From: Azolla caroliniana
Taxonomy: Eukaryota > Plantae > Polypodiophyta
Assembly (NCBI GenBank): GCA_043228905.1
Contig: JBHGNT010000118.1
Span: 1 to 64,000, forward strand
Reading direction: 5' to 3'
Length of the DNA stretch: 64,000 nucleotides
Part shown: positions 1 to 64,000 of the stretch, in pieces
How positions within the stretch are numbered: position 1 is the first letter of the stretch
How the letters are laid out: every line of letters starts with the position of its first letter
The notes under the pieces: model-generated
Databases searched by the model: none
What the model was told of the DNA's origin: nothing
The model's input: the letters and a program-made list of their open reading frames with translations, nothing else
Position numbers and translations under genes: made by a program

Positions 1-410
1 GCAGCGTGGTTGGAATTCTCAATTGCGGTTTCCGTCCAAGGTGCTCATACGTACAACCGTAATGCGTGGTCTTCCTCTGCGTTATTCCAGGTGACACGAG
101 TCTCGAGTAAGCGTCGGTCATTCCCAAGAACTTGAACCGCAGATTTGACCAGTAAGCGAGCAGATACCTATTACATCCGACTTTGACGTGATCGCCAAAT
201 GTATTCGGAAGCCCCAAGTAAGGCACCGTCATGGCGGTCACTTCGCAGGCTCATTCCTCTTAACCTTCCACACGTGCGCGGTTAGCAATCCCTAAAGAAC
301 TCCTCGAACGAAGCTCGGGCGGTAACGTCTTGAATAAGGACCCACGCAAGGAGGCGAGGGAAACAAGATCGTAGCGGTGGTTTTGACGTACAGCTAATTC
401 AACCGCGCGG

Positions 411-482
411 TATCAGAGCGAGGTTTCGATCCTCGGACCTGTGGGTTATGGGCCCACCACGCTTCCGCTGCGCCACTCTGAT
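411..482 (-). tRNA. tRNA-iMet: Initiator tRNA-Met (CAT), copy 1
   Basis: Reverse complement is ATCAGAG TG GCGC AGCGGAA GCGT G GTGGG CCCATAA CCCAC AGGTC CGAGG ATCGAAA CCTCG CTCTGAT A. Full cloverleaf with A1-U72, three G-C pairs at 29-31/39-41, C33, A54 and A60, all eukaryotic initiator hallmarks. Anticodon at 448-450. No intron. Confidence 0.98.
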
Positions 483-520
483 GCGGATGACTTGAAAGCC
501 AAAGAGAGATAAAGAATTCA
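483..520 (-). promoter_or_regulatory. Putative tRNA 5' flank: CAA at -12..-10 and AT-rich TTTAT near -30 (in every unit)
   Basis: Minus strand reads TGAATTCTTTATCTCTCTTTGGCTTTCAAGTCATCCGC then the tRNA. A CAA and a TA-rich box are typical upstream of plant tRNA genes. Internal A box TGGCGCAGCGG and B box GGATCGAAACC are intact. Confidence 0.45.
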
Positions 521-1480
521 AAGAGAACGACGCGAGAGCTCTTGCTTATTTCTCCATGTTAATCTACTCGAGAAGCCATGGAAACGTTGTAAACAAGGTC
601 GAGGTTAGCAAATGGAGCGTGAACAACCCGAGCATGAGCACGGCGGGTGGCCTCGTTAAGTAGTATGGATGTTCCTACCTACTCGGCGCACGTCAATGTG
701 TCTGCCTCGTTCGTTCTTGCTACGGACTTGGAGCGGGAGAACACCCTCTTGTGGGCAACGCGAGAGAGAGGGCGACCTGATTATTCTTGAGCATGGCGAC
801 ATACCACATTGGCTCGCTAGGAAACCGTCTTCCTCACCTTGGCGCGTCGAGGCCTTGTGTCACCCGTTGGACTCGGGTCGCCGCTTCTATGGTTGCACCG
901 AACTGGGAAAATGATCGACGATAGTTTCACACCAGTTTCCGTTCCCTTTCGGGAACCCTCAAACGCTATATGGTACGTGCCACAAACCTCGGGAAGCGAC
1001 CCCCCCTCGAAACTAGGTCATACGGCCTCCAGCCCGATGACGTGCGGACGTGGAAGGTTTGTCGACTAGCAAACAACCCGAGCCTTGCAGCATTCCGAGA
1101 ACGTTGTCATTCGTTACAGCGAGGACCTTCCTGTTTCTTCTCCGTTGACGTTGCATTGGAAAGGAAAGGGGAACAAGAGAACGCATTTCAACCGTTTTGT
1201 TTTGATCAGGGGTTGTTGGTGCGCGTCATTTGGCTCACGCTAAATCTCAAAGGCTGCAGCTAGAGTTTTGACGATGTTAAAAGGTGGTTACGTATCCCAC
1301 CGATCTATGGCTTTGTTCGGTAAAACCTGCAAGGCGAGACGATGTTGCCAGGATGTTTGGTCGGGAAGACGAGTCCGCAACCTTGGATGGATTGGTAGAT
1401 GGAGGGTAAATTGCACCAACATTGTCAACGGTAAGTTCTAACGTGTTGCATTGAACGTCGTGCCGTAACGGCTCCCGTCG

Positions 1481-1502
1481 AAAGCAAAAGAAAGACGTGA
1501 AA
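1481..1502 (-). terminator. Candidate Pol III terminator for tRNA copy 2 (first T4 run; repeated in every unit)
   Basis: Minus strand TTTCACGTCTTTCTTTTGCTTT. The T4 run (1486-1489) is the first one downstream of the tRNA 3' end at 1951, 461 nt away. Confidence 0.45.
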
Positions 1503-1950
1503 GAGAGCATCAAGTCTGATGCGCGGTTGCGGGGAATGTTGCAGCGTGGTTGGAATTCTCAATTGCGGTTTCCGTCCAAGGTGCTCATACGTACAACCGT
1601 AATGCGTGGTCTTCCTCTGCGTTATTCCAGGTGACACGAGTCTCGAGTAAGCGTCGGTCATTCCCAAGAACTTGAACCGCAGATTTGACCAGTAAGCGAG
1701 CAGATACCTATTACATCCGACTTTGACGTGATCGCCAAATGTATTCGGAAGCCCCAAGTAAGGCACCGTCATGGCGGTCACTTCGCAGGCTCATTCCTCT
1801 TAACCTTCCACACGTGCGCGGTTAGCAATCCCTAAAGAACTCCTCGAACGAAGCTCGGGCGGTAACGTCTTGAATAAGGACCCACGCAAGGAGGCGAGGG
1901 AAACAAGATCGTAGCGGTGGTTTTGACGTACAGCTAATTCAACCGCGCGG

Positions 1951-2022
1951 TATCAGAGCGAGGTTTCGATCCTCGGACCTGTGGGTTATGGGCCCACCAC
2001 GCTTCCGCTGCGCCACTCTGAT
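1951..2022 (-). tRNA. tRNA-iMet: Initiator tRNA-Met (CAT), copy 2
   Basis: Same sequence as copy 1. Confidence 0.97.
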
Positions 2023-3490
2023 GCGGATGACTTGAAAGCCAAAGAGAGATAAAGAATTCAAAGAGAACGACGCGAGAGCTCTTGCTTATTTCTCCATGTT
2101 AATCTACTCGAGAAGCCATGGAAACGTTGTAAACAAGGTCGAGGTTAGCAAATGGAGCGTGAACAACCCGAGCATGAGCACGGCGGGTGGCCTCGTTAAG
2201 TAGTATGGATGTTCCTACCTACTCGGCGCACGTCAATGTGTCTGCCTCGTTCGTTCTTGCTACGGACTTGGAGCGGGAGAACACCCTCTTGTGGGCAACG
2301 CGAGAGAGAGGGCGACCTGATTATTCTTGAGCATGGCGACATACCACATTGGCTCGCTAGGAAACCGTCTTCCTCACCTTGGCGCGTCGAGGCCTTGTGT
2401 CACCCGTTGGACTCGGGTCGCCGCTTCTATGGTTGCACCGAACTGGGAAAATGATCGACGATAGTTTCACACCAGTTTCCGTTCCCTTTCGGGAACCCTC
2501 AAACGCTATATGGTACGTGCCACAAACCTCGGGAAGCGACCCCCCCTCGAAACTAGGTCATACGGCCTCCAGCCCGATGACGTGCGGACGTGGAAGGTTT
2601 GTCGACTAGCAAACAACCCGAGCCTTGCAGCATTCCGAGAACGTTGTCATTCGTTACAGCGAGGACCTTCCTGTTTCTTCTCCGTTGACGTTGCATTGGA
2701 AAGGAAAGGGGAACAAGAGAACGCATTTCAACCGTTTTGTTTTGATCAGGGGTTGTTGGTGCGCGTCATTTGGCTCACGCTAAATCTCAAAGGCTGCAGC
2801 TAGAGTTTTGACGATGTTAAAAGGTGGTTACGTATCCCACCGATCTATGGCTTTGTTCGGTAAAACCTGCAAGGCGAGACGATGTTGCCAGGATGTTTGG
2901 TCGGGAAGACGAGTCCGCAACCTTGGATGGATTGGTAGATGGAGGGTAAATTGCACCAACATTGTCAACGGTAAGTTCTAACGTGTTGCATTGAACGTCG
3001 TGCCGTAACGGCTCCCGTCGAAAGCAAAAGAAAGACGTGAAAGAGAGCATCAAGTCTGATGCGCGGTTGCGGGGAATGTTGCAGCGTGGTTGGAATTCTC
3101 AATTGCGGTTTCCGTCCAAGGTGCTCATACGTACAACCGTAATGCGTGGTCTTCCTCTGCGTTATTCCAGGTGACACGAGTCTCGAGTAAGCGTCGGTCA
3201 TTCCCAAGAACTTGAACCGCAGATTTGACCAGTAAGCGAGCAGATACCTATTACATCCGACTTTGACGTGATCGCCAAATGTATTCGGAAGCCCCAAGTA
3301 AGGCACCGTCATGGCGGTCACTTCGCAGGCTCATTCCTCTTAACCTTCCACACGTGCGCGGTTAGCAATCCCTAAAGAACTCCTCGAACGAAGCTCGGGC
3401 GGTAACGTCTTGAATAAGGACCCACGCAAGGAGGCGAGGGAAACAAGATCGTAGCGGTGGTTTTGACGTACAGCTAATTCAACCGCGCGG

Positions 3491-3562
3491 TATCAGAGCG
3501 AGGTTTCGATCCTCGGACCTGTGGGTTATGGGCCCACCACGCTTCCGCTGCGCCACTCTGAT
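3491..3562 (-). tRNA. tRNA-iMet: Initiator tRNA-Met (CAT), copy 3
   Basis: Same sequence as copy 1. Confidence 0.97.
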
Positions 3563-5030
3563 GCGGATGACTTGAAAGCCAAAGAGAGATAAAGAATTCA
3601 AAGAGAACGACGCGAGAGCTCTTGCTTATTTCTCCATGTTAATCTACTCGAGAAGCCATGGAAACGTTGTAAACAAGGTCGAGGTTAGCAAATGGAGCGT
3701 GAACAACCCGAGCATGAGCACGGCGGGTGGCCTCGTTAAGTAGTATGGATGTTCCTACCTACTCGGCGCACGTCAATGTGTCTGCCTCGTTCGTTCTTGC
3801 TACGGACTTGGAGCGGGAGAACACCCTCTTGTGGGCAACGCGAGAGAGAGGGCGACCTGATTATTCTTGAGCATGGCGACATACCACATTGGCTCGCTAG
3901 GAAACCGTCTTCCTCACCTTGGCGCGTCGAGGCCTTGTGTCACCCGTTGGACTCGGGTCGCCGCTTCTATGGTTGCACCGAACTGGGAAAATGATCGACG
4001 ATAGTTTCACACCAGTTTCCGTTCCCTTTCGGGAACCCTCAAACGCTATATGGTACGTGCCACAAACCTCGGGAAGCGACCCCCCCTCGAAACTAGGTCA
4101 TACGGCCTCCAGCCCGATGACGTGCGGACGTGGAAGGTTTGTCGACTAGCAAACAACCCGAGCCTTGCAGCATTCCGAGAACGTTGTCATTCGTTACAGC
4201 GAGGACCTTCCTGTTTCTTCTCCGTTGACGTTGCATTGGAAAGGAAAGGGGAACAAGAGAACGCATTTCAACCGTTTTGTTTTGATCAGGGGTTGTTGGT
4301 GCGCGTCATTTGGCTCACGCTAAATCTCAAAGGCTGCAGCTAGAGTTTTGACGATGTTAAAAGGTGGTTACGTATCCCACCGATCTATGGCTTTGTTCGG
4401 TAAAACCTGCAAGGCGAGACGATGTTGCCAGGATGTTTGGTCGGGAAGACGAGTCCGCAACCTTGGATGGATTGGTAGATGGAGGGTAAATTGCACCAAC
4501 ATTGTCAACGGTAAGTTCTAACGTGTTGCATTGAACGTCGTGCCGTAACGGCTCCCGTCGAAAGCAAAAGAAAGACGTGAAAGAGAGCATCAAGTCTGAT
4601 GCGCGGTTGCGGGGAATGTTGCAGCGTGGTTGGAATTCTCAATTGCGGTTTCCGTCCAAGGTGCTCATACGTACAACCGTAATGCGTGGTCTTCCTCTGC
4701 GTTATTCCAGGTGACACGAGTCTCGAGTAAGCGTCGGTCATTCCCAAGAACTTGAACCGCAGATTTGACCAGTAAGCGAGCAGATACCTATTACATCCGA
4801 CTTTGACGTGATCGCCAAATGTATTCGGAAGCCCCAAGTAAGGCACCGTCATGGCAGTCACTTCGCAGGCTCATTCCTCTTAACCTTCCACACGTGCGCG
4901 GTTAGCAATCCCTAAAGAACTCCTCGAACGAAGCTCGGGCGGTAACGTCTTGAATAAGGACCCACGCAAGGAGGCGAGGGAAACAAGATCGTAGCGGTGG
5001 TTTTGACGTACAGCTAATTCAACCGCGCGG

Positions 5031-5102
5031 TATCAGAGCGAGGTTTCGATCCTCGGACCTGTGGGTTATGGGCCCACCACGCTTCCGCTGCGCCACTCTG
5101 AT
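5031..5102 (-). tRNA. tRNA-iMet: Initiator tRNA-Met (CAT), copy 4
   Basis: Same sequence as copy 1. Confidence 0.97.
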
Positions 5103-6570
5103 GCGGATGACTTGAAAGCCAAAGAGAGATAAAGAATTCAAAGAGAACGACGCGAGAGCTCTTGCTTATTTCTCCATGTTAATCTACTCGAGAAGCCATG
5201 GAAACGTTGTAAACAAGGTCGAGGTTAGCAAATGGAGCGTGAACAACCCGAGCATGAGCACGGCGGGTGGCCTCGTTAAGTAGTATGGATGTTCCTACCT
5301 ACTCGGCGCACGTCAATGTGTCTGCCTCGTTCGTTCTTGCTACGGACTTGGAGCGGGAGAACACCCTCTTGTGGGCAACGCGAGAGAGAGGGCGACCTGA
5401 TTATTCTTGAGCATGGCGACATACCACATTGGCTCGCTAGGAAACCGTCTTCCTCACCTTGGCGCGTCGAGGCCTTGTGTCACCCGTTGGACTCGGGTCG
5501 CCGCTTCTATGGTTGCACCGAACTGGGAAAATGATCGACGATAGTTTCACACCAGTTTCCGTTCCCTTTCGGGAACCCTCAAACGCTATATGGTACGTGC
5601 CACAAACCTCGGGAAGCGACCCCCCCTCGAAACTAGGTCATACGGCCTCCAGCCCGATGACGTGCGGACGTGGAAGGTTTGTCGACTAGCAAACAACCCG
5701 AGCCTTGCAGCATTCCGAGAACGTTGTCATTCGTTACAGCGAGGACCTTCCTGTTTCTTCTCCGTTGACGTTGCATTGGAAAGGAAAGGGGAACAAGAGA
5801 ACGCATTTCAACCGTTTTGTTTTGATCAGGGGTTGTTGGTGCGCGTCATTTGGCTCACGCTAAATCTCAAAGGCTGCAGCTAGAGTTTTGACGATGTTAA
5901 AAGGTGGTTACGTATCCCACCGATCTATGGCTTTGTTCGGTAAAACCTGCAAGGCGAGACGATGTTGCCAGGATGTTTGGTCGGGAAGACGAGTCCGCAA
6001 CCTTGGATGGATTGGTAGATGGAGGGTAAATTGCACCAACATTGTCAACGGTAAGTTCTAACGTGTTGCATTGAACGTCGTGCCGTAACGGCTCCCGTCG
6101 AAAGCAAAAGAAAGACGTGAAAGAGAGCATCAAGTCTGATGCGCGGTTGCGGGGAATGTTGCAGCGTGGTTGGAATTCTCAATTGCGGTTTCCGTCCAAG
6201 GTGCTCATACGTACAACCGTAATGCGTGGTCTTCCTCTGCGTTATTCCAGGTGACACGAGTCTCGAGTAAGCGTCGGTCATTCCCAAGAACTTGAACCGC
6301 AGATTTGACCAGTAAGCGAGCAGATACCTATTACATCCGACTTTGACGTGATCGCCAAATGTATTCGGAAGCCCCAAGTAAGGCACCGTCATGGCGGTCA
6401 CTTCGCAGGCTCATTCCTCTTAACCTTCCACACGTGCGCGGTTAGCAATCCCTAAAGAACTCCTCGAACGAAGCTCGGGCGGTAACGTCTTGAATAAGGA
6501 CCCACGCAAGGAGGCGAGGGAAACAAGATCGTAGCGGTGGTTTTGACGTACAGCTAATTCAACCGCGCGG

Positions 6571-6642
6571 TATCAGAGCGAGGTTTCGATCCTCGGACCT
6601 GTGGGTTATGGGCCCACCACGCTTCCGCTGCGCCACTCTGAT
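6571..6642 (-). tRNA. tRNA-iMet: Initiator tRNA-Met (CAT), copy 5
   Basis: Same sequence as copy 1. Confidence 0.97.
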
Positions 6643-8110
6643 GCGGATGACTTGAAAGCCAAAGAGAGATAAAGAATTCAAAGAGAACGACGCGAGAGCT
6701 CTTGCTTATTTCTCCATGTTAATCTACTCGAGAAGCCATGGAAACGTTGTAAACAAGGTCGAGGTTAGCAAATGGAGCGTGAACAACCCGAGCATGAGCA
6801 CGGCGGGTGGCCTCGTTAAGTAGTATGGATGTTCCTACCTACTCGGCGCACGTCAATGTGTCTGCCTCGTTCGTTCTTGCTACGGACTTGGAGCGGGAGA
6901 ACACCCTCTTGTGGGCAACGCGAGAGAGAGGGCGACCTGATTATTCTTGAGCATGGCGACATACCACATTGGCTCGCTAGGAAACCGTCTTCCTCACCTT
7001 GGCGCGTCGAGGCCTTGTGTCACCCGTTGGACTCGGGTCGCCGCTTCTATGGTTGCACCGAACTGGGAAAATGATCGACGATAGTTTCACACCAGTTTCC
7101 GTTCCCTTTCGGGAACCCTCAAACGCTATATGGTACGTGCCACAAACCTCGGGAAGCGACCCCCCCTCGAAACTAGGTCATACGGCCTCCAGCCCGATGA
7201 CGTGCGGACGTGGAAGGTTTGTCGACTAGCAAACAACCCGAGCCTTGCAGCATTCCGAGAACGTTGTCATTCGTTACAGCGAGGACCTTCCTGTTTCTTC
7301 TCCGTTGACGTTGCATTGGAAAGGAAAGGGGAACAAGAGAACGCATTTCAACCGTTTTGTTTTGATCAGGGGTTGTTGGTGCGCGTCATTTGGCTCACGC
7401 TAAATCTCAAAGGCTGCAGCTAGAGTTTTGACGATGTTAAAAGGTGGTTACGTATCCCACCGATCTATGGCTTTGTTCGGTAAAACCTGCAAGGCGAGAC
7501 GATGTTGCCAGGATGTTTGGTCGGGAAGACGAGTCCGCAACCTTGGATGGATTGGTAGATGGAGGGTAAATTGCACCAACATTGTCAACGGTAAGTTCTA
7601 ACGTGTTGCATTGAACGTCGTGCCGTAACGGCTCCCGTCGAAAGCAAAAGAAAGACGTGAAAGAGAGCATCAAGTCTGATGCGCGGTTGCGGGGAATGTT
7701 GCAGCGTGGTTGGAATTCTCAATTGCGGTTTCCGTCCAAGGTGCTCATACGTACAACCGTAATGCGTGGTCTTCCTCTGCGTTATTCCAGGTGACACGAG
7801 TCTCGAGTAAGCGTCGGTCATTCCCAAGAACTTGAACCGCAGATTTGACCAGTAAGCGAGCAGATACCTATTACATCCGACTTTGACGTGATCGCCAAAT
7901 GTATTCGGAAGCCCCAAGTAAGGCACCGTCATGGCGGTCACTTCGCAGGCTCATTCCTCTTAACCTTCCACACGTGCGCGGTTAGCAATCCCTAAAGAAC
8001 TCCTCGAACGAAGCTCGGGCGGTAACGTCTTGAATAAGGACCCACGCAAGGAGGCGAGGGAAACAAGATCGTAGCGGTGGTTTTGACGTACAGCTAATTC
8101 AACCGCGCGG

Positions 8111-8182
8111 TATCAGAGCGAGGTTTCGATCCTCGGACCTGTGGGTTATGGGCCCACCACGCTTCCGCTGCGCCACTCTGAT
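8111..8182 (-). tRNA. tRNA-iMet: Initiator tRNA-Met (CAT), copy 6
   Basis: Same sequence as copy 1. Confidence 0.97.
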
Positions 8183-9650
8183 GCGGATGACTTGAAAGCC
8201 AAAGAGAGATAAAGAATTCAAAGAGAACGACGCGAGAGCTCTTGCTTATTTCTCCATGTTAATCTACTCGAGAAGCCATGGAAACGTTGTAAACAAGGTC
8301 GAGGTTAGCAAATGGAGCGTGAACAACCCGAGCATGAGCACGGCGGGTGGCCTCGTTAAGTAGTATGGATGTTCCTACCTACTCGGCGCACGTCAATGTG
8401 TCTGCCTCGTTCGTTCTTGCTACGGACTTGGAGCGGGAGAACACCCTCTTGTGGGCAACGCGAGAGAGAGGGCGACCTGATTATTCTTGAGCATGGCGAC
8501 ATACCACATTGGCTCGCTAGGAAACCGTCTTCCTCACCTTGGCGCGTCGAGGCCTTGTGTCACCCGTTGGACTCGGGTCGCCGCTTCTATGGTTGCACCG
8601 AACTGGGAAAATGATCGACGATAGTTTCACACCAGTTTCCGTTCCCTTTCGGGAACCCTCAAACGCTATATGGTACGTGCCACAAACCTCGGGAAGCGAC
8701 CCCCCCTCGAAACTAGGTCATACGGCCTCCAGCCCGATGACGTGCGGACGTGGAAGGTTTGTCGACTAGCAAACAACCCGAGCCTTGCAGCATTCCGAGA
8801 ACGTTGTCATTCGTTACAGCGAGGACCTTCCTGTTTCTTCTCCGTTGACGTTGCATTGGAAAGGAAAGGGGAACAAGAGAACGCATTTCAACCGTTTTGT
8901 TTTGATCAGGGGTTGTTGGTGCGCGTCATTTGGCTCACGCTAAATCTCAAAGGCTGCAGCTAGAGTTTTGACGATGTTAAAAGGTGGTTACGTATCCCAC
9001 CGATCTATGGCTTTGTTCGGTAAAACCTGCAAGGCGAGACGATGTTGCCAGGATGTTTGGTCGGGAAGACGAGTCCGCAACCTTGGATGGATTGGTAGAT
9101 GGAGGGTAAATTGCACCAACATTGTCAACGGTAAGTTCTAACGTGTTGCATTGAACGTCGTGCCGTAACGGCTCCCGTCGAAAGCAAAAGAAAGACGTGA
9201 AAGAGAGCATCAAGTCTGATGCGCGGTTGCGGGGAATGTTGCAGCGTGGTTGGAATTCTCAATTGCGGTTTCCGTCCAAGGTGCTCATACGTACAACCGT
9301 AATGCGTGGTCTTCCTCTGCGTTATTCCAGGTGACACGAGTCTCGAGTAAGCGTCGGTCATTCCCAAGAACTTGAACCGCAGATTTGACCAGTAAGCGAG
9401 CAGATACCTATTACATCCGACTTTGACGTGATCGCCAAATGTATTCGGAAGCCCCAAGTAAGGCACCGTCATGGCGGTCACTTCGCAGGCTCATTCCTCT
9501 TAACCTTCCACACGTGCGCGGTTAGCAATCCCTAAAGAACTCCTCGAACGAAGCTCGGGCGGTAACGTCTTGAATAAGGACCCACGCAAGGAGGCGAGGG
9601 AAACAAGATCGTAGCGGTGGTTTTGACGTACAGCTAATTCAACCGCGCGG

Positions 9651-9722
9651 TATCAGAGCGAGGTTTCGATCCTCGGACCTGTGGGTTATGGGCCCACCAC
9701 GCTTCCGCTGCGCCACTCTGAT
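9651..9722 (-). tRNA. tRNA-iMet: Initiator tRNA-Met (CAT), copy 7
   Basis: Same sequence as copy 1. Confidence 0.97.
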
Positions 9723-11190
9723 GCGGATGACTTGAAAGCCAAAGAGAGATAAAGAATTCAAAGAGAACGACGCGAGAGCTCTTGCTTATTTCTCCATGTT
9801 AATCTACTCGAGAAGCCATGGAAACGTTGTAAACAAGGTCGAGGTTAGCAAATGGAGCGTGAACAACCCGAGCATGAGCACGGCGGGTGGCCTCGTTAAG
9901 TAGTATGGATGTTCCTACCTACTCGGCGCACGTCAATGTGTCTGCCTCGTTCGTTCTTGCTACGGACTTGGAGCGGGAGAACACCCTCTTGTGGGCAACG
10001 CGAGAGAGAGGGCGACCTGATTATTCTTGAGCATGGCGACATACCACATTGGCTCGCTAGGAAACCGTCTTCCTCACCTTGGCGCGTCGAGGCCTTGTGT
10101 CACCCGTTGGACTCGGGTCGCCGCTTCTATGGTTGCACCGAACTGGGAAAATGATCGACGATAGTTTCACACCAGTTTCCGTTCCCTTTCGGGAACCCTC
10201 AAACGCTATATGGTACGTGCCACAAACCTCGGGAAGCGACCCCCCCTCGAAACTAGGTCATACGGCCTCCAGCCCGATGACGTGCGGACGTGGAAGGTTT
10301 GTCGACTAGCAAACAACCCGAGCCTTGCAGCATTCCGAGAACGTTGTCATTCGTTACAGCGAGGACCTTCCTGTTTCTTCTCCGTTGACGTTGCATTGGA
10401 AAGGAAAGGGGAACAAGAGAACGCATTTCAACCGTTTTGTTTTGATCAGGGGTTGTTGGTGCGCGTCATTTGGCTCACGCTAAATCTCAAAGGCTGCAGC
10501 TAGAGTTTTGACGATGTTAAAAGGTGGTTACGTATCCCACCGATCTATGGCTTTGTTCGGTAAAACCTGCAAGGCGAGACGATGTTGCCAGGATGTTTGG
10601 TCGGGAAGACGAGTCCGCAACCTTGGATGGATTGGTAGATGGAGGGTAAATTGCACCAACATTGTCAACGGTAAGTTCTAACGTGTTGCATTGAACGTCG
10701 TGCCGTAACGGCTCCCGTCGAAAGCAAAAGAAAGACGTGAAAGAGAGCATCAAGTCTGATGCGCGGTTGCGGGGAATGTTGCAGCGTGGTTGGAATTCTC
10801 AATTGCGGTTTCCGTCCAAGGTGCTCATACGTACAACCGTAATGCGTGGTCTTCCTCTGCGTTATTCCAGGTGACACGAGTCTCGAGTAAGCGTCGGTCA
10901 TTCCCAAGAACTTGAACCGCAGATTTGACCAGTAAGCGAGCAGATACCTATTACATCCGACTTTGACGTGATCGCCAAATGTATTCGGAAGCCCCAAGTA
11001 AGGCACCGTCATGGCAGTCACTTCGCAGGCTCATTCCTCTTAACCTTCCACACGTGCGCGGTTAGCAATCCCTAAAGAACTCCTCGAACGAAGCTCGGGC
11101 GGTAACGTCTTGAATAAGGACCCACGCAAGGAGGCGAGGGAAACAAGATCGTAGCGGTGGTTTTGACGTACAGCTAATTCAACCGCGCGG

Positions 11191-11262
11191 TATCAGAGCG
11201 AGGTTTCGATCCTCGGACCTGTGGGTTATGGGCCCACCACGCTTCCGCTGCGCCACTCTGAT
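11191..11262 (-). tRNA. tRNA-iMet: Initiator tRNA-Met (CAT), copy 8
   Basis: Same sequence as copy 1. Confidence 0.97.
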
Positions 11263-12730
11263 GCGGATGACTTGAAAGCCAAAGAGAGATAAAGAATTCA
11301 AAGAGAACGACGCGAGAGCTCTTGCTTATTTCTCCATGTTAATCTACTCGAGAAGCCATGGAAACGTTGTAAACAAGGTCGAGGTTAGCAAATGGAGCGT
11401 GAACAACCCGAGCATGAGCACGGCGGGTGGCCTCGTTAAGTAGTATGGATGTTCCTACCTACTCGGCGCACGTCAATGTGTCTGCCTCGTTCGTTCTTGC
11501 TACGGACTTGGAGCGGGAGAACACCCTCTTGTGGGCAACGCGAGAGAGAGGGCGACCTGATTATTCTTGAGCATGGCGACATACCACATTGGCTCGCTAG
11601 GAAACCGTCTTCCTCACCTTGGCGCGTCGAGGCCTTGTGTCACCCGTTGGACTCGGGTCGCCGCTTCTATGGTTGCACCGAACTGGGAAAATGATCGACG
11701 ATAGTTTCACACCAGTTTCCGTTCCCTTTCGGGAACCCTCAAACGCTATATGGTACGTGCCACAAACCTCGGGAAGCGACCCCCCCTCGAAACTAGGTCA
11801 TACGGCCTCCAGCCCGATGACGTGCGGACGTGGAAGGTTTGTCGACTAGCAAACAACCCGAGCCTTGCAGCATTCCGAGAACGTTGTCATTCGTTACAGC
11901 GAGGACCTTCCTGTTTCTTCTCCGTTGACGTTGCATTGGAAAGGAAAGGGGAACAAGAGAACGCATTTCAACCGTTTTGTTTTGATCAGGGGTTGTTGGT
12001 GCGCGTCATTTGGCTCACGCTAAATCTCAAAGGCTGCAGCTAGAGTTTTGACGATGTTAAAAGGTGGTTACGTATCCCACCGATCTATGGCTTTGTTCGG
12101 TAAAACCTGCAAGGCGAGACGATGTTGCCAGGATGTTTGGTCGGGAAGACGAGTCCGCAACCTTGGATGGATTGGTAGATGGAGGGTAAATTGCACCAAC
12201 ATTGTCAACGGTAAGTTCTAACGTGTTGCATTGAACGTCGTGCCGTAACGGCTCCCGTCGAAAGCAAAAGAAAGACGTGAAAGAGAGCATCAAGTCTGAT
12301 GCGCGGTTGCGGGGAATGTTGCAGCGTGGTTGGAATTCTCAATTGCGGTTTCCGTCCAAGGTGCTCATACGTACAACCGTAATGCGTGGTCTTCCTCTGC
12401 GTTATTCCAGGTGACACGAGTCTCGAGTAAGCGTCGGTCATTCCCAAGAACTTGAACCGCAGATTTGACCAGTAAGCGAGCAGATACCTATTACATCCGA
12501 CTTTGACGTGATCGCCAAATGTATTCGGAAGCCCCAAGTAAGGCACCGTCATGGCGGTCACTTCGCAGGCTCATTCCTCTTAACCTTCCACACGTGCGCG
12601 GTTAGCAATCCCTAAAGAACTCCTCGAACGAAGCTCGGGCGGTAACGTCTTGAATAAGGACCCACGCAAGGAGGCGAGGGAAACAAGATCGTAGCGGTGG
12701 TTTTGACGTACAGCTAATTCAACCGCGCGG

Positions 12731-12802
12731 TATCAGAGCGAGGTTTCGATCCTCGGACCTGTGGGTTATGGGCCCACCACGCTTCCGCTGCGCCACTCTG
12801 AT
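12731..12802 (-). tRNA. tRNA-iMet: Initiator tRNA-Met (CAT), copy 9
   Basis: Same sequence as copy 1. Confidence 0.97.
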
Positions 12803-14270
12803 GCGGATGACTTGAAAGCCAAAGAGAGATAAAGAATTCAAAGAGAACGACGCGAGAGCTCTTGCTTATTTCTCCATGTTAATCTACTCGAGAAGCCATG
12901 GAAACGTTGTAAACAAGGTCGAGGTTAGCAAATGGAGCGTGAACAACCCGAGCATGAGCACGGCGGGTGGCCTCGTTAAGTAGTATGGATGTTCCTACCT
13001 ACTCGGCGCACGTCAATGTGTCTGCCTCGTTCGTTCTTGCTACGGACTTGGAGCGGGAGAACACCCTCTTGTGGGCAACGCGAGAGAGAGGGCGACCTGA
13101 TTATTCTTGAGCATGGCGACATACCACATTGGCTCGCTAGGAAACCGTCTTCCTCACCTTGGCGCGTCGAGGCCTTGTGTCACCCGTTGGACTCGGGTCG
13201 CCGCTTCTATGGTTGCACCGAACTGGGAAAATGATCGACGATAGTTTCACACCAGTTTCCGTTCCCTTTCGGGAACCCTCAAACGCTATATGGTACGTGC
13301 CACAAACCTCGGGAAGCGACCCCCCCTCGAAACTAGGTCATACGGCCTCCAGCCCGATGACGTGCGGACGTGGAAGGTTTGTCGACTAGCAAACAACCCG
13401 AGCCTTGCAGCATTCCGAGAACGTTGTCATTCGTTACAGCGAGGACCTTCCTGTTTCTTCTCCGTTGACGTTGCATTGGAAAGGAAAGGGGAACAAGAGA
13501 ACGCATTTCAACCGTTTTGTTTTGATCAGGGGTTGTTGGTGCGCGTCATTTGGCTCACGCTAAATCTCAAAGGCTGCAGCTAGAGTTTTGACGATGTTAA
13601 AAGGTGGTTACGTATCCCACCGATCTATGGCTTTGTTCGGTAAAACCTGCAAGGCGAGACGATGTTGCCAGGATGTTTGGTCGGGAAGACGAGTCCGCAA
13701 CCTTGGATGGATTGGTAGATGGAGGGTAAATTGCACCAACATTGTCAACGGTAAGTTCTAACGTGTTGCATTGAACGCCGTGCCGTAACGGCTCCCGTCG
13801 AAAGCAAAAGAAAGACGTGAAAGAGAGCATCAAGTCTGATGCGCGGTTGCGGGGAATGTTGCAGCGTGGTTGGAATTCTCAATTGCGGTTTCCGTCCAAG
13901 GTGCTCATACGTACAACCGTAATGCGTGGTCTTCCTCTGCGTTATTCCAGGTGACACGAGTCTCGAGTAAGCGTCGGTCATTCCCAAGAACTTGAACCGC
14001 AGATTTGACCAGTAAGCGAGCAGATACCTATTACATCCGACTTTGACGTGATCGCCAAATGTATTCGGAAGCCCCAAGTAAGGCACCGTCATGGCAGTCA
14101 CTTCGCAGGCTCATTCCTCTTAACCTTCCACACGTGCGCGGTTAGCAATCCCTAAAGAACTCCTCGAACGAAGCTCGGGCGGTAACGTCTTGAATAAGGA
14201 CCCACGCAAGGAGGCGAGGGAAACAAGATCGTAGCGGTGGTTTTGACGTACAGCTAATTCAACCGCGCGG

Positions 14271-14342
14271 TATCAGAGCGAGGTTTCGATCCTCGGACCT
14301 GTGGGTTATGGGCCCACCACGCTTCCGCTGCGCCACTCTGAT
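14271..14342 (-). tRNA. tRNA-iMet: Initiator tRNA-Met (CAT), copy 10
   Basis: Same sequence as copy 1. Confidence 0.97.
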
Positions 14343-15810
14343 GCGGATGACTTGAAAGCCAAAGAGAGATAAAGAATTCAAAGAGAACGACGCGAGAGCT
14401 CTTGCTTATTTCTCCATGTTAATCTACTCGAGAAGCCATGGAAACGTTGTAAACAAGGTCGAGGTTAGCAAATGGAGCGTGAACAACCCGAGCATGAGCA
14501 CGGCGGGTGGCCTCGTTAAGTAGTATGGATGTTCCTACCTACTCGGCGCACGTCAATGTGTCTGCCTCGTTCGTTCTTGCTACGGACTTGGAGCGGGAGA
14601 ACACCCTCTTGTGGGCAACGCGAGAGAGAGGGCGACCTGATTATTCTTGAGCATGGCGACATACCACATTGGCTCGCTAGGAAACCGTCTTCCTCACCTT
14701 GGCGCGTCGAGGCCTTGTGTCACCCGTTGGACTCGGGTCGCCGCTTCTATGGTTGCACCGAACTGGGAAAATGATCGACGATAGTTTCACACCAGTTTCC
14801 GTTCCCTTTCGGGAACCCTCAAACGCTATATGGTACGTGCCACAAACCTCGGGAAGCGACCCCCCCTCGAAACTAGGTCATACGGCCTCCAGCCCGATGA
14901 CGTGCGGACGTGGAAGGTTTGTCGACTAGCAAACAACCCGAGCCTTGCAGCATTCCGAGAACGTTGTCATTCGTTACAGCGAGGACCTTCCTGTTTCTTC
15001 TCCGTTGACGTTGCATTGGAAAGGAAAGGGGAACAAGAGAACGCATTTCAACCGTTTTGTTTTGATCAGGGGTTGTTGGTGCGCGTCATTTGGCTCACGC
15101 TAAATCTCAAAGGCTGCAGCTAGAGTTTTGACGATGTTAAAAGGTGGTTACGTATCCCACCGATCTATGGCTTTGTTCGGTAAAACCTGCAAGGCGAGAC
15201 GATGTTGCCAGGATGTTTGGTCGGGAAGACGAGTCCGCAACCTTGGATGGATTGGTAGATGGAGGGTAAATTGCACCAACATTGTCAACGGTAAGTTCTA
15301 ACGTGTTGCATTGAACGCCGTGCCGTAACGGCTCCCGTCGAAAGCAAAAGAAAGACGTGAAAGAGAGCATCAAGTCTGATGCGCGGTTGCGGGGAATGTT
15401 GCAGCGTGGTTGGAATTCTCAATTGCGGTTTCCGTCCAAGGTGCTCATACGTACAACCGTAATGCGTGGTCTTCCTCTGCGTTATTCCAGGTGACACGAG
15501 TCTCGAGTAAGCGTCGGTCATTCCCAAGAACTTGAACCGCAGATTTGACCAGTAAGCGAGCAGATACCTATTACATCCGACTTTGACGTGATCGCCAAAT
15601 GTATTCGGAAGCCCCAAGTAAGGCACCGTCATGGCAGTCACTTCGCAGGCTCATTCCTCTTAACCTTCCACACGTGCGCGGTTAGCAATCCCTAAAGAAC
15701 TCCTCGAACGAAGCTCGGGCGGTAACGTCTTGAATAAGGACCCACGCAAGGAGGCGAGGGAAACAAGATCGTAGCGGTGGTTTTGACGTACAGCTAATTC
15801 AACCGCGCGG

Positions 15811-15882
15811 TATCAGAGCGAGGTTTCGATCCTCGGACCTGTGGGTTATGGGCCCACCACGCTTCCGCTGCGCCACTCTGAT
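15811..15882 (-). tRNA. tRNA-iMet: Initiator tRNA-Met (CAT), copy 11
   Basis: Same sequence as copy 1. Confidence 0.97.
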
Positions 15883-17350
15883 GCGGATGACTTGAAAGCC
15901 AAAGAGAGATAAAGAATTCAAAGAGAACGACGCGAGAGCTCTTGCTTATTTCTCCATGTTAATCTACTCGAGAAGCCATGGAAACGTTGTAAACAAGGTC
16001 GAGGTTAGCAAATGGAGCGTGAACAACCCGAGCATGAGCACGGCGGGTGGCCTCGTTAAGTAGTATGGATGTTCCTACCTACTCGGCGCACGTCAATGTG
16101 TCTGCCTCGTTCGTTCTTGCTACGGACTTGGAGCGGGAGAACACCCTCTTGTGGGCAACGCGAGAGAGAGGGCGACCTGATTATTCTTGAGCATGGCGAC
16201 ATACCACATTGGCTCGCTAGGAAACCGTCTTCCTCACCTTGGCGCGTCGAGGCCTTGTGTCACCCGTTGGACTCGGGTCGCCGCTTCTATGGTTGCACCG
16301 AACTGGGAAAATGATCGACGATAGTTTCACACCAGTTTCCGTTCCCTTTCGGGAACCCTCAAACGCTATATGGTACGTGCCACAAACCTCGGGAAGCGAC
16401 CCCCCCTCGAAACTAGGTCATACGGCCTCCAGCCCGATGACGTGCGGACGTGGAAGGTTTGTCGACTAGCAAACAACCCGAGCCTTGCAGCATTCCGAGA
16501 ACGTTGTCATTCGTTACAGCGAGGACCTTCCTGTTTCTTCTCCGTTGACGTTGCATTGGAAAGGAAAGGGGAACAAGAGAACGCATTTCAACCGTTTTGT
16601 TTTGATCAGGGGTTGTTGGTGCGCGTCATTTGGCTCACGCTAAATCTCAAAGGCTGCAGCTAGAGTTTTGACGATGTTAAAAGGTGGTTACGTATCCCAC
16701 CGATCTATGGCTTTGTTCGGTAAAACCTGCAAGGCGAGACGATGTTGCCAGGATGTTTGGTCGGGAAGACGAGTCCGCAACCTTGGATGGATTGGTAGAT
16801 GGAGGGTAAATTGCACCAACATTGTCAACGGTAAGTTCTAACGTGTTGCATTGAACGCCGTGCCGTAACGGCTCCCGTCGAAAGCAAAAGAAAGACGTGA
16901 AAGAGAGCATCAAGTCTGATGCGCGGTTGCGGGGAATGTTGCAGCGTGGTTGGAATTCTCAATTGCGGTTTCCGTCCAAGGTGCTCATACGTACAACCGT
17001 AATGCGTGGTCTTCCTCTGCGTTATTCCAGGTGACACGAGTCTCGAGTAAGCGTCGGTCATTCCCAAGAACTTGAACCGCAGATTTGACCAGTAAGCGAG
17101 CAGATACCTATTACATCCGACTTTGACGTGATCGCCAAATGTATTCGGAAGCCCCAAGTAAGGCACCGTCATGGCAGTCACTTCGCAGGCTCATTCCTCT
17201 TAACCTTCCACACGTGCGCGGTTAGCAATCCCTAAAGAACTCCTCGAACGAAGCTCGGGCGGTAACGTCTTGAATAAGGACCCACGCAAGGAGGCGAGGG
17301 AAACAAGATCGTAGCGGTGGTTTTGACGTACAGCTAATTCAACCGCGCGG

Positions 17351-17422
17351 TATCAGAGCGAGGTTTCGATCCTCGGACCTGTGGGTTATGGGCCCACCAC
17401 GCTTCCGCTGCGCCACTCTGAT
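17351..17422 (-). tRNA. tRNA-iMet: Initiator tRNA-Met (CAT), copy 12
   Basis: Same sequence as copy 1. Confidence 0.97.
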
Positions 17423-18890
17423 GCGGATGACTTGAAAGCCAAAGAGAGATAAAGAATTCAAAGAGAACGACGCGAGAGCTCTTGCTTATTTCTCCATGTT
17501 AATCTACTCGAGAAGCCATGGAAACGTTGTAAACAAGGTCGAGGTTAGCAAATGGAGCGTGAACAACCCGAGCATGAGCACGGCGGGTGGCCTCGTTAAG
17601 TAGTATGGATGTTCCTACCTACTCGGCGCACGTCAATGTGTCTGCCTCGTTCGTTCTTGCTACGGACTTGGAGCGGGAGAACACCCTCTTGTGGGCAACG
17701 CGAGAGAGAGGGCGACCTGATTATTCTTGAGCATGGCGACATACCACATTGGCTCGCTAGGAAACCGTCTTCCTCACCTTGGCGCGTCGAGGCCTTGTGT
17801 CACCCGTTGGACTCGGGTCGCCGCTTCTATGGTTGCACCGAACTGGGAAAATGATCGACGATAGTTTCACACCAGTTTCCGTTCCCTTTCGGGAACCCTC
17901 AAACGCTATATGGTACGTGCCACAAACCTCGGGAAGCGACCCCCCCTCGAAACTAGGTCATACGGCCTCCAGCCCGATGACGTGCGGACGTGGAAGGTTT
18001 GTCGACTAGCAAACAACCCGAGCCTTGCAGCATTCCGAGAACGTTGTCATTCGTTACAGCGAGGACCTTCCTGTTTCTTCTCCGTTGACGTTGCATTGGA
18101 AAGGAAAGGGGAACAAGAGAACGCATTTCAACCGTTTTGTTTTGATCAGGGGTTGTTGGTGCGCGTCATTTGGCTCACGCTAAATCTCAAAGGCTGCAGC
18201 TAGAGTTTTGACGATGTTAAAAGGTGGTTACGTATCCCACCGATCTATGGCTTTGTTCGGTAAAACCTGCAAGGCGAGACGATGTTGCCAGGATGTTTGG
18301 TCGGGAAGACGAGTCCGCAACCTTGGATGGATTGGTAGATGGACGGTAAATTGCACCAACATTGTCAACGGTAAGTTCTAACGTGTTGCATTGAACGCCG
18401 TGCCGTAACGGCTCCCGTCGAAAGCAAAAGAAAGACGTGAAAGAGAGCATCAAGTCTGATGCGCGGTTGCGGGGAATGTTGCAGCGTGGTTGGAATTCTC
18501 AATTGCGGTTTCCGTCCAAGGTGCTCATACGTACAACCGTAATGCGTGGTCTTCCTCTGCGTTATTCCAGGTGACACGAGTCTCGAGTAAGCGTCGGTCA
18601 TTCCCAAGAACTTGAACCGCAGATTTGACCAGTAAGCGAGCAGATACCTATTACATCCGACTTTGACGTGATCGCCAAATGTATTCGGAAGCCCCAAGTA
18701 AGGCACCGTCATGGCAGTCACTTCGCAGGCTCATTCCTCTTAACCTTCCACACGTGCGCGGTTAGCAATCCCTAAAGAACTCCTCGAACGAAGCTCGGGC
18801 GGTAACGTCTTGAATAAGGACCCACGCAAGGAGGCGAGGGAAACAAGATCGTAGCGGTGGTTTTGACGTACAGCTAATTCAACCGCGCGG

Positions 18891-18962
18891 TATCAGAGCG
18901 AGGTTTCGATCCTCGGACCTGTGGGTTATGGGCCCACCACGCTTCCGCTGCGCCACTCTGAT
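18891..18962 (-). tRNA. tRNA-iMet: Initiator tRNA-Met (CAT), copy 13
   Basis: Same sequence as copy 1. Confidence 0.97.
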
Positions 18963-20430
18963 GCGGATGACTTGAAAGCCAAAGAGAGATAAAGAATTCA
19001 AAGAGAACGACGCGAGAGCTCTTGCTTATTTCTCCATGTTAATCTACTCGAGAAGCCATGGAAACGTTGTAAACAAGGTCGAGGTTAGCAAATGGAGCGT
19101 GAACAACCCGAGCATGAGCACGGCGGGTGGCCTCGTTAAGTAGTATGGATGTTCCTACCTACTCGGCGCACGTCAATGTGTCTGCCTCGTTCGTTCTTGC
19201 TACGGACTTGGAGCGGGAGAACACCCTCTTGTGGGCAACGCGAGAGAGAGGGCGACCTGATTATTCTTGAGCATGGCGACATACCACATTGGCTCGCTAG
19301 GAAACCGTCTTCCTCACCTTGGCGCGTCGAGGCCTTGTGTCACCCGTTGGACTCGGGTCGCCGCTTCTATGGTTGCACCGAACTGGGAAAATGATCGACG
19401 ATAGTTTCACACCAGTTTCCGTTCCCTTTCGGGAACCCTCAAACGCTATATGGTACGTGCCACAAACCTCGGGAAGCGACCCCCCCTCGAAACTAGGTCA
19501 TACGGCCTCCAGCCCGATGACGTGCGGACGTGGAAGGTTTGTCGACTAGCAAACAACCCGAGCCTTGCAGCATTCCGAGAACGTTGTCATTCGTTACAGC
19601 GAGGACCTTCCTGTTTCTTCTCCGTTGACGTTGCATTGGAAAGGAAAGGGGAACAAGAGAACGCATTTCAACCGTTTTGTTTTGATCAGGGGTTGTTGGT
19701 GCGCGTCATTTGGCTCACGCTAAATCTCAAAGGCTGCAGCTAGAGTTTTGACGATGTTAAAAGGTGGTTACGTATCCCACCGATCTATGGCTTTGTTCGG
19801 TAAAACCTGCAAGGCGAGACGATGTTGCCAGGATGTTTGGTCGGGAAGACGAGTCCGCAACCTTGGATGGATTGGTAGATGGACGGTAAATTGCACCAAC
19901 ATTGTCAACGGTAAGTTCTAACGTGTTGCATTGAACGCCGTGCCGTAACGGCTCCCGTCGAAAGCAAAAGAAAGACGTGAAAGAGAGCATCAAGTCTGAT
20001 GCGCGGTTGCGGGGAATGTTGCAGCGTGGTTGGAATTCTCAATTGCGGTTTCCGTCCAAGGTGCTCATACGTACAACCGTAATGCGTGGTCTTCCTCTGC
20101 GTTATTCCAGGTGACACGAGTCTCGAGTAAGCGTCGGTCATTCCCAAGAACTTGAACCGCAGATTTGACCAGTAAGCGAGCAGATACCTATTACATCCGA
20201 CTTTGACGTGATCGCCAAATGTATTCGGAAGCCCCAAGTAAGGCACCGTCATGGCAGTCACTTCGCAGGCTCATTCCTCTTAACCTTCCACACGTGCGCG
20301 GTTAGCAATCCCTAAAGAACTCCTCGAACGAAGCTCGGGCGGTAACGTCTTGAATAAGGACCCACGCAAGGAGGCGAGGGAAACAAGATCGTAGCGGTGG
20401 TTTTGACGTACAGCTAATTCAACCGCGCGG

Positions 20431-20502
20431 TATCAGAGCGAGGTTTCGATCCTCGGACCTGTGGGTTATGGGCCCACCACGCTTCCGCTGCGCCACTCTG
20501 AT
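20431..20502 (-). tRNA. tRNA-iMet: Initiator tRNA-Met (CAT), copy 14
   Basis: Same sequence as copy 1. Confidence 0.97.
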
Positions 20503-21970
20503 GCGGATGACTTGAAAGCCAAAGAGAGATAAAGAATTCAAAGAGAACGACGCGAGAGCTCTTGCTTATTTCTCCATGTTAATCTACTCGAGAAGCCATG
20601 GAAACGTTGTAAACAAGGTCGAGGTTAGCAAATGGAGCGTGAACAACCCGAGCATGAGCACGGCGGGTGGCCTCGTTAAGTAGTATGGATGTTCCTACCT
20701 ACTCGGCGCACGTCAATGTGTCTGCCTCGTTCGTTCTTGCTACGGACTTGGAGCGGGAGAACACCCTCTTGTGGGCAACGCGAGAGAGAGGGCGACCTGA
20801 TTATTCTTGAGCATGGCGACATACCACATTGGCTCGCTAGGAAACCGTCTTCCTCACCTTGGCGCGTCGAGGCCTTGTGTCACCCGTTGGACTCGGGTCG
20901 CCGCTTCTATGGTTGCACCGAACTGGGAAAATGATCGACGATAGTTTCACACCAGTTTCCGTTCCCTTTCGGGAACCCTCAAACGCTATATGGTACGTGC
21001 CACAAACCTCGGGAAGCGACCCCCCCTCGAAACTAGGTCATACGGCCTCCAGCCCGATGACGTGCGGACGTGGAAGGTTTGTCGACTAGCAAACAACCCG
21101 AGCCTTGCAGCATTCCGAGAACGTTGTCATTCGTTACAGCGAGGACCTTCCTGTTTCTTCTCCGTTGACGTTGCATTGGAAAGGAAAGGGGAACAAGAGA
21201 ACGCATTTCAACCGTTTTGTTTTGATCAGGGGTTGTTGGTGCGCGTCATTTGGCTCACGCTAAATCTCAAAGGCTGCAGCTAGAGTTTTGACGATGTTAA
21301 AAGGTGGTTACGTATCCCACCGATCTATGGCTTTGTTCGGTAAAACCTGCAAGGCGAGACGATGTTGCCAGGATGTTTGGTCGGGAAGACGAGTCCGCAA
21401 CCTTGGATGGATTGGTAGATGGAGGGTAAATTGCACCAACATTGTCAACGGTAAGTTCTAACGTGTTGCATTGAACGTCGTGCCGTAACGGCTCCCGTCG
21501 AAAGCAAAAGAAAGACGTGAAAGAGAGCATCAAGTCTGATGCGCGGTTGCGGGGAATGTTGCAGCGTGGTTGGAATTCTCAATTGCGGTTTCCGTCCAAG
21601 GTGCTCATACGTACAACCGTAATGCGTGGTCTTCCTCTGCGTTATTCCAGGTGACACGAGTCTCGAGTAAGCGTCGGTCATTCCCAAGAACTTGAACCGC
21701 AGATTTGACCAGTAAGCGAGCAGATACCTATTACATCCGACTTTGACGTGATCGCCAAATGTATTCGGAAGCCCCAAGTAAGGCACCGTCATGGCAGTCA
21801 CTTCGCAGGCTCATTCCTCTTAACCTTCCACACGTGCGCGGTTAGCAATCCCTAAAGAACTCCTCGAACGAAGCTCGGGCGGTAACGTCTTGAATAAGGA
21901 CCCACGCAAGGAGGCGAGGGAAACAAGATCGTAGCGGTGGTTTTGACGTACAGCTAATTCAACCGCGCGG

Positions 21971-22042
21971 TATCAGAGCGAGGTTTCGATCCTCGGACCT
22001 GTGGGTTATGGGCCCACCACGCTTCCGCTGCGCCACTCTGAT
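21971..22042 (-). tRNA. tRNA-iMet: Initiator tRNA-Met (CAT), copy 15
   Basis: Same sequence as copy 1. Confidence 0.97.
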
Positions 22043-23510
22043 GCGGATGACTTGAAAGCCAAAGAGAGATAAAGAATTCAAAGAGAACGACGCGAGAGCT
22101 CTTGCTTATTTCTCCATGTTAATCTACTCGAGAAGCCATGGAAACGTTGTAAACAAGGTCGAGGTTAGCAAATGGAGCGTGAACAACCCGAGCATGAGCA
22201 CGGCGGGTGGCCTCGTTAAGTAGTATGGATGTTCCTACCTACTCGGCGCACGTCAATGTGTCTGCCTCGTTCGTTCTTGCTACGGACTTGGAGCGGGAGA
22301 ACACCCTCTTGTGGGCAACGCGAGAGAGAGGGCGACCTGATTATTCTTGAGCATGGCGACATACCACATTGGCTCGCTAGGAAACCGTCTTCCTCACCTT
22401 GGCGCGTCGAGGCCTTGTGTCACCCGTTGGACTCGGGTCGCCGCTTCTATGGTTGCACCGAACTGGGAAAATGATCGACGATAGTTTCACACCAGTTTCC
22501 GTTCCCTTTCGGGAACCCTCAAACGCTATATGGTACGTGCCACAAACCTCGGGAAGCGACCCCCCCTCGAAACTAGGTCATACGGCCTCCAGCCCGATGA
22601 CGTGCGGACGTGGAAGGTTTGTCGACTAGCAAACAACCCGAGCCTTGCAGCATTCCGAGAACGTTGTCATTCGTTACAGCGAGGACCTTCCTGTTTCTTC
22701 TCCGTTGACGTTGCATTGGAAAGGAAAGGGGAACAAGAGAACGCATTTCAACCGTTTTGTTTTGATCAGGGGTTGTTGGTGCGCGTCATTTGGCTCACGC
22801 TAAATCTCAAAGGCTGCAGCTAGAGTTTTGACGATGTTAAAAGGTGGTTACGTATCCCACCGATCTATGGCTTTGTTCGGTAAAACCTGCAAGGCGAGAC
22901 GATGTTGCCAGGATGTTTGGTCGGGAAGACGAGTCCGCAACCTTGGATGGATTGGTAGATGGAGGGTAAATTGCACCAACATTGTCAACGGTAAGTTCTA
23001 ACGTGTTGCATTGAACGTCGTGCCGTAACGGCTCCCGTCGAAAGCAAAAGAAAGACGTGAAAGAGAGCATCAAGTCTGATGCGCGGTTGCGGGGAATGTT
23101 GCAGCGTGGTTGGAATTCTCAATTGCGGTTTCCGTCCAAGGTGCTCATACGTACAACCGTAATGCGTGGTCTTCCTCTGCGTTATTCCAGGTGACACGAG
23201 TCTCGAGTAAGCGTCGGTCATTCCCAAGAACTTGAACCGCAGATTTGACCAGTAAGCGAGCAGATACCTATTACATCCGACTTTGACGTGATCGCCAAAT
23301 GTATTCGGAAGCCCCAAGTAAGGCACCGTCATGGCAGTCACTTCGCAGGCTCATTCCTCTTAACCTTCCACACGTGCGCGGTTAGCAATCCCTAAAGAAC
23401 TCCTCGAACGAAGCTCGGGCGGTAACGTCTTGAATAAGGACCCACGCAAGGAGGCGAGGGAAACAAGATCGTAGCGGTGGTTTTGACGTACAGCTAATTC
23501 AACCGCGCGG

Positions 23511-23582
23511 TATCAGAGCGAGGTTTCGATCCTCGGACCTGTGGGTTATGGGCCCACCACGCTTCCGCTGCGCCACTCTGAT
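23511..23582 (-). tRNA. tRNA-iMet: Initiator tRNA-Met (CAT), copy 16
   Basis: Same sequence as copy 1. Confidence 0.97.
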
Positions 23583-25050
23583 GCGGATGACTTGAAAGCC
23601 AAAGAGAGATAAAGAATTCAAAGAGAACGACGCGAGAGCTCTTGCTTATTTCTCCATGTTAATCTACTCGAGAAGCCATGGAAACGTTGTAAACAAGGTC
23701 GAGGTTAGCAAATGGAGCGTGAACAACCCGAGCATGAGCACGGCGGGTGGCCTCGTTAAGTAGTATGGATGTTCCTACCTACTCGGCGCACGTCAATGTG
23801 TCTGCCTCGTTCGTTCTTGCTACGGACTTGGAGCGGGAGAACACCCTCTTGTGGGCAACGCGAGAGAGAGGGCGACCTGATTATTCTTGAGCATGGCGAC
23901 ATACCACATTGGCTCGCTAGGAAACCGTCTTCCTCACCTTGGCGCGTCGAGGCCTTGTGTCACCCGTTGGACTCGGGTCGCCGCTTCTATGGTTGCACCG
24001 AACTGGGAAAATGATCGACGATAGTTTCACACCAGTTTCCGTTCCCTTTCGGGAACCCTCAAACGCTATATGGTACGTGCCACAAACCTCGGGAAGCGAC
24101 CCCCCCTCGAAACTAGGTCATACGGCCTCCAGCCCGATGACGTGCGGACGTGGAAGGTTTGTCGACTAGCAAACAACCCGAGCCTTGCAGCATTCCGAGA
24201 ACGTTGTCATTCGTTACAGCGAGGACCTTCCTGTTTCTTCTCCGTTGACGTTGCATTGGAAAGGAAAGGGGAACAAGAGAACGCATTTCAACCGTTTTGT
24301 TTTGATCAGGGGTTGTTGGTGCGCGTCATTTGGCTCACGCTAAATCTCAAAGGCTGCAGCTAGAGTTTTGACGATGTTAAAAGGTGGTTACGTATCCCAC
24401 CGATCTATGGCTTTGTTCGGTAAAACCTGCAAGGCGAGACGATGTTGCCAGGATGTTTGGTCGGGAAGACGAGTCCGCAACCTTGGATGGATTGGTAGAT
24501 GGAGGGTAAATTGCACCAACATTGTCAACGGTAAGTTCTAACGTGTTGCATTGAACGTCGTGCCGTAACGGCTCCCGTCGAAAGCAAAAGAAAGACGTGA
24601 AAGAGAGCATCAAGTCTGATGCGCGGTTGCGGGGAATGTTGCAGCGTGGTTGGAATTCTCAATTGCGGTTTCCGTCCAAGGTGCTCATACGTACAACCGT
24701 AATGCGTGGTCTTCCTCTGCGTTATTCCAGGTGACACGAGTCTCGAGTAAGCGTCGGTCATTCCCAAGAACTTGAACCGCAGATTTGACCAGTAAGCGAG
24801 CAGATACCTATTACATCCGACTTTGACGTGATCGCCAAATGTATTCGGAAGCCCCAAGTAAGGCACCGTCATGGCAGTCACTTCGCAGGCTCATTCCTCT
24901 TAACCTTCCACACGTGCGCGGTTAGCAATCCCTAAAGAACTCCTCGAACGAAGCTCGGGCGGTAACGTCTTGAATAAGGACCCACGCAAGGAGGCGAGGG
25001 AAACAAGATCGTAGCGGTGGTTTTGACGTACAGCTAATTCAACCGCGCGG

Positions 25051-25122
25051 TATCAGAGCGAGGTTTCGATCCTCGGACCTGTGGGTTATGGGCCCACCAC
25101 GCTTCCGCTGCGCCACTCTGAT
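25051..25122 (-). tRNA. tRNA-iMet: Initiator tRNA-Met (CAT), copy 17
   Basis: Same sequence as copy 1. Confidence 0.97.
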
Positions 25123-26590
25123 GCGGATGACTTGAAAGCCAAAGAGAGATAAAGAATTCAAAGAGAACGACGCGAGAGCTCTTGCTTATTTCTCCATGTT
25201 AATCTACTCGAGAAGCCATGGAAACGTTGTAAACAAGGTCGAGGTTAGCAAATGGAGCGTGAACAACCCGAGCATGAGCACGGCGGGTGGCCTCGTTAAG
25301 TAGTATGGATGTTCCTACCTACTCGGCGCACGTCAATGTGTCTGCCTCGTTCGTTCTTGCTACGGACTTGGAGCGGGAGAACACCCTCTTGTGGGCAACG
25401 CGAGAGAGAGGGCGACCTGATTATTCTTGAGCATGGCGACATACCACATTGGCTCGCTAGGAAACCGTCTTCCTCACCTTGGCGCGTCGAGGCCTTGTGT
25501 CACCCGTTGGACTCGGGTCGCCGCTTCTATGGTTGCACCGAACTGGGAAAATGATCGACGATAGTTTCACACCAGTTTCCGTTCCCTTTCGGGAACCCTC
25601 AAACGCTATATGGTACGTGCCACAAACCTCGGGAAGCGACCCCCCCTCGAAACTAGGTCATACGGCCTCCAGCCCGATGACGTGCGGACGTGGAAGGTTT
25701 GTCGACTAGCAAACAACCCGAGCCTTGCAGCATTCCGAGAACGTTGTCATTCGTTACAGCGAGGACCTTCCTGTTTCTTCTCCGTTGACGTTGCATTGGA
25801 AAGGAAAGGGGAACAAGAGAACGCATTTCAACCGTTTTGTTTTGATCAGGGGTTGTTGGTGCGCGTCATTTGGCTCACGCTAAATCTCAAAGGCTGCAGC
25901 TAGAGTTTTGACGATGTTAAAAGGTGGTTACGTATCCCACCGATCTATGGCTTTGTTCGGTAAAACCTGCAAGGCGAGACGATGTTGCCAGGATGTTTGG
26001 TCGGGAAGACGAGTCCGCAACCTTGGATGGATTGGTAGATGGAGGGTAAATTGCACCAACATTGTCAACGGTAAGTTCTAACGTGTTGCATTGAACGTCG
26101 TGCCGTAACGGCTCCCGTCGAAAGCAAAAGAAAGACGTGAAAGAGAGCATCAAGTCTGATGCGCGGTTGCGGGGAATGTTGCAGCGTGGTTGGAATTCTC
26201 AATTGCGGTTTCCGTCCAAGGTGCTCATACGTACAACCGTAATGCGTGGTCTTCCTCTGCGTTATTCCAGGTGACACGAGTCTCGAGTAAGCGTCGGTCA
26301 TTCCCAAGAACTTGAACCGCAGATTTGACCAGTAAGCGAGCAGATACCTATTACATCCGACTTTGACGTGATCGCCAAATGTATTCGGAAGCCCCAAGTA
26401 AGGCACCGTCATGGCAGTCACTTCGCAGGCTCATTCCTCTTAACCTTCCACACGTGCGCGGTTAGCAATCCCTAAAGAACTCCTCGAACGAAGCTCGGGC
26501 GGTAACGTCTTGAATAAGGACCCACGCAAGGAGGCGAGGGAAACAAGATCGTAGCGGTGGTTTTGACGTACAGCTAATTCAACCGCGCGG

Positions 26591-26662
26591 TATCAGAGCG
26601 AGGTTTCGATCCTCGGACCTGTGGGTTATGGGCCCACCACGCTTCCGCTGCGCCACTCTGAT
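26591..26662 (-). tRNA. tRNA-iMet: Initiator tRNA-Met (CAT), copy 18
   Basis: Same sequence as copy 1. Confidence 0.97.
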
Positions 26663-28130
26663 GCGGATGACTTGAAAGCCAAAGAGAGATAAAGAATTCA
26701 AAGAGAACGACGCGAGAGCTCTTGCTTATTTCTCCATGTTAATCTACTCGAGAAGCCATGGAAACGTTGTAAACAAGGTCGAGGTTAGCAAATGGAGCGT
26801 GAACAACCCGAGCATGAGCACGGCGGGTGGCCTCGTTAAGTAGTATGGATGTTCCTACCTACTCGGCGCACGTCAATGTGTCTGCCTCGTTCGTTCTTGC
26901 TACGGACTTGGAGCGGGAGAACACCCTCTTGTGGGCAACGCGAGAGAGAGGGCGACCTGATTATTCTTGAGCATGGCGACATACCACATTGGCTCGCTAG
27001 GAAACCGTCTTCCTCACCTTGGCGCGTCGAGGCCTTGTGTCACCCGTTGGACTCGGGTCGCCGCTTCTATGGTTGCACCGAACTGGGAAAATGATCGACG
27101 ATAGTTTCACACCAGTTTCCGTTCCCTTTCGGGAACCCTCAAACGCTATATGGTACGTGCCACAAACCTCGGGAAGCGACCCCCCCTCGAAACTAGGTCA
27201 TACGGCCTCCAGCCCGATGACGTGCGGACGTGGAAGGTTTGTCGACTAGCAAACAACCCGAGCCTTGCAGCATTCCGAGAACGTTGTCATTCGTTACAGC
27301 GAGGACCTTCCTGTTTCTTCTCCGTTGACGTTGCATTGGAAAGGAAAGGGGAACAAGAGAACGCATTTCAACCGTTTTGTTTTGATCAGGGGTTGTTGGT
27401 GCGCGTCATTTGGCTCACGCTAAATCTCAAAGGCTGCAGCTAGAGTTTTGACGATGTTAAAAGGTGGTTACGTATCCCACCGATCTATGGCTTTGTTCGG
27501 TAAAACCTGCAAGGCGAGACGATGTTGCCAGGATGTTTGGTCGGGAAGACGAGTCCGCAACCTTGGATGGATTGGTAGATGGAGGGTAAATTGCACCAAC
27601 ATTGTCAACGGTAAGTTCTAACGTGTTGCATTGAACGTCGTGCCGTAACGGCTCCCGTCGAAAGCAAAAGAAAGACGTGAAAGAGAGCATCAAGTCTGAT
27701 GCGCGGTTGCGGGGAATGTTGCAGCGTGGTTGGAATTCTCAATTGCGGTTTCCGTCCAAGGTGCTCATACGTACAACCGTAATGCGTGGTCTTCCTCTGC
27801 GTTATTCCAGGTGACACGAGTCTCGAGTAAGCGTCGGTCATTCCCAAGAACTTGAACCGCAGATTTGACCAGTAAGCGAGCAGATACCTATTACATCCGA
27901 CTTTGACGTGATCGCCAAATGTATTCGGAAGCCCCAAGTAAGGCACCGTCATGGCAGTCACTTCGCAGGCTCATTCCTCTTAACCTTCCACACGTGCGCG
28001 GTTAGCAATCCCTAAAGAACTCCTCGAACGAAGCTCGGGCGGTAACGTCTTGAATAAGGACCCACGCAAGGAGGCGAGGGAAACAAGATCGTAGCGGTGG
28101 TTTTGACGTACAGCTAATTCAACCGCGCGG

Positions 28131-28202
28131 TATCAGAGCGAGGTTTCGATCCTCGGACCTGTGGGTTATGGGCCCACCACGCTTCCGCTGCGCCACTCTG
28201 AT
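28131..28202 (-). tRNA. tRNA-iMet: Initiator tRNA-Met (CAT), copy 19
   Basis: Same sequence as copy 1. Confidence 0.97.
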
Positions 28203-29670
28203 GCGGATGACTTGAAAGCCAAAGAGAGATAAAGAATTCAAAGAGAACGACGCGAGAGCTCTTGCTTATTTCTCCATGTTAATCTACTCGAGAAGCCATG
28301 GAAACGTTGTAAACAAGGTCGAGGTTAGCAAATGGAGCGTGAACAACCCGAGCATGAGCACGGCGGGTGGCCTCGTTAAGTAGTATGGATGTTCCTACCT
28401 ACTCGGCGCACGTCAATGTGTCTGCCTCGTTCGTTCTTGCTACGGACTTGGAGCGGGAGAACACCCTCTTGTGGGCAACGCGAGAGAGAGGGCGACCTGA
28501 TTATTCTTGAGCATGGCGACATACCACATTGGCTCGCTAGGAAACCGTCTTCCTCACCTTGGCGCGTCGAGGCCTTGTGTCACCCGTTGGACTCGGGTCG
28601 CCGCTTCTATGGTTGCACCGAACTGGGAAAATGATCGACGATAGTTTCACACCAGTTTCCGTTCCCTTTCGGGAACCCTCAAACGCTATATGGTACGTGC
28701 CACAAACCTCGGGAAGCGACCCCCCCTCGAAACTAGGTCATACGGCCTCCAGCCCGATGACGTGCGGACGTGGAAGGTTTGTCGACTAGCAAACAACCCG
28801 AGCCTTGCAGCATTCCGAGAACGTTGTCATTCGTTACAGCGAGGACCTTCCTGTTTCTTCTCCGTTGACGTTGCATTGGAAAGGAAAGGGGAACAAGAGA
28901 ACGCATTTCAACCGTTTTGTTTTGATCAGGGGTTGTTGGTGCGCGTCATTTGGCTCACGCTAAATCTCAAAGGCTGCAGCTAGAGTTTTGACGATGTTAA
29001 AAGGTGGTTACGTATCCCACCGATCTATGGCTTTGTTCGGTAAAACCTGCAAGGCGAGACGATGTTGCCAGGATGTTTGGTCGGGAAGACGAGTCCGCAA
29101 CCTTGGATGGATTGGTAGATGGAGGGTAAATTGCACCAACATTGTCAACGGTAAGTTCTAACGTGTTGCATTGAACGTCGTGCCGTAACGGCTCCCGTCG
29201 AAAGCAAAAGAAAGACGTGAAAGAGAGCATCAAGTCTGATGCGCGGTTGCGGGGAATGTTGCAGCGTGGTTGGAATTCTCAATTGCGGTTTCCGTCCAAG
29301 GTGCTCATACGTACAACCGTAATGCGTGGTCTTCCTCTGCGTTATTCCAGGTGACACGAGTCTCGAGTAAGCGTCGGTCATTCCCAAGAACTTGAACCGC
29401 AGATTTGACCAGTAAGCGAGCAGATACCTATTACATCCGACTTTGACGTGATCGCCAAATGTATTCGGAAGCCCCAAGTAAGGCACCGTCATGGCAGTCA
29501 CTTCGCAGGCTCATTCCTCTTAACCTTCCACACGTGCGCGGTTAGCAATCCCTAAAGAACTCCTCGAACGAAGCTCGGGCGGTAACGTCTTGAATAAGGA
29601 CCCACGCAAGGAGGCGAGGGAAACAAGATCGTAGCGGTGGTTTTGACGTACAGCTAATTCAACCGCGCGG

Positions 29671-29742
29671 TATCAGAGCGAGGTTTCGATCCTCGGACCT
29701 GTGGGTTATGGGCCCACCACGCTTCCGCTGCGCCACTCTGAT
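29671..29742 (-). tRNA. tRNA-iMet: Initiator tRNA-Met (CAT), copy 20
   Basis: Same sequence as copy 1. Confidence 0.97.
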
Positions 29743-31210
29743 GCGGATGACTTGAAAGCCAAAGAGAGATAAAGAATTCAAAGAGAACGACGCGAGAGCT
29801 CTTGCTTATTTCTCCATGTTAATCTACTCGAGAAGCCATGGAAACGTTGTAAACAAGGTCGAGGTTAGCAAATGGAGCGTGAACAACCCGAGCATGAGCA
29901 CGGCGGGTGGCCTCGTTAAGTAGTATGGATGTTCCTACCTACTCGGCGCACGTCAATGTGTCTGCCTCGTTCGTTCTTGCTACGGACTTGGAGCGGGAGA
30001 ACACCCTCTTGTGGGCAACGCGAGAGAGAGGGCGACCTGATTATTCTTGAGCATGGCGACATACCACATTGGCTCGCTAGGAAACCGTCTTCCTCACCTT
30101 GGCGCGTCGAGGCCTTGTGTCACCCGTTGGACTCGGGTCGCCGCTTCTATGGTTGCACCGAACTGGGAAAATGATCGACGATAGTTTCACACCAGTTTCC
30201 GTTCCCTTTCGGGAACCCTCAAACGCTATATGGTACGTGCCACAAACCTCGGGAAGCGACCCCCCCTCGAAACTAGGTCATACGGCCTCCAGCCCGATGA
30301 CGTGCGGACGTGGAAGGTTTGTCGACTAGCAAACAACCCGAGCCTTGCAGCATTCCGAGAACGTTGTCATTCGTTACAGCGAGGACCTTCCTGTTTCTTC
30401 TCCGTTGACGTTGCATTGGAAAGGAAAGGGGAACAAGAGAACGCATTTCAACCGTTTTGTTTTGATCAGGGGTTGTTGGTGCGCGTCATTTGGCTCACGC
30501 TAAATCTCAAAGGCTGCAGCTAGAGTTTTGACGATGTTAAAAGGTGGTTACGTATCCCACCGATCTATGGCTTTGTTCGGTAAAACCTGCAAGGCGAGAC
30601 GATGTTGCCAGGATGTTTGGTCGGGAAGACGAGTCCGCAACCTTGGATGGATTGGTAGATGGAGGGTAAATTGCACCAACATTGTCAACGGTAAGTTCTA
30701 ACGTGTTGCATTGAACGTCGTGCCGTAACGGCTCCCGTCGAAAGCAAAAGAAAGACGTGAAAGAGAGCATCAAGTCTGATGCGCGGTTGCGGGGAATGTT
30801 GCAGCGTGGTTGGAATTCTCAATTGCGGTTTCCGTCCAAGGTGCTCATACGTACAACCGTAATGCGTGGTCTTCCTCTGCGTTATTCCAGGTGACACGAG
30901 TCTCGAGTAAGCGTCGGTCATTCCCAAGAACTTGAACCGCAGATTTGACCAGTAAGCGAGCAGATACCTATTACATCCGACTTTGACGTGATCGCCAAAT
31001 GTATTCGGAAGCCCCAAGTAAGGCACCGTCATGGCAGTCACTTCGCAGGCTCATTCCTCTTAACCTTCCACACGTGCGCGGTTAGCAATCCCTAAAGAAC
31101 TCCTCGAACGAAGCTCGGGCGGTAACGTCTTGAATAAGGACCCACGCAAGGAGGCGAGGGAAACAAGATCGTAGCGGTGGTTTTGACGTACAGCTAATTC
31201 AACCGCGCGG

Positions 31211-31282
31211 TATCAGAGCGAGGTTTCGATCCTCGGACCTGTGGGTTATGGGCCCACCACGCTTCCGCTGCGCCACTCTGAT
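31211..31282 (-). tRNA. tRNA-iMet: Initiator tRNA-Met (CAT), copy 21
   Basis: Same sequence as copy 1. Confidence 0.97.
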
Positions 31283-32750
31283 GCGGATGACTTGAAAGCC
31301 AAAGAGAGATAAAGAATTCAAAGAGAACGACGCGAGAGCTCTTGCTTATTTCTCCATGTTAATCTACTCGAGAAGCCATGGAAACGTTGTAAACAAGGTC
31401 GAGGTTAGCAAATGGAGCGTGAACAACCCGAGCATGAGCACGGCGGGTGGCCTCGTTAAGTAGTATGGATGTTCCTACCTACTCGGCGCACGTCAATGTG
31501 TCTGCCTCGTTCGTTCTTGCTACGGACTTGGAGCGGGAGAACACCCTCTTGTGGGCAACGCGAGAGAGAGGGCGACCTGATTATTCTTGAGCATGGCGAC
31601 ATACCACATTGGCTCGCTAGGAAACCGTCTTCCTCACCTTGGCGCGTCGAGGCCTTGTGTCACCCGTTGGACTCGGGTCGCCGCTTCTATGGTTGCACCG
31701 AACTGGGAAAATGATCGACGATAGTTTCACACCAGTTTCCGTTCCCTTTCGGGAACCCTCAAACGCTATATGGTACGTGCCACAAACCTCGGGAAGCGAC
31801 CCCCCCTCGAAACTAGGTCATACGGCCTCCAGCCCGATGACGTGCGGACGTGGAAGGTTTGTCGACTAGCAAACAACCCGAGCCTTGCAGCATTCCGAGA
31901 ACGTTGTCATTCGTTACAGCGAGGACCTTCCTGTTTCTTCTCCGTTGACGTTGCATTGGAAAGGAAAGGGGAACAAGAGAACGCATTTCAACCGTTTTGT
32001 TTTGATCAGGGGTTGTTGGTGCGCGTCATTTGGCTCACGCTAAATCTCAAAGGCTGCAGCTAGAGTTTTGACGATGTTAAAAGGTGGTTACGTATCCCAC
32101 CGATCTATGGCTTTGTTCGGTAAAACCTGCAAGGCGAGACGATGTTGCCAGGATGTTTGGTCGGGAAGACGAGTCCGCAACCTTGGATGGATTGGTAGAT
32201 GGAGGGTAAATTGCACCAACATTGTCAACGGTAAGTTCTAACGTGTTGCATTGAACGTCGTGCCGTAACGGCTCCCGTCGAAAGCAAAAGAAAGACGTGA
32301 AAGAGAGCATCAAGTCTGATGCGCGGTTGCGGGGAATGTTGCAGCGTGGTTGGAATTCTCAATTGCGGTTTCCGTCCAAGGTGCTCATACGTACAACCGT
32401 AATGCGTGGTCTTCCTCTGCGTTATTCCAGGTGACACGAGTCTCGAGTAAGCGTCGGTCATTCCCAAGAACTTGAACCGCAGATTTGACCAGTAAGCGAG
32501 CAGATACCTATTACATCCGACTTTGACGTGATCGCCAAATGTATTCGGAAGCCCCAAGTAAGGCACCGTCATGGCAGTCACTTCGCAGGCTCATTCCTCT
32601 TAACCTTCCACACGTGCGCGGTTAGCAATCCCTAAAGAACTCCTCGAACGAAGCTCGGGCGGTAACGTCTTGAATAAGGACCCACGCAAGGAGGCGAGGG
32701 AAACAAGATCGTAGCGGTGGTTTTGACGTACAGCTAATTCAACCGCGCGG

Positions 32751-32822
32751 TATCAGAGCGAGGTTTCGATCCTCGGACCTGTGGGTTATGGGCCCACCAC
32801 GCTTCCGCTGCGCCACTCTGAT
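32751..32822 (-). tRNA. tRNA-iMet: Initiator tRNA-Met (CAT), copy 22
   Basis: Same sequence as copy 1. Confidence 0.97.
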
Positions 32823-34290
32823 GCGGATGACTTGAAAGCCAAAGAGAGATAAAGAATTCAAAGAGAACGACGCGAGAGCTCTTGCTTATTTCTCCATGTT
32901 AATCTACTCGAGAAGCCATGGAAACGTTGTAAACAAGGTCGAGGTTAGCAAATGGAGCGTGAACAACCCGAGCATGAGCACGGCGGGTGGCCTCGTTAAG
33001 TAGTATGGATGTTCCTACCTACTCGGCGCACGTCAATGTGTCTGCCTCGTTCGTTCTTGCTACGGACTTGGAGCGGGAGAACACCCTCTTGTGGGCAACG
33101 CGAGAGAGAGGGCGACCTGATTATTCTTGAGCATGGCGACATACCACATTGGCTCGCTAGGAAACCGTCTTCCTCACCTTGGCGCGTCGAGGCCTTGTGT
33201 CACCCGTTGGACTCGGGTCGCCGCTTCTATGGTTGCACCGAACTGGGAAAATGATCGACGATAGTTTCACACCAGTTTCCGTTCCCTTTCGGGAACCCTC
33301 AAACGCTATATGGTACGTGCCACAAACCTCGGGAAGCGACCCCCCCTCGAAACTAGGTCATACGGCCTCCAGCCCGATGACGTGCGGACGTGGAAGGTTT
33401 GTCGACTAGCAAACAACCCGAGCCTTGCAGCATTCCGAGAACGTTGTCATTCGTTACAGCGAGGACCTTCCTGTTTCTTCTCCGTTGACGTTGCATTGGA
33501 AAGGAAAGGGGAACAAGAGAACGCATTTCAACCGTTTTGTTTTGATCAGGGGTTGTTGGTGCGCGTCATTTGGCTCACGCTAAATCTCAAAGGCTGCAGC
33601 TAGAGTTTTGACGATGTTAAAAGGTGGTTACGTATCCCACCGATCTATGGCTTTGTTCGGTAAAACCTGCAAGGCGAGACGATGTTGCCAGGATGTTTGG
33701 TCGGGAAGACGAGTCCGCAACCTTGGATGGATTGGTAGATGGAGGGTAAATTGCACCAACATTGTCAACGGTAAGTTCTAACGTGTTGCATTGAACGTCG
33801 TGCCGTAACGGCTCCCGTCGAAAGCAAAAGAAAGACGTGAAAGAGAGCATCAAGTCTGATGCGCGGTTGCGGGGAATGTTGCAGCGTGGTTGGAATTCTC
33901 AATTGCGGTTTCCGTCCAAGGTGCTCATACGTACAACCGTAATGCGTGGTCTTCCTCTGCGTTATTCCAGGTGACACGAGTCTCGAGTAAGCGTCGGTCA
34001 TTCCCAAGAACTTGAACCGCAGATTTGACCAGTAAGCGAGCAGATACCTATTACATCCGACTTTGACGTGATCGCCAAATGTATTCGGAAGCCCCAAGTA
34101 AGGCACCGTCATGGCAGTCACTTCGCAGGCTCATTCCTCTTAACCTTCCACACGTGCGCGGTTAGCAATCCCTAAAGAACTCCTCGAACGAAGCTCGGGC
34201 GGTAACGTCTTGAATAAGGACCCACGCAAGGAGGCGAGGGAAACAAGATCGTAGCGGTGGTTTTGACGTACAGCTAATTCAACCGCGCGG

Positions 34291-34362
34291 TATCAGAGCG
34301 AGGTTTCGATCCTCGGACCTGTGGGTTATGGGCCCACCACGCTTCCGCTGCGCCACTCTGAT
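34291..34362 (-). tRNA. tRNA-iMet: Initiator tRNA-Met (CAT), copy 23
   Basis: Same sequence as copy 1. Confidence 0.97.
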
Positions 34363-35830
34363 GCGGATGACTTGAAAGCCAAAGAGAGATAAAGAATTCA
34401 AAGAGAACGACGCGAGAGCTCTTGCTTATTTCTCCATGTTAATCTACTCGAGAAGCCATGGAAACGTTGTAAACAAGGTCGAGGTTAGCAAATGGAGCGT
34501 GAACAACCCGAGCATGAGCACGGCGGGTGGCCTCGTTAAGTAGTATGGATGTTCCTACCTACTCGGCGCACGTCAATGTGTCTGCCTCGTTCGTTCTTGC
34601 TACGGACTTGGAGCGGGAGAACACCCTCTTGTGGGCAACGCGAGAGAGAGGGCGACCTGATTATTCTTGAGCATGGCGACATACCACATTGGCTCGCTAG
34701 GAAACCGTCTTCCTCACCTTGGCGCGTCGAGGCCTTGTGTCACCCGTTGGACTCGGGTCGCCGCTTCTATGGTTGCACCGAACTGGGAAAATGATCGACG
34801 ATAGTTTCACACCAGTTTCCGTTCCCTTTCGGGAACCCTCAAACGCTATATGGTACGTGCCACAAACCTCGGGAAGCGACCCCCCCTCGAAACTAGGTCA
34901 TACGGCCTCCAGCCCGATGACGTGCGGACGTGGAAGGTTTGTCGACTAGCAAACAACCCGAGCCTTGCAGCATTCCGAGAACGTTGTCATTCGTTACAGC
35001 GAGGACCTTCCTGTTTCTTCTCCGTTGACGTTGCATTGGAAAGGAAAGGGGAACAAGAGAACGCATTTCAACCGTTTTGTTTTGATCAGGGGTTGTTGGT
35101 GCGCGTCATTTGGCTCACGCTAAATCTCAAAGGCTGCAGCTAGAGTTTTGACGATGTTAAAAGGTGGTTACGTATCCCACCGATCTATGGCTTTGTTCGG
35201 TAAAACCTGCAAGGCGAGACGATGTTGCCAGGATGTTTGGTCGGGAAGACGAGTCCGCAACCTTGGATGGATTGGTAGATGGAGGGTAAATTGCACCAAC
35301 ATTGTCAACGGTAAGTTCTAACGTGTTGCATTGAACGTCGTGCCGTAACGGCTCCCGTCGAAAGCAAAAGAAAGACGTGAAAGAGAGCATCAAGTCTGAT
35401 GCGCGGTTGCGGGGAATGTTGCAGCGTGGTTGGAATTCTCAATTGCGGTTTCCGTCCAAGGTGCTCATACGTACAACCGTAATGCGTGGTCTTCCTCTGC
35501 GTTATTCCAGGTGACACGAGTCTCGAGTAAGCGTCGGTCATTCCCAAGAACTTGAACCGCAGATTTGACCAGTAAGCGAGCAGATACCTATTACATCCGA
35601 CTTTGACGTGATCGCCAAATGTATTCGGAAGCCCCAAGTAAGGCACCGTCATGGCAGTCACTTCGCAGGCTCATTCCTCTTAACCTTCCACACGTGCGCG
35701 GTTAGCAATCCCTAAAGAACTCCTCGAACGAAGCTCGGGCGGTAACGTCTTGAATAAGGACCCACGCAAGGAGGCGAGGGAAACAAGATCGTAGCGGTGG
35801 TTTTGACGTACAGCTAATTCAACCGCGCGG

Positions 35831-35902
35831 TATCAGAGCGAGGTTTCGATCCTCGGACCTGTGGGTTATGGGCCCACCACGCTTCCGCTGCGCCACTCTG
35901 AT
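35831..35902 (-). tRNA. tRNA-iMet: Initiator tRNA-Met (CAT), copy 24
   Basis: Same sequence as copy 1. Confidence 0.97.
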
Positions 35903-37370
35903 GCGGATGACTTGAAAGCCAAAGAGAGATAAAGAATTCAAAGAGAACGACGCGAGAGCTCTTGCTTATTTCTCCATGTTAATCTACTCGAGAAGCCATG
36001 GAAACGTTGTAAACAAGGTCGAGGTTAGCAAATGGAGCGTGAACAACCCGAGCATGAGCACGGCGGGTGGCCTCGTTAAGTAGTATGGATGTTCCTACCT
36101 ACTCGGCGCACGTCAATGTGTCTGCCTCGTTCGTTCTTGCTACGGACTTGGAGCGGGAGAACACCCTCTTGTGGGCAACGCGAGAGAGAGGGCGACCTGA
36201 TTATTCTTGAGCATGGCGACATACCACATTGGCTCGCTAGGAAACCGTCTTCCTCACCTTGGCGCGTCGAGGCCTTGTGTCACCCGTTGGACTCGGGTCG
36301 CCGCTTCTATGGTTGCACCGAACTGGGAAAATGATCGACGATAGTTTCACACCAGTTTCCGTTCCCTTTCGGGAACCCTCAAACGCTATATGGTACGTGC
36401 CACAAACCTCGGGAAGCGACCCCCCCTCGAAACTAGGTCATACGGCCTCCAGCCCGATGACGTGCGGACGTGGAAGGTTTGTCGACTAGCAAACAACCCG
36501 AGCCTTGCAGCATTCCGAGAACGTTGTCATTCGTTACAGCGAGGACCTTCCTGTTTCTTCTCCGTTGACGTTGCATTGGAAAGGAAAGGGGAACAAGAGA
36601 ACGCATTTCAACCGTTTTGTTTTGATCAGGGGTTGTTGGTGCGCGTCATTTGGCTCACGCTAAATCTCAAAGGCTGCAGCTAGAGTTTTGACGATGTTAA
36701 AAGGTGGTTACGTATCCCACCGATCTATGGCTTTGTTCGGTAAAACCTGCAAGGCGAGACGATGTTGCCAGGATGTTTGGTCGGGAAGACGAGTCCGCAA
36801 CCTTGGATGGATTGGTAGATGGAGGGTAAATTGCACCAACATTGTCAACGGTAAGTTCTAACGTGTTGCATTGAACGTCGTGCCGTAACGGCTCCCGTCG
36901 AAAGCAAAAGAAAGACGTGAAAGAGAGCATCAAGTCTGATGCGCGGTTGCGGGGAATGTTGCAGCGTGGTTGGAATTCTCAATTGCGGTTTCCGTCCAAG
37001 GTGCTCATACGTACAACCGTAATGCGTGGTCTTCCTCTGCGTTATTCCAGGTGACACGAGTCTCGAGTAAGCGTCGGTCATTCCCAAGAACTTGAACCGC
37101 AGATTTGACCAGTAAGCGAGCAGATACCTATTACATCCGACTTTGACGTGATCGCCAAATGTATTCGGAAGCCCCAAGTAAGGCACCGTCATGGCAGTCA
37201 CTTCGCAGGCTCATTCCTCTTAACCTTCCACACGTGCGCGGTTAGCAATCCCTAAAGAACTCCTCGAACGAAGCTCGGGCGGTAACGTCTTGAATAAGGA
37301 CCCACGCAAGGAGGCGAGGGAAACAAGATCGTAGCGGTGGTTTTGACGTACAGCTAATTCAACCGCGCGG

Positions 37371-37442
37371 TATCAGAGCGAGGTTTCGATCCTCGGACCT
37401 GTGGGTTATGGGCCCACCACGCTTCCGCTGCGCCACTCTGAT
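37371..37442 (-). tRNA. tRNA-iMet: Initiator tRNA-Met (CAT), copy 25
   Basis: Same sequence as copy 1. Confidence 0.97.
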
Positions 37443-38910
37443 GCGGATGACTTGAAAGCCAAAGAGAGATAAAGAATTCAAAGAGAACGACGCGAGAGCT
37501 CTTGCTTATTTCTCCATGTTAATCTACTCGAGAAGCCATGGAAACGTTGTAAACAAGGTCGAGGTTAGCAAATGGAGCGTGAACAACCCGAGCATGAGCA
37601 CGGCGGGTGGCCTCGTTAAGTAGTATGGATGTTCCTACCTACTCGGCGCACGTCAATGTGTCTGCCTCGTTCGTTCTTGCTACGGACTTGGAGCGGGAGA
37701 ACACCCTCTTGTGGGCAACGCGAGAGAGAGGGCGACCTGATTATTCTTGAGCATGGCGACATACCACATTGGCTCGCTAGGAAACCGTCTTCCTCACCTT
37801 GGCGCGTCGAGGCCTTGTGTCACCCGTTGGACTCGGGTCGCCGCTTCTATGGTTGCACCGAACTGGGAAAATGATCGACGATAGTTTCACACCAGTTTCC
37901 GTTCCCTTTCGGGAACCCTCAAACGCTATATGGTACGTGCCACAAACCTCGGGAAGCGACCCCCCCTCGAAACTAGGTCATACGGCCTCCAGCCCGATGA
38001 CGTGCGGACGTGGAAGGTTTGTCGACTAGCAAACAACCCGAGCCTTGCAGCATTCCGAGAACGTTGTCATTCGTTACAGCGAGGACCTTCCTGTTTCTTC
38101 TCCGTTGACGTTGCATTGGAAAGGAAAGGGGAACAAGAGAACGCATTTCAACCGTTTTGTTTTGATCAGGGGTTGTTGGTGCGCGTCATTTGGCTCACGC
38201 TAAATCTCAAAGGCTGCAGCTAGAGTTTTGACGATGTTAAAAGGTGGTTACGTATCCCACCGATCTATGGCTTTGTTCGGTAAAACCTGCAAGGCGAGAC
38301 GATGTTGCCAGGATGTTTGGTCGGGAAGACGAGTCCGCAACCTTGGATGGATTGGTAGATGGAGGGTAAATTGCACCAACATTGTCAACGGTAAGTTCTA
38401 ACGTGTTGCATTGAACGTCGTGCCGTAACGGCTCCCGTCGAAAGCAAAAGAAAGACGTGAAAGAGAGCATCAAGTCTGATGCGCGGTTGCGGGGAATGTT
38501 GCAGCGTGGTTGGAATTCTCAATTGCGGTTTCCGTCCAAGGTGCTCATACGTACAACCGTAATGCGTGGTCTTCCTCTGCGTTATTCCAGGTGACACGAG
38601 TCTCGAGTAAGCGTCGGTCATTCCCAAGAACTTGAACCGCAGATTTGACCAGTAAGCGAGCAGATACCTATTACATCCGACTTTGACGTGATCGCCAAAT
38701 GTATTCGGAAGCCCCAAGTAAGGCACCGTCATGGCAGTCACTTCGCAGGCTCATTCCTCTTAACCTTCCACACGTGCGCGGTTAGCAATCCCTAAAGAAC
38801 TCCTCGAACGAAGCTCGGGCGGTAACGTCTTGAATAAGGACCCACGCAAGGAGGCGAGGGAAACAAGATCGTAGCGGTGGTTTTGACGTACAGCTAATTC
38901 AACCGCGCGG

Positions 38911-38982
38911 TATCAGAGCGAGGTTTCGATCCTCGGACCTGTGGGTTATGGGCCCACCACGCTTCCGCTGCGCCACTCTGAT
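38911..38982 (-). tRNA. tRNA-iMet: Initiator tRNA-Met (CAT), copy 26
   Basis: Same sequence as copy 1. Confidence 0.97.
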
Positions 38983-40450
38983 GCGGATGACTTGAAAGCC
39001 AAAGAGAGATAAAGAATTCAAAGAGAACGACGCGAGAGCTCTTGCTTATTTCTCCATGTTAATCTACTCGAGAAGCCATGGAAACGTTGTAAACAAGGTC
39101 GAGGTTAGCAAATGGAGCGTGAACAACCCGAGCATGAGCACGGCGGGTGGCCTCGTTAAGTAGTATGGATGTTCCTACCTACTCGGCGCACGTCAATGTG
39201 TCTGCCTCGTTCGTTCTTGCTACGGACTTGGAGCGGGAGAACACCCTCTTGTGGGCAACGCGAGAGAGAGGGCGACCTGATTATTCTTGAGCATGGCGAC
39301 ATACCACATTGGCTCGCTAGGAAACCGTCTTCCTCACCTTGGCGCGTCGAGGCCTTGTGTCACCCGTTGGACTCGGGTCGCCGCTTCTATGGTTGCACCG
39401 AACTGGGAAAATGATCGACGATAGTTTCACACCAGTTTCCGTTCCCTTTCGGGAACCCTCAAACGCTATATGGTACGTGCCACAAACCTCGGGAAGCGAC
39501 CCCCCCTCGAAACTAGGTCATACGGCCTCCAGCCCGATGACGTGCGGACGTGGAAGGTTTGTCGACTAGCAAACAACCCGAGCCTTGCAGCATTCCGAGA
39601 ACGTTGTCATTCGTTACAGCGAGGACCTTCCTGTTTCTTCTCCGTTGACGTTGCATTGGAAAGGAAAGGGGAACAAGAGAACGCATTTCAACCGTTTTGT
39701 TTTGATCAGGGGTTGTTGGTGCGCGTCATTTGGCTCACGCTAAATCTCAAAGGCTGCAGCTAGAGTTTTGACGATGTTAAAAGGTGGTTACGTATCCCAC
39801 CGATCTATGGCTTTGTTCGGTAAAACCTGCAAGGCGAGACGATGTTGCCAGGATGTTTGGTCGGGAAGACGAGTCCGCAACCTTGGATGGATTGGTAGAT
39901 GGAGGGTAAATTGCACCAACATTGTCAACGGTAAGTTCTAACGTGTTGCATTGAACGTCGTGCCGTAACGGCTCCCGTCGAAAGCAAAAGAAAGACGTGA
40001 AAGAGAGCATCAAGTCTGATGCGCGGTTGCGGGGAATGTTGCAGCGTGGTTGGAATTCTCAATTGCGGTTTCCGTCCAAGGTGCTCATACGTACAACCGT
40101 AATGCGTGGTCTTCCTCTGCGTTATTCCAGGTGACACGAGTCTCGAGTAAGCGTCGGTCATTCCCAAGAACTTGAACCGCAGATTTGACCAGTAAGCGAG
40201 CAGATACCTATTACATCCGACTTTGACGTGATCGCCAAATGTATTCGGAAGCCCCAAGTAAGGCACCGTCATGGCAGTCACTTCGCAGGCTCATTCCTCT
40301 TAACCTTCCACACGTGCGCGGTTAGCAATCCCTAAAGAACTCCTCGAACGAAGCTCGGGCGGTAACGTCTTGAATAAGGACCCACGCAAGGAGGCGAGGG
40401 AAACAAGATCGTAGCGGTGGTTTTGACGTACAGCTAATTCAACCGCGCGG

Positions 40451-40522
40451 TATCAGAGCGAGGTTTCGATCCTCGGACCTGTGGGTTATGGGCCCACCAC
40501 GCTTCCGCTGCGCCACTCTGAT
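40451..40522 (-). tRNA. tRNA-iMet: Initiator tRNA-Met (CAT), copy 27
   Basis: Same sequence as copy 1. Confidence 0.97.
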
Positions 40523-41990
40523 GCGGATGACTTGAAAGCCAAAGAGAGATAAAGAATTCAAAGAGAACGACGCGAGAGCTCTTGCTTATTTCTCCATGTT
40601 AATCTACTCGAGAAGCCATGGAAACGTTGTAAACAAGGTCGAGGTTAGCAAATGGAGCGTGAACAACCCGAGCATGAGCACGGCGGGTGGCCTCGTTAAG
40701 TAGTATGGATGTTCCTACCTACTCGGCGCACGTCAATGTGTCTGCCTCGTTCGTTCTTGCTACGGACTTGGAGCGGGAGAACACCCTCTTGTGGGCAACG
40801 CGAGAGAGAGGGCGACCTGATTATTCTTGAGCATGGCGACATACCACATTGGCTCGCTAGGAAACCGTCTTCCTCACCTTGGCGCGTCGAGGCCTTGTGT
40901 CACCCGTTGGACTCGGGTCGCCGCTTCTATGGTTGCACCGAACTGGGAAAATGATCGACGATAGTTTCACACCAGTTTCCGTTCCCTTTCGGGAACCCTC
41001 AAACGCTATATGGTACGTGCCACAAACCTCGGGAAGCGACCCCCCCTCGAAACTAGGTCATACGGCCTCCAGCCCGATGACGTGCGGACGTGGAAGGTTT
41101 GTCGACTAGCAAACAACCCGAGCCTTGCAGCATTCCGAGAACGTTGTCATTCGTTACAGCGAGGACCTTCCTGTTTCTTCTCCGTTGACGTTGCATTGGA
41201 AAGGAAAGGGGAACAAGAGAACGCATTTCAACCGTTTTGTTTTGATCAGGGGTTGTTGGTGCGCGTCATTTGGCTCACGCTAAATCTCAAAGGCTGCAGC
41301 TAGAGTTTTGACGATGTTAAAAGGTGGTTACGTATCCCACCGATCTATGGCTTTGTTCGGTAAAACCTGCAAGGCGAGACGATGTTGCCAGGATGTTTGG
41401 TCGGGAAGACGAGTCCGCAACCTTGGATGGATTGGTAGATGGAGGGTAAATTGCACCAACATTGTCAACGGTAAGTTCTAACGTGTTGCATTGAACGTCG
41501 TGCCGTAACGGCTCCCGTCGAAAGCAAAAGAAAGACGTGAAAGAGAGCATCAAGTCTGATGCGCGGTTGCGGGGAATGTTGCAGCGTGGTTGGAATTCTC
41601 AATTGCGGTTTCCGTCCAAGGTGCTCATACGTACAACCGTAATGCGTGGTCTTCCTCTGCGTTATTCCAGGTGACACGAGTCTCGAGTAAGCGTCGGTCA
41701 TTCCCAAGAACTTGAACCGCAGATTTGACCAGTAAGCGAGCAGATACCTATTACATCCGACTTTGACGTGATCGCCAAATGTATTCGGAAGCCCCAAGTA
41801 AGGCACCGTCATGGCAGTCACTTCGCAGGCTCATTCCTCTTAACCTTCCACACGTGCGCGGTTAGCAATCCCTAAAGAACTCCTCGAACGAAGCTCGGGC
41901 GGTAACGTCTTGAATAAGGACCCACGCAAGGAGGCGAGGGAAACAAGATCGTAGCGGTGGTTTTGACGTACAGCTAATTCAACCGCGCGG

Positions 41991-42062
41991 TATCAGAGCG
42001 AGGTTTCGATCCTCGGACCTGTGGGTTATGGGCCCACCACGCTTCCGCTGCGCCACTCTGAT
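41991..42062 (-). tRNA. tRNA-iMet: Initiator tRNA-Met (CAT), copy 28
   Basis: Same sequence as copy 1. Confidence 0.97.
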
Positions 42063-43530
42063 GCGGATGACTTGAAAGCCAAAGAGAGATAAAGAATTCA
42101 AAGAGAACGACGCGAGAGCTCTTGCTTATTTCTCCATGTTAATCTACTCGAGAAGCCATGGAAACGTTGTAAACAAGGTCGAGGTTAGCAAATGGAGCGT
42201 GAACAACCCGAGCATGAGCACGGCGGGTGGCCTCGTTAAGTAGTATGGATGTTCCTACCTACTCGGCGCACGTCAATGTGTCTGCCTCGTTCGTTCTTGC
42301 TACGGACTTGGAGCGGGAGAACACCCTCTTGTGGGCAACGCGAGAGAGAGGGCGACCTGATTATTCTTGAGCATGGCGACATACCACATTGGCTCGCTAG
42401 GAAACCGTCTTCCTCACCTTGGCGCGTCGAGGCCTTGTGTCACCCGTTGGACTCGGGTCGCCGCTTCTATGGTTGCACCGAACTGGGAAAATGATCGACG
42501 ATAGTTTCACACCAGTTTCCGTTCCCTTTCGGGAACCCTCAAACGCTATATGGTACGTGCCACAAACCTCGGGAAGCGACCCCCCCTCGAAACTAGGTCA
42601 TACGGCCTCCAGCCCGATGACGTGCGGACGTGGAAGGTTTGTCGACTAGCAAACAACCCGAGCCTTGCAGCATTCCGAGAACGTTGTCATTCGTTACAGC
42701 GAGGACCTTCCTGTTTCTTCTCCGTTGACGTTGCATTGGAAAGGAAAGGGGAACAAGAGAACGCATTTCAACCGTTTTGTTTTGATCAGGGGTTGTTGGT
42801 GCGCGTCATTTGGCTCACGCTAAATCTCAAAGGCTGCAGCTAGAGTTTTGACGATGTTAAAAGGTGGTTACGTATCCCACCGATCTATGGCTTTGTTCGG
42901 TAAAACCTGCAAGGCGAGACGATGTTGCCAGGATGTTTGGTCGGGAAGACGAGTCCACAACCTTGGATGGATTGGTAGATGGAGGGTAAATTGCACCAAC
43001 ATTGTCAACGGTAAGTTCTAACGTGTTGCATTGAACGCCGTGCCGTAACGGCTCCCGTCGAAAGCAAAAGAAAGACGTGAAAGAGAGCATCAAGTCTGAT
43101 GCGCGGTTGCGGGGAATGTTGCAGCGTGGTTGGAATTCTCAATTGCGGTTTCCGTCCAAGGTGCTCATACGTACAACCGTAATGCGTGGTCTTCCTCTGC
43201 GTTATTCCAGGTGACACGAGTCTCGAGTAAGCGTCGGTCATTCCCAAGAACTTGAACCGCAGATTTGACCAGTAAGCGAGCAGATACCTATTACATCCGA
43301 CTTTGACGTGATCGCCAAATGTATTCGGAAGCCCCAAGTAAGGCACCGTCATGGCAGTCACTTCGCAGGCTCATTCCTCTTAACCTTCCACACGTGCGCG
43401 GTTAGCAATCCCTAAAGAACTCCTCGAACGAAGCTCGGGCGGTAACGTCTTGAATAAGGACCCACGCAAGGAGGCGAGGGAAACAAGATCGTAGCGGTGG
43501 TTTTGACGTACAGCTAATTCAACCGCGCGG

Positions 43531-43602
43531 TATCAGAGCGAGGTTTCGATCCTCGGACCTGTGGGTTATGGGCCCACCACGCTTCCGCTGCGCCACTCTG
43601 AT
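43531..43602 (-). tRNA. tRNA-iMet: Initiator tRNA-Met (CAT), copy 29
   Basis: Same sequence as copy 1. Confidence 0.97.
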
Positions 43603-45070
43603 GCGGATGACTTGAAAGCCAAAGAGAGATAAAGAATTCAAAGAGAACGACGCGAGAGCTCTTGCTTATTTCTCCATGTTAATCTACTCGAGAAGCCATG
43701 GAAACGTTGTAAACAAGGTCGAGGTTAGCAAATGGAGCGTGAACAACCCGAGCATGAGCACGGCGGGTGGCCTCGTTAAGTAGTATGGATGTTCCTACCT
43801 ACTCGGCGCACGTCAATGTGTCTGCCTCGTTCGTTCTTGCTACGGACTTGGAGCGGGAGAACACCCTCTTGTGGGCAACGCGAGAGAGAGGGCGACCTGA
43901 TTATTCTTGAGCATGGCGACATACCACATTGGCTCGCTAGGAAACCGTCTTCCTCACCTTGGCGCGTCGAGGCCTTGTGTCACCCGTTGGACTCGGGTCG
44001 CCGCTTCTATGGTTGCACCGAACTGGGAAAATGATCGACGATAGTTTCACACCAGTTTCCGTTCCCTTTCGGGAACCCTCAAACGCTATATGGTACGTGC
44101 CACAAACCTCGGGAAGCGACCCCCCCTCGAAACTAGGTCATACGGCCTCCAGCCCGATGACGTGCGGACGTGGAAGGTTTGTCGACTAGCAAACAACCCG
44201 AGCCTTGCAGCATTCCGAGAACGTTGTCATTCGTTACAGCGAGGACCTTCCTGTTTCTTCTCCGTTGACGTTGCATTGGAAAGGAAAGGGGAACAAGAGA
44301 ACGCATTTCAACCGTTTTGTTTTGATCAGGGGTTGTTGGTGCGCGTCATTTGGCTCACGCTAAATCTCAAAGGCTGCAGCTAGAGTTTTGACGATGTTAA
44401 AAGGTGGTTACGTATCCCACCGATCTATGGCTTTGTTCGGTAAAACCTGCAAGGCGAGACGATGTTGCCAGGATGTTTGGTCGGGAAGACGAGTCCGCAA
44501 CCTTGGATGGATTGGTAGATGGAGGGTAAATTGCACCAACATTGTCAACGGTAAGTTCTAACGTGTTGCATTGAACGCCGTGCCGTAACGGCTCCCGTCG
44601 AAAGCAAAAGAAAGACGTGAAAGAGAGCATCAAGTCTGATGCGCGGTTGCGGGGAATGTTGCAGCGTGGTTGGAATTCTCAATTGCGGTTTCCGTCCAAG
44701 GTGCTCATACGTACAACCGTAATGCGTGGTCTTCCTCTGCGTTATTCCAGGTGACACGAGTCTCGAGTAAGCGTCGGTCATTCCCAAGAACTTGAACCGC
44801 AGATTTGACCAGTAAGCGAGCAGATACCTATTACATCCGACTTTGACGTGATCGCCAAATGTATTCGGAAGCCCCAAGTAAGGCACCGTCATGGCAGTCA
44901 CTTCGCAGGCTCATTCCTCTTAACCTTCCACACGTGCGCGGTTAGCAATCCCTAAAGAACTCCTCGAACGAAGCTCGGGCGGTAACGTCTTGAATAAGGA
45001 CCCACGCAAGGAGGCGAGGGAAACAAGATCGTAGCGGTGGTTTTGACGTACAGCTAATTCAACCGCGCGG

Positions 45071-45142
45071 TATCAGAGCGAGGTTTCGATCCTCGGACCT
45101 GTGGGTTATGGGCCCACCACGCTTCCGCTGCGCCACTCTGAT
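45071..45142 (-). tRNA. tRNA-iMet: Initiator tRNA-Met (CAT), copy 30
   Basis: Same sequence as copy 1. Confidence 0.97.
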
Positions 45143-46610
45143 GCGGATGACTTGAAAGCCAAAGAGAGATAAAGAATTCAAAGAGAACGACGCGAGAGCT
45201 CTTGCTTATTTCTCCATGTTAATCTACTCGAGAAGCCATGGAAACGTTGTAAACAAGGTCGAGGTTAGCAAATGGAGCGTGAACAACCCGAGCATGAGCA
45301 CGGCGGGTGGCCTCGTTAAGTAGTATGGATGTTCCTACCTACTCGGCGCACGTCAATGTGTCTGCCTCGTTCGTTCTTGCTACGGACTTGGAGCGGGAGA
45401 ACACCCTCTTGTGGGCAACGCGAGAGAGAGGGCGACCTGATTATTCTTGAGCATGGCGACATACCACATTGGCTCGCTAGGAAACCGTCTTCCTCACCTT
45501 GGCGCGTCGAGGCCTTGTGTCACCCGTTGGACTCGGGTCGCCGCTTCTATGGTTGCACCGAACTGGGAAAATGATCGACGATAGTTTCACACCAGTTTCC
45601 GTTCCCTTTCGGGAACCCTCAAACGCTATATGGTACGTGCCACAAACCTCGGGAAGCGACCCCCCCTCGAAACTAGGTCATACGGCCTCCAGCCCGATGA
45701 CGTGCGGACGTGGAAGGTTTGTCGACTAGCAAACAACCCGAGCCTTGCAGCATTCCGAGAACGTTGTCATTCGTTACAGCGAGGACCTTCCTGTTTCTTC
45801 TCCGTTGACGTTGCATTGGAAAGGAAAGGGGAACAAGAGAACGCATTTCAACCGTTTTGTTTTGATCAGGGGTTGTTGGTGCGCGTCATTTGGCTCACGC
45901 TAAATCTCAAAGGCTGCAGCTAGAGTTTTGACGATGTTAAAAGGTGGTTACGTATCCCACCGATCTATGGCTTTGTTCGGTAAAACCTGCAAGGCGAGAC
46001 GATGTTGCCAGGATGTTTGGTCGGGAAGACGAGTCCGCAACCTTGGATGGATTGGTAGATGGAGGGTAAATTGCACCAACATTGTCAACGGTAAGTTCTA
46101 ACGTGTTGCATTGAACGCCGTGCCGTAACGGCTCCCGTCGAAAGCAAAAGAAAGACGTGAAAGAGAGCATCAAGTCTGATGCGCGGTTGCGGGGAATGTT
46201 GCAGCGTGGTTGGAATTCTCAATTGCGGTTTCCGTCCAAGGTGCTCATACGTACAACCGTAATGCGTGGTCTTCCTCTGCGTTATTCCAGGTGACACGAG
46301 TCTCGAGTAAGCGTCGGTCATTCCCAAGAACTTGAACCGCAGATTTGACCAGTAAGCGAGCAGATACCTATTACATCCGACTTTGACGTGATCGCCAAAT
46401 GTATTCGGAAGCCCCAAGTAAGGCACCGTCATGGCAGTCACTTCGCAGGCTCATTCCTCTTAACCTTCCACACGTGCGCGGTTAGCAATCCCTAAAGAAC
46501 TCCTCGAACGAAGCTCGGGCGGTAACGTCTTGAATAAGGACCCACGCAAGGAGGCGAGGGAAACAAGATCGTAGCGGTGGTTTTGACGTACAGCTAATTC
46601 AACCGCGCGG

Positions 46611-46682
46611 TATCAGAGCGAGGTTTCGATCCTCGGACCTGTGGGTTATGGGCCCACCACGCTTCCGCTGCGCCACTCTGAT
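46611..46682 (-). tRNA. tRNA-iMet: Initiator tRNA-Met (CAT), copy 31
   Basis: Same sequence as copy 1. Confidence 0.97.
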
Positions 46683-48150
46683 GCGGATGACTTGAAAGCC
46701 AAAGAGAGATAAAGAATTCAAAGAGAACGACGCGAGAGCTCTTGCTTATTTCTCCATGTTAATCTACTCGAGAAGCCATGGAAACGTTGTAAACAAGGTC
46801 GAGGTTAGCAAATGGAGCGTGAACAACCCGAGCATGAGCACGGCGGGTGGCCTCGTTAAGTAGTATGGATGTTCCTACCTACTCGGCGCACGTCAATGTG
46901 TCTGCCTCGTTCGTTCTTGCTACGGACTTGGAGCGGGAGAACACCCTCTTGTGGGCAACGCGAGAGAGAGGGCGACCTGATTATTCTTGAGCATGGCGAC
47001 ATACCACATTGGCTCGCTAGGAAACCGTCTTCCTCACCTTGGCGCGTCGAGGCCTTGTGTCACCCGTTGGACTCGGGTCGCCGCTTCTATGGTTGCACCG
47101 AACTGGGAAAATGATCGACGATAGTTTCACACCAGTTTCCGTTCCCTTTCGGGAACCCTCAAACGCTATATGGTACGTGCCACAAACCTCGGGAAGCGAC
47201 CCCCCCTCGAAACTAGGTCATACGGCCTCCAGCCCGATGACGTGCGGACGTGGAAGGTTTGTCGACTAGCAAACAACCCGAGCCTTGCAGCATTCCGAGA
47301 ACGTTGTCATTCGTTACAGCGAGGACCTTCCTGTTTCTTCTCCGTTGACGTTGCATTGGAAAGGAAAGGGGAACAAGAGAACGCATTTCAACCGTTTTGT
47401 TTTGATCAGGGGTTGTTGGTGCGCGTCATTTGGCTCACGCTAAATCTCAAAGGCTGCAGCTAGAGTTTTGACGATGTTAAAAGGTGGTTACGTATCCCAC
47501 CGATCTATGGCTTTGTTCGGTAAAACCTGCAAGGCGAGACGATGTTGCCAGGATGTTTGGTCGGGAAGACGAGTCCGCAACCTTGGATGGATTGGTAGAT
47601 GGAGGGTAAATTGCACCAACATTGTCAACGGTAAGTTCTAACGTGTTGCATTGAACGTCGTGCCGTAACGGCTCCCGTCGAAAGCAAAAGAAAGACGTGA
47701 AAGAGAGCATCAAGTCTGATGCGCGGTTGCGGGGAATGTTGCAGCGTGGTTGGAATTCTCAATTGCGGTTTCCGTCCAAGGTGCTCATACGTACAACCGT
47801 AATGCGTGGTCTTCCTCTGCGTTATTCCAGGTGACACGAGTCTCGAGTAAGCGTCGGTCATTCCCAAGAACTTGAACCGCAGATTTGACCAGTAAGCGAG
47901 CAGATACCTATTACATCCGACTTTGACGTGATCGCCAAATGTATTCGGAAGCCCCAAGTAAGGCACCGTCATGGCAGTCACTTCGCAGGCTCATTCCTCT
48001 TAACCTTCCACACGTGCGCGGTTAGCAATCCCTAAAGAACTCCTCGAACGAAGCTCGGGCGGTAACGTCTTGAATAAGGACCCACGCAAGGAGGCGAGGG
48101 AAACAAGATCGTAGCGGTGGTTTTGACGTACAGCTAATTCAACCGCGCGG

Positions 48151-48222
48151 TATCAGAGCGAGGTTTCGATCCTCGGACCTGTGGGTTATGGGCCCACCAC
48201 GCTTCCGCTGCGCCACTCTGAT
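48151..48222 (-). tRNA. tRNA-iMet: Initiator tRNA-Met (CAT), copy 32
   Basis: Same sequence as copy 1. Confidence 0.97.
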
Positions 48223-49690
48223 GCGGATGACTTGAAAGCCAAAGAGAGATAAAGAATTCAAAGAGAACGACGCGAGAGCTCTTGCTTATTTCTCCATGTT
48301 AATCTACTCGAGAAGCCATGGAAACGTTGTAAACAAGGTCGAGGTTAGCAAATGGAGCGTGAACAACCCGAGCATGAGCACGGCGGGTGGCCTCGTTAAG
48401 TAGTATGGATGTTCCTACCTACTCGGCGCACGTCAATGTGTCTGCCTCGTTCGTTCTTGCTACGGACTTGGAGCGGGAGAACACCCTCTTGTGGGCAACG
48501 CGAGAGAGAGGGCGACCTGATTATTCTTGAGCATGGCGACATACCACATTGGCTCGCTAGGAAACCGTCTTCCTCACCTTGGCGCGTCGAGGCCTTGTGT
48601 CACCCGTTGGACTCGGGTCGCCGCTTCTATGGTTGCACCGAACTGGGAAAATGATCGACGATAGTTTCACACCAGTTTCCGTTCCCTTTCGGGAACCCTC
48701 AAACGCTATATGGTACGTGCCACAAACCTCGGGAAGCGACCCCCCCTCGAAACTAGGTCATACGGCCTCCAGCCCGATGACGTGCGGACGTGGAAGGTTT
48801 GTCGACTAGCAAACAACCCGAGCCTTGCAGCATTCCGAGAACGTTGTCATTCGTTACAGCGAGGACCTTCCTGTTTCTTCTCCGTTGACGTTGCATTGGA
48901 AAGGAAAGGGGAACAAGAGAACGCATTTCAACCGTTTTGTTTTGATCAGGGGTTGTTGGTGCGCGTCATTTGGCTCACGCTAAATCTCAAAGGCTGCAGC
49001 TAGAGTTTTGACGATGTTAAAAGGTGGTTACGTATCCCACCGATCTATGGCTTTGTTCGGTAAAACCTGCAAGGCGAGACGATGTTGCCAGGATGTTTGG
49101 TCGGGAAGACGAGTCCGCAACCTTGGATGGATTGGTAGATGGAGGGTAAATTGCACCAACATTGTCAACGGTAAGTTCTAACGTGTTGCATTGAACGTCG
49201 TGCCGTAACGGCTCCCGTCGAAAGCAAAAGAAAGACGTGAAAGAGAGCATCAAGTCTGATGCGCGGTTGCGGGGAATGTTGCAGCGTGGTTGGAATTCTC
49301 AATTGCGGTTTCCGTCCAAGGTGCTCATACGTACAACCGTAATGCGTGGTCTTCCTCTGCGTTATTCCAGGTGACACGAGTCTCGAGTAAGCGTCGGTCA
49401 TTCCCAAGAACTTGAACCGCAGATTTGACCAGTAAGCGAGCAGATACCTATTACATCCGACTTTGACGTGATCGCCAAATGTATTCGGAAGCCCCAAGTA
49501 AGGCACCGTCATGGCAGTCACTTCGCAGGCTCATTCCTCTTAACCTTCCACACGTGCGCGGTTAGCAATCCCTAAAGAACTCCTCGAACGAAGCTCGGGC
49601 GGTAACGTCTTGAATAAGGACCCACGCAAGGAGGCGAGGGAAACAAGATCGTAGCGGTGGTTTTGACGTACAGCTAATTCAACCGCGCGG

Positions 49691-49762
49691 TATCAGAGCG
49701 AGGTTTCGATCCTCGGACCTGTGGGTTATGGGCCCACCACGCTTCCGCTGCGCCACTCTGAT
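49691..49762 (-). tRNA. tRNA-iMet: Initiator tRNA-Met (CAT), copy 33
   Basis: Same sequence as copy 1. Confidence 0.97.
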
Positions 49763-51230
49763 GCGGATGACTTGAAAGCCAAAGAGAGATAAAGAATTCA
49801 AAGAGAACGACGCGAGAGCTCTTGCTTATTTCTCCATGTTAATCTACTCGAGAAGCCATGGAAACGTTGTAAACAAGGTCGAGGTTAGCAAATGGAGCGT
49901 GAACAACCCGAGCATGAGCACGGCGGGTGGCCTCGTTAAGTAGTATGGATGTTCCTACCTACTCGGCGCACGTCAATGTGTCTGCCTCGTTCGTTCTTGC
50001 TACGGACTTGGAGCGGGAGAACACCCTCTTGTGGGCAACGCGAGAGAGAGGGCGACCTGATTATTCTTGAGCATGGCGACATACCACATTGGCTCGCTAG
50101 GAAACCGTCTTCCTCACCTTGGCGCGTCGAGGCCTTGTGTCACCCGTTGGACTCGGGTCGCCGCTTCTATGGTTGCACCGAACTGGGAAAATGATCGACG
50201 ATAGTTTCACACCAGTTTCCGTTCCCTTTCGGGAACCCTCAAACGCTATATGGTACGTGCCACAAACCTCGGGAAGCGACCCCCCCTCGAAACTAGGTCA
50301 TACGGCCTCCAGCCCGATGACGTGCGGACGTGGAAGGTTTGTCGACTAGCAAACAACCCGAGCCTTGCAGCATTCCGAGAACGTTGTCATTCGTTACAGC
50401 GAGGACCTTCCTGTTTCTTCTCCGTTGACGTTGCATTGGAAAGGAAAGGGGAACAAGAGAACGCATTTCAACCGTTTTGTTTTGATCAGGGGTTGTTGGT
50501 GCGCGTCATTTGGCTCACGCTAAATCTCAAAGGCTGCAGCTAGAGTTTTGACGATGTTAAAAGGTGGTTACGTATCCCACCGATCTATGGCTTTGTTCGG
50601 TAAAACCTGCAAGGCGAGACGATGTTGCCAGGATGTTTGGTCGGGAAGACGAGTCCGCAACCTTGGATGGATTGGTAGATGGAGGGTAAATTGCACCAAC
50701 ATTGTCAACGGTAAGTTCTAACGTGTTGCATTGAACGTCGTGCCGTAACGGCTCCCGTCGAAAGCAAAAGAAAGACGTGAAAGAGAGCATCAAGTCTGAT
50801 GCGCGGTTGCGGGGAATGTTGCAGCGTGGTTGGAATTCTCAATTGCGGTTTCCGTCCAAGGTGCTCATACGTACAACCGTAATGCGTGGTCTTCCTCTGC
50901 GTTATTCCAGGTGACACGAGTCTCGAGTAAGCGTCGGTCATTCCCAAGAACTTGAACCGCAGATTTGACCAGTAAGCGAGCAGATACCTATTACATCCGA
51001 CTTTGACGTGATCGCCAAATGTATTCGGAAGCCCCAAGTAAGGCACCGTCATGGCAGTCACTTCGCAGGCTCATTCCTCTTAACCTTCCACACGTGCGCG
51101 GTTAGCAATCCCTAAAGAACTCCTCGAACGAAGCTCGGGCGGTAACGTCTTGAATAAGGACCCACGCAAGGAGGCGAGGGAAACAAGATCGTAGCGGTGG
51201 TTTTGACGTACAGCTAATTCAACCGCGCGG

Positions 51231-51302
51231 TATCAGAGCAAGGTTTCGATCCTCGGACCTGTGGGTTATGGGCCCACCACGCTTCCGCTGCGCCACTCTG
51301 AT
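51231..51302 (-). tRNA. tRNA-iMet: Initiator tRNA-Met (CAT), copy 34, C64U variant
   Basis: As copy 1 except g>a at 51240 (tatcagagca), which turns G50-C64 into a G50-U64 wobble. Confidence 0.95.
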
Positions 51303-52770
51303 GCGGATGACTTGAAAGCCAAAGAGAGATAAAGAATTCAAAGAGAACGACGCGAGAGCTCTTGCTTATTTCTCCATGTTAATCTACTCGAGAAGCCATG
51401 GAAACGTTGTAAACAAGGTCGAGGTTAGCAAATGGAGCGTGAACAACCCGAGCATGAGCACGGCGGGTGGCCTCGTTAAGTAGTATGGATGTTCCTACCT
51501 ACTCGGCGCACGTCAATGTGTCTGCCTCGTTCGTTCTTGCTACGGACTTGGAGCGGGAGAACACCCTCTTGTGGGCAACGCGAGAGAGAGGGCGACCTGA
51601 TTATTCTTGAGCATGGCGACATACCACATTGGCTCGCTAGGAAACCGTCTTCCTCACCTTGGCGCGTCGAGGCCTTGTGTCACCCGTTGGACTCGGGTCG
51701 CCGCTTCTATGGTTGCACCGAACTGGGAAAATGATCGACGATAGTTTCACACCAGTTTCCGTTCCCTTTCGGGAACCCTCAAACGCTATATGGTACGTGC
51801 CACAAACCTCGGGAAGCGACCCCCCCTCGAAACTAGGTCATACGGCCTCCAGCCCGATGACGTGCGGACGTGGAAGGTTTGTCGACTAGCAAACAACCCG
51901 AGCCTTGCAGCATTCCGAGAACGTTGTCATTCGTTACAGCGAGGACCTTCCTGTTTCTTCTCCGTTGACGTTGCATTGGAAAGGAAAGGGGAACAAGAGA
52001 ACGCATTTCAACCGTTTTGTTTTGATCAGGGGTTGTTGGTGCGCGTCATTTGGCTCACGCTAAATCTCAAAGGCTGCAGCTAGAGTTTTGACGATGTTAA
52101 AAGGTGGTTACGTATCCCACCGATCTATGGCTTTGTTCGGTAAAACCTGCAAGGCGAGACGATGTTGCCAGGATGTTTGGTCGGGAAGACGAGTCCGCAA
52201 CCTTGGATGGATTGGTAGATGGAGGGTAAATTGCACCAACATTGTCAACGGTAAGTTCTAACGTGTTGCATTGAACGTCGTGCCGTAACGGCTCCCGTCG
52301 AAAGCAAAAGAAAGACGTGAAAGAGAGCATCAAGTCTGATGCGCGGTTGCGGGGAATGTTGCAGCGTGGTTGGAATTCTCAATTGCGGTTTCCGTCCAAG
52401 GTGCTCATACGTACAACCGTAATGCGTGGTCTTCCTCTGCGTTATTCCAGGTGACACGAGTCTCGAGTAAGCGTCGGTCATTCCCAAGAACTTGAACCGC
52501 AGATTTGACCAGTAAGCGAGCAGATACCTATTACATCCGACTTTGACGTGATCGCCAAATGTATTCGGAAGCCCCAAGTAAGGCACCGTCATGGCAGTCA
52601 CTTCGCAGGCTCATTCCTCTTAACCTTCCACACGTGCGCGGTTAGCAATCCCTAAAGAACTCCTCGAACGAAGCTCGGGCGGTAACGTCTTGAATAAGGA
52701 CCCACGCAAGGAGGCGAGGGAAACAAGATCGTAGCGGTGGTTTTGACGTACAGCTAATTCAACCGCGCGG

Positions 52771-52842
52771 TATCAGAGCGAGGTTTCGATCCTCGGACCT
52801 GTGGGTTATGGGCCCACCACGCTTCCGCTGCGCCACTCTGAT
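52771..52842 (-). tRNA. tRNA-iMet: Initiator tRNA-Met (CAT), copy 35
   Basis: Same sequence as copy 1. Confidence 0.97.
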
Positions 52843-54310
52843 GCGGATGACTTGAAAGCCAAAGAGAGATAAAGAATTCAAAGAGAACGACGCGAGAGCT
52901 CTTGCTTATTTCTCCATGTTAATCTACTCGAGAAGCCATGGAAACGTTGTAAACAAGGTCGAGGTTAGCAAATGGAGCGTGAACAACCCGAGCATGAGCA
53001 CGGCGGGTGGCCTCGTTAAGTAGTATGGATGTTCCTACCTACTCGGCGCACGTCAATGTGTCTGCCTCGTTCGTTCTTGCTACGGACTTGGAGCGGGAGA
53101 ACACCCTCTTGTGGGCAACGCGAGAGAGAGGGCGACCTGATTATTCTTGAGCATGGCGACATACCACATTGGCTCGCTAGGAAACCGTCTTCCTCACCTT
53201 GGCGCGTCGAGGCCTTGTGTCACCCGTTGGACTCGGGTCGCCGCTTCTATGGTTGCACCGAACTGGGAAAATGATCGACGATAGTTTCACACCAGTTTCC
53301 GTTCCCTTTCGGGAACCCTCAAACGCTATATGGTACGTGCCACAAACCTCGGGAAGCGACCCCCCCTCGAAACTAGGTCATACGGCCTCCAGCCCGATGA
53401 CGTGCGGACGTGGAAGGTTTGTCGACTAGCAAACAACCCGAGCCTTGCAGCATTCCGAGAACGTTGTCATTCGTTACAGCGAGGACCTTCCTGTTTCTTC
53501 TCCGTTGACGTTGCATTGGAAAGGAAAGGGGAACAAGAGAACGCATTTCAACCGTTTTGTTTTGATCAGGGGTTGTTGGTGCGCGTCATTTGGCTCACGC
53601 TAAATCTCAAAGGCTGCAGCTAGAGTTTTGACGATGTTAAAAGGTGGTTACGTATCCCACCGATCTATGGCTTTGTTCGGTAAAACCTGCAAGGCGAGAC
53701 GATGTTGCCAGGATGTTTGGTCGGGAAGACGAGTCCGCAACCTTGGATGGATTGGTAGATGGAGGGTAAATTGCACCAACATTGTCAACGGTAAGTTCTA
53801 ACGTGTTGCATTGAACGTCGTGCCGTAACGGCTCCCGTCGAAAGCAAAAGAAAGACGTGAAAGAGAGCATCAAGTCTGATGCGCGGTTGCGGGGAATGTT
53901 GCAGCGTGGTTGGAATTCTCAATTGCGGTTTCCGTCCAAGGTGCTCATACGTACAACCGTAATGCGTGGTCTTCCTCTGCGTTATTCCAGGTGACACGAG
54001 TCTCGAGTAAGCGTCGGTCATTCCCAAGAACTTGAACCGCAGATTTGACCAGTAAGCGAGCAGATACCTATTACATCCGACTTTGACGTGATCGCCAAAT
54101 GTATTCGGAAGCCCCAAGTAAGGCACCGTCATGGCAGTCACTTCGCAGGCTCATTCCTCTTAACCTTCCACACGTGCGCGGTTAGCAATCCCTAAAGAAC
54201 TCCTCGAACGAAGCTCGGGCGGTAACGTCTTGAATAAGGACCCACGCAAGGAGGCGAGGGAAACAAGATCGTAGCGGTGGTTTTGACGTACAGCTAATTC
54301 AACCGCGCGG

Positions 54311-54382
54311 TATCAGAGCGAGGTTTCGATCCTCGGACCTGTGGGTTATGGGCCCACCACGCTTCCGCTGCGCCACTCTGAT
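54311..54382 (-). tRNA. tRNA-iMet: Initiator tRNA-Met (CAT), copy 36 (terminal unit)
   Basis: Same sequence as copy 1. Confidence 0.97.
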
Positions 54383-55160
54383 GCGGATGACTTGAAAGCC
54401 AAAGAGAGATAAAGAATTCAAAGAGAACGACGCGAGAGCTCTTGCTTATTTCTCCATGTTAATCTACTCGAGAAGCCATGGAAACGTTGTAAACAAGGTC
54501 GAGGTTAGCAAATGGAGCGTGAACAACCCGAGCATGAGCACGGCGGGTGGCCTCGTTAAGTAGTATGGATGTTCCTACCTACTCGGCGCACGTCAATGTG
54601 TCTGCCTCGTTCGTTCTTGCTACGGACTTGGAGCGGGAGAACACCCTCTTGTGGGCAACGCGAGAGAGAGGGCGACCTGATTATTCTTGAGCATGGCGAC
54701 ATACCACATTGGCTCGCTAGGAAACCGTCTTCCTCACCTTGGCGCGTCGAGGCCTTGTGTCACCCGTTGGACTCGGGTCGCCGCTTCTATGGTTGCACCG
54801 AACTGGGAAAATGATCGACGATAGTTTCACACCAGTTTCCGTTCCCTTTCGGGAACCCTCAAACGCTATATGGTACGTGCCACAAACCTCGGGAAGCGAC
54901 CCCCCCCTCGAAACTAGGTCATACGGCCTCCAGCCCGATGACGTGCGGACGTGGAAGGTTTGTCGACTAGCAAACAACCCGAGCCTTGCAGCATTCCGAG
55001 AACGTTGTCATTCGTTACAGCGAGGACCTTCTTGTTTCTTCTCCGTTGACGTTGCATTGGAAAGGAAAGGGGAACAAGAGAACGCATTTCAACCGTTTTG
55101 TTTTGATCAGGGGTTGTTGGTGCGCATCATTTGGCTCACGCTAAATCTCAAAGGCTGCAG

Positions 55161-55198
55161 CTATGGGTTAATTAGGTAATTAACTATGGGTTAATTAG
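55161..55198. repeat. 15-bp direct repeat CTATGGGTTAATTAG at the array junction
   Basis: Copies at 55161-55175 and 55184-55198; the first CTA is shared with the end of the array. Confidence 0.9.
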
Positions 55199-56102
55199 TA
55201 TCTGTTTATATGAGTAGTTAATCATGTATGCAACGGAAGACTAAATGATATGTGTGTGTATGTGAGAGGAAGTAGGAATTACACTTGTGAACAATTAAAC
55301 AATGGAGGATGACTAACAAGAGAGTAACTTTAGAACTGTTTTTGATAATAGACGACATCAAGTTACAAAAGTACCCAGGACAAGGTATATATACATCTAA
55401 TGTGTAAGGGTGCAAATGTGAGTAGAGAATATAGGTAGAAGGTGCAAGTCCTATATTAAATGAGTTTGGTAGTGGGATATATAGAATGTTTTATACTTAA
55501 GAACGAAGTACGAAATCCTATTTAAGACTTAATAGTGGATACACTAACTAGATTCTATTTATGCAACCAATAAGTTATATGACCGAGAAAATAAGTAAAC
55601 CTCGTTGGAGTGTGATATCTCAACACTATCAATCAAACCTAAATGGGTTCTCTTAAAACACAAACATTCGAACTTACTAATAAGAAGTTTTTGAGGTTCA
55701 ATACCAATAACATTGGGGTCAAGGTAGAAAGTCATTGTTTCTACCAATAGAACATGAACAAGTTATCTTGGAACACAAAGCATCCGACCCCATAATACGA
55801 AGCTTTTATGATATGGTACCATTGGAAGCTCTTTCGGTATGAATGGCAGGTGAGTAGATTCTAAGATATGGAACTGAGGGGGCTCTATTTTGGTCAAAAT
55901 GTTCTTCTTTAAAACCTAAACTCAGGTGCGAAAAAGCACTAGGAGATTTTTTGCTTCCTCCTTCAAATGTGAAAGCGCCCGGGTGTTTTTGAATTCACAT
56001 TTTTCCCTCCCAAAATCGAATGCAAATCGTGTGTTTCTTCTTAGAGCCCCGTGCTCCGTTAGATCTCCCCCTTGATCGGACGACACAGATGGAAGTCATC
56101 CA

Positions 56103-56193
56103 GGATCGATCCGGACTAATTTAAATTGACACCGTCCGATCTGATCGTTCGCATCGGACCGTTGACAGATGCTCCAGGAGCCTTTATATATAA
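56103..56193 (+). promoter_or_regulatory. H4-1 promoter: GGATCGATCCG, ACCGTCCGAT, TGATCGTTC motifs and TATA box
   Basis: Motifs at 56103-56113, 56131-56140 and 56142-56150 recur upstream of the second H4 gene. TATATATAA at 56185-56193. Confidence 0.75.
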
Positions 56194-56279
56194 TCGCAAA
56201 CAGAGGTGCTGTTATTCATCTTCTTCATCTTTTGAGTTGTTTATCTGTCTGTAGTTCATAAAGGTTATATCTGTGTTGA

Positions 56280-56609
<330 letters not shown>

Positions 56610-56643
56610 ACAGTTTTGTCTATATATTCCATCTGTCTTTACT

Positions 56644-56663
56644 GGTGTTTTTTAACACCACCA
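56644..56663 (+). promoter_or_regulatory. Histone 3' UTR stem-loop, H4-1
   Basis: GGTGTT-TTTT-AACACC followed by ACCA; 6-bp stem and 4-nt loop, 34 nt after the stop codon. Confidence 0.85.
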
Positions 56664-57653
56664 TTGTTCTGTGATTCTGTTCTCATTTGCATTCACTTAG
56701 TTTGATACTGGCTGGGTTGATCTTTCTCTGATTTCATTACTGTGGTTTAAATTATGGCCTATCCAATTTTCGGTAATGTGATTTAAATTATGATATTTTA
56801 TCTGCTTAATCTGTATGAACCGAAAAAGGATAGTGTATTGTTGAGGGTAATATATGGATGTAATGATCTGATCTAATGTTGAAAACTTTGTGGTCCTGCG
56901 CTGTGTTATGATTTCTAATCACAGTATAGCTCTTCTTTCTTTAATCTTCGTGTTTTTTGAGTTGGAACATTCTTTCTATTACCGTATTATCACTGGAATT
57001 AAGAAATCTGCGCATGAGAATAGTGACATGGTGACTGACATCTGCGTTTTGATCCTGGGCAAATATCAGGCGTAGGACTACGTATCATCACTTTGCTTTT
57101 AGAAGTCATTCTGAATTTGCGAAACATTTGCTGTCTCATGATTCCGTTGTTTATTCTTATCCGCTGTGGCATCGGAGATTTGGATTGGATACCTGCATTC
57201 ATGTGCTAATGCAGTATACCAGTAAACATTTGGTGGATTGGTTTGTGATGTTAAGTCAAGAATGGAGGAATGGTTAGCATTAACCTGTAATAGTCATTTC
57301 TTTTTTGCTAACCCGAATATTTTTGCAATTTATAAACACGGGCAGATTGATTACGATGAAAGATTAAGCTTTATTCTATTCCGAACTATTGGTATATGAA
57401 TACTATCATCAAACATTTAGGGGCATGGCTTCGTGCAGAGAGTTTCAGCTCTCCCAGCAGTATAATTCATGTCTGTAGATGGGACACATAAATGGGATAA
57501 CGAATTCGATGGATTCCTGTTATATATTCAATTCTCTGGGAATGGGAATTGCTGTACACGAATGGGGACAGATCCTATGGAATGGCATTCATTAGGTCAC
57601 TATAAGGAAGCAGTAGTTGAATACCATCATAATATGAAAGGACATCTTTCCAC

Positions 57654-57724
57654 ACAAGACCAAGACTACCCAAGACCGAGACTAAATCTAAAAGACTAAG
57701 ACTAAGACCAAGACCAAGACCAAT
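57654..57724. repeat. Degenerate hexamer repeat (CCAAGA/CTAAGA)n
   Basis: caagaccaagactacccaagaccgagactaaatctaaaagactaagactaagaccaagaccaagaccaat. Confidence 0.8.
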
Positions 57725-57813
57725 GGCAAGAGTTTTAAGTAAAGACATTTCTGTGGTAGGGAAAAGACTCAATCATGTGACAAACAAGGTATAGAGAAGG
57801 GAACTTGATTTTG

Positions 57814-58150
57814 TAGGCATCAATGATCAACTCCACAAGGAGAGACATGGGGGGATTGGTCACGCGGACACAAAGTAATGAACTAAAGAAGATGACACAT
57901 TCTTGTTGATAGGCACATTAAAGCATTGGTGACCCGTGACCACTTGAATTGGTATGGAATCATTGACTTGTTTGTATTGGTGGGTGCATTGAAGCATTGA
58001 CAATGGACATCATAGGCCTCAATGATGCATTCCGTAGGGAGAGATATTGGAGGTGGGGCATGTGCACACAAGTCACGACGAGAAGAAGATGATGCATTTG
58101 GATTCATCGGTGCACAGAAGCATTGGTGACCCAGGACTCGAGGACCTTGA
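57814..58150. repeat. Old, diverged ~198-bp tandem duplication
   Basis: TAGGCATCAATGAT (57814) vs TAGGCCTCAATGAT (58013); AAGCATTGGTGACCC at 57921 and 58118; GGAGAGA and AAGAAGATGA lie collinear between them. Confidence 0.7.
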
Positions 58151-58740
58151 AGAAAAAGACAAATTTGTAACAACAATCACGGTTTTGATTAGATGCCAAT
58201 GGTAATGGTAGCTATTGCCAAGGATACTTATACCTGTCGAGCGCTTTGCAAATATATTGAAACATCATAGAATTTTCTATTTCTAGGAAAAACTTGGAAG
58301 TACCCAAACCTTGAAAAATTGCAAGCATATACATCCCTTGCATTCTCCCCAAAGCTTTGAAATGGTCCAAAGTATGTATGAGCATGCACAAATATGCCAT
58401 CAGCCAAAGTTTTGGAATAGGCCATAGTACATACGAATGAGCACACAAACGGTTGGGCAAGCCGATTATCCCCATGGTGTTTGCTTAGACGAGAACTCCT
58501 TCTGTAATGAAAGAAGAACGGTGATGTAATAGTACACAACCATTTAATCACATGCAATCGTTGACGAGTTCAGGTGACGAAGATATGAAGTAAATCTCGT
58601 TTCTAGATCGATGCAAAAGTCTTGAGATGTGATATGTAAAATTTGTAATGGTTGGTTCAAGTCCATGATTCTGGTCTCGTTTGCCTCTACAAATGTGGCG
58701 ATCAACTACACTTGGAACCAATATCTCTATGAGAGGAATT

Positions 58741-58773
58741 GGGAGGGGGCGGGGGGGGGGGGGGGGTATGGGG
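58741..58773 (+). repeat. G-rich tract containing G16
   Basis: gggagggggc, G16 (58751-58766), tatgggg. Confidence 0.9.
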
Positions 58774-58857
58774 TGCAATTTGTTTAAACCCTGCAAAACG
58801 TACCAATGCCATTCAATATGTATTAAAGAAGACGAAGAAGAAAAACCCCATTGTTTT

Positions 58858-58993
58858 CTTCTTCTTCTTCTTCTTCTTTGGATTTGAAGAAGTGGGAGTG
58901 AGAGAGAAAGAAAGAAAGAAATATTAGAGAGAGATAGAGTCTCCATTCATTCTAAAACAACTTTGAAGAAGAAAAGAAGAAGAAGAAGAAGAA
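58858..58993. repeat. (CTT)n and (GAA)n microsatellites with a GA-rich stretch between them
   Basis: (CTT)7 from 58858; (GAA)n at about 58966-58993. Confidence 0.85.
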
Positions 58994-59030
58994 GGAAGAG
59001 AATGAAACACCTCTTCGCGAGTGATCTTGG

Positions 59031-59211
59031 ACCGTCCGATGGGCATCGGCTCTCATTTTGTTCGATCACACGGCAGGCAGGCTAATGAATGGAAAAGGAG
59101 GGCGGATCGATCCGAGACAAAAGATATGTCCACCGTTGGATCATGTCCTGATGGAGGCTAGAAGAAAGGACGGTCCAGATTGATCGTTCCAGGCGACACC
59201 ACTGTATAAAT
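59031..59211 (+). promoter_or_regulatory. H4-2 promoter: ACCGTCCGAT, CGGATCGATCCG palindrome, nonamer-like CCGTTGGATC, TGATCGTTC, TATA box
   Basis: Motifs at 59031-59040, 59103-59114, about 59133-59142 and 59181-59189. TATAAAT at 59205-59211. GGCGGATC resembles the plant histone octamer CGCGGATC. Confidence 0.75.
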
Positions 59212-59271
59212 TCTAAAAGAAGGAGAGGCAGGAAACAGAAAACACACAGAGAAAGCTCGCCATCGCCATAG

Positions 59272-59640
<369 letters not shown>

Positions 59641-59681
59641 TCTGGTTCCTACCATCTACTGTTGTTCCCCTACTGTTCTTT

Positions 59682-59701
59682 GGTGTTTTTCAACACCACC
59701 A
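59682..59701 (+). promoter_or_regulatory. Histone 3' UTR stem-loop, H4-2
   Basis: GGTGTT-TTTC-AACACC followed by ACCA, 41 nt after the stop codon; the UUUC loop matches the canonical histone stem-loop. Confidence 0.87.
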
Positions 59702-60865
59702 ATGATGTGCGATTCTGTTCACTCTGTGCTAGGCTGACTTAAAGGGCTGTTTATGTGCAAAACAGAGAGTGAAATTCTGTCTATGTATATATGTATATGT
59801 TTTCTTGTCTGTCTGTCCATCTGTATGCGATGGTTTGCTGCGGATTTGTTTATACATTTGCGTCTGGAAAACATGTAAGGAGCCTGGCAAATGTTTTGCC
59901 TGTAAGATATGGAAGGGTTGGTTGTAACGTAAATCGCTCAATTGATCTTGATGTGGATTGAGGTTTCTAATCTTCATGTTCTGATTTGGTAATACCTTGA
60001 TATTACAGGTTTTAAAATGCCATGTATCTCGATCTTCATACTAATCTCTCCCAAGGACTAGACTGTTTTGTTACCTCAGTCTCTCTTCAAGAAAGAGCAC
60101 ATTGTTACTGCAAATCTCTTTTACAGCTTGTGTTGCTACAATTCCTCTTTGAATACCAAGTTTTTGATTTAGCTATATTTCCATTAATGGCACACATATT
60201 TGGCAAACGTTCACATCGGGAAGGGCATGTGCTTAAATCAAACACCTCTGCTTAACAGATCATACTTGTTAGTTGTTTCCAACCTTTCTTTGATAGGAAA
60301 ACACTTGGTACAATCTCTCCATACGAGTGGTCATAAGGATACTCAGATTATATCACTACATGTGGGGCTGCGTATACGGTATGAACTGAATACATCTACC
60401 TTTCTGAAGATATAGGATGTATGATGAAACAACGTAAAGTTAAAACTAGTTGCAAACGTAATGAAATCCACTTTTATACTCGCTATGCTGATTTGTTCTT
60501 GGTGTTCTGCTCTGATGACATTGTCAGATCTAAGGCATAGAATTTGCAGAGGATGTGTTCCACTTTATACTTCACGGGAATTCTCTTTAAAAGCGGCCAC
60601 AGTATTGCTTTAATGTCTCCTTGAGGACTGTACATTACTGCAATTTCTCTCGTTAATGCTACTTTAGTGGAGTGAGGATAACGTTACTTTAATCTCTCCT
60701 GTGTAAATTACGCGTACAGTATCCTCTTTTGATGTGTAGACAAGCGAAACCTAAACACCAAAAGGTTTGTCTATTAAAAGTCTGGGGGCAGGGAAATCTG
60801 TTGCCTTTGAAATTCGAGACTTTTGAAGGCACATTTGTATGGACGATAATGAGAGTGTATGATTT

Positions 60866-61246
60866 ATCATGATTACATAAGATCTAACAATTGAGTATGA
60901 ATCATCTACACTAATCATGATTACATTTGATCCAACAATTGAGTATGAATCATCTACACTCATCATGATTACATTTGATCTAACAAATGAGTATGAATTA
61001 TCTACACTCATCATGATTACATTTGATCCAACAATTGAGTATGAATCATCTACACTCATCTTGATTACATTTGATCCAACAATTGAGTATGAATCATCTA
61101 CACTCATCTTGATTACATTTGATCCAACAATTGAGTATGAATCATCTACACTCATCATGATTACATTTGATCCAACAATTGAGTATGAATCATCTACACT
61201 CACCATGATTACATTTGATCTAACAATTGAGTATGAATCATCTACA
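60866..61246. repeat. 48-bp minisatellite, about 8 copies
   Basis: Consensus ATCATGATTACATTTGATCCAACAATTGAGTATGAATCATCTACACTC; shows as a 16-aa period in ORFs on both strands. Confidence 0.97.
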
Positions 61247-61429
61247 AAATGCAAGAGTTGAGAGATAGTTAATCAGAGAGGAATTTGTTAAATCGAATTC
61301 CTCATATGACCCAAGGGACATGAAAGTAGTTCTAAGAAAAATGGAGGCAATATGCATATCTTTGTAATATATTGGAGTAAGAAGCATGGTTTCATAATGT
61401 CTCCCTGCATTATTCTCCTTTCTGAATGC

Positions 61430-61436
<7 letters not shown>

Positions 61437-61490
<54 letters not shown>

Positions 61491-61506
61491 GAGAGAGAGA
61501 AAGAGA
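61437..61506. repeat. (GA)n microsatellite upstream of the PPR gene
   Basis: Long GA dinucleotide run with a few AAA interruptions. Confidence 0.95.
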
Positions 61507-61666
61507 ACAAACAGAAGTATTTTCTCTTCAGGTCACCTGGACCTTAGAAGAAGTAATGGGGTGAAAGGGTTTGAAATTTAAGGGTTATTATTTAGGATTT
61601 AGGGTTAGCATTTTATGGCTTAGGGTTTGAGATTGACGGTTTTGCTTACGCTGCCTTGACCAGGGG

Positions 61667-63619
61667 ATGGTAGTTCTGTCTTCTGTTGAGAATCTTGCCT
61701 ATATATTAAGAAAATACTCACTAGAGCCATATAAAACCAATGGTTTTCTCCTTTCATTTTACCCTTACCTTCACCAATGTGGCAGAGCAGCTCATACATT
61801 GCTCGGAAATCAAATCATGGAAACATTTGGCCAAAATGACTTCAAAAAATTGGCCTCTCCGAATGAATTCTGGTATGATTCACTAATAACTAGTTATATA
61901 CAAAATGCGCAATGGAAAGATGCTTTTGAACTATGTGTGAAATTGCCTTTGGGTTCTCTATTACATCTAGATGAACGTGCATTTGTTTTCTTGTTGAAAG
62001 CATGTGCATCTGTAAGACAGGCAACATTTGGTTGCAGAATTCATGCTCATCTTGGTTCGAAGGAAACCAATATTTTCGTTGGAACTGCGCTTATAGACAT
62101 GTATGCTAAATGTGGTATGCTTGAAAAAACACGAGATATCTTTGATAAACTTATTGATCGAGATGTGGTCACTTGGAATGCTTTGATTTCTGGATATGCC
62201 CAGCATGCATGCGGTGAAGAAGCTCTCGAATGTTATGAAAAGATGCAAGTTCAAGGTATCTCTCCGGATTCTGTAACATTTGCTTGCACCTTGAAAGCAT
62301 GTGGAAGCATTGGAGCGAAAGTTAAAGGAGCACAAATACATGCTGATGTTGAAAGAAGAGGATTATTTGGTAATATCATCGTTGGAAATGCATTAGTAGA
62401 CATGTATGCGAAATGTGGGTCACTTACGAAAGCACAAGATGTGTTTAACATGCTTCCTTTCCGTAATGTGGTCTCATGGACAGCATTGATTGGAGGATAT
62501 GCACAATATAATCAAGGTCAAGAAGCATTGAATTGTTTCGAACAAATGAAATCACAAGGTCTCTCTCCAGATGCTATCACATATGCGTGTTGCTTGAAAG
62601 CATGTGGTAGCCTTGGTGCTCTAGACATAGGTACAGAGATGCATTCAGATATTGAAAGACAAAGGTCGTTGAAAAGAGGCCTTCTGGTTAGTAATGCACT
62701 TATTGATATGTATGCCAAGTGTGGTTTTCTTGTAAAAGCACAAGAAGTGTTTGACATGCTTCCGATTCGCGATGTAATCTCTTGGACTACATTGATTTCA
62801 GGTTATGTTCAACAAGATCAAGGAGAAGAAGCCATTGAATGTTTTGAAAAAATGAAGGTGCAAGATGTATTGCCAAATGATGTCACATTTTCATGTATAA
62901 TGAAAGCCTGTGGAGCCATTGGAGCACTAGACAAGGGCAAAGAAATACATGCTGAGATTGAACAAAAAGGGTTATTGATGAGAAGCCAACTTATTGGCAA
63001 TGCTTTGGTTGACATGTATGCCAAGTGCGGCATGCTAATAAAAGCTCGGGAAGTGTTTGAAAACCTTCCTGCTCGTGATGTGGTCTCGTGGACTGTACTA
63101 ATTACAGGATATGCTCAAGTTGGAGAGGTCAACAACGTTCTTGCCATCTTTGATAGAATGCTTGGTGAAGGTACCAAGCCAAACCTTGTTACATTTGTTG
63201 GCATACTTAATGTATGTAGCCATTCAGGTCTTATAGATATGGGGCTCTCATACATTGAAGCAATGAAGAATGAGTATGGTTTAACACCGACTCTTGAACA
63301 TCATACATGTATAGTTGATATTCTTGGACGTGCAGGGCAGATAGATAAGGCTGTGAGAGTAATGAAGAGAATGCCATCATATCCTAATATTGTTTTATGG
63401 TTGACCATACTGGGTGCTTGTAAAAAGTGGGGGAATGTGGAGCTTGGGAGCCATGCTTTTGAACAAGCATTGCTATTGGATGAAAAGGAGACGTCGGCCT
63501 ATGTTTCCATGTACAACATCTCTATTGAATTCAGCATTCAAGCCAATGCTGAAGAGGTGGAAGCAATGAGATTGACGGGAATAAAAATGGAAGCTCCAAA
63601 TATGTTGTTTGTGGATTAA
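61667..63619 (+). CDS. PLS-class pentatricopeptide repeat protein, E subgroup (putative organellar RNA-editing specificity factor)
   Basis: 650-aa ORF with repeated P-L-S triplets (GNALVDMYAKCG / DVVSWTALI.GY.Q / P..VTF.C.LKACG), then NVCSHSGL, EHHTCIVDILGRAG and E-type WLTILGACKKWGNVELG. No DYW domain in the ORF. The true start may depend on upstream splicing. Confidence 0.95.
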   Translation: MVVLSSVENLAYILRKYSLEPYKTNGFLLSFYPYLHQCGRAAHTLLGNQIMETFGQNDFKKLASPNEFWYDSLITSYIQNAQWKDAFELCVKLPLGSLLHLDERAFVFLLKACASVRQATFGCRIHAHLGSKETNIFVGTALIDMYAKCGMLEKTRDIFDKLIDRDVVTWNALISGYAQHACGEEALECYEKMQVQGISPDSVTFACTLKACGSIGAKVKGAQIHADVERRGLFGNIIVGNALVDMYAKCGSLTKAQDVFNMLPFRNVVSWTALIGGYAQYNQGQEALNCFEQMKSQGLSPDAITYACCLKACGSLGALDIGTEMHSDIERQRSLKRGLLVSNALIDMYAKCGFLVKAQEVFDMLPIRDVISWTTLISGYVQQDQGEEAIECFEKMKVQDVLPNDVTFSCIMKACGAIGALDKGKEIHAEIEQKGLLMRSQLIGNALVDMYAKCGMLIKAREVFENLPARDVVSWTVLITGYAQVGEVNNVLAIFDRMLGEGTKPNLVTFVGILNVCSHSGLIDMGLSYIEAMKNEYGLTPTLEHHTCIVDILGRAGQIDKAVRVMKRMPSYPNIVLWLTILGACKKWGNVELGSHAFEQALLLDEKETSAYVSMYNISIEFSIQANAEEVEAMRLTGIKMEAPNMLFVD

Positions 63620-64000
63620 TGAGATTTTGAATGTCTTTCAGTGGAGTGTCAGAAAAAATTATGAATCCTCACCAATACATAACAAAACTGGTTACGAGTT
63701 ACATGGTATCCCTATCCCATTCATACTTATCATAAACAAATAAAAGACACCTCATACCTTATTTGTTTAAAAAAATCAATGTAAAAAGGCAGTTTAATGC
63801 ATCTGATCTGTTGCAAGTATCAGAATAGAACTAAATCTTATTTGGCTTCGAATTTAAATGGTACTCAACCAAAATATATCTTATGGAAGTTTAAAAAAAA
63901 TTGTGAACTTGGTTTTTTTGTATATATTTAGTAACATGATATTTCCATAGAACTTGGACTAAACAGGAATACACTGCAAAATAAGATGCTTAGATAACAA

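What the first reader, a model, noticed from the sequence alone, without database searches (positions are those of the whole stretch)
1..55163. rDNA-like tandem array of at least 36 initiator tRNA-Met genes
Seen in sequence: a near-invariant 1540-bp unit, each with one intact tRNA-iMet, all in the same orientation, over at least 55 kb and open on the left. I found no 5S rRNA, snRNA or real ORF in the unit. Established knowledge: plant tRNA genes are mostly dispersed. Tandem clusters are known (Arabidopsis Tyr-Tyr-Ser and Pro clusters), and iMet is normally a modest family. tRNA-iMet supplies the eIF2 ternary complex and primes reverse transcription of many plant LTR retrotransposons and caulimovirids. 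Inference: either a dosage amplification or a young satellite seeded by a tRNA gene.
Basis: partly seen in the sequence, partly recalled or inferred. Interest (0 to 1): 0.8.

Follow-up and report, generated by a model that had tools for sequence, protein, structure and literature searches.

The report
Fern initiator-tRNA tandem gene array
A plant genome, likely a fern's, holds at least 36 near-identical head-to-tail copies of a 1540-base unit, each with one initiator tRNA gene; the array is likely kept uniform by recombination, with the tRNA likely preserved by selection, a larger example of the tRNA gene clusters already known in plants.

Summary
Confirmed. Bases 1-55163 hold 36 tRNA-iMet genes at an exact 1540-bp period, with 0.06% mean difference between units. 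The spacer holds no second RNA or convincing gene. The host is likely a fern (neighbouring PPR protein).

It is not an assembly artefact. A public run assembles the unit as a circle, and spacer-to-flank contig depth is about 54, 15 and 10 in three runs, so copy number likely varies. Two other-genotype runs differ at array-wide sites, the mark of concerted evolution.

The unit is old, not a newly seeded satellite. Tandem relatives in metagenome contigs share only 81-83% of the spacer but an identical tRNA, which points to purifying selection on the tRNA.

Expression is untested. Against strong activity: no T4 terminator for 461 bases, and mutations concentrate at methylatable cytosines.

Best reading: an Arabidopsis Ser-Tyr-Tyr-like cluster, drifting in size, with some copies active. 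Plant tRNA homoclusters are known, including a 6-copy iMet cluster in Marchantia and a 39-copy Ile cluster in maize. This is a new, larger iMet member, from a lineage missing in chromosome-scale cluster surveys. The scan had not noted it on other DNA.

The parts
1..55163 (-). Tandem array of a 1540-bp unit, 35 full units plus a 1263-base partial unit; open on the left
411..482 (-). First tRNA-iMet(CAT) gene, 72 nt; repeated every 1540 bp, 36 copies, the last at 54311-54382
483..522 (-). 5' flank of the gene: CAA at -12, 75% A+T at -35 to -20, and a 10-nt leader resembling leaders of dispersed iMet genes
1486..1489 (-). First run of four T, 461 bases after the gene at 1951-2022; a broken T run (TTGTTT) lies at +45
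51231..51302 (-). Copy 34, the one variant gene (C64 to U at window 51240, G:U wobble in the T stem)
53901..55163 (-). Terminal, partial unit; the most diverged copy, carrying at 55032 the allele that is the majority in runs X7 and X9
55164..55600 (.). Pieces of a very high-copy repeat, likely an LTR end, abutting the array (right limit approximate)
   Evidence: tables 2 and 7
56298..56609 (+). Histone H4 gene (flank, not part of the array; named from its translation)
59329..59640 (+). Second histone H4 gene (flank)
61667..63619 (+). PPR protein gene, 650 codons; used to place the host among ferns

Best explanation
This is a tandem array of at least 36 intact initiator-tRNA genes, likely amplified and homogenised by unequal crossing-over and gene conversion, with the tRNA likely kept intact by selection while the spacer drifts. 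Shown: the array, its uniformity, neighbouring units sharing variants, and diverged tandem relatives with an identical tRNA. Inferred: an ordinary Pol III tRNA gene with about 1.47 kb of its surroundings was duplicated at the DNA level long ago; copy number has since gone up and down without strong selection on dose; the array is at least partly methylated; and only some copies, or some cell types, are transcribed, as in the Arabidopsis Ser-Tyr-Tyr cluster. Transcripts would start after the CAA/AT-rich flank and end at a broken T run at +45 or at the first T4 at +462, before 5' and 3' trimming and CCA addition.
For: (1) Variants are shared by neighbours: 15 adjacent differences, fewer than in all 20000 shuffles. 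(2) Array-wide differences between runs: the main spacer contigs of X7 and X9 differ from units 1-35 of the window, X1 and X4 at 54966 and 55032, and X9 also at 54731; that is 2-3 per 545 bases against 0.06% within the window. The terminal unit is the most diverged. (3) Relatives L003/L027/L028 alternate units of about 1503 and 925 bases. Their spacers are 81-83% identical to the window in aligned columns, and their three tRNA copies match it at 72/72, 72/72 and 31/31 visible bases. A 72/72 match has probability 2e-7 at 80.5% identity and 5e-5 at 87%. (4) The leader scores above all 2836 spacer positions on a profile of 11 dispersed genes (2 of 2836 score as high once the two closest are left out), and shares its last 9 and 7 bases with L012 and L002, so genomic flank came with the gene. 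(5) The gene is identical to 26 of 26 dispersed iMet copies retrieved (the search required 42 of the 72 bases to match). (6) 6 of 6 transition SNPs lie at CG or CHG (p=0.007), and divergence from the relatives is enriched at CHG (27/89 against 39/402 at CHH, p=3e-6). (7) Precedent: concerted evolution and likely neutral size drift of the SYY array (PMC2886086, abstract and section 17), silencing (PMC7544208, abstract), and cell-specific reactivation (PMC12308677, abstract).
Against: Transcription is not shown. All 26 dispersed copies have T4 within 38 bases, whereas the window unit has none until +462; the relatives have it at +15 or +196. The conservation test rests on one family: L003 and L028 are identical over 1172 bases. 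Short-read contigs can also route different copies through one shared tRNA node. Gene conversion from active copies elsewhere could keep silent copies intact. CpG is not depleted (o/e 1.18 against 0.39-0.86 in the flank segments), which sits badly with long-standing methylation. The direction of the CHG changes cannot be fixed without an outgroup.
Confidence: 0.6

Rival explanations
1. A silent satellite: the unit is amplified as selfish or neutral repeat DNA, no copy is transcribed, and the tRNA stays perfect through gene conversion from active dispersed genes.
For: No T4 for 461 bases, and the conserved trailer of dispersed genes is absent (853-1585 of 2816 spacer positions score as well for two of three units, 476 for the third). 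Mutations lie at CG/CHG. Diverged spacer copies at about 90% identity and low depth, and deletion forms, occur in X4, X7 and X9. Arabidopsis clusters are silent in most tissues (PMC7544208, abstract).
Against: The tRNA is invariant across 17-19% spacer divergence. Leader, CAA and AT-rich flank are retained. CpG o/e is 1.18. Non-angiosperm land plants have the lowest share of tRNA genes with T4 terminators (PMC13437025, section 5).
Confidence: 0.2
2. Selected dosage amplification: the array is the main, active source of initiator tRNA, enlarged to raise ternary-complex supply in a fast-growing plant.
For: 36 copies in this window alone exceed the 1-34 iMet genes per genome reported for 50 plants (PMC12652284, passage). 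35 of 36 genes are identical and the 36th keeps its pairing. The DNA is GC- and CpG-rich, with rDNA-like uniformity.
Against: The rough depth ratio ranges from 10 to 54 between runs. The terminator is weak. For the SYY array a dosage explanation was tested and judged unlikely (PMC2886086, section 17).
Confidence: 0.12
3. A tandem array of a non-autonomous LTR element (TRIM or Cassandra type) that captured a full copy of its iMet primer by reverse transcription.
For: On the plus strand the unit has a 6-purine run followed by TGTTG, then about 410 bases on a CAAC just before the complement of the tRNA 3' end. This resembles PPT, LTR ends and PBS (motifs recalled, spotted after the fact). Two of the three CCA bases follow the gene, and the short relatives have all three. 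An LTR-like repeat abuts the array.
Against: The 5' leader matches genomic leaders of dispersed genes, which a copied mature tRNA would lack. The TG start is absent in the long relative and deleted in the short one. The purine run is one of the shortest of 21 such runs on that strand. The CCA in the short relatives is a CG transition away from the window's CCG.
Confidence: 0.06
4. An assembly artefact: a few real copies expanded by the assembler.
For: 20 of 35 units are identical. No listed contig bridges the junction at 55163 (with 625 pieces not shown). Contig depth is not a copy number.
Against: Seven haplotypes in spatial blocks. A 1570-base contig in X1 returns to its own start. Spacer depth is 10 and 15 times the flank in X9 and X7, which differ from the window in the flank, and 54 times in X4, whose flank contig matches the window at 1077 of 1077 bases.
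Confidence: 0.02

Closest known systems
Marchantia polymorpha chr5 tRNA-iMet homocluster (PMC13437025, Table S3 rows)
   Same: Same tRNA, same orientation, regular period, non-seed land plant.
   Different: 6 genes at about 345 bp over 1.8 kb, against 36 or more at 1540 bp over 55 kb or more. It is the only plant iMet cluster among the 46 'Meti' entries of that table.
Arabidopsis Ser-Tyr-Tyr cluster (PMC2886086, PMC7544208, PMC12308677)
   Same: Regular tandem units (27 over about 40 kb), concerted evolution, copy-number change between relatives, methylation.
   Different: Three elongator tRNA genes per unit, with canonical flanks reported as conserved. Here there is one initiator gene per unit, no nearby T4, and near-complete identity of the whole spacer.
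Maize tRNA-Ile and tRNA-Ala homoclusters (PMC13437025 Table S3; PMC11700998 passages)
   Same: Single-isotype tandem arrays of similar copy number (39 Ile genes).
   Different: Elongator tRNAs with short units (18 kb in all).
Human 1q23.3 tRNA VNTR (PMC4041453, abstract)
   Same: GC-rich unit, variable copy number (9-43 per allele), and only the tRNAs and one short site conserved between species.
   Different: 7.3-kb unit with several tRNA genes and a conserved CTCF site. Here no spacer block is conserved beyond chance (longest run 32, 95% chance bound 34).
5S rDNA arrays; Xenopus 3.18-kb tRNA repeat with two iMet genes (both recalled, not read)
   Same: Pol III gene plus spacer, homogenised in tandem.
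   Different: No 5S gene in this unit. The Xenopus unit carries several isotypes.

Membership tests
Eukaryotic cytosolic initiator tRNA gene | CAT anticodon, A1:U72, three G:C pairs at 29-31:39-41, A54 and A60, no intron | tested here: met
   Read from the Rfam alignment and sequence; the list of features is established knowledge, recalled
Eukaryotic cytosolic initiator tRNA gene | Purine at position 64 for Rit1 phosphoribosylation (plants, fungi) | tested here: not met
   C64 here; A64 or G64 is the substrate (PMC7694415, passage). The same base stands in the 26 dispersed copies, which were selected on it, so it is not array-specific
Eukaryotic cytosolic initiator tRNA gene | Upstream AT-rich stretch and CAA | tested here: met
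   75% A+T at -35 to -20 (top 1.1% of unit 16-mers); CAA at -12, just outside the -10 to -3 zone of PMC13437025
Eukaryotic cytosolic initiator tRNA gene | Run of four or more T shortly after the gene | tested here: not met
   First T4 at +462; broken T run at +45
Eukaryotic cytosolic initiator tRNA gene | Transcribed by Pol III and matured | not testable with these tools
   No raw RNA reads or ChIP data available
Plant tDNA homocluster | Five or more adjacent genes of one isotype within the proximity limit (or 10 within 50 kb) | tested here: met
   36 genes, 33 within 50 kb (criteria from PMC13437025 sections 10 and 15). It would be missed by the under-1-kb criteria of PMC11700998 and PMC12652284
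Concertedly evolving multigene array (rDNA-like) | Less variation within an array than between genotypes or relatives | tested here: met
   0.06% within; 2-3 differences per 545 bases to X7 and X9; 17-19% to L003/L028. Contigs show the majority path only
5S rDNA or snRNA-linked array | 5S or snRNA gene in the unit | tested here: not met
   Rfam finds only tRNA in the window unit (E<=1) and in L003 and L028 (E<=5)
Dicistronic tRNA-snoRNA gene | A second structured RNA behind the tRNA | tested here: not met
   The 465-base trailer has z=0.17; covariation term -0.31 on 4 sequences; none of 48 sliding windows has z below -1.4. Power is low for unstructured C/D RNAs
Non-autonomous LTR element array (TRIM, Cassandra) | Conserved TG...CA ends, PBS and PPT | tested here: inconclusive
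   Partial look-alikes in the window unit, not kept in the relatives
Non-autonomous LTR element array (TRIM, Cassandra) | Dispersed copies with two LTRs and target-site duplications | not testable with these tools
   No whole genome is held

The most novel reading that the evidence does not exclude
Ferns of this lineage keep initiator tRNA in a 5S-rDNA-like locus: an old, homogenised, copy-number-variable array that is the main active source of tRNA-iMet. Array size would then set ternary-complex supply and the primer pool for iMet-primed retrotransposons. Arrays of this kind, collapsed or overlooked in earlier assemblies, would explain the extreme tRNA gene counts reported for ferns.
Probability: 0.2. 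Interest if true: 0.7.

Novelty: new member of a known kind. Interest (0 to 1): 0.45.

Why it matters
Why some ferns have thousands of tRNA genes (7848 for Azolla filiculoides, PMC13437025 Table S1) is open. The 2026 review offers only genome duplication and repeats (PMC13578239, passage), and the chromosome-scale cluster survey had no fern (PMC13437025, passage). This array shows one concrete route: tandem amplification with concerted evolution. Initiator tRNA is not tied to codon usage, so a natural copy-number series gives a clean test of whether tRNA gene dose, or silencing of clustered copies, sets translation initiation. The array's own leader and trailer let its transcripts be told from those of dispersed genes. 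If the array is silent, it is an ordinary, if large, tRNA cluster.

Tried and rejected
No whole genome is held, so the left end, other arrays and the number of dispersed iMet genes are unknown.

No RNA holder was listed by the run search; this says nothing on expression. Runs X15-X18 held next to none of the words, which is no proof of absence. I laid 4 of the 18 runs listed, on 744 bases of spacer and 1087 bases of flank only, so depth and variation over the tRNA itself were not seen. X1 was flagged as a possible source of this DNA, and X4 matches the flank exactly, so neither counts as independent.

A second RNA in the spacer: none by Rfam, folding or covariation. A conserved spacer element: none beyond chance. 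Homology of the 3' trailer to that of dispersed genes looked plausible by eye and was rejected by the profile test. An array-specific tRNA variant: rejected, since dispersed copies are identical. Unit sequence in the right flank: no blastn hit.

A Pfam scan failed on a frame error and was not repeated.

Searches of earlier findings by sequence and words found no report of this array. Paper searches for fern or iMet tandem arrays found no description of it. The supplement of PMC12652284 (Tables S7-S9, tandem clusters, which include iMet pairs) could not be read and may list further plant iMet clusters. Subscription papers and the PlantRNA database were out of reach.
Full report
Observation. ARAGORN reports 36 tRNA-Met(CAT) genes on the minus strand at a period of exactly 1540 bp. 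Rfam places the 72-nt gene at 411-482 and finds nothing else in the first two units at E<=1. The 35 full units differ from their majority sequence at 19 bases over 5 positions; 20 of 35 are identical and the mean pairwise difference is 0.06%. The 36th unit is partial and stops at 55163. The gene has the eukaryotic initiator features (A1:U72, three G:C pairs in the anticodon stem, A54, A60, no intron; feature list recalled). Copy 34 alone differs, C64 to U, leaving a G:U pair.

Host. The flank holds two histone H4 genes and a 650-codon PPR gene. Of the 120 PPR relatives listed, 76 name a species and 66 of those are ferns by my count (Ceratopteris, Adiantum), at only 35-48% identity. The host is therefore likely a fern other than those. 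I did not determine the species.

Is the array real? 14 of 18 listed runs hold the unit or part of it, 10 of them at half its words or more. I laid four runs on 744 bases of spacer and 1087 of flank. X1 (flagged as a possible source) has a 1570-base contig that returns to its own start, as a tandem unit does. Main spacer contig against flank contig depth is 1779/32.9 in X4, 138/9.2 in X7 and 176/17.9 in X9, that is 54, 15 and 10. The tool warns that contig depth is not a copy number, and the flank contig may stand for one haplotype or two, so these are rough. They argue against a few-copy artefact and suggest that size varies. X4 matches the window's flank at 1077 of 1077 bases and may be the same genotype; X7 and X9 differ from it. 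No listed piece bridges the junction (625 pieces were not shown).

How it evolves. Variants are shared by neighbouring units (15 adjacent differences, p=5e-5 on 20000 shuffles), as expected from local duplication or conversion. In X7 and X9 the majority spacer differs from units 1-35 at 54966 and 55032, and in X9 also at 54731. The window's terminal unit carries the X7/X9 allele at 55032 and is its most diverged copy, as edge copies of homogenised arrays tend to be (established knowledge). Diverged spacer pieces near 90% identity at low depth, and a deletion form, occur in X4, X7 and X9.

Age and selection. An exact search for 42 bases of the gene in metagenome contigs gave 29 loci. Three (L003, L027, L028; one family, identical where they overlap) are tandem relatives of the whole unit, alternating a unit of about 1503 bases with one of about 925 that lacks unit positions 377-957. 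Their spacers match the window at 81-83% of aligned columns, evenly along the unit; the longest perfect run is 32 bases, under the 95% chance bound of 34. Their three tRNA copies are identical to the window's at 72/72, 72/72 and 31/31 visible bases. One match was required by the search, the neighbour was not; 72/72 has probability 2e-7 at 80.5% and 5e-5 at 87% identity. I read this as purifying selection on the tRNA within the tandem context. Collapse of copies in short-read contigs and gene conversion from active genes are the caveats.

Signals for transcription. The other 26 loci are single genes in AT-rich DNA with the same tRNA sequence. The window's leader scores above all 2836 spacer positions on a profile of 11 representatives, and shares its last 9 and 7 bases with L012 and L002. 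It has CAA at -12 and 75% A+T at -35 to -20. So the gene was duplicated with genomic flank. Against activity, all 26 dispersed copies have T4 within 38 bases, whereas the window unit has none until +462, with only a broken run at +45 (use of such runs as terminators is recalled from human work). PMC13437025 (section 5, part 1) reports that non-angiosperm land plants have the lowest share of T4 terminators. The read-through region is not structured (z=0.17). All 6 transition SNPs lie at CG or CHG (p=0.007), and divergence from the relatives is enriched at CHG and CG, which suggests methylation in at least one lineage. Yet CpG is not depleted (o/e 1.18), which I cannot fully explain; GC-biased conversion is a guess.

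Right edge. The array joins pieces of a repeat whose summed depth is several hundred times the flank's. Its other copies begin with TG after unrelated sequence, and in X1 some follow the complement of an iMet-type primer binding site (table 7). It is likely an LTR end. I see no evidence that it caused the array. The unit itself has partial look-alikes of PPT, LTR ends and PBS, but they are not kept in the relatives and the leader argues against capture of a mature tRNA; I give this 0.06.

Comparison. Plant tDNA homoclusters are established (PMC13437025: abstract, sections 5 part 1, 10, 15, passages, supplement rows; PMC13578239: section 23, passages; PMC11700998 and PMC12652284: passages). In Table S3 of PMC13437025, I saw all 46 'Meti' entries: the only plant one is a 6-gene, 345-bp-period cluster in Marchantia. 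Among the 30 of 96 homocluster rows I saw, the largest is 39 Ile genes over 18 kb in maize. PMC12652284 gives 1-34 iMet genes per genome in 50 plants and has no occurrence of 'fern'; its supplement could not be read. The Arabidopsis SYY array shows concerted evolution and probably neutral size change (PMC2886086, abstract and section 17), silencing (PMC7544208, abstract and section 13) and root-cap reactivation (PMC12308677, abstract). The human 1q23.3 VNTR is a close analogue in behaviour (PMC4041453, abstract). PlantRNA 2.0 (10.1101/2021.12.21.473619, first of two parts) and PMC6786969 (passages) did not describe fern tRNA arrays in what I read. Eight searches found no report of this array.

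Verdict. Real, and a new member of a known kind: a concertedly evolving plant tRNA homocluster, unusual in isotype, size, spacer uniformity and lineage. Best reading 0.6; silent satellite 0.2; selected dosage 0.12; retroelement origin 0.06; artefact 0.02. Interest 0.45.

Noticed in passing
window 411-482 and all 26 dispersed loci (L001, L002, L004-L026, L029): The T stem has G50:C64, a pyrimidine at the site where Rit1 adds phosphoribose to A64 or G64 in plant and fungal initiator tRNA (PMC11301382, PMC7694415, passages). These organisms may block elongation use by sequence, or Rit1 may accept C. The loci were selected on this base, so its frequency is unknown.
   Followed up: partly
L001, L002, L006, L008, L012, L018, L020, L022, L024, first 25 bases after the tRNA: 9 of 12 representative dispersed iMet genes carry a conserved 3' trailer with 5-7 bases complementary to the D loop of the tRNA, at +14 to +16 (p=0.0005 against shuffled trailers). 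It could be an alternative pre-tRNA fold. The array unit lacks it.
   Followed up: partly
L003 1-2097; L028 1-2348: The relatives alternate a long and a short unit (a two-unit higher-order repeat); the short unit lacks about 580 bases of spacer, and only the long one has T4 close to the gene (+15).
   Followed up: partly
window 55161-55600: Array-to-repeat junction with a 15-base direct repeat at 23-base spacing; the repeat is likely an LTR end of a very abundant iMet-primed element, 781 bases upstream of the last tRNA gene.
   Followed up: partly
window 56298-56609 and 59329-59640: Two intronless histone H4 genes encoding the same protein, 3 kb apart, next to the array.
   Followed up: no
window 60866-61246: 48-bp minisatellite, 7.9 copies, 95% matches, open in frames on both strands; likely not coding.
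   Followed up: no
window 54668-54729: A depth peak (4615 against 1779) in run X4 within the spacer suggests a short piece shared with a more abundant repeat; not seen in X1, X7 or X9.
   Followed up: no
window 1-13860: The A/G variant at unit position 236 runs G G G A G G G A G, hinting at a recent four-unit duplication.
   Followed up: no
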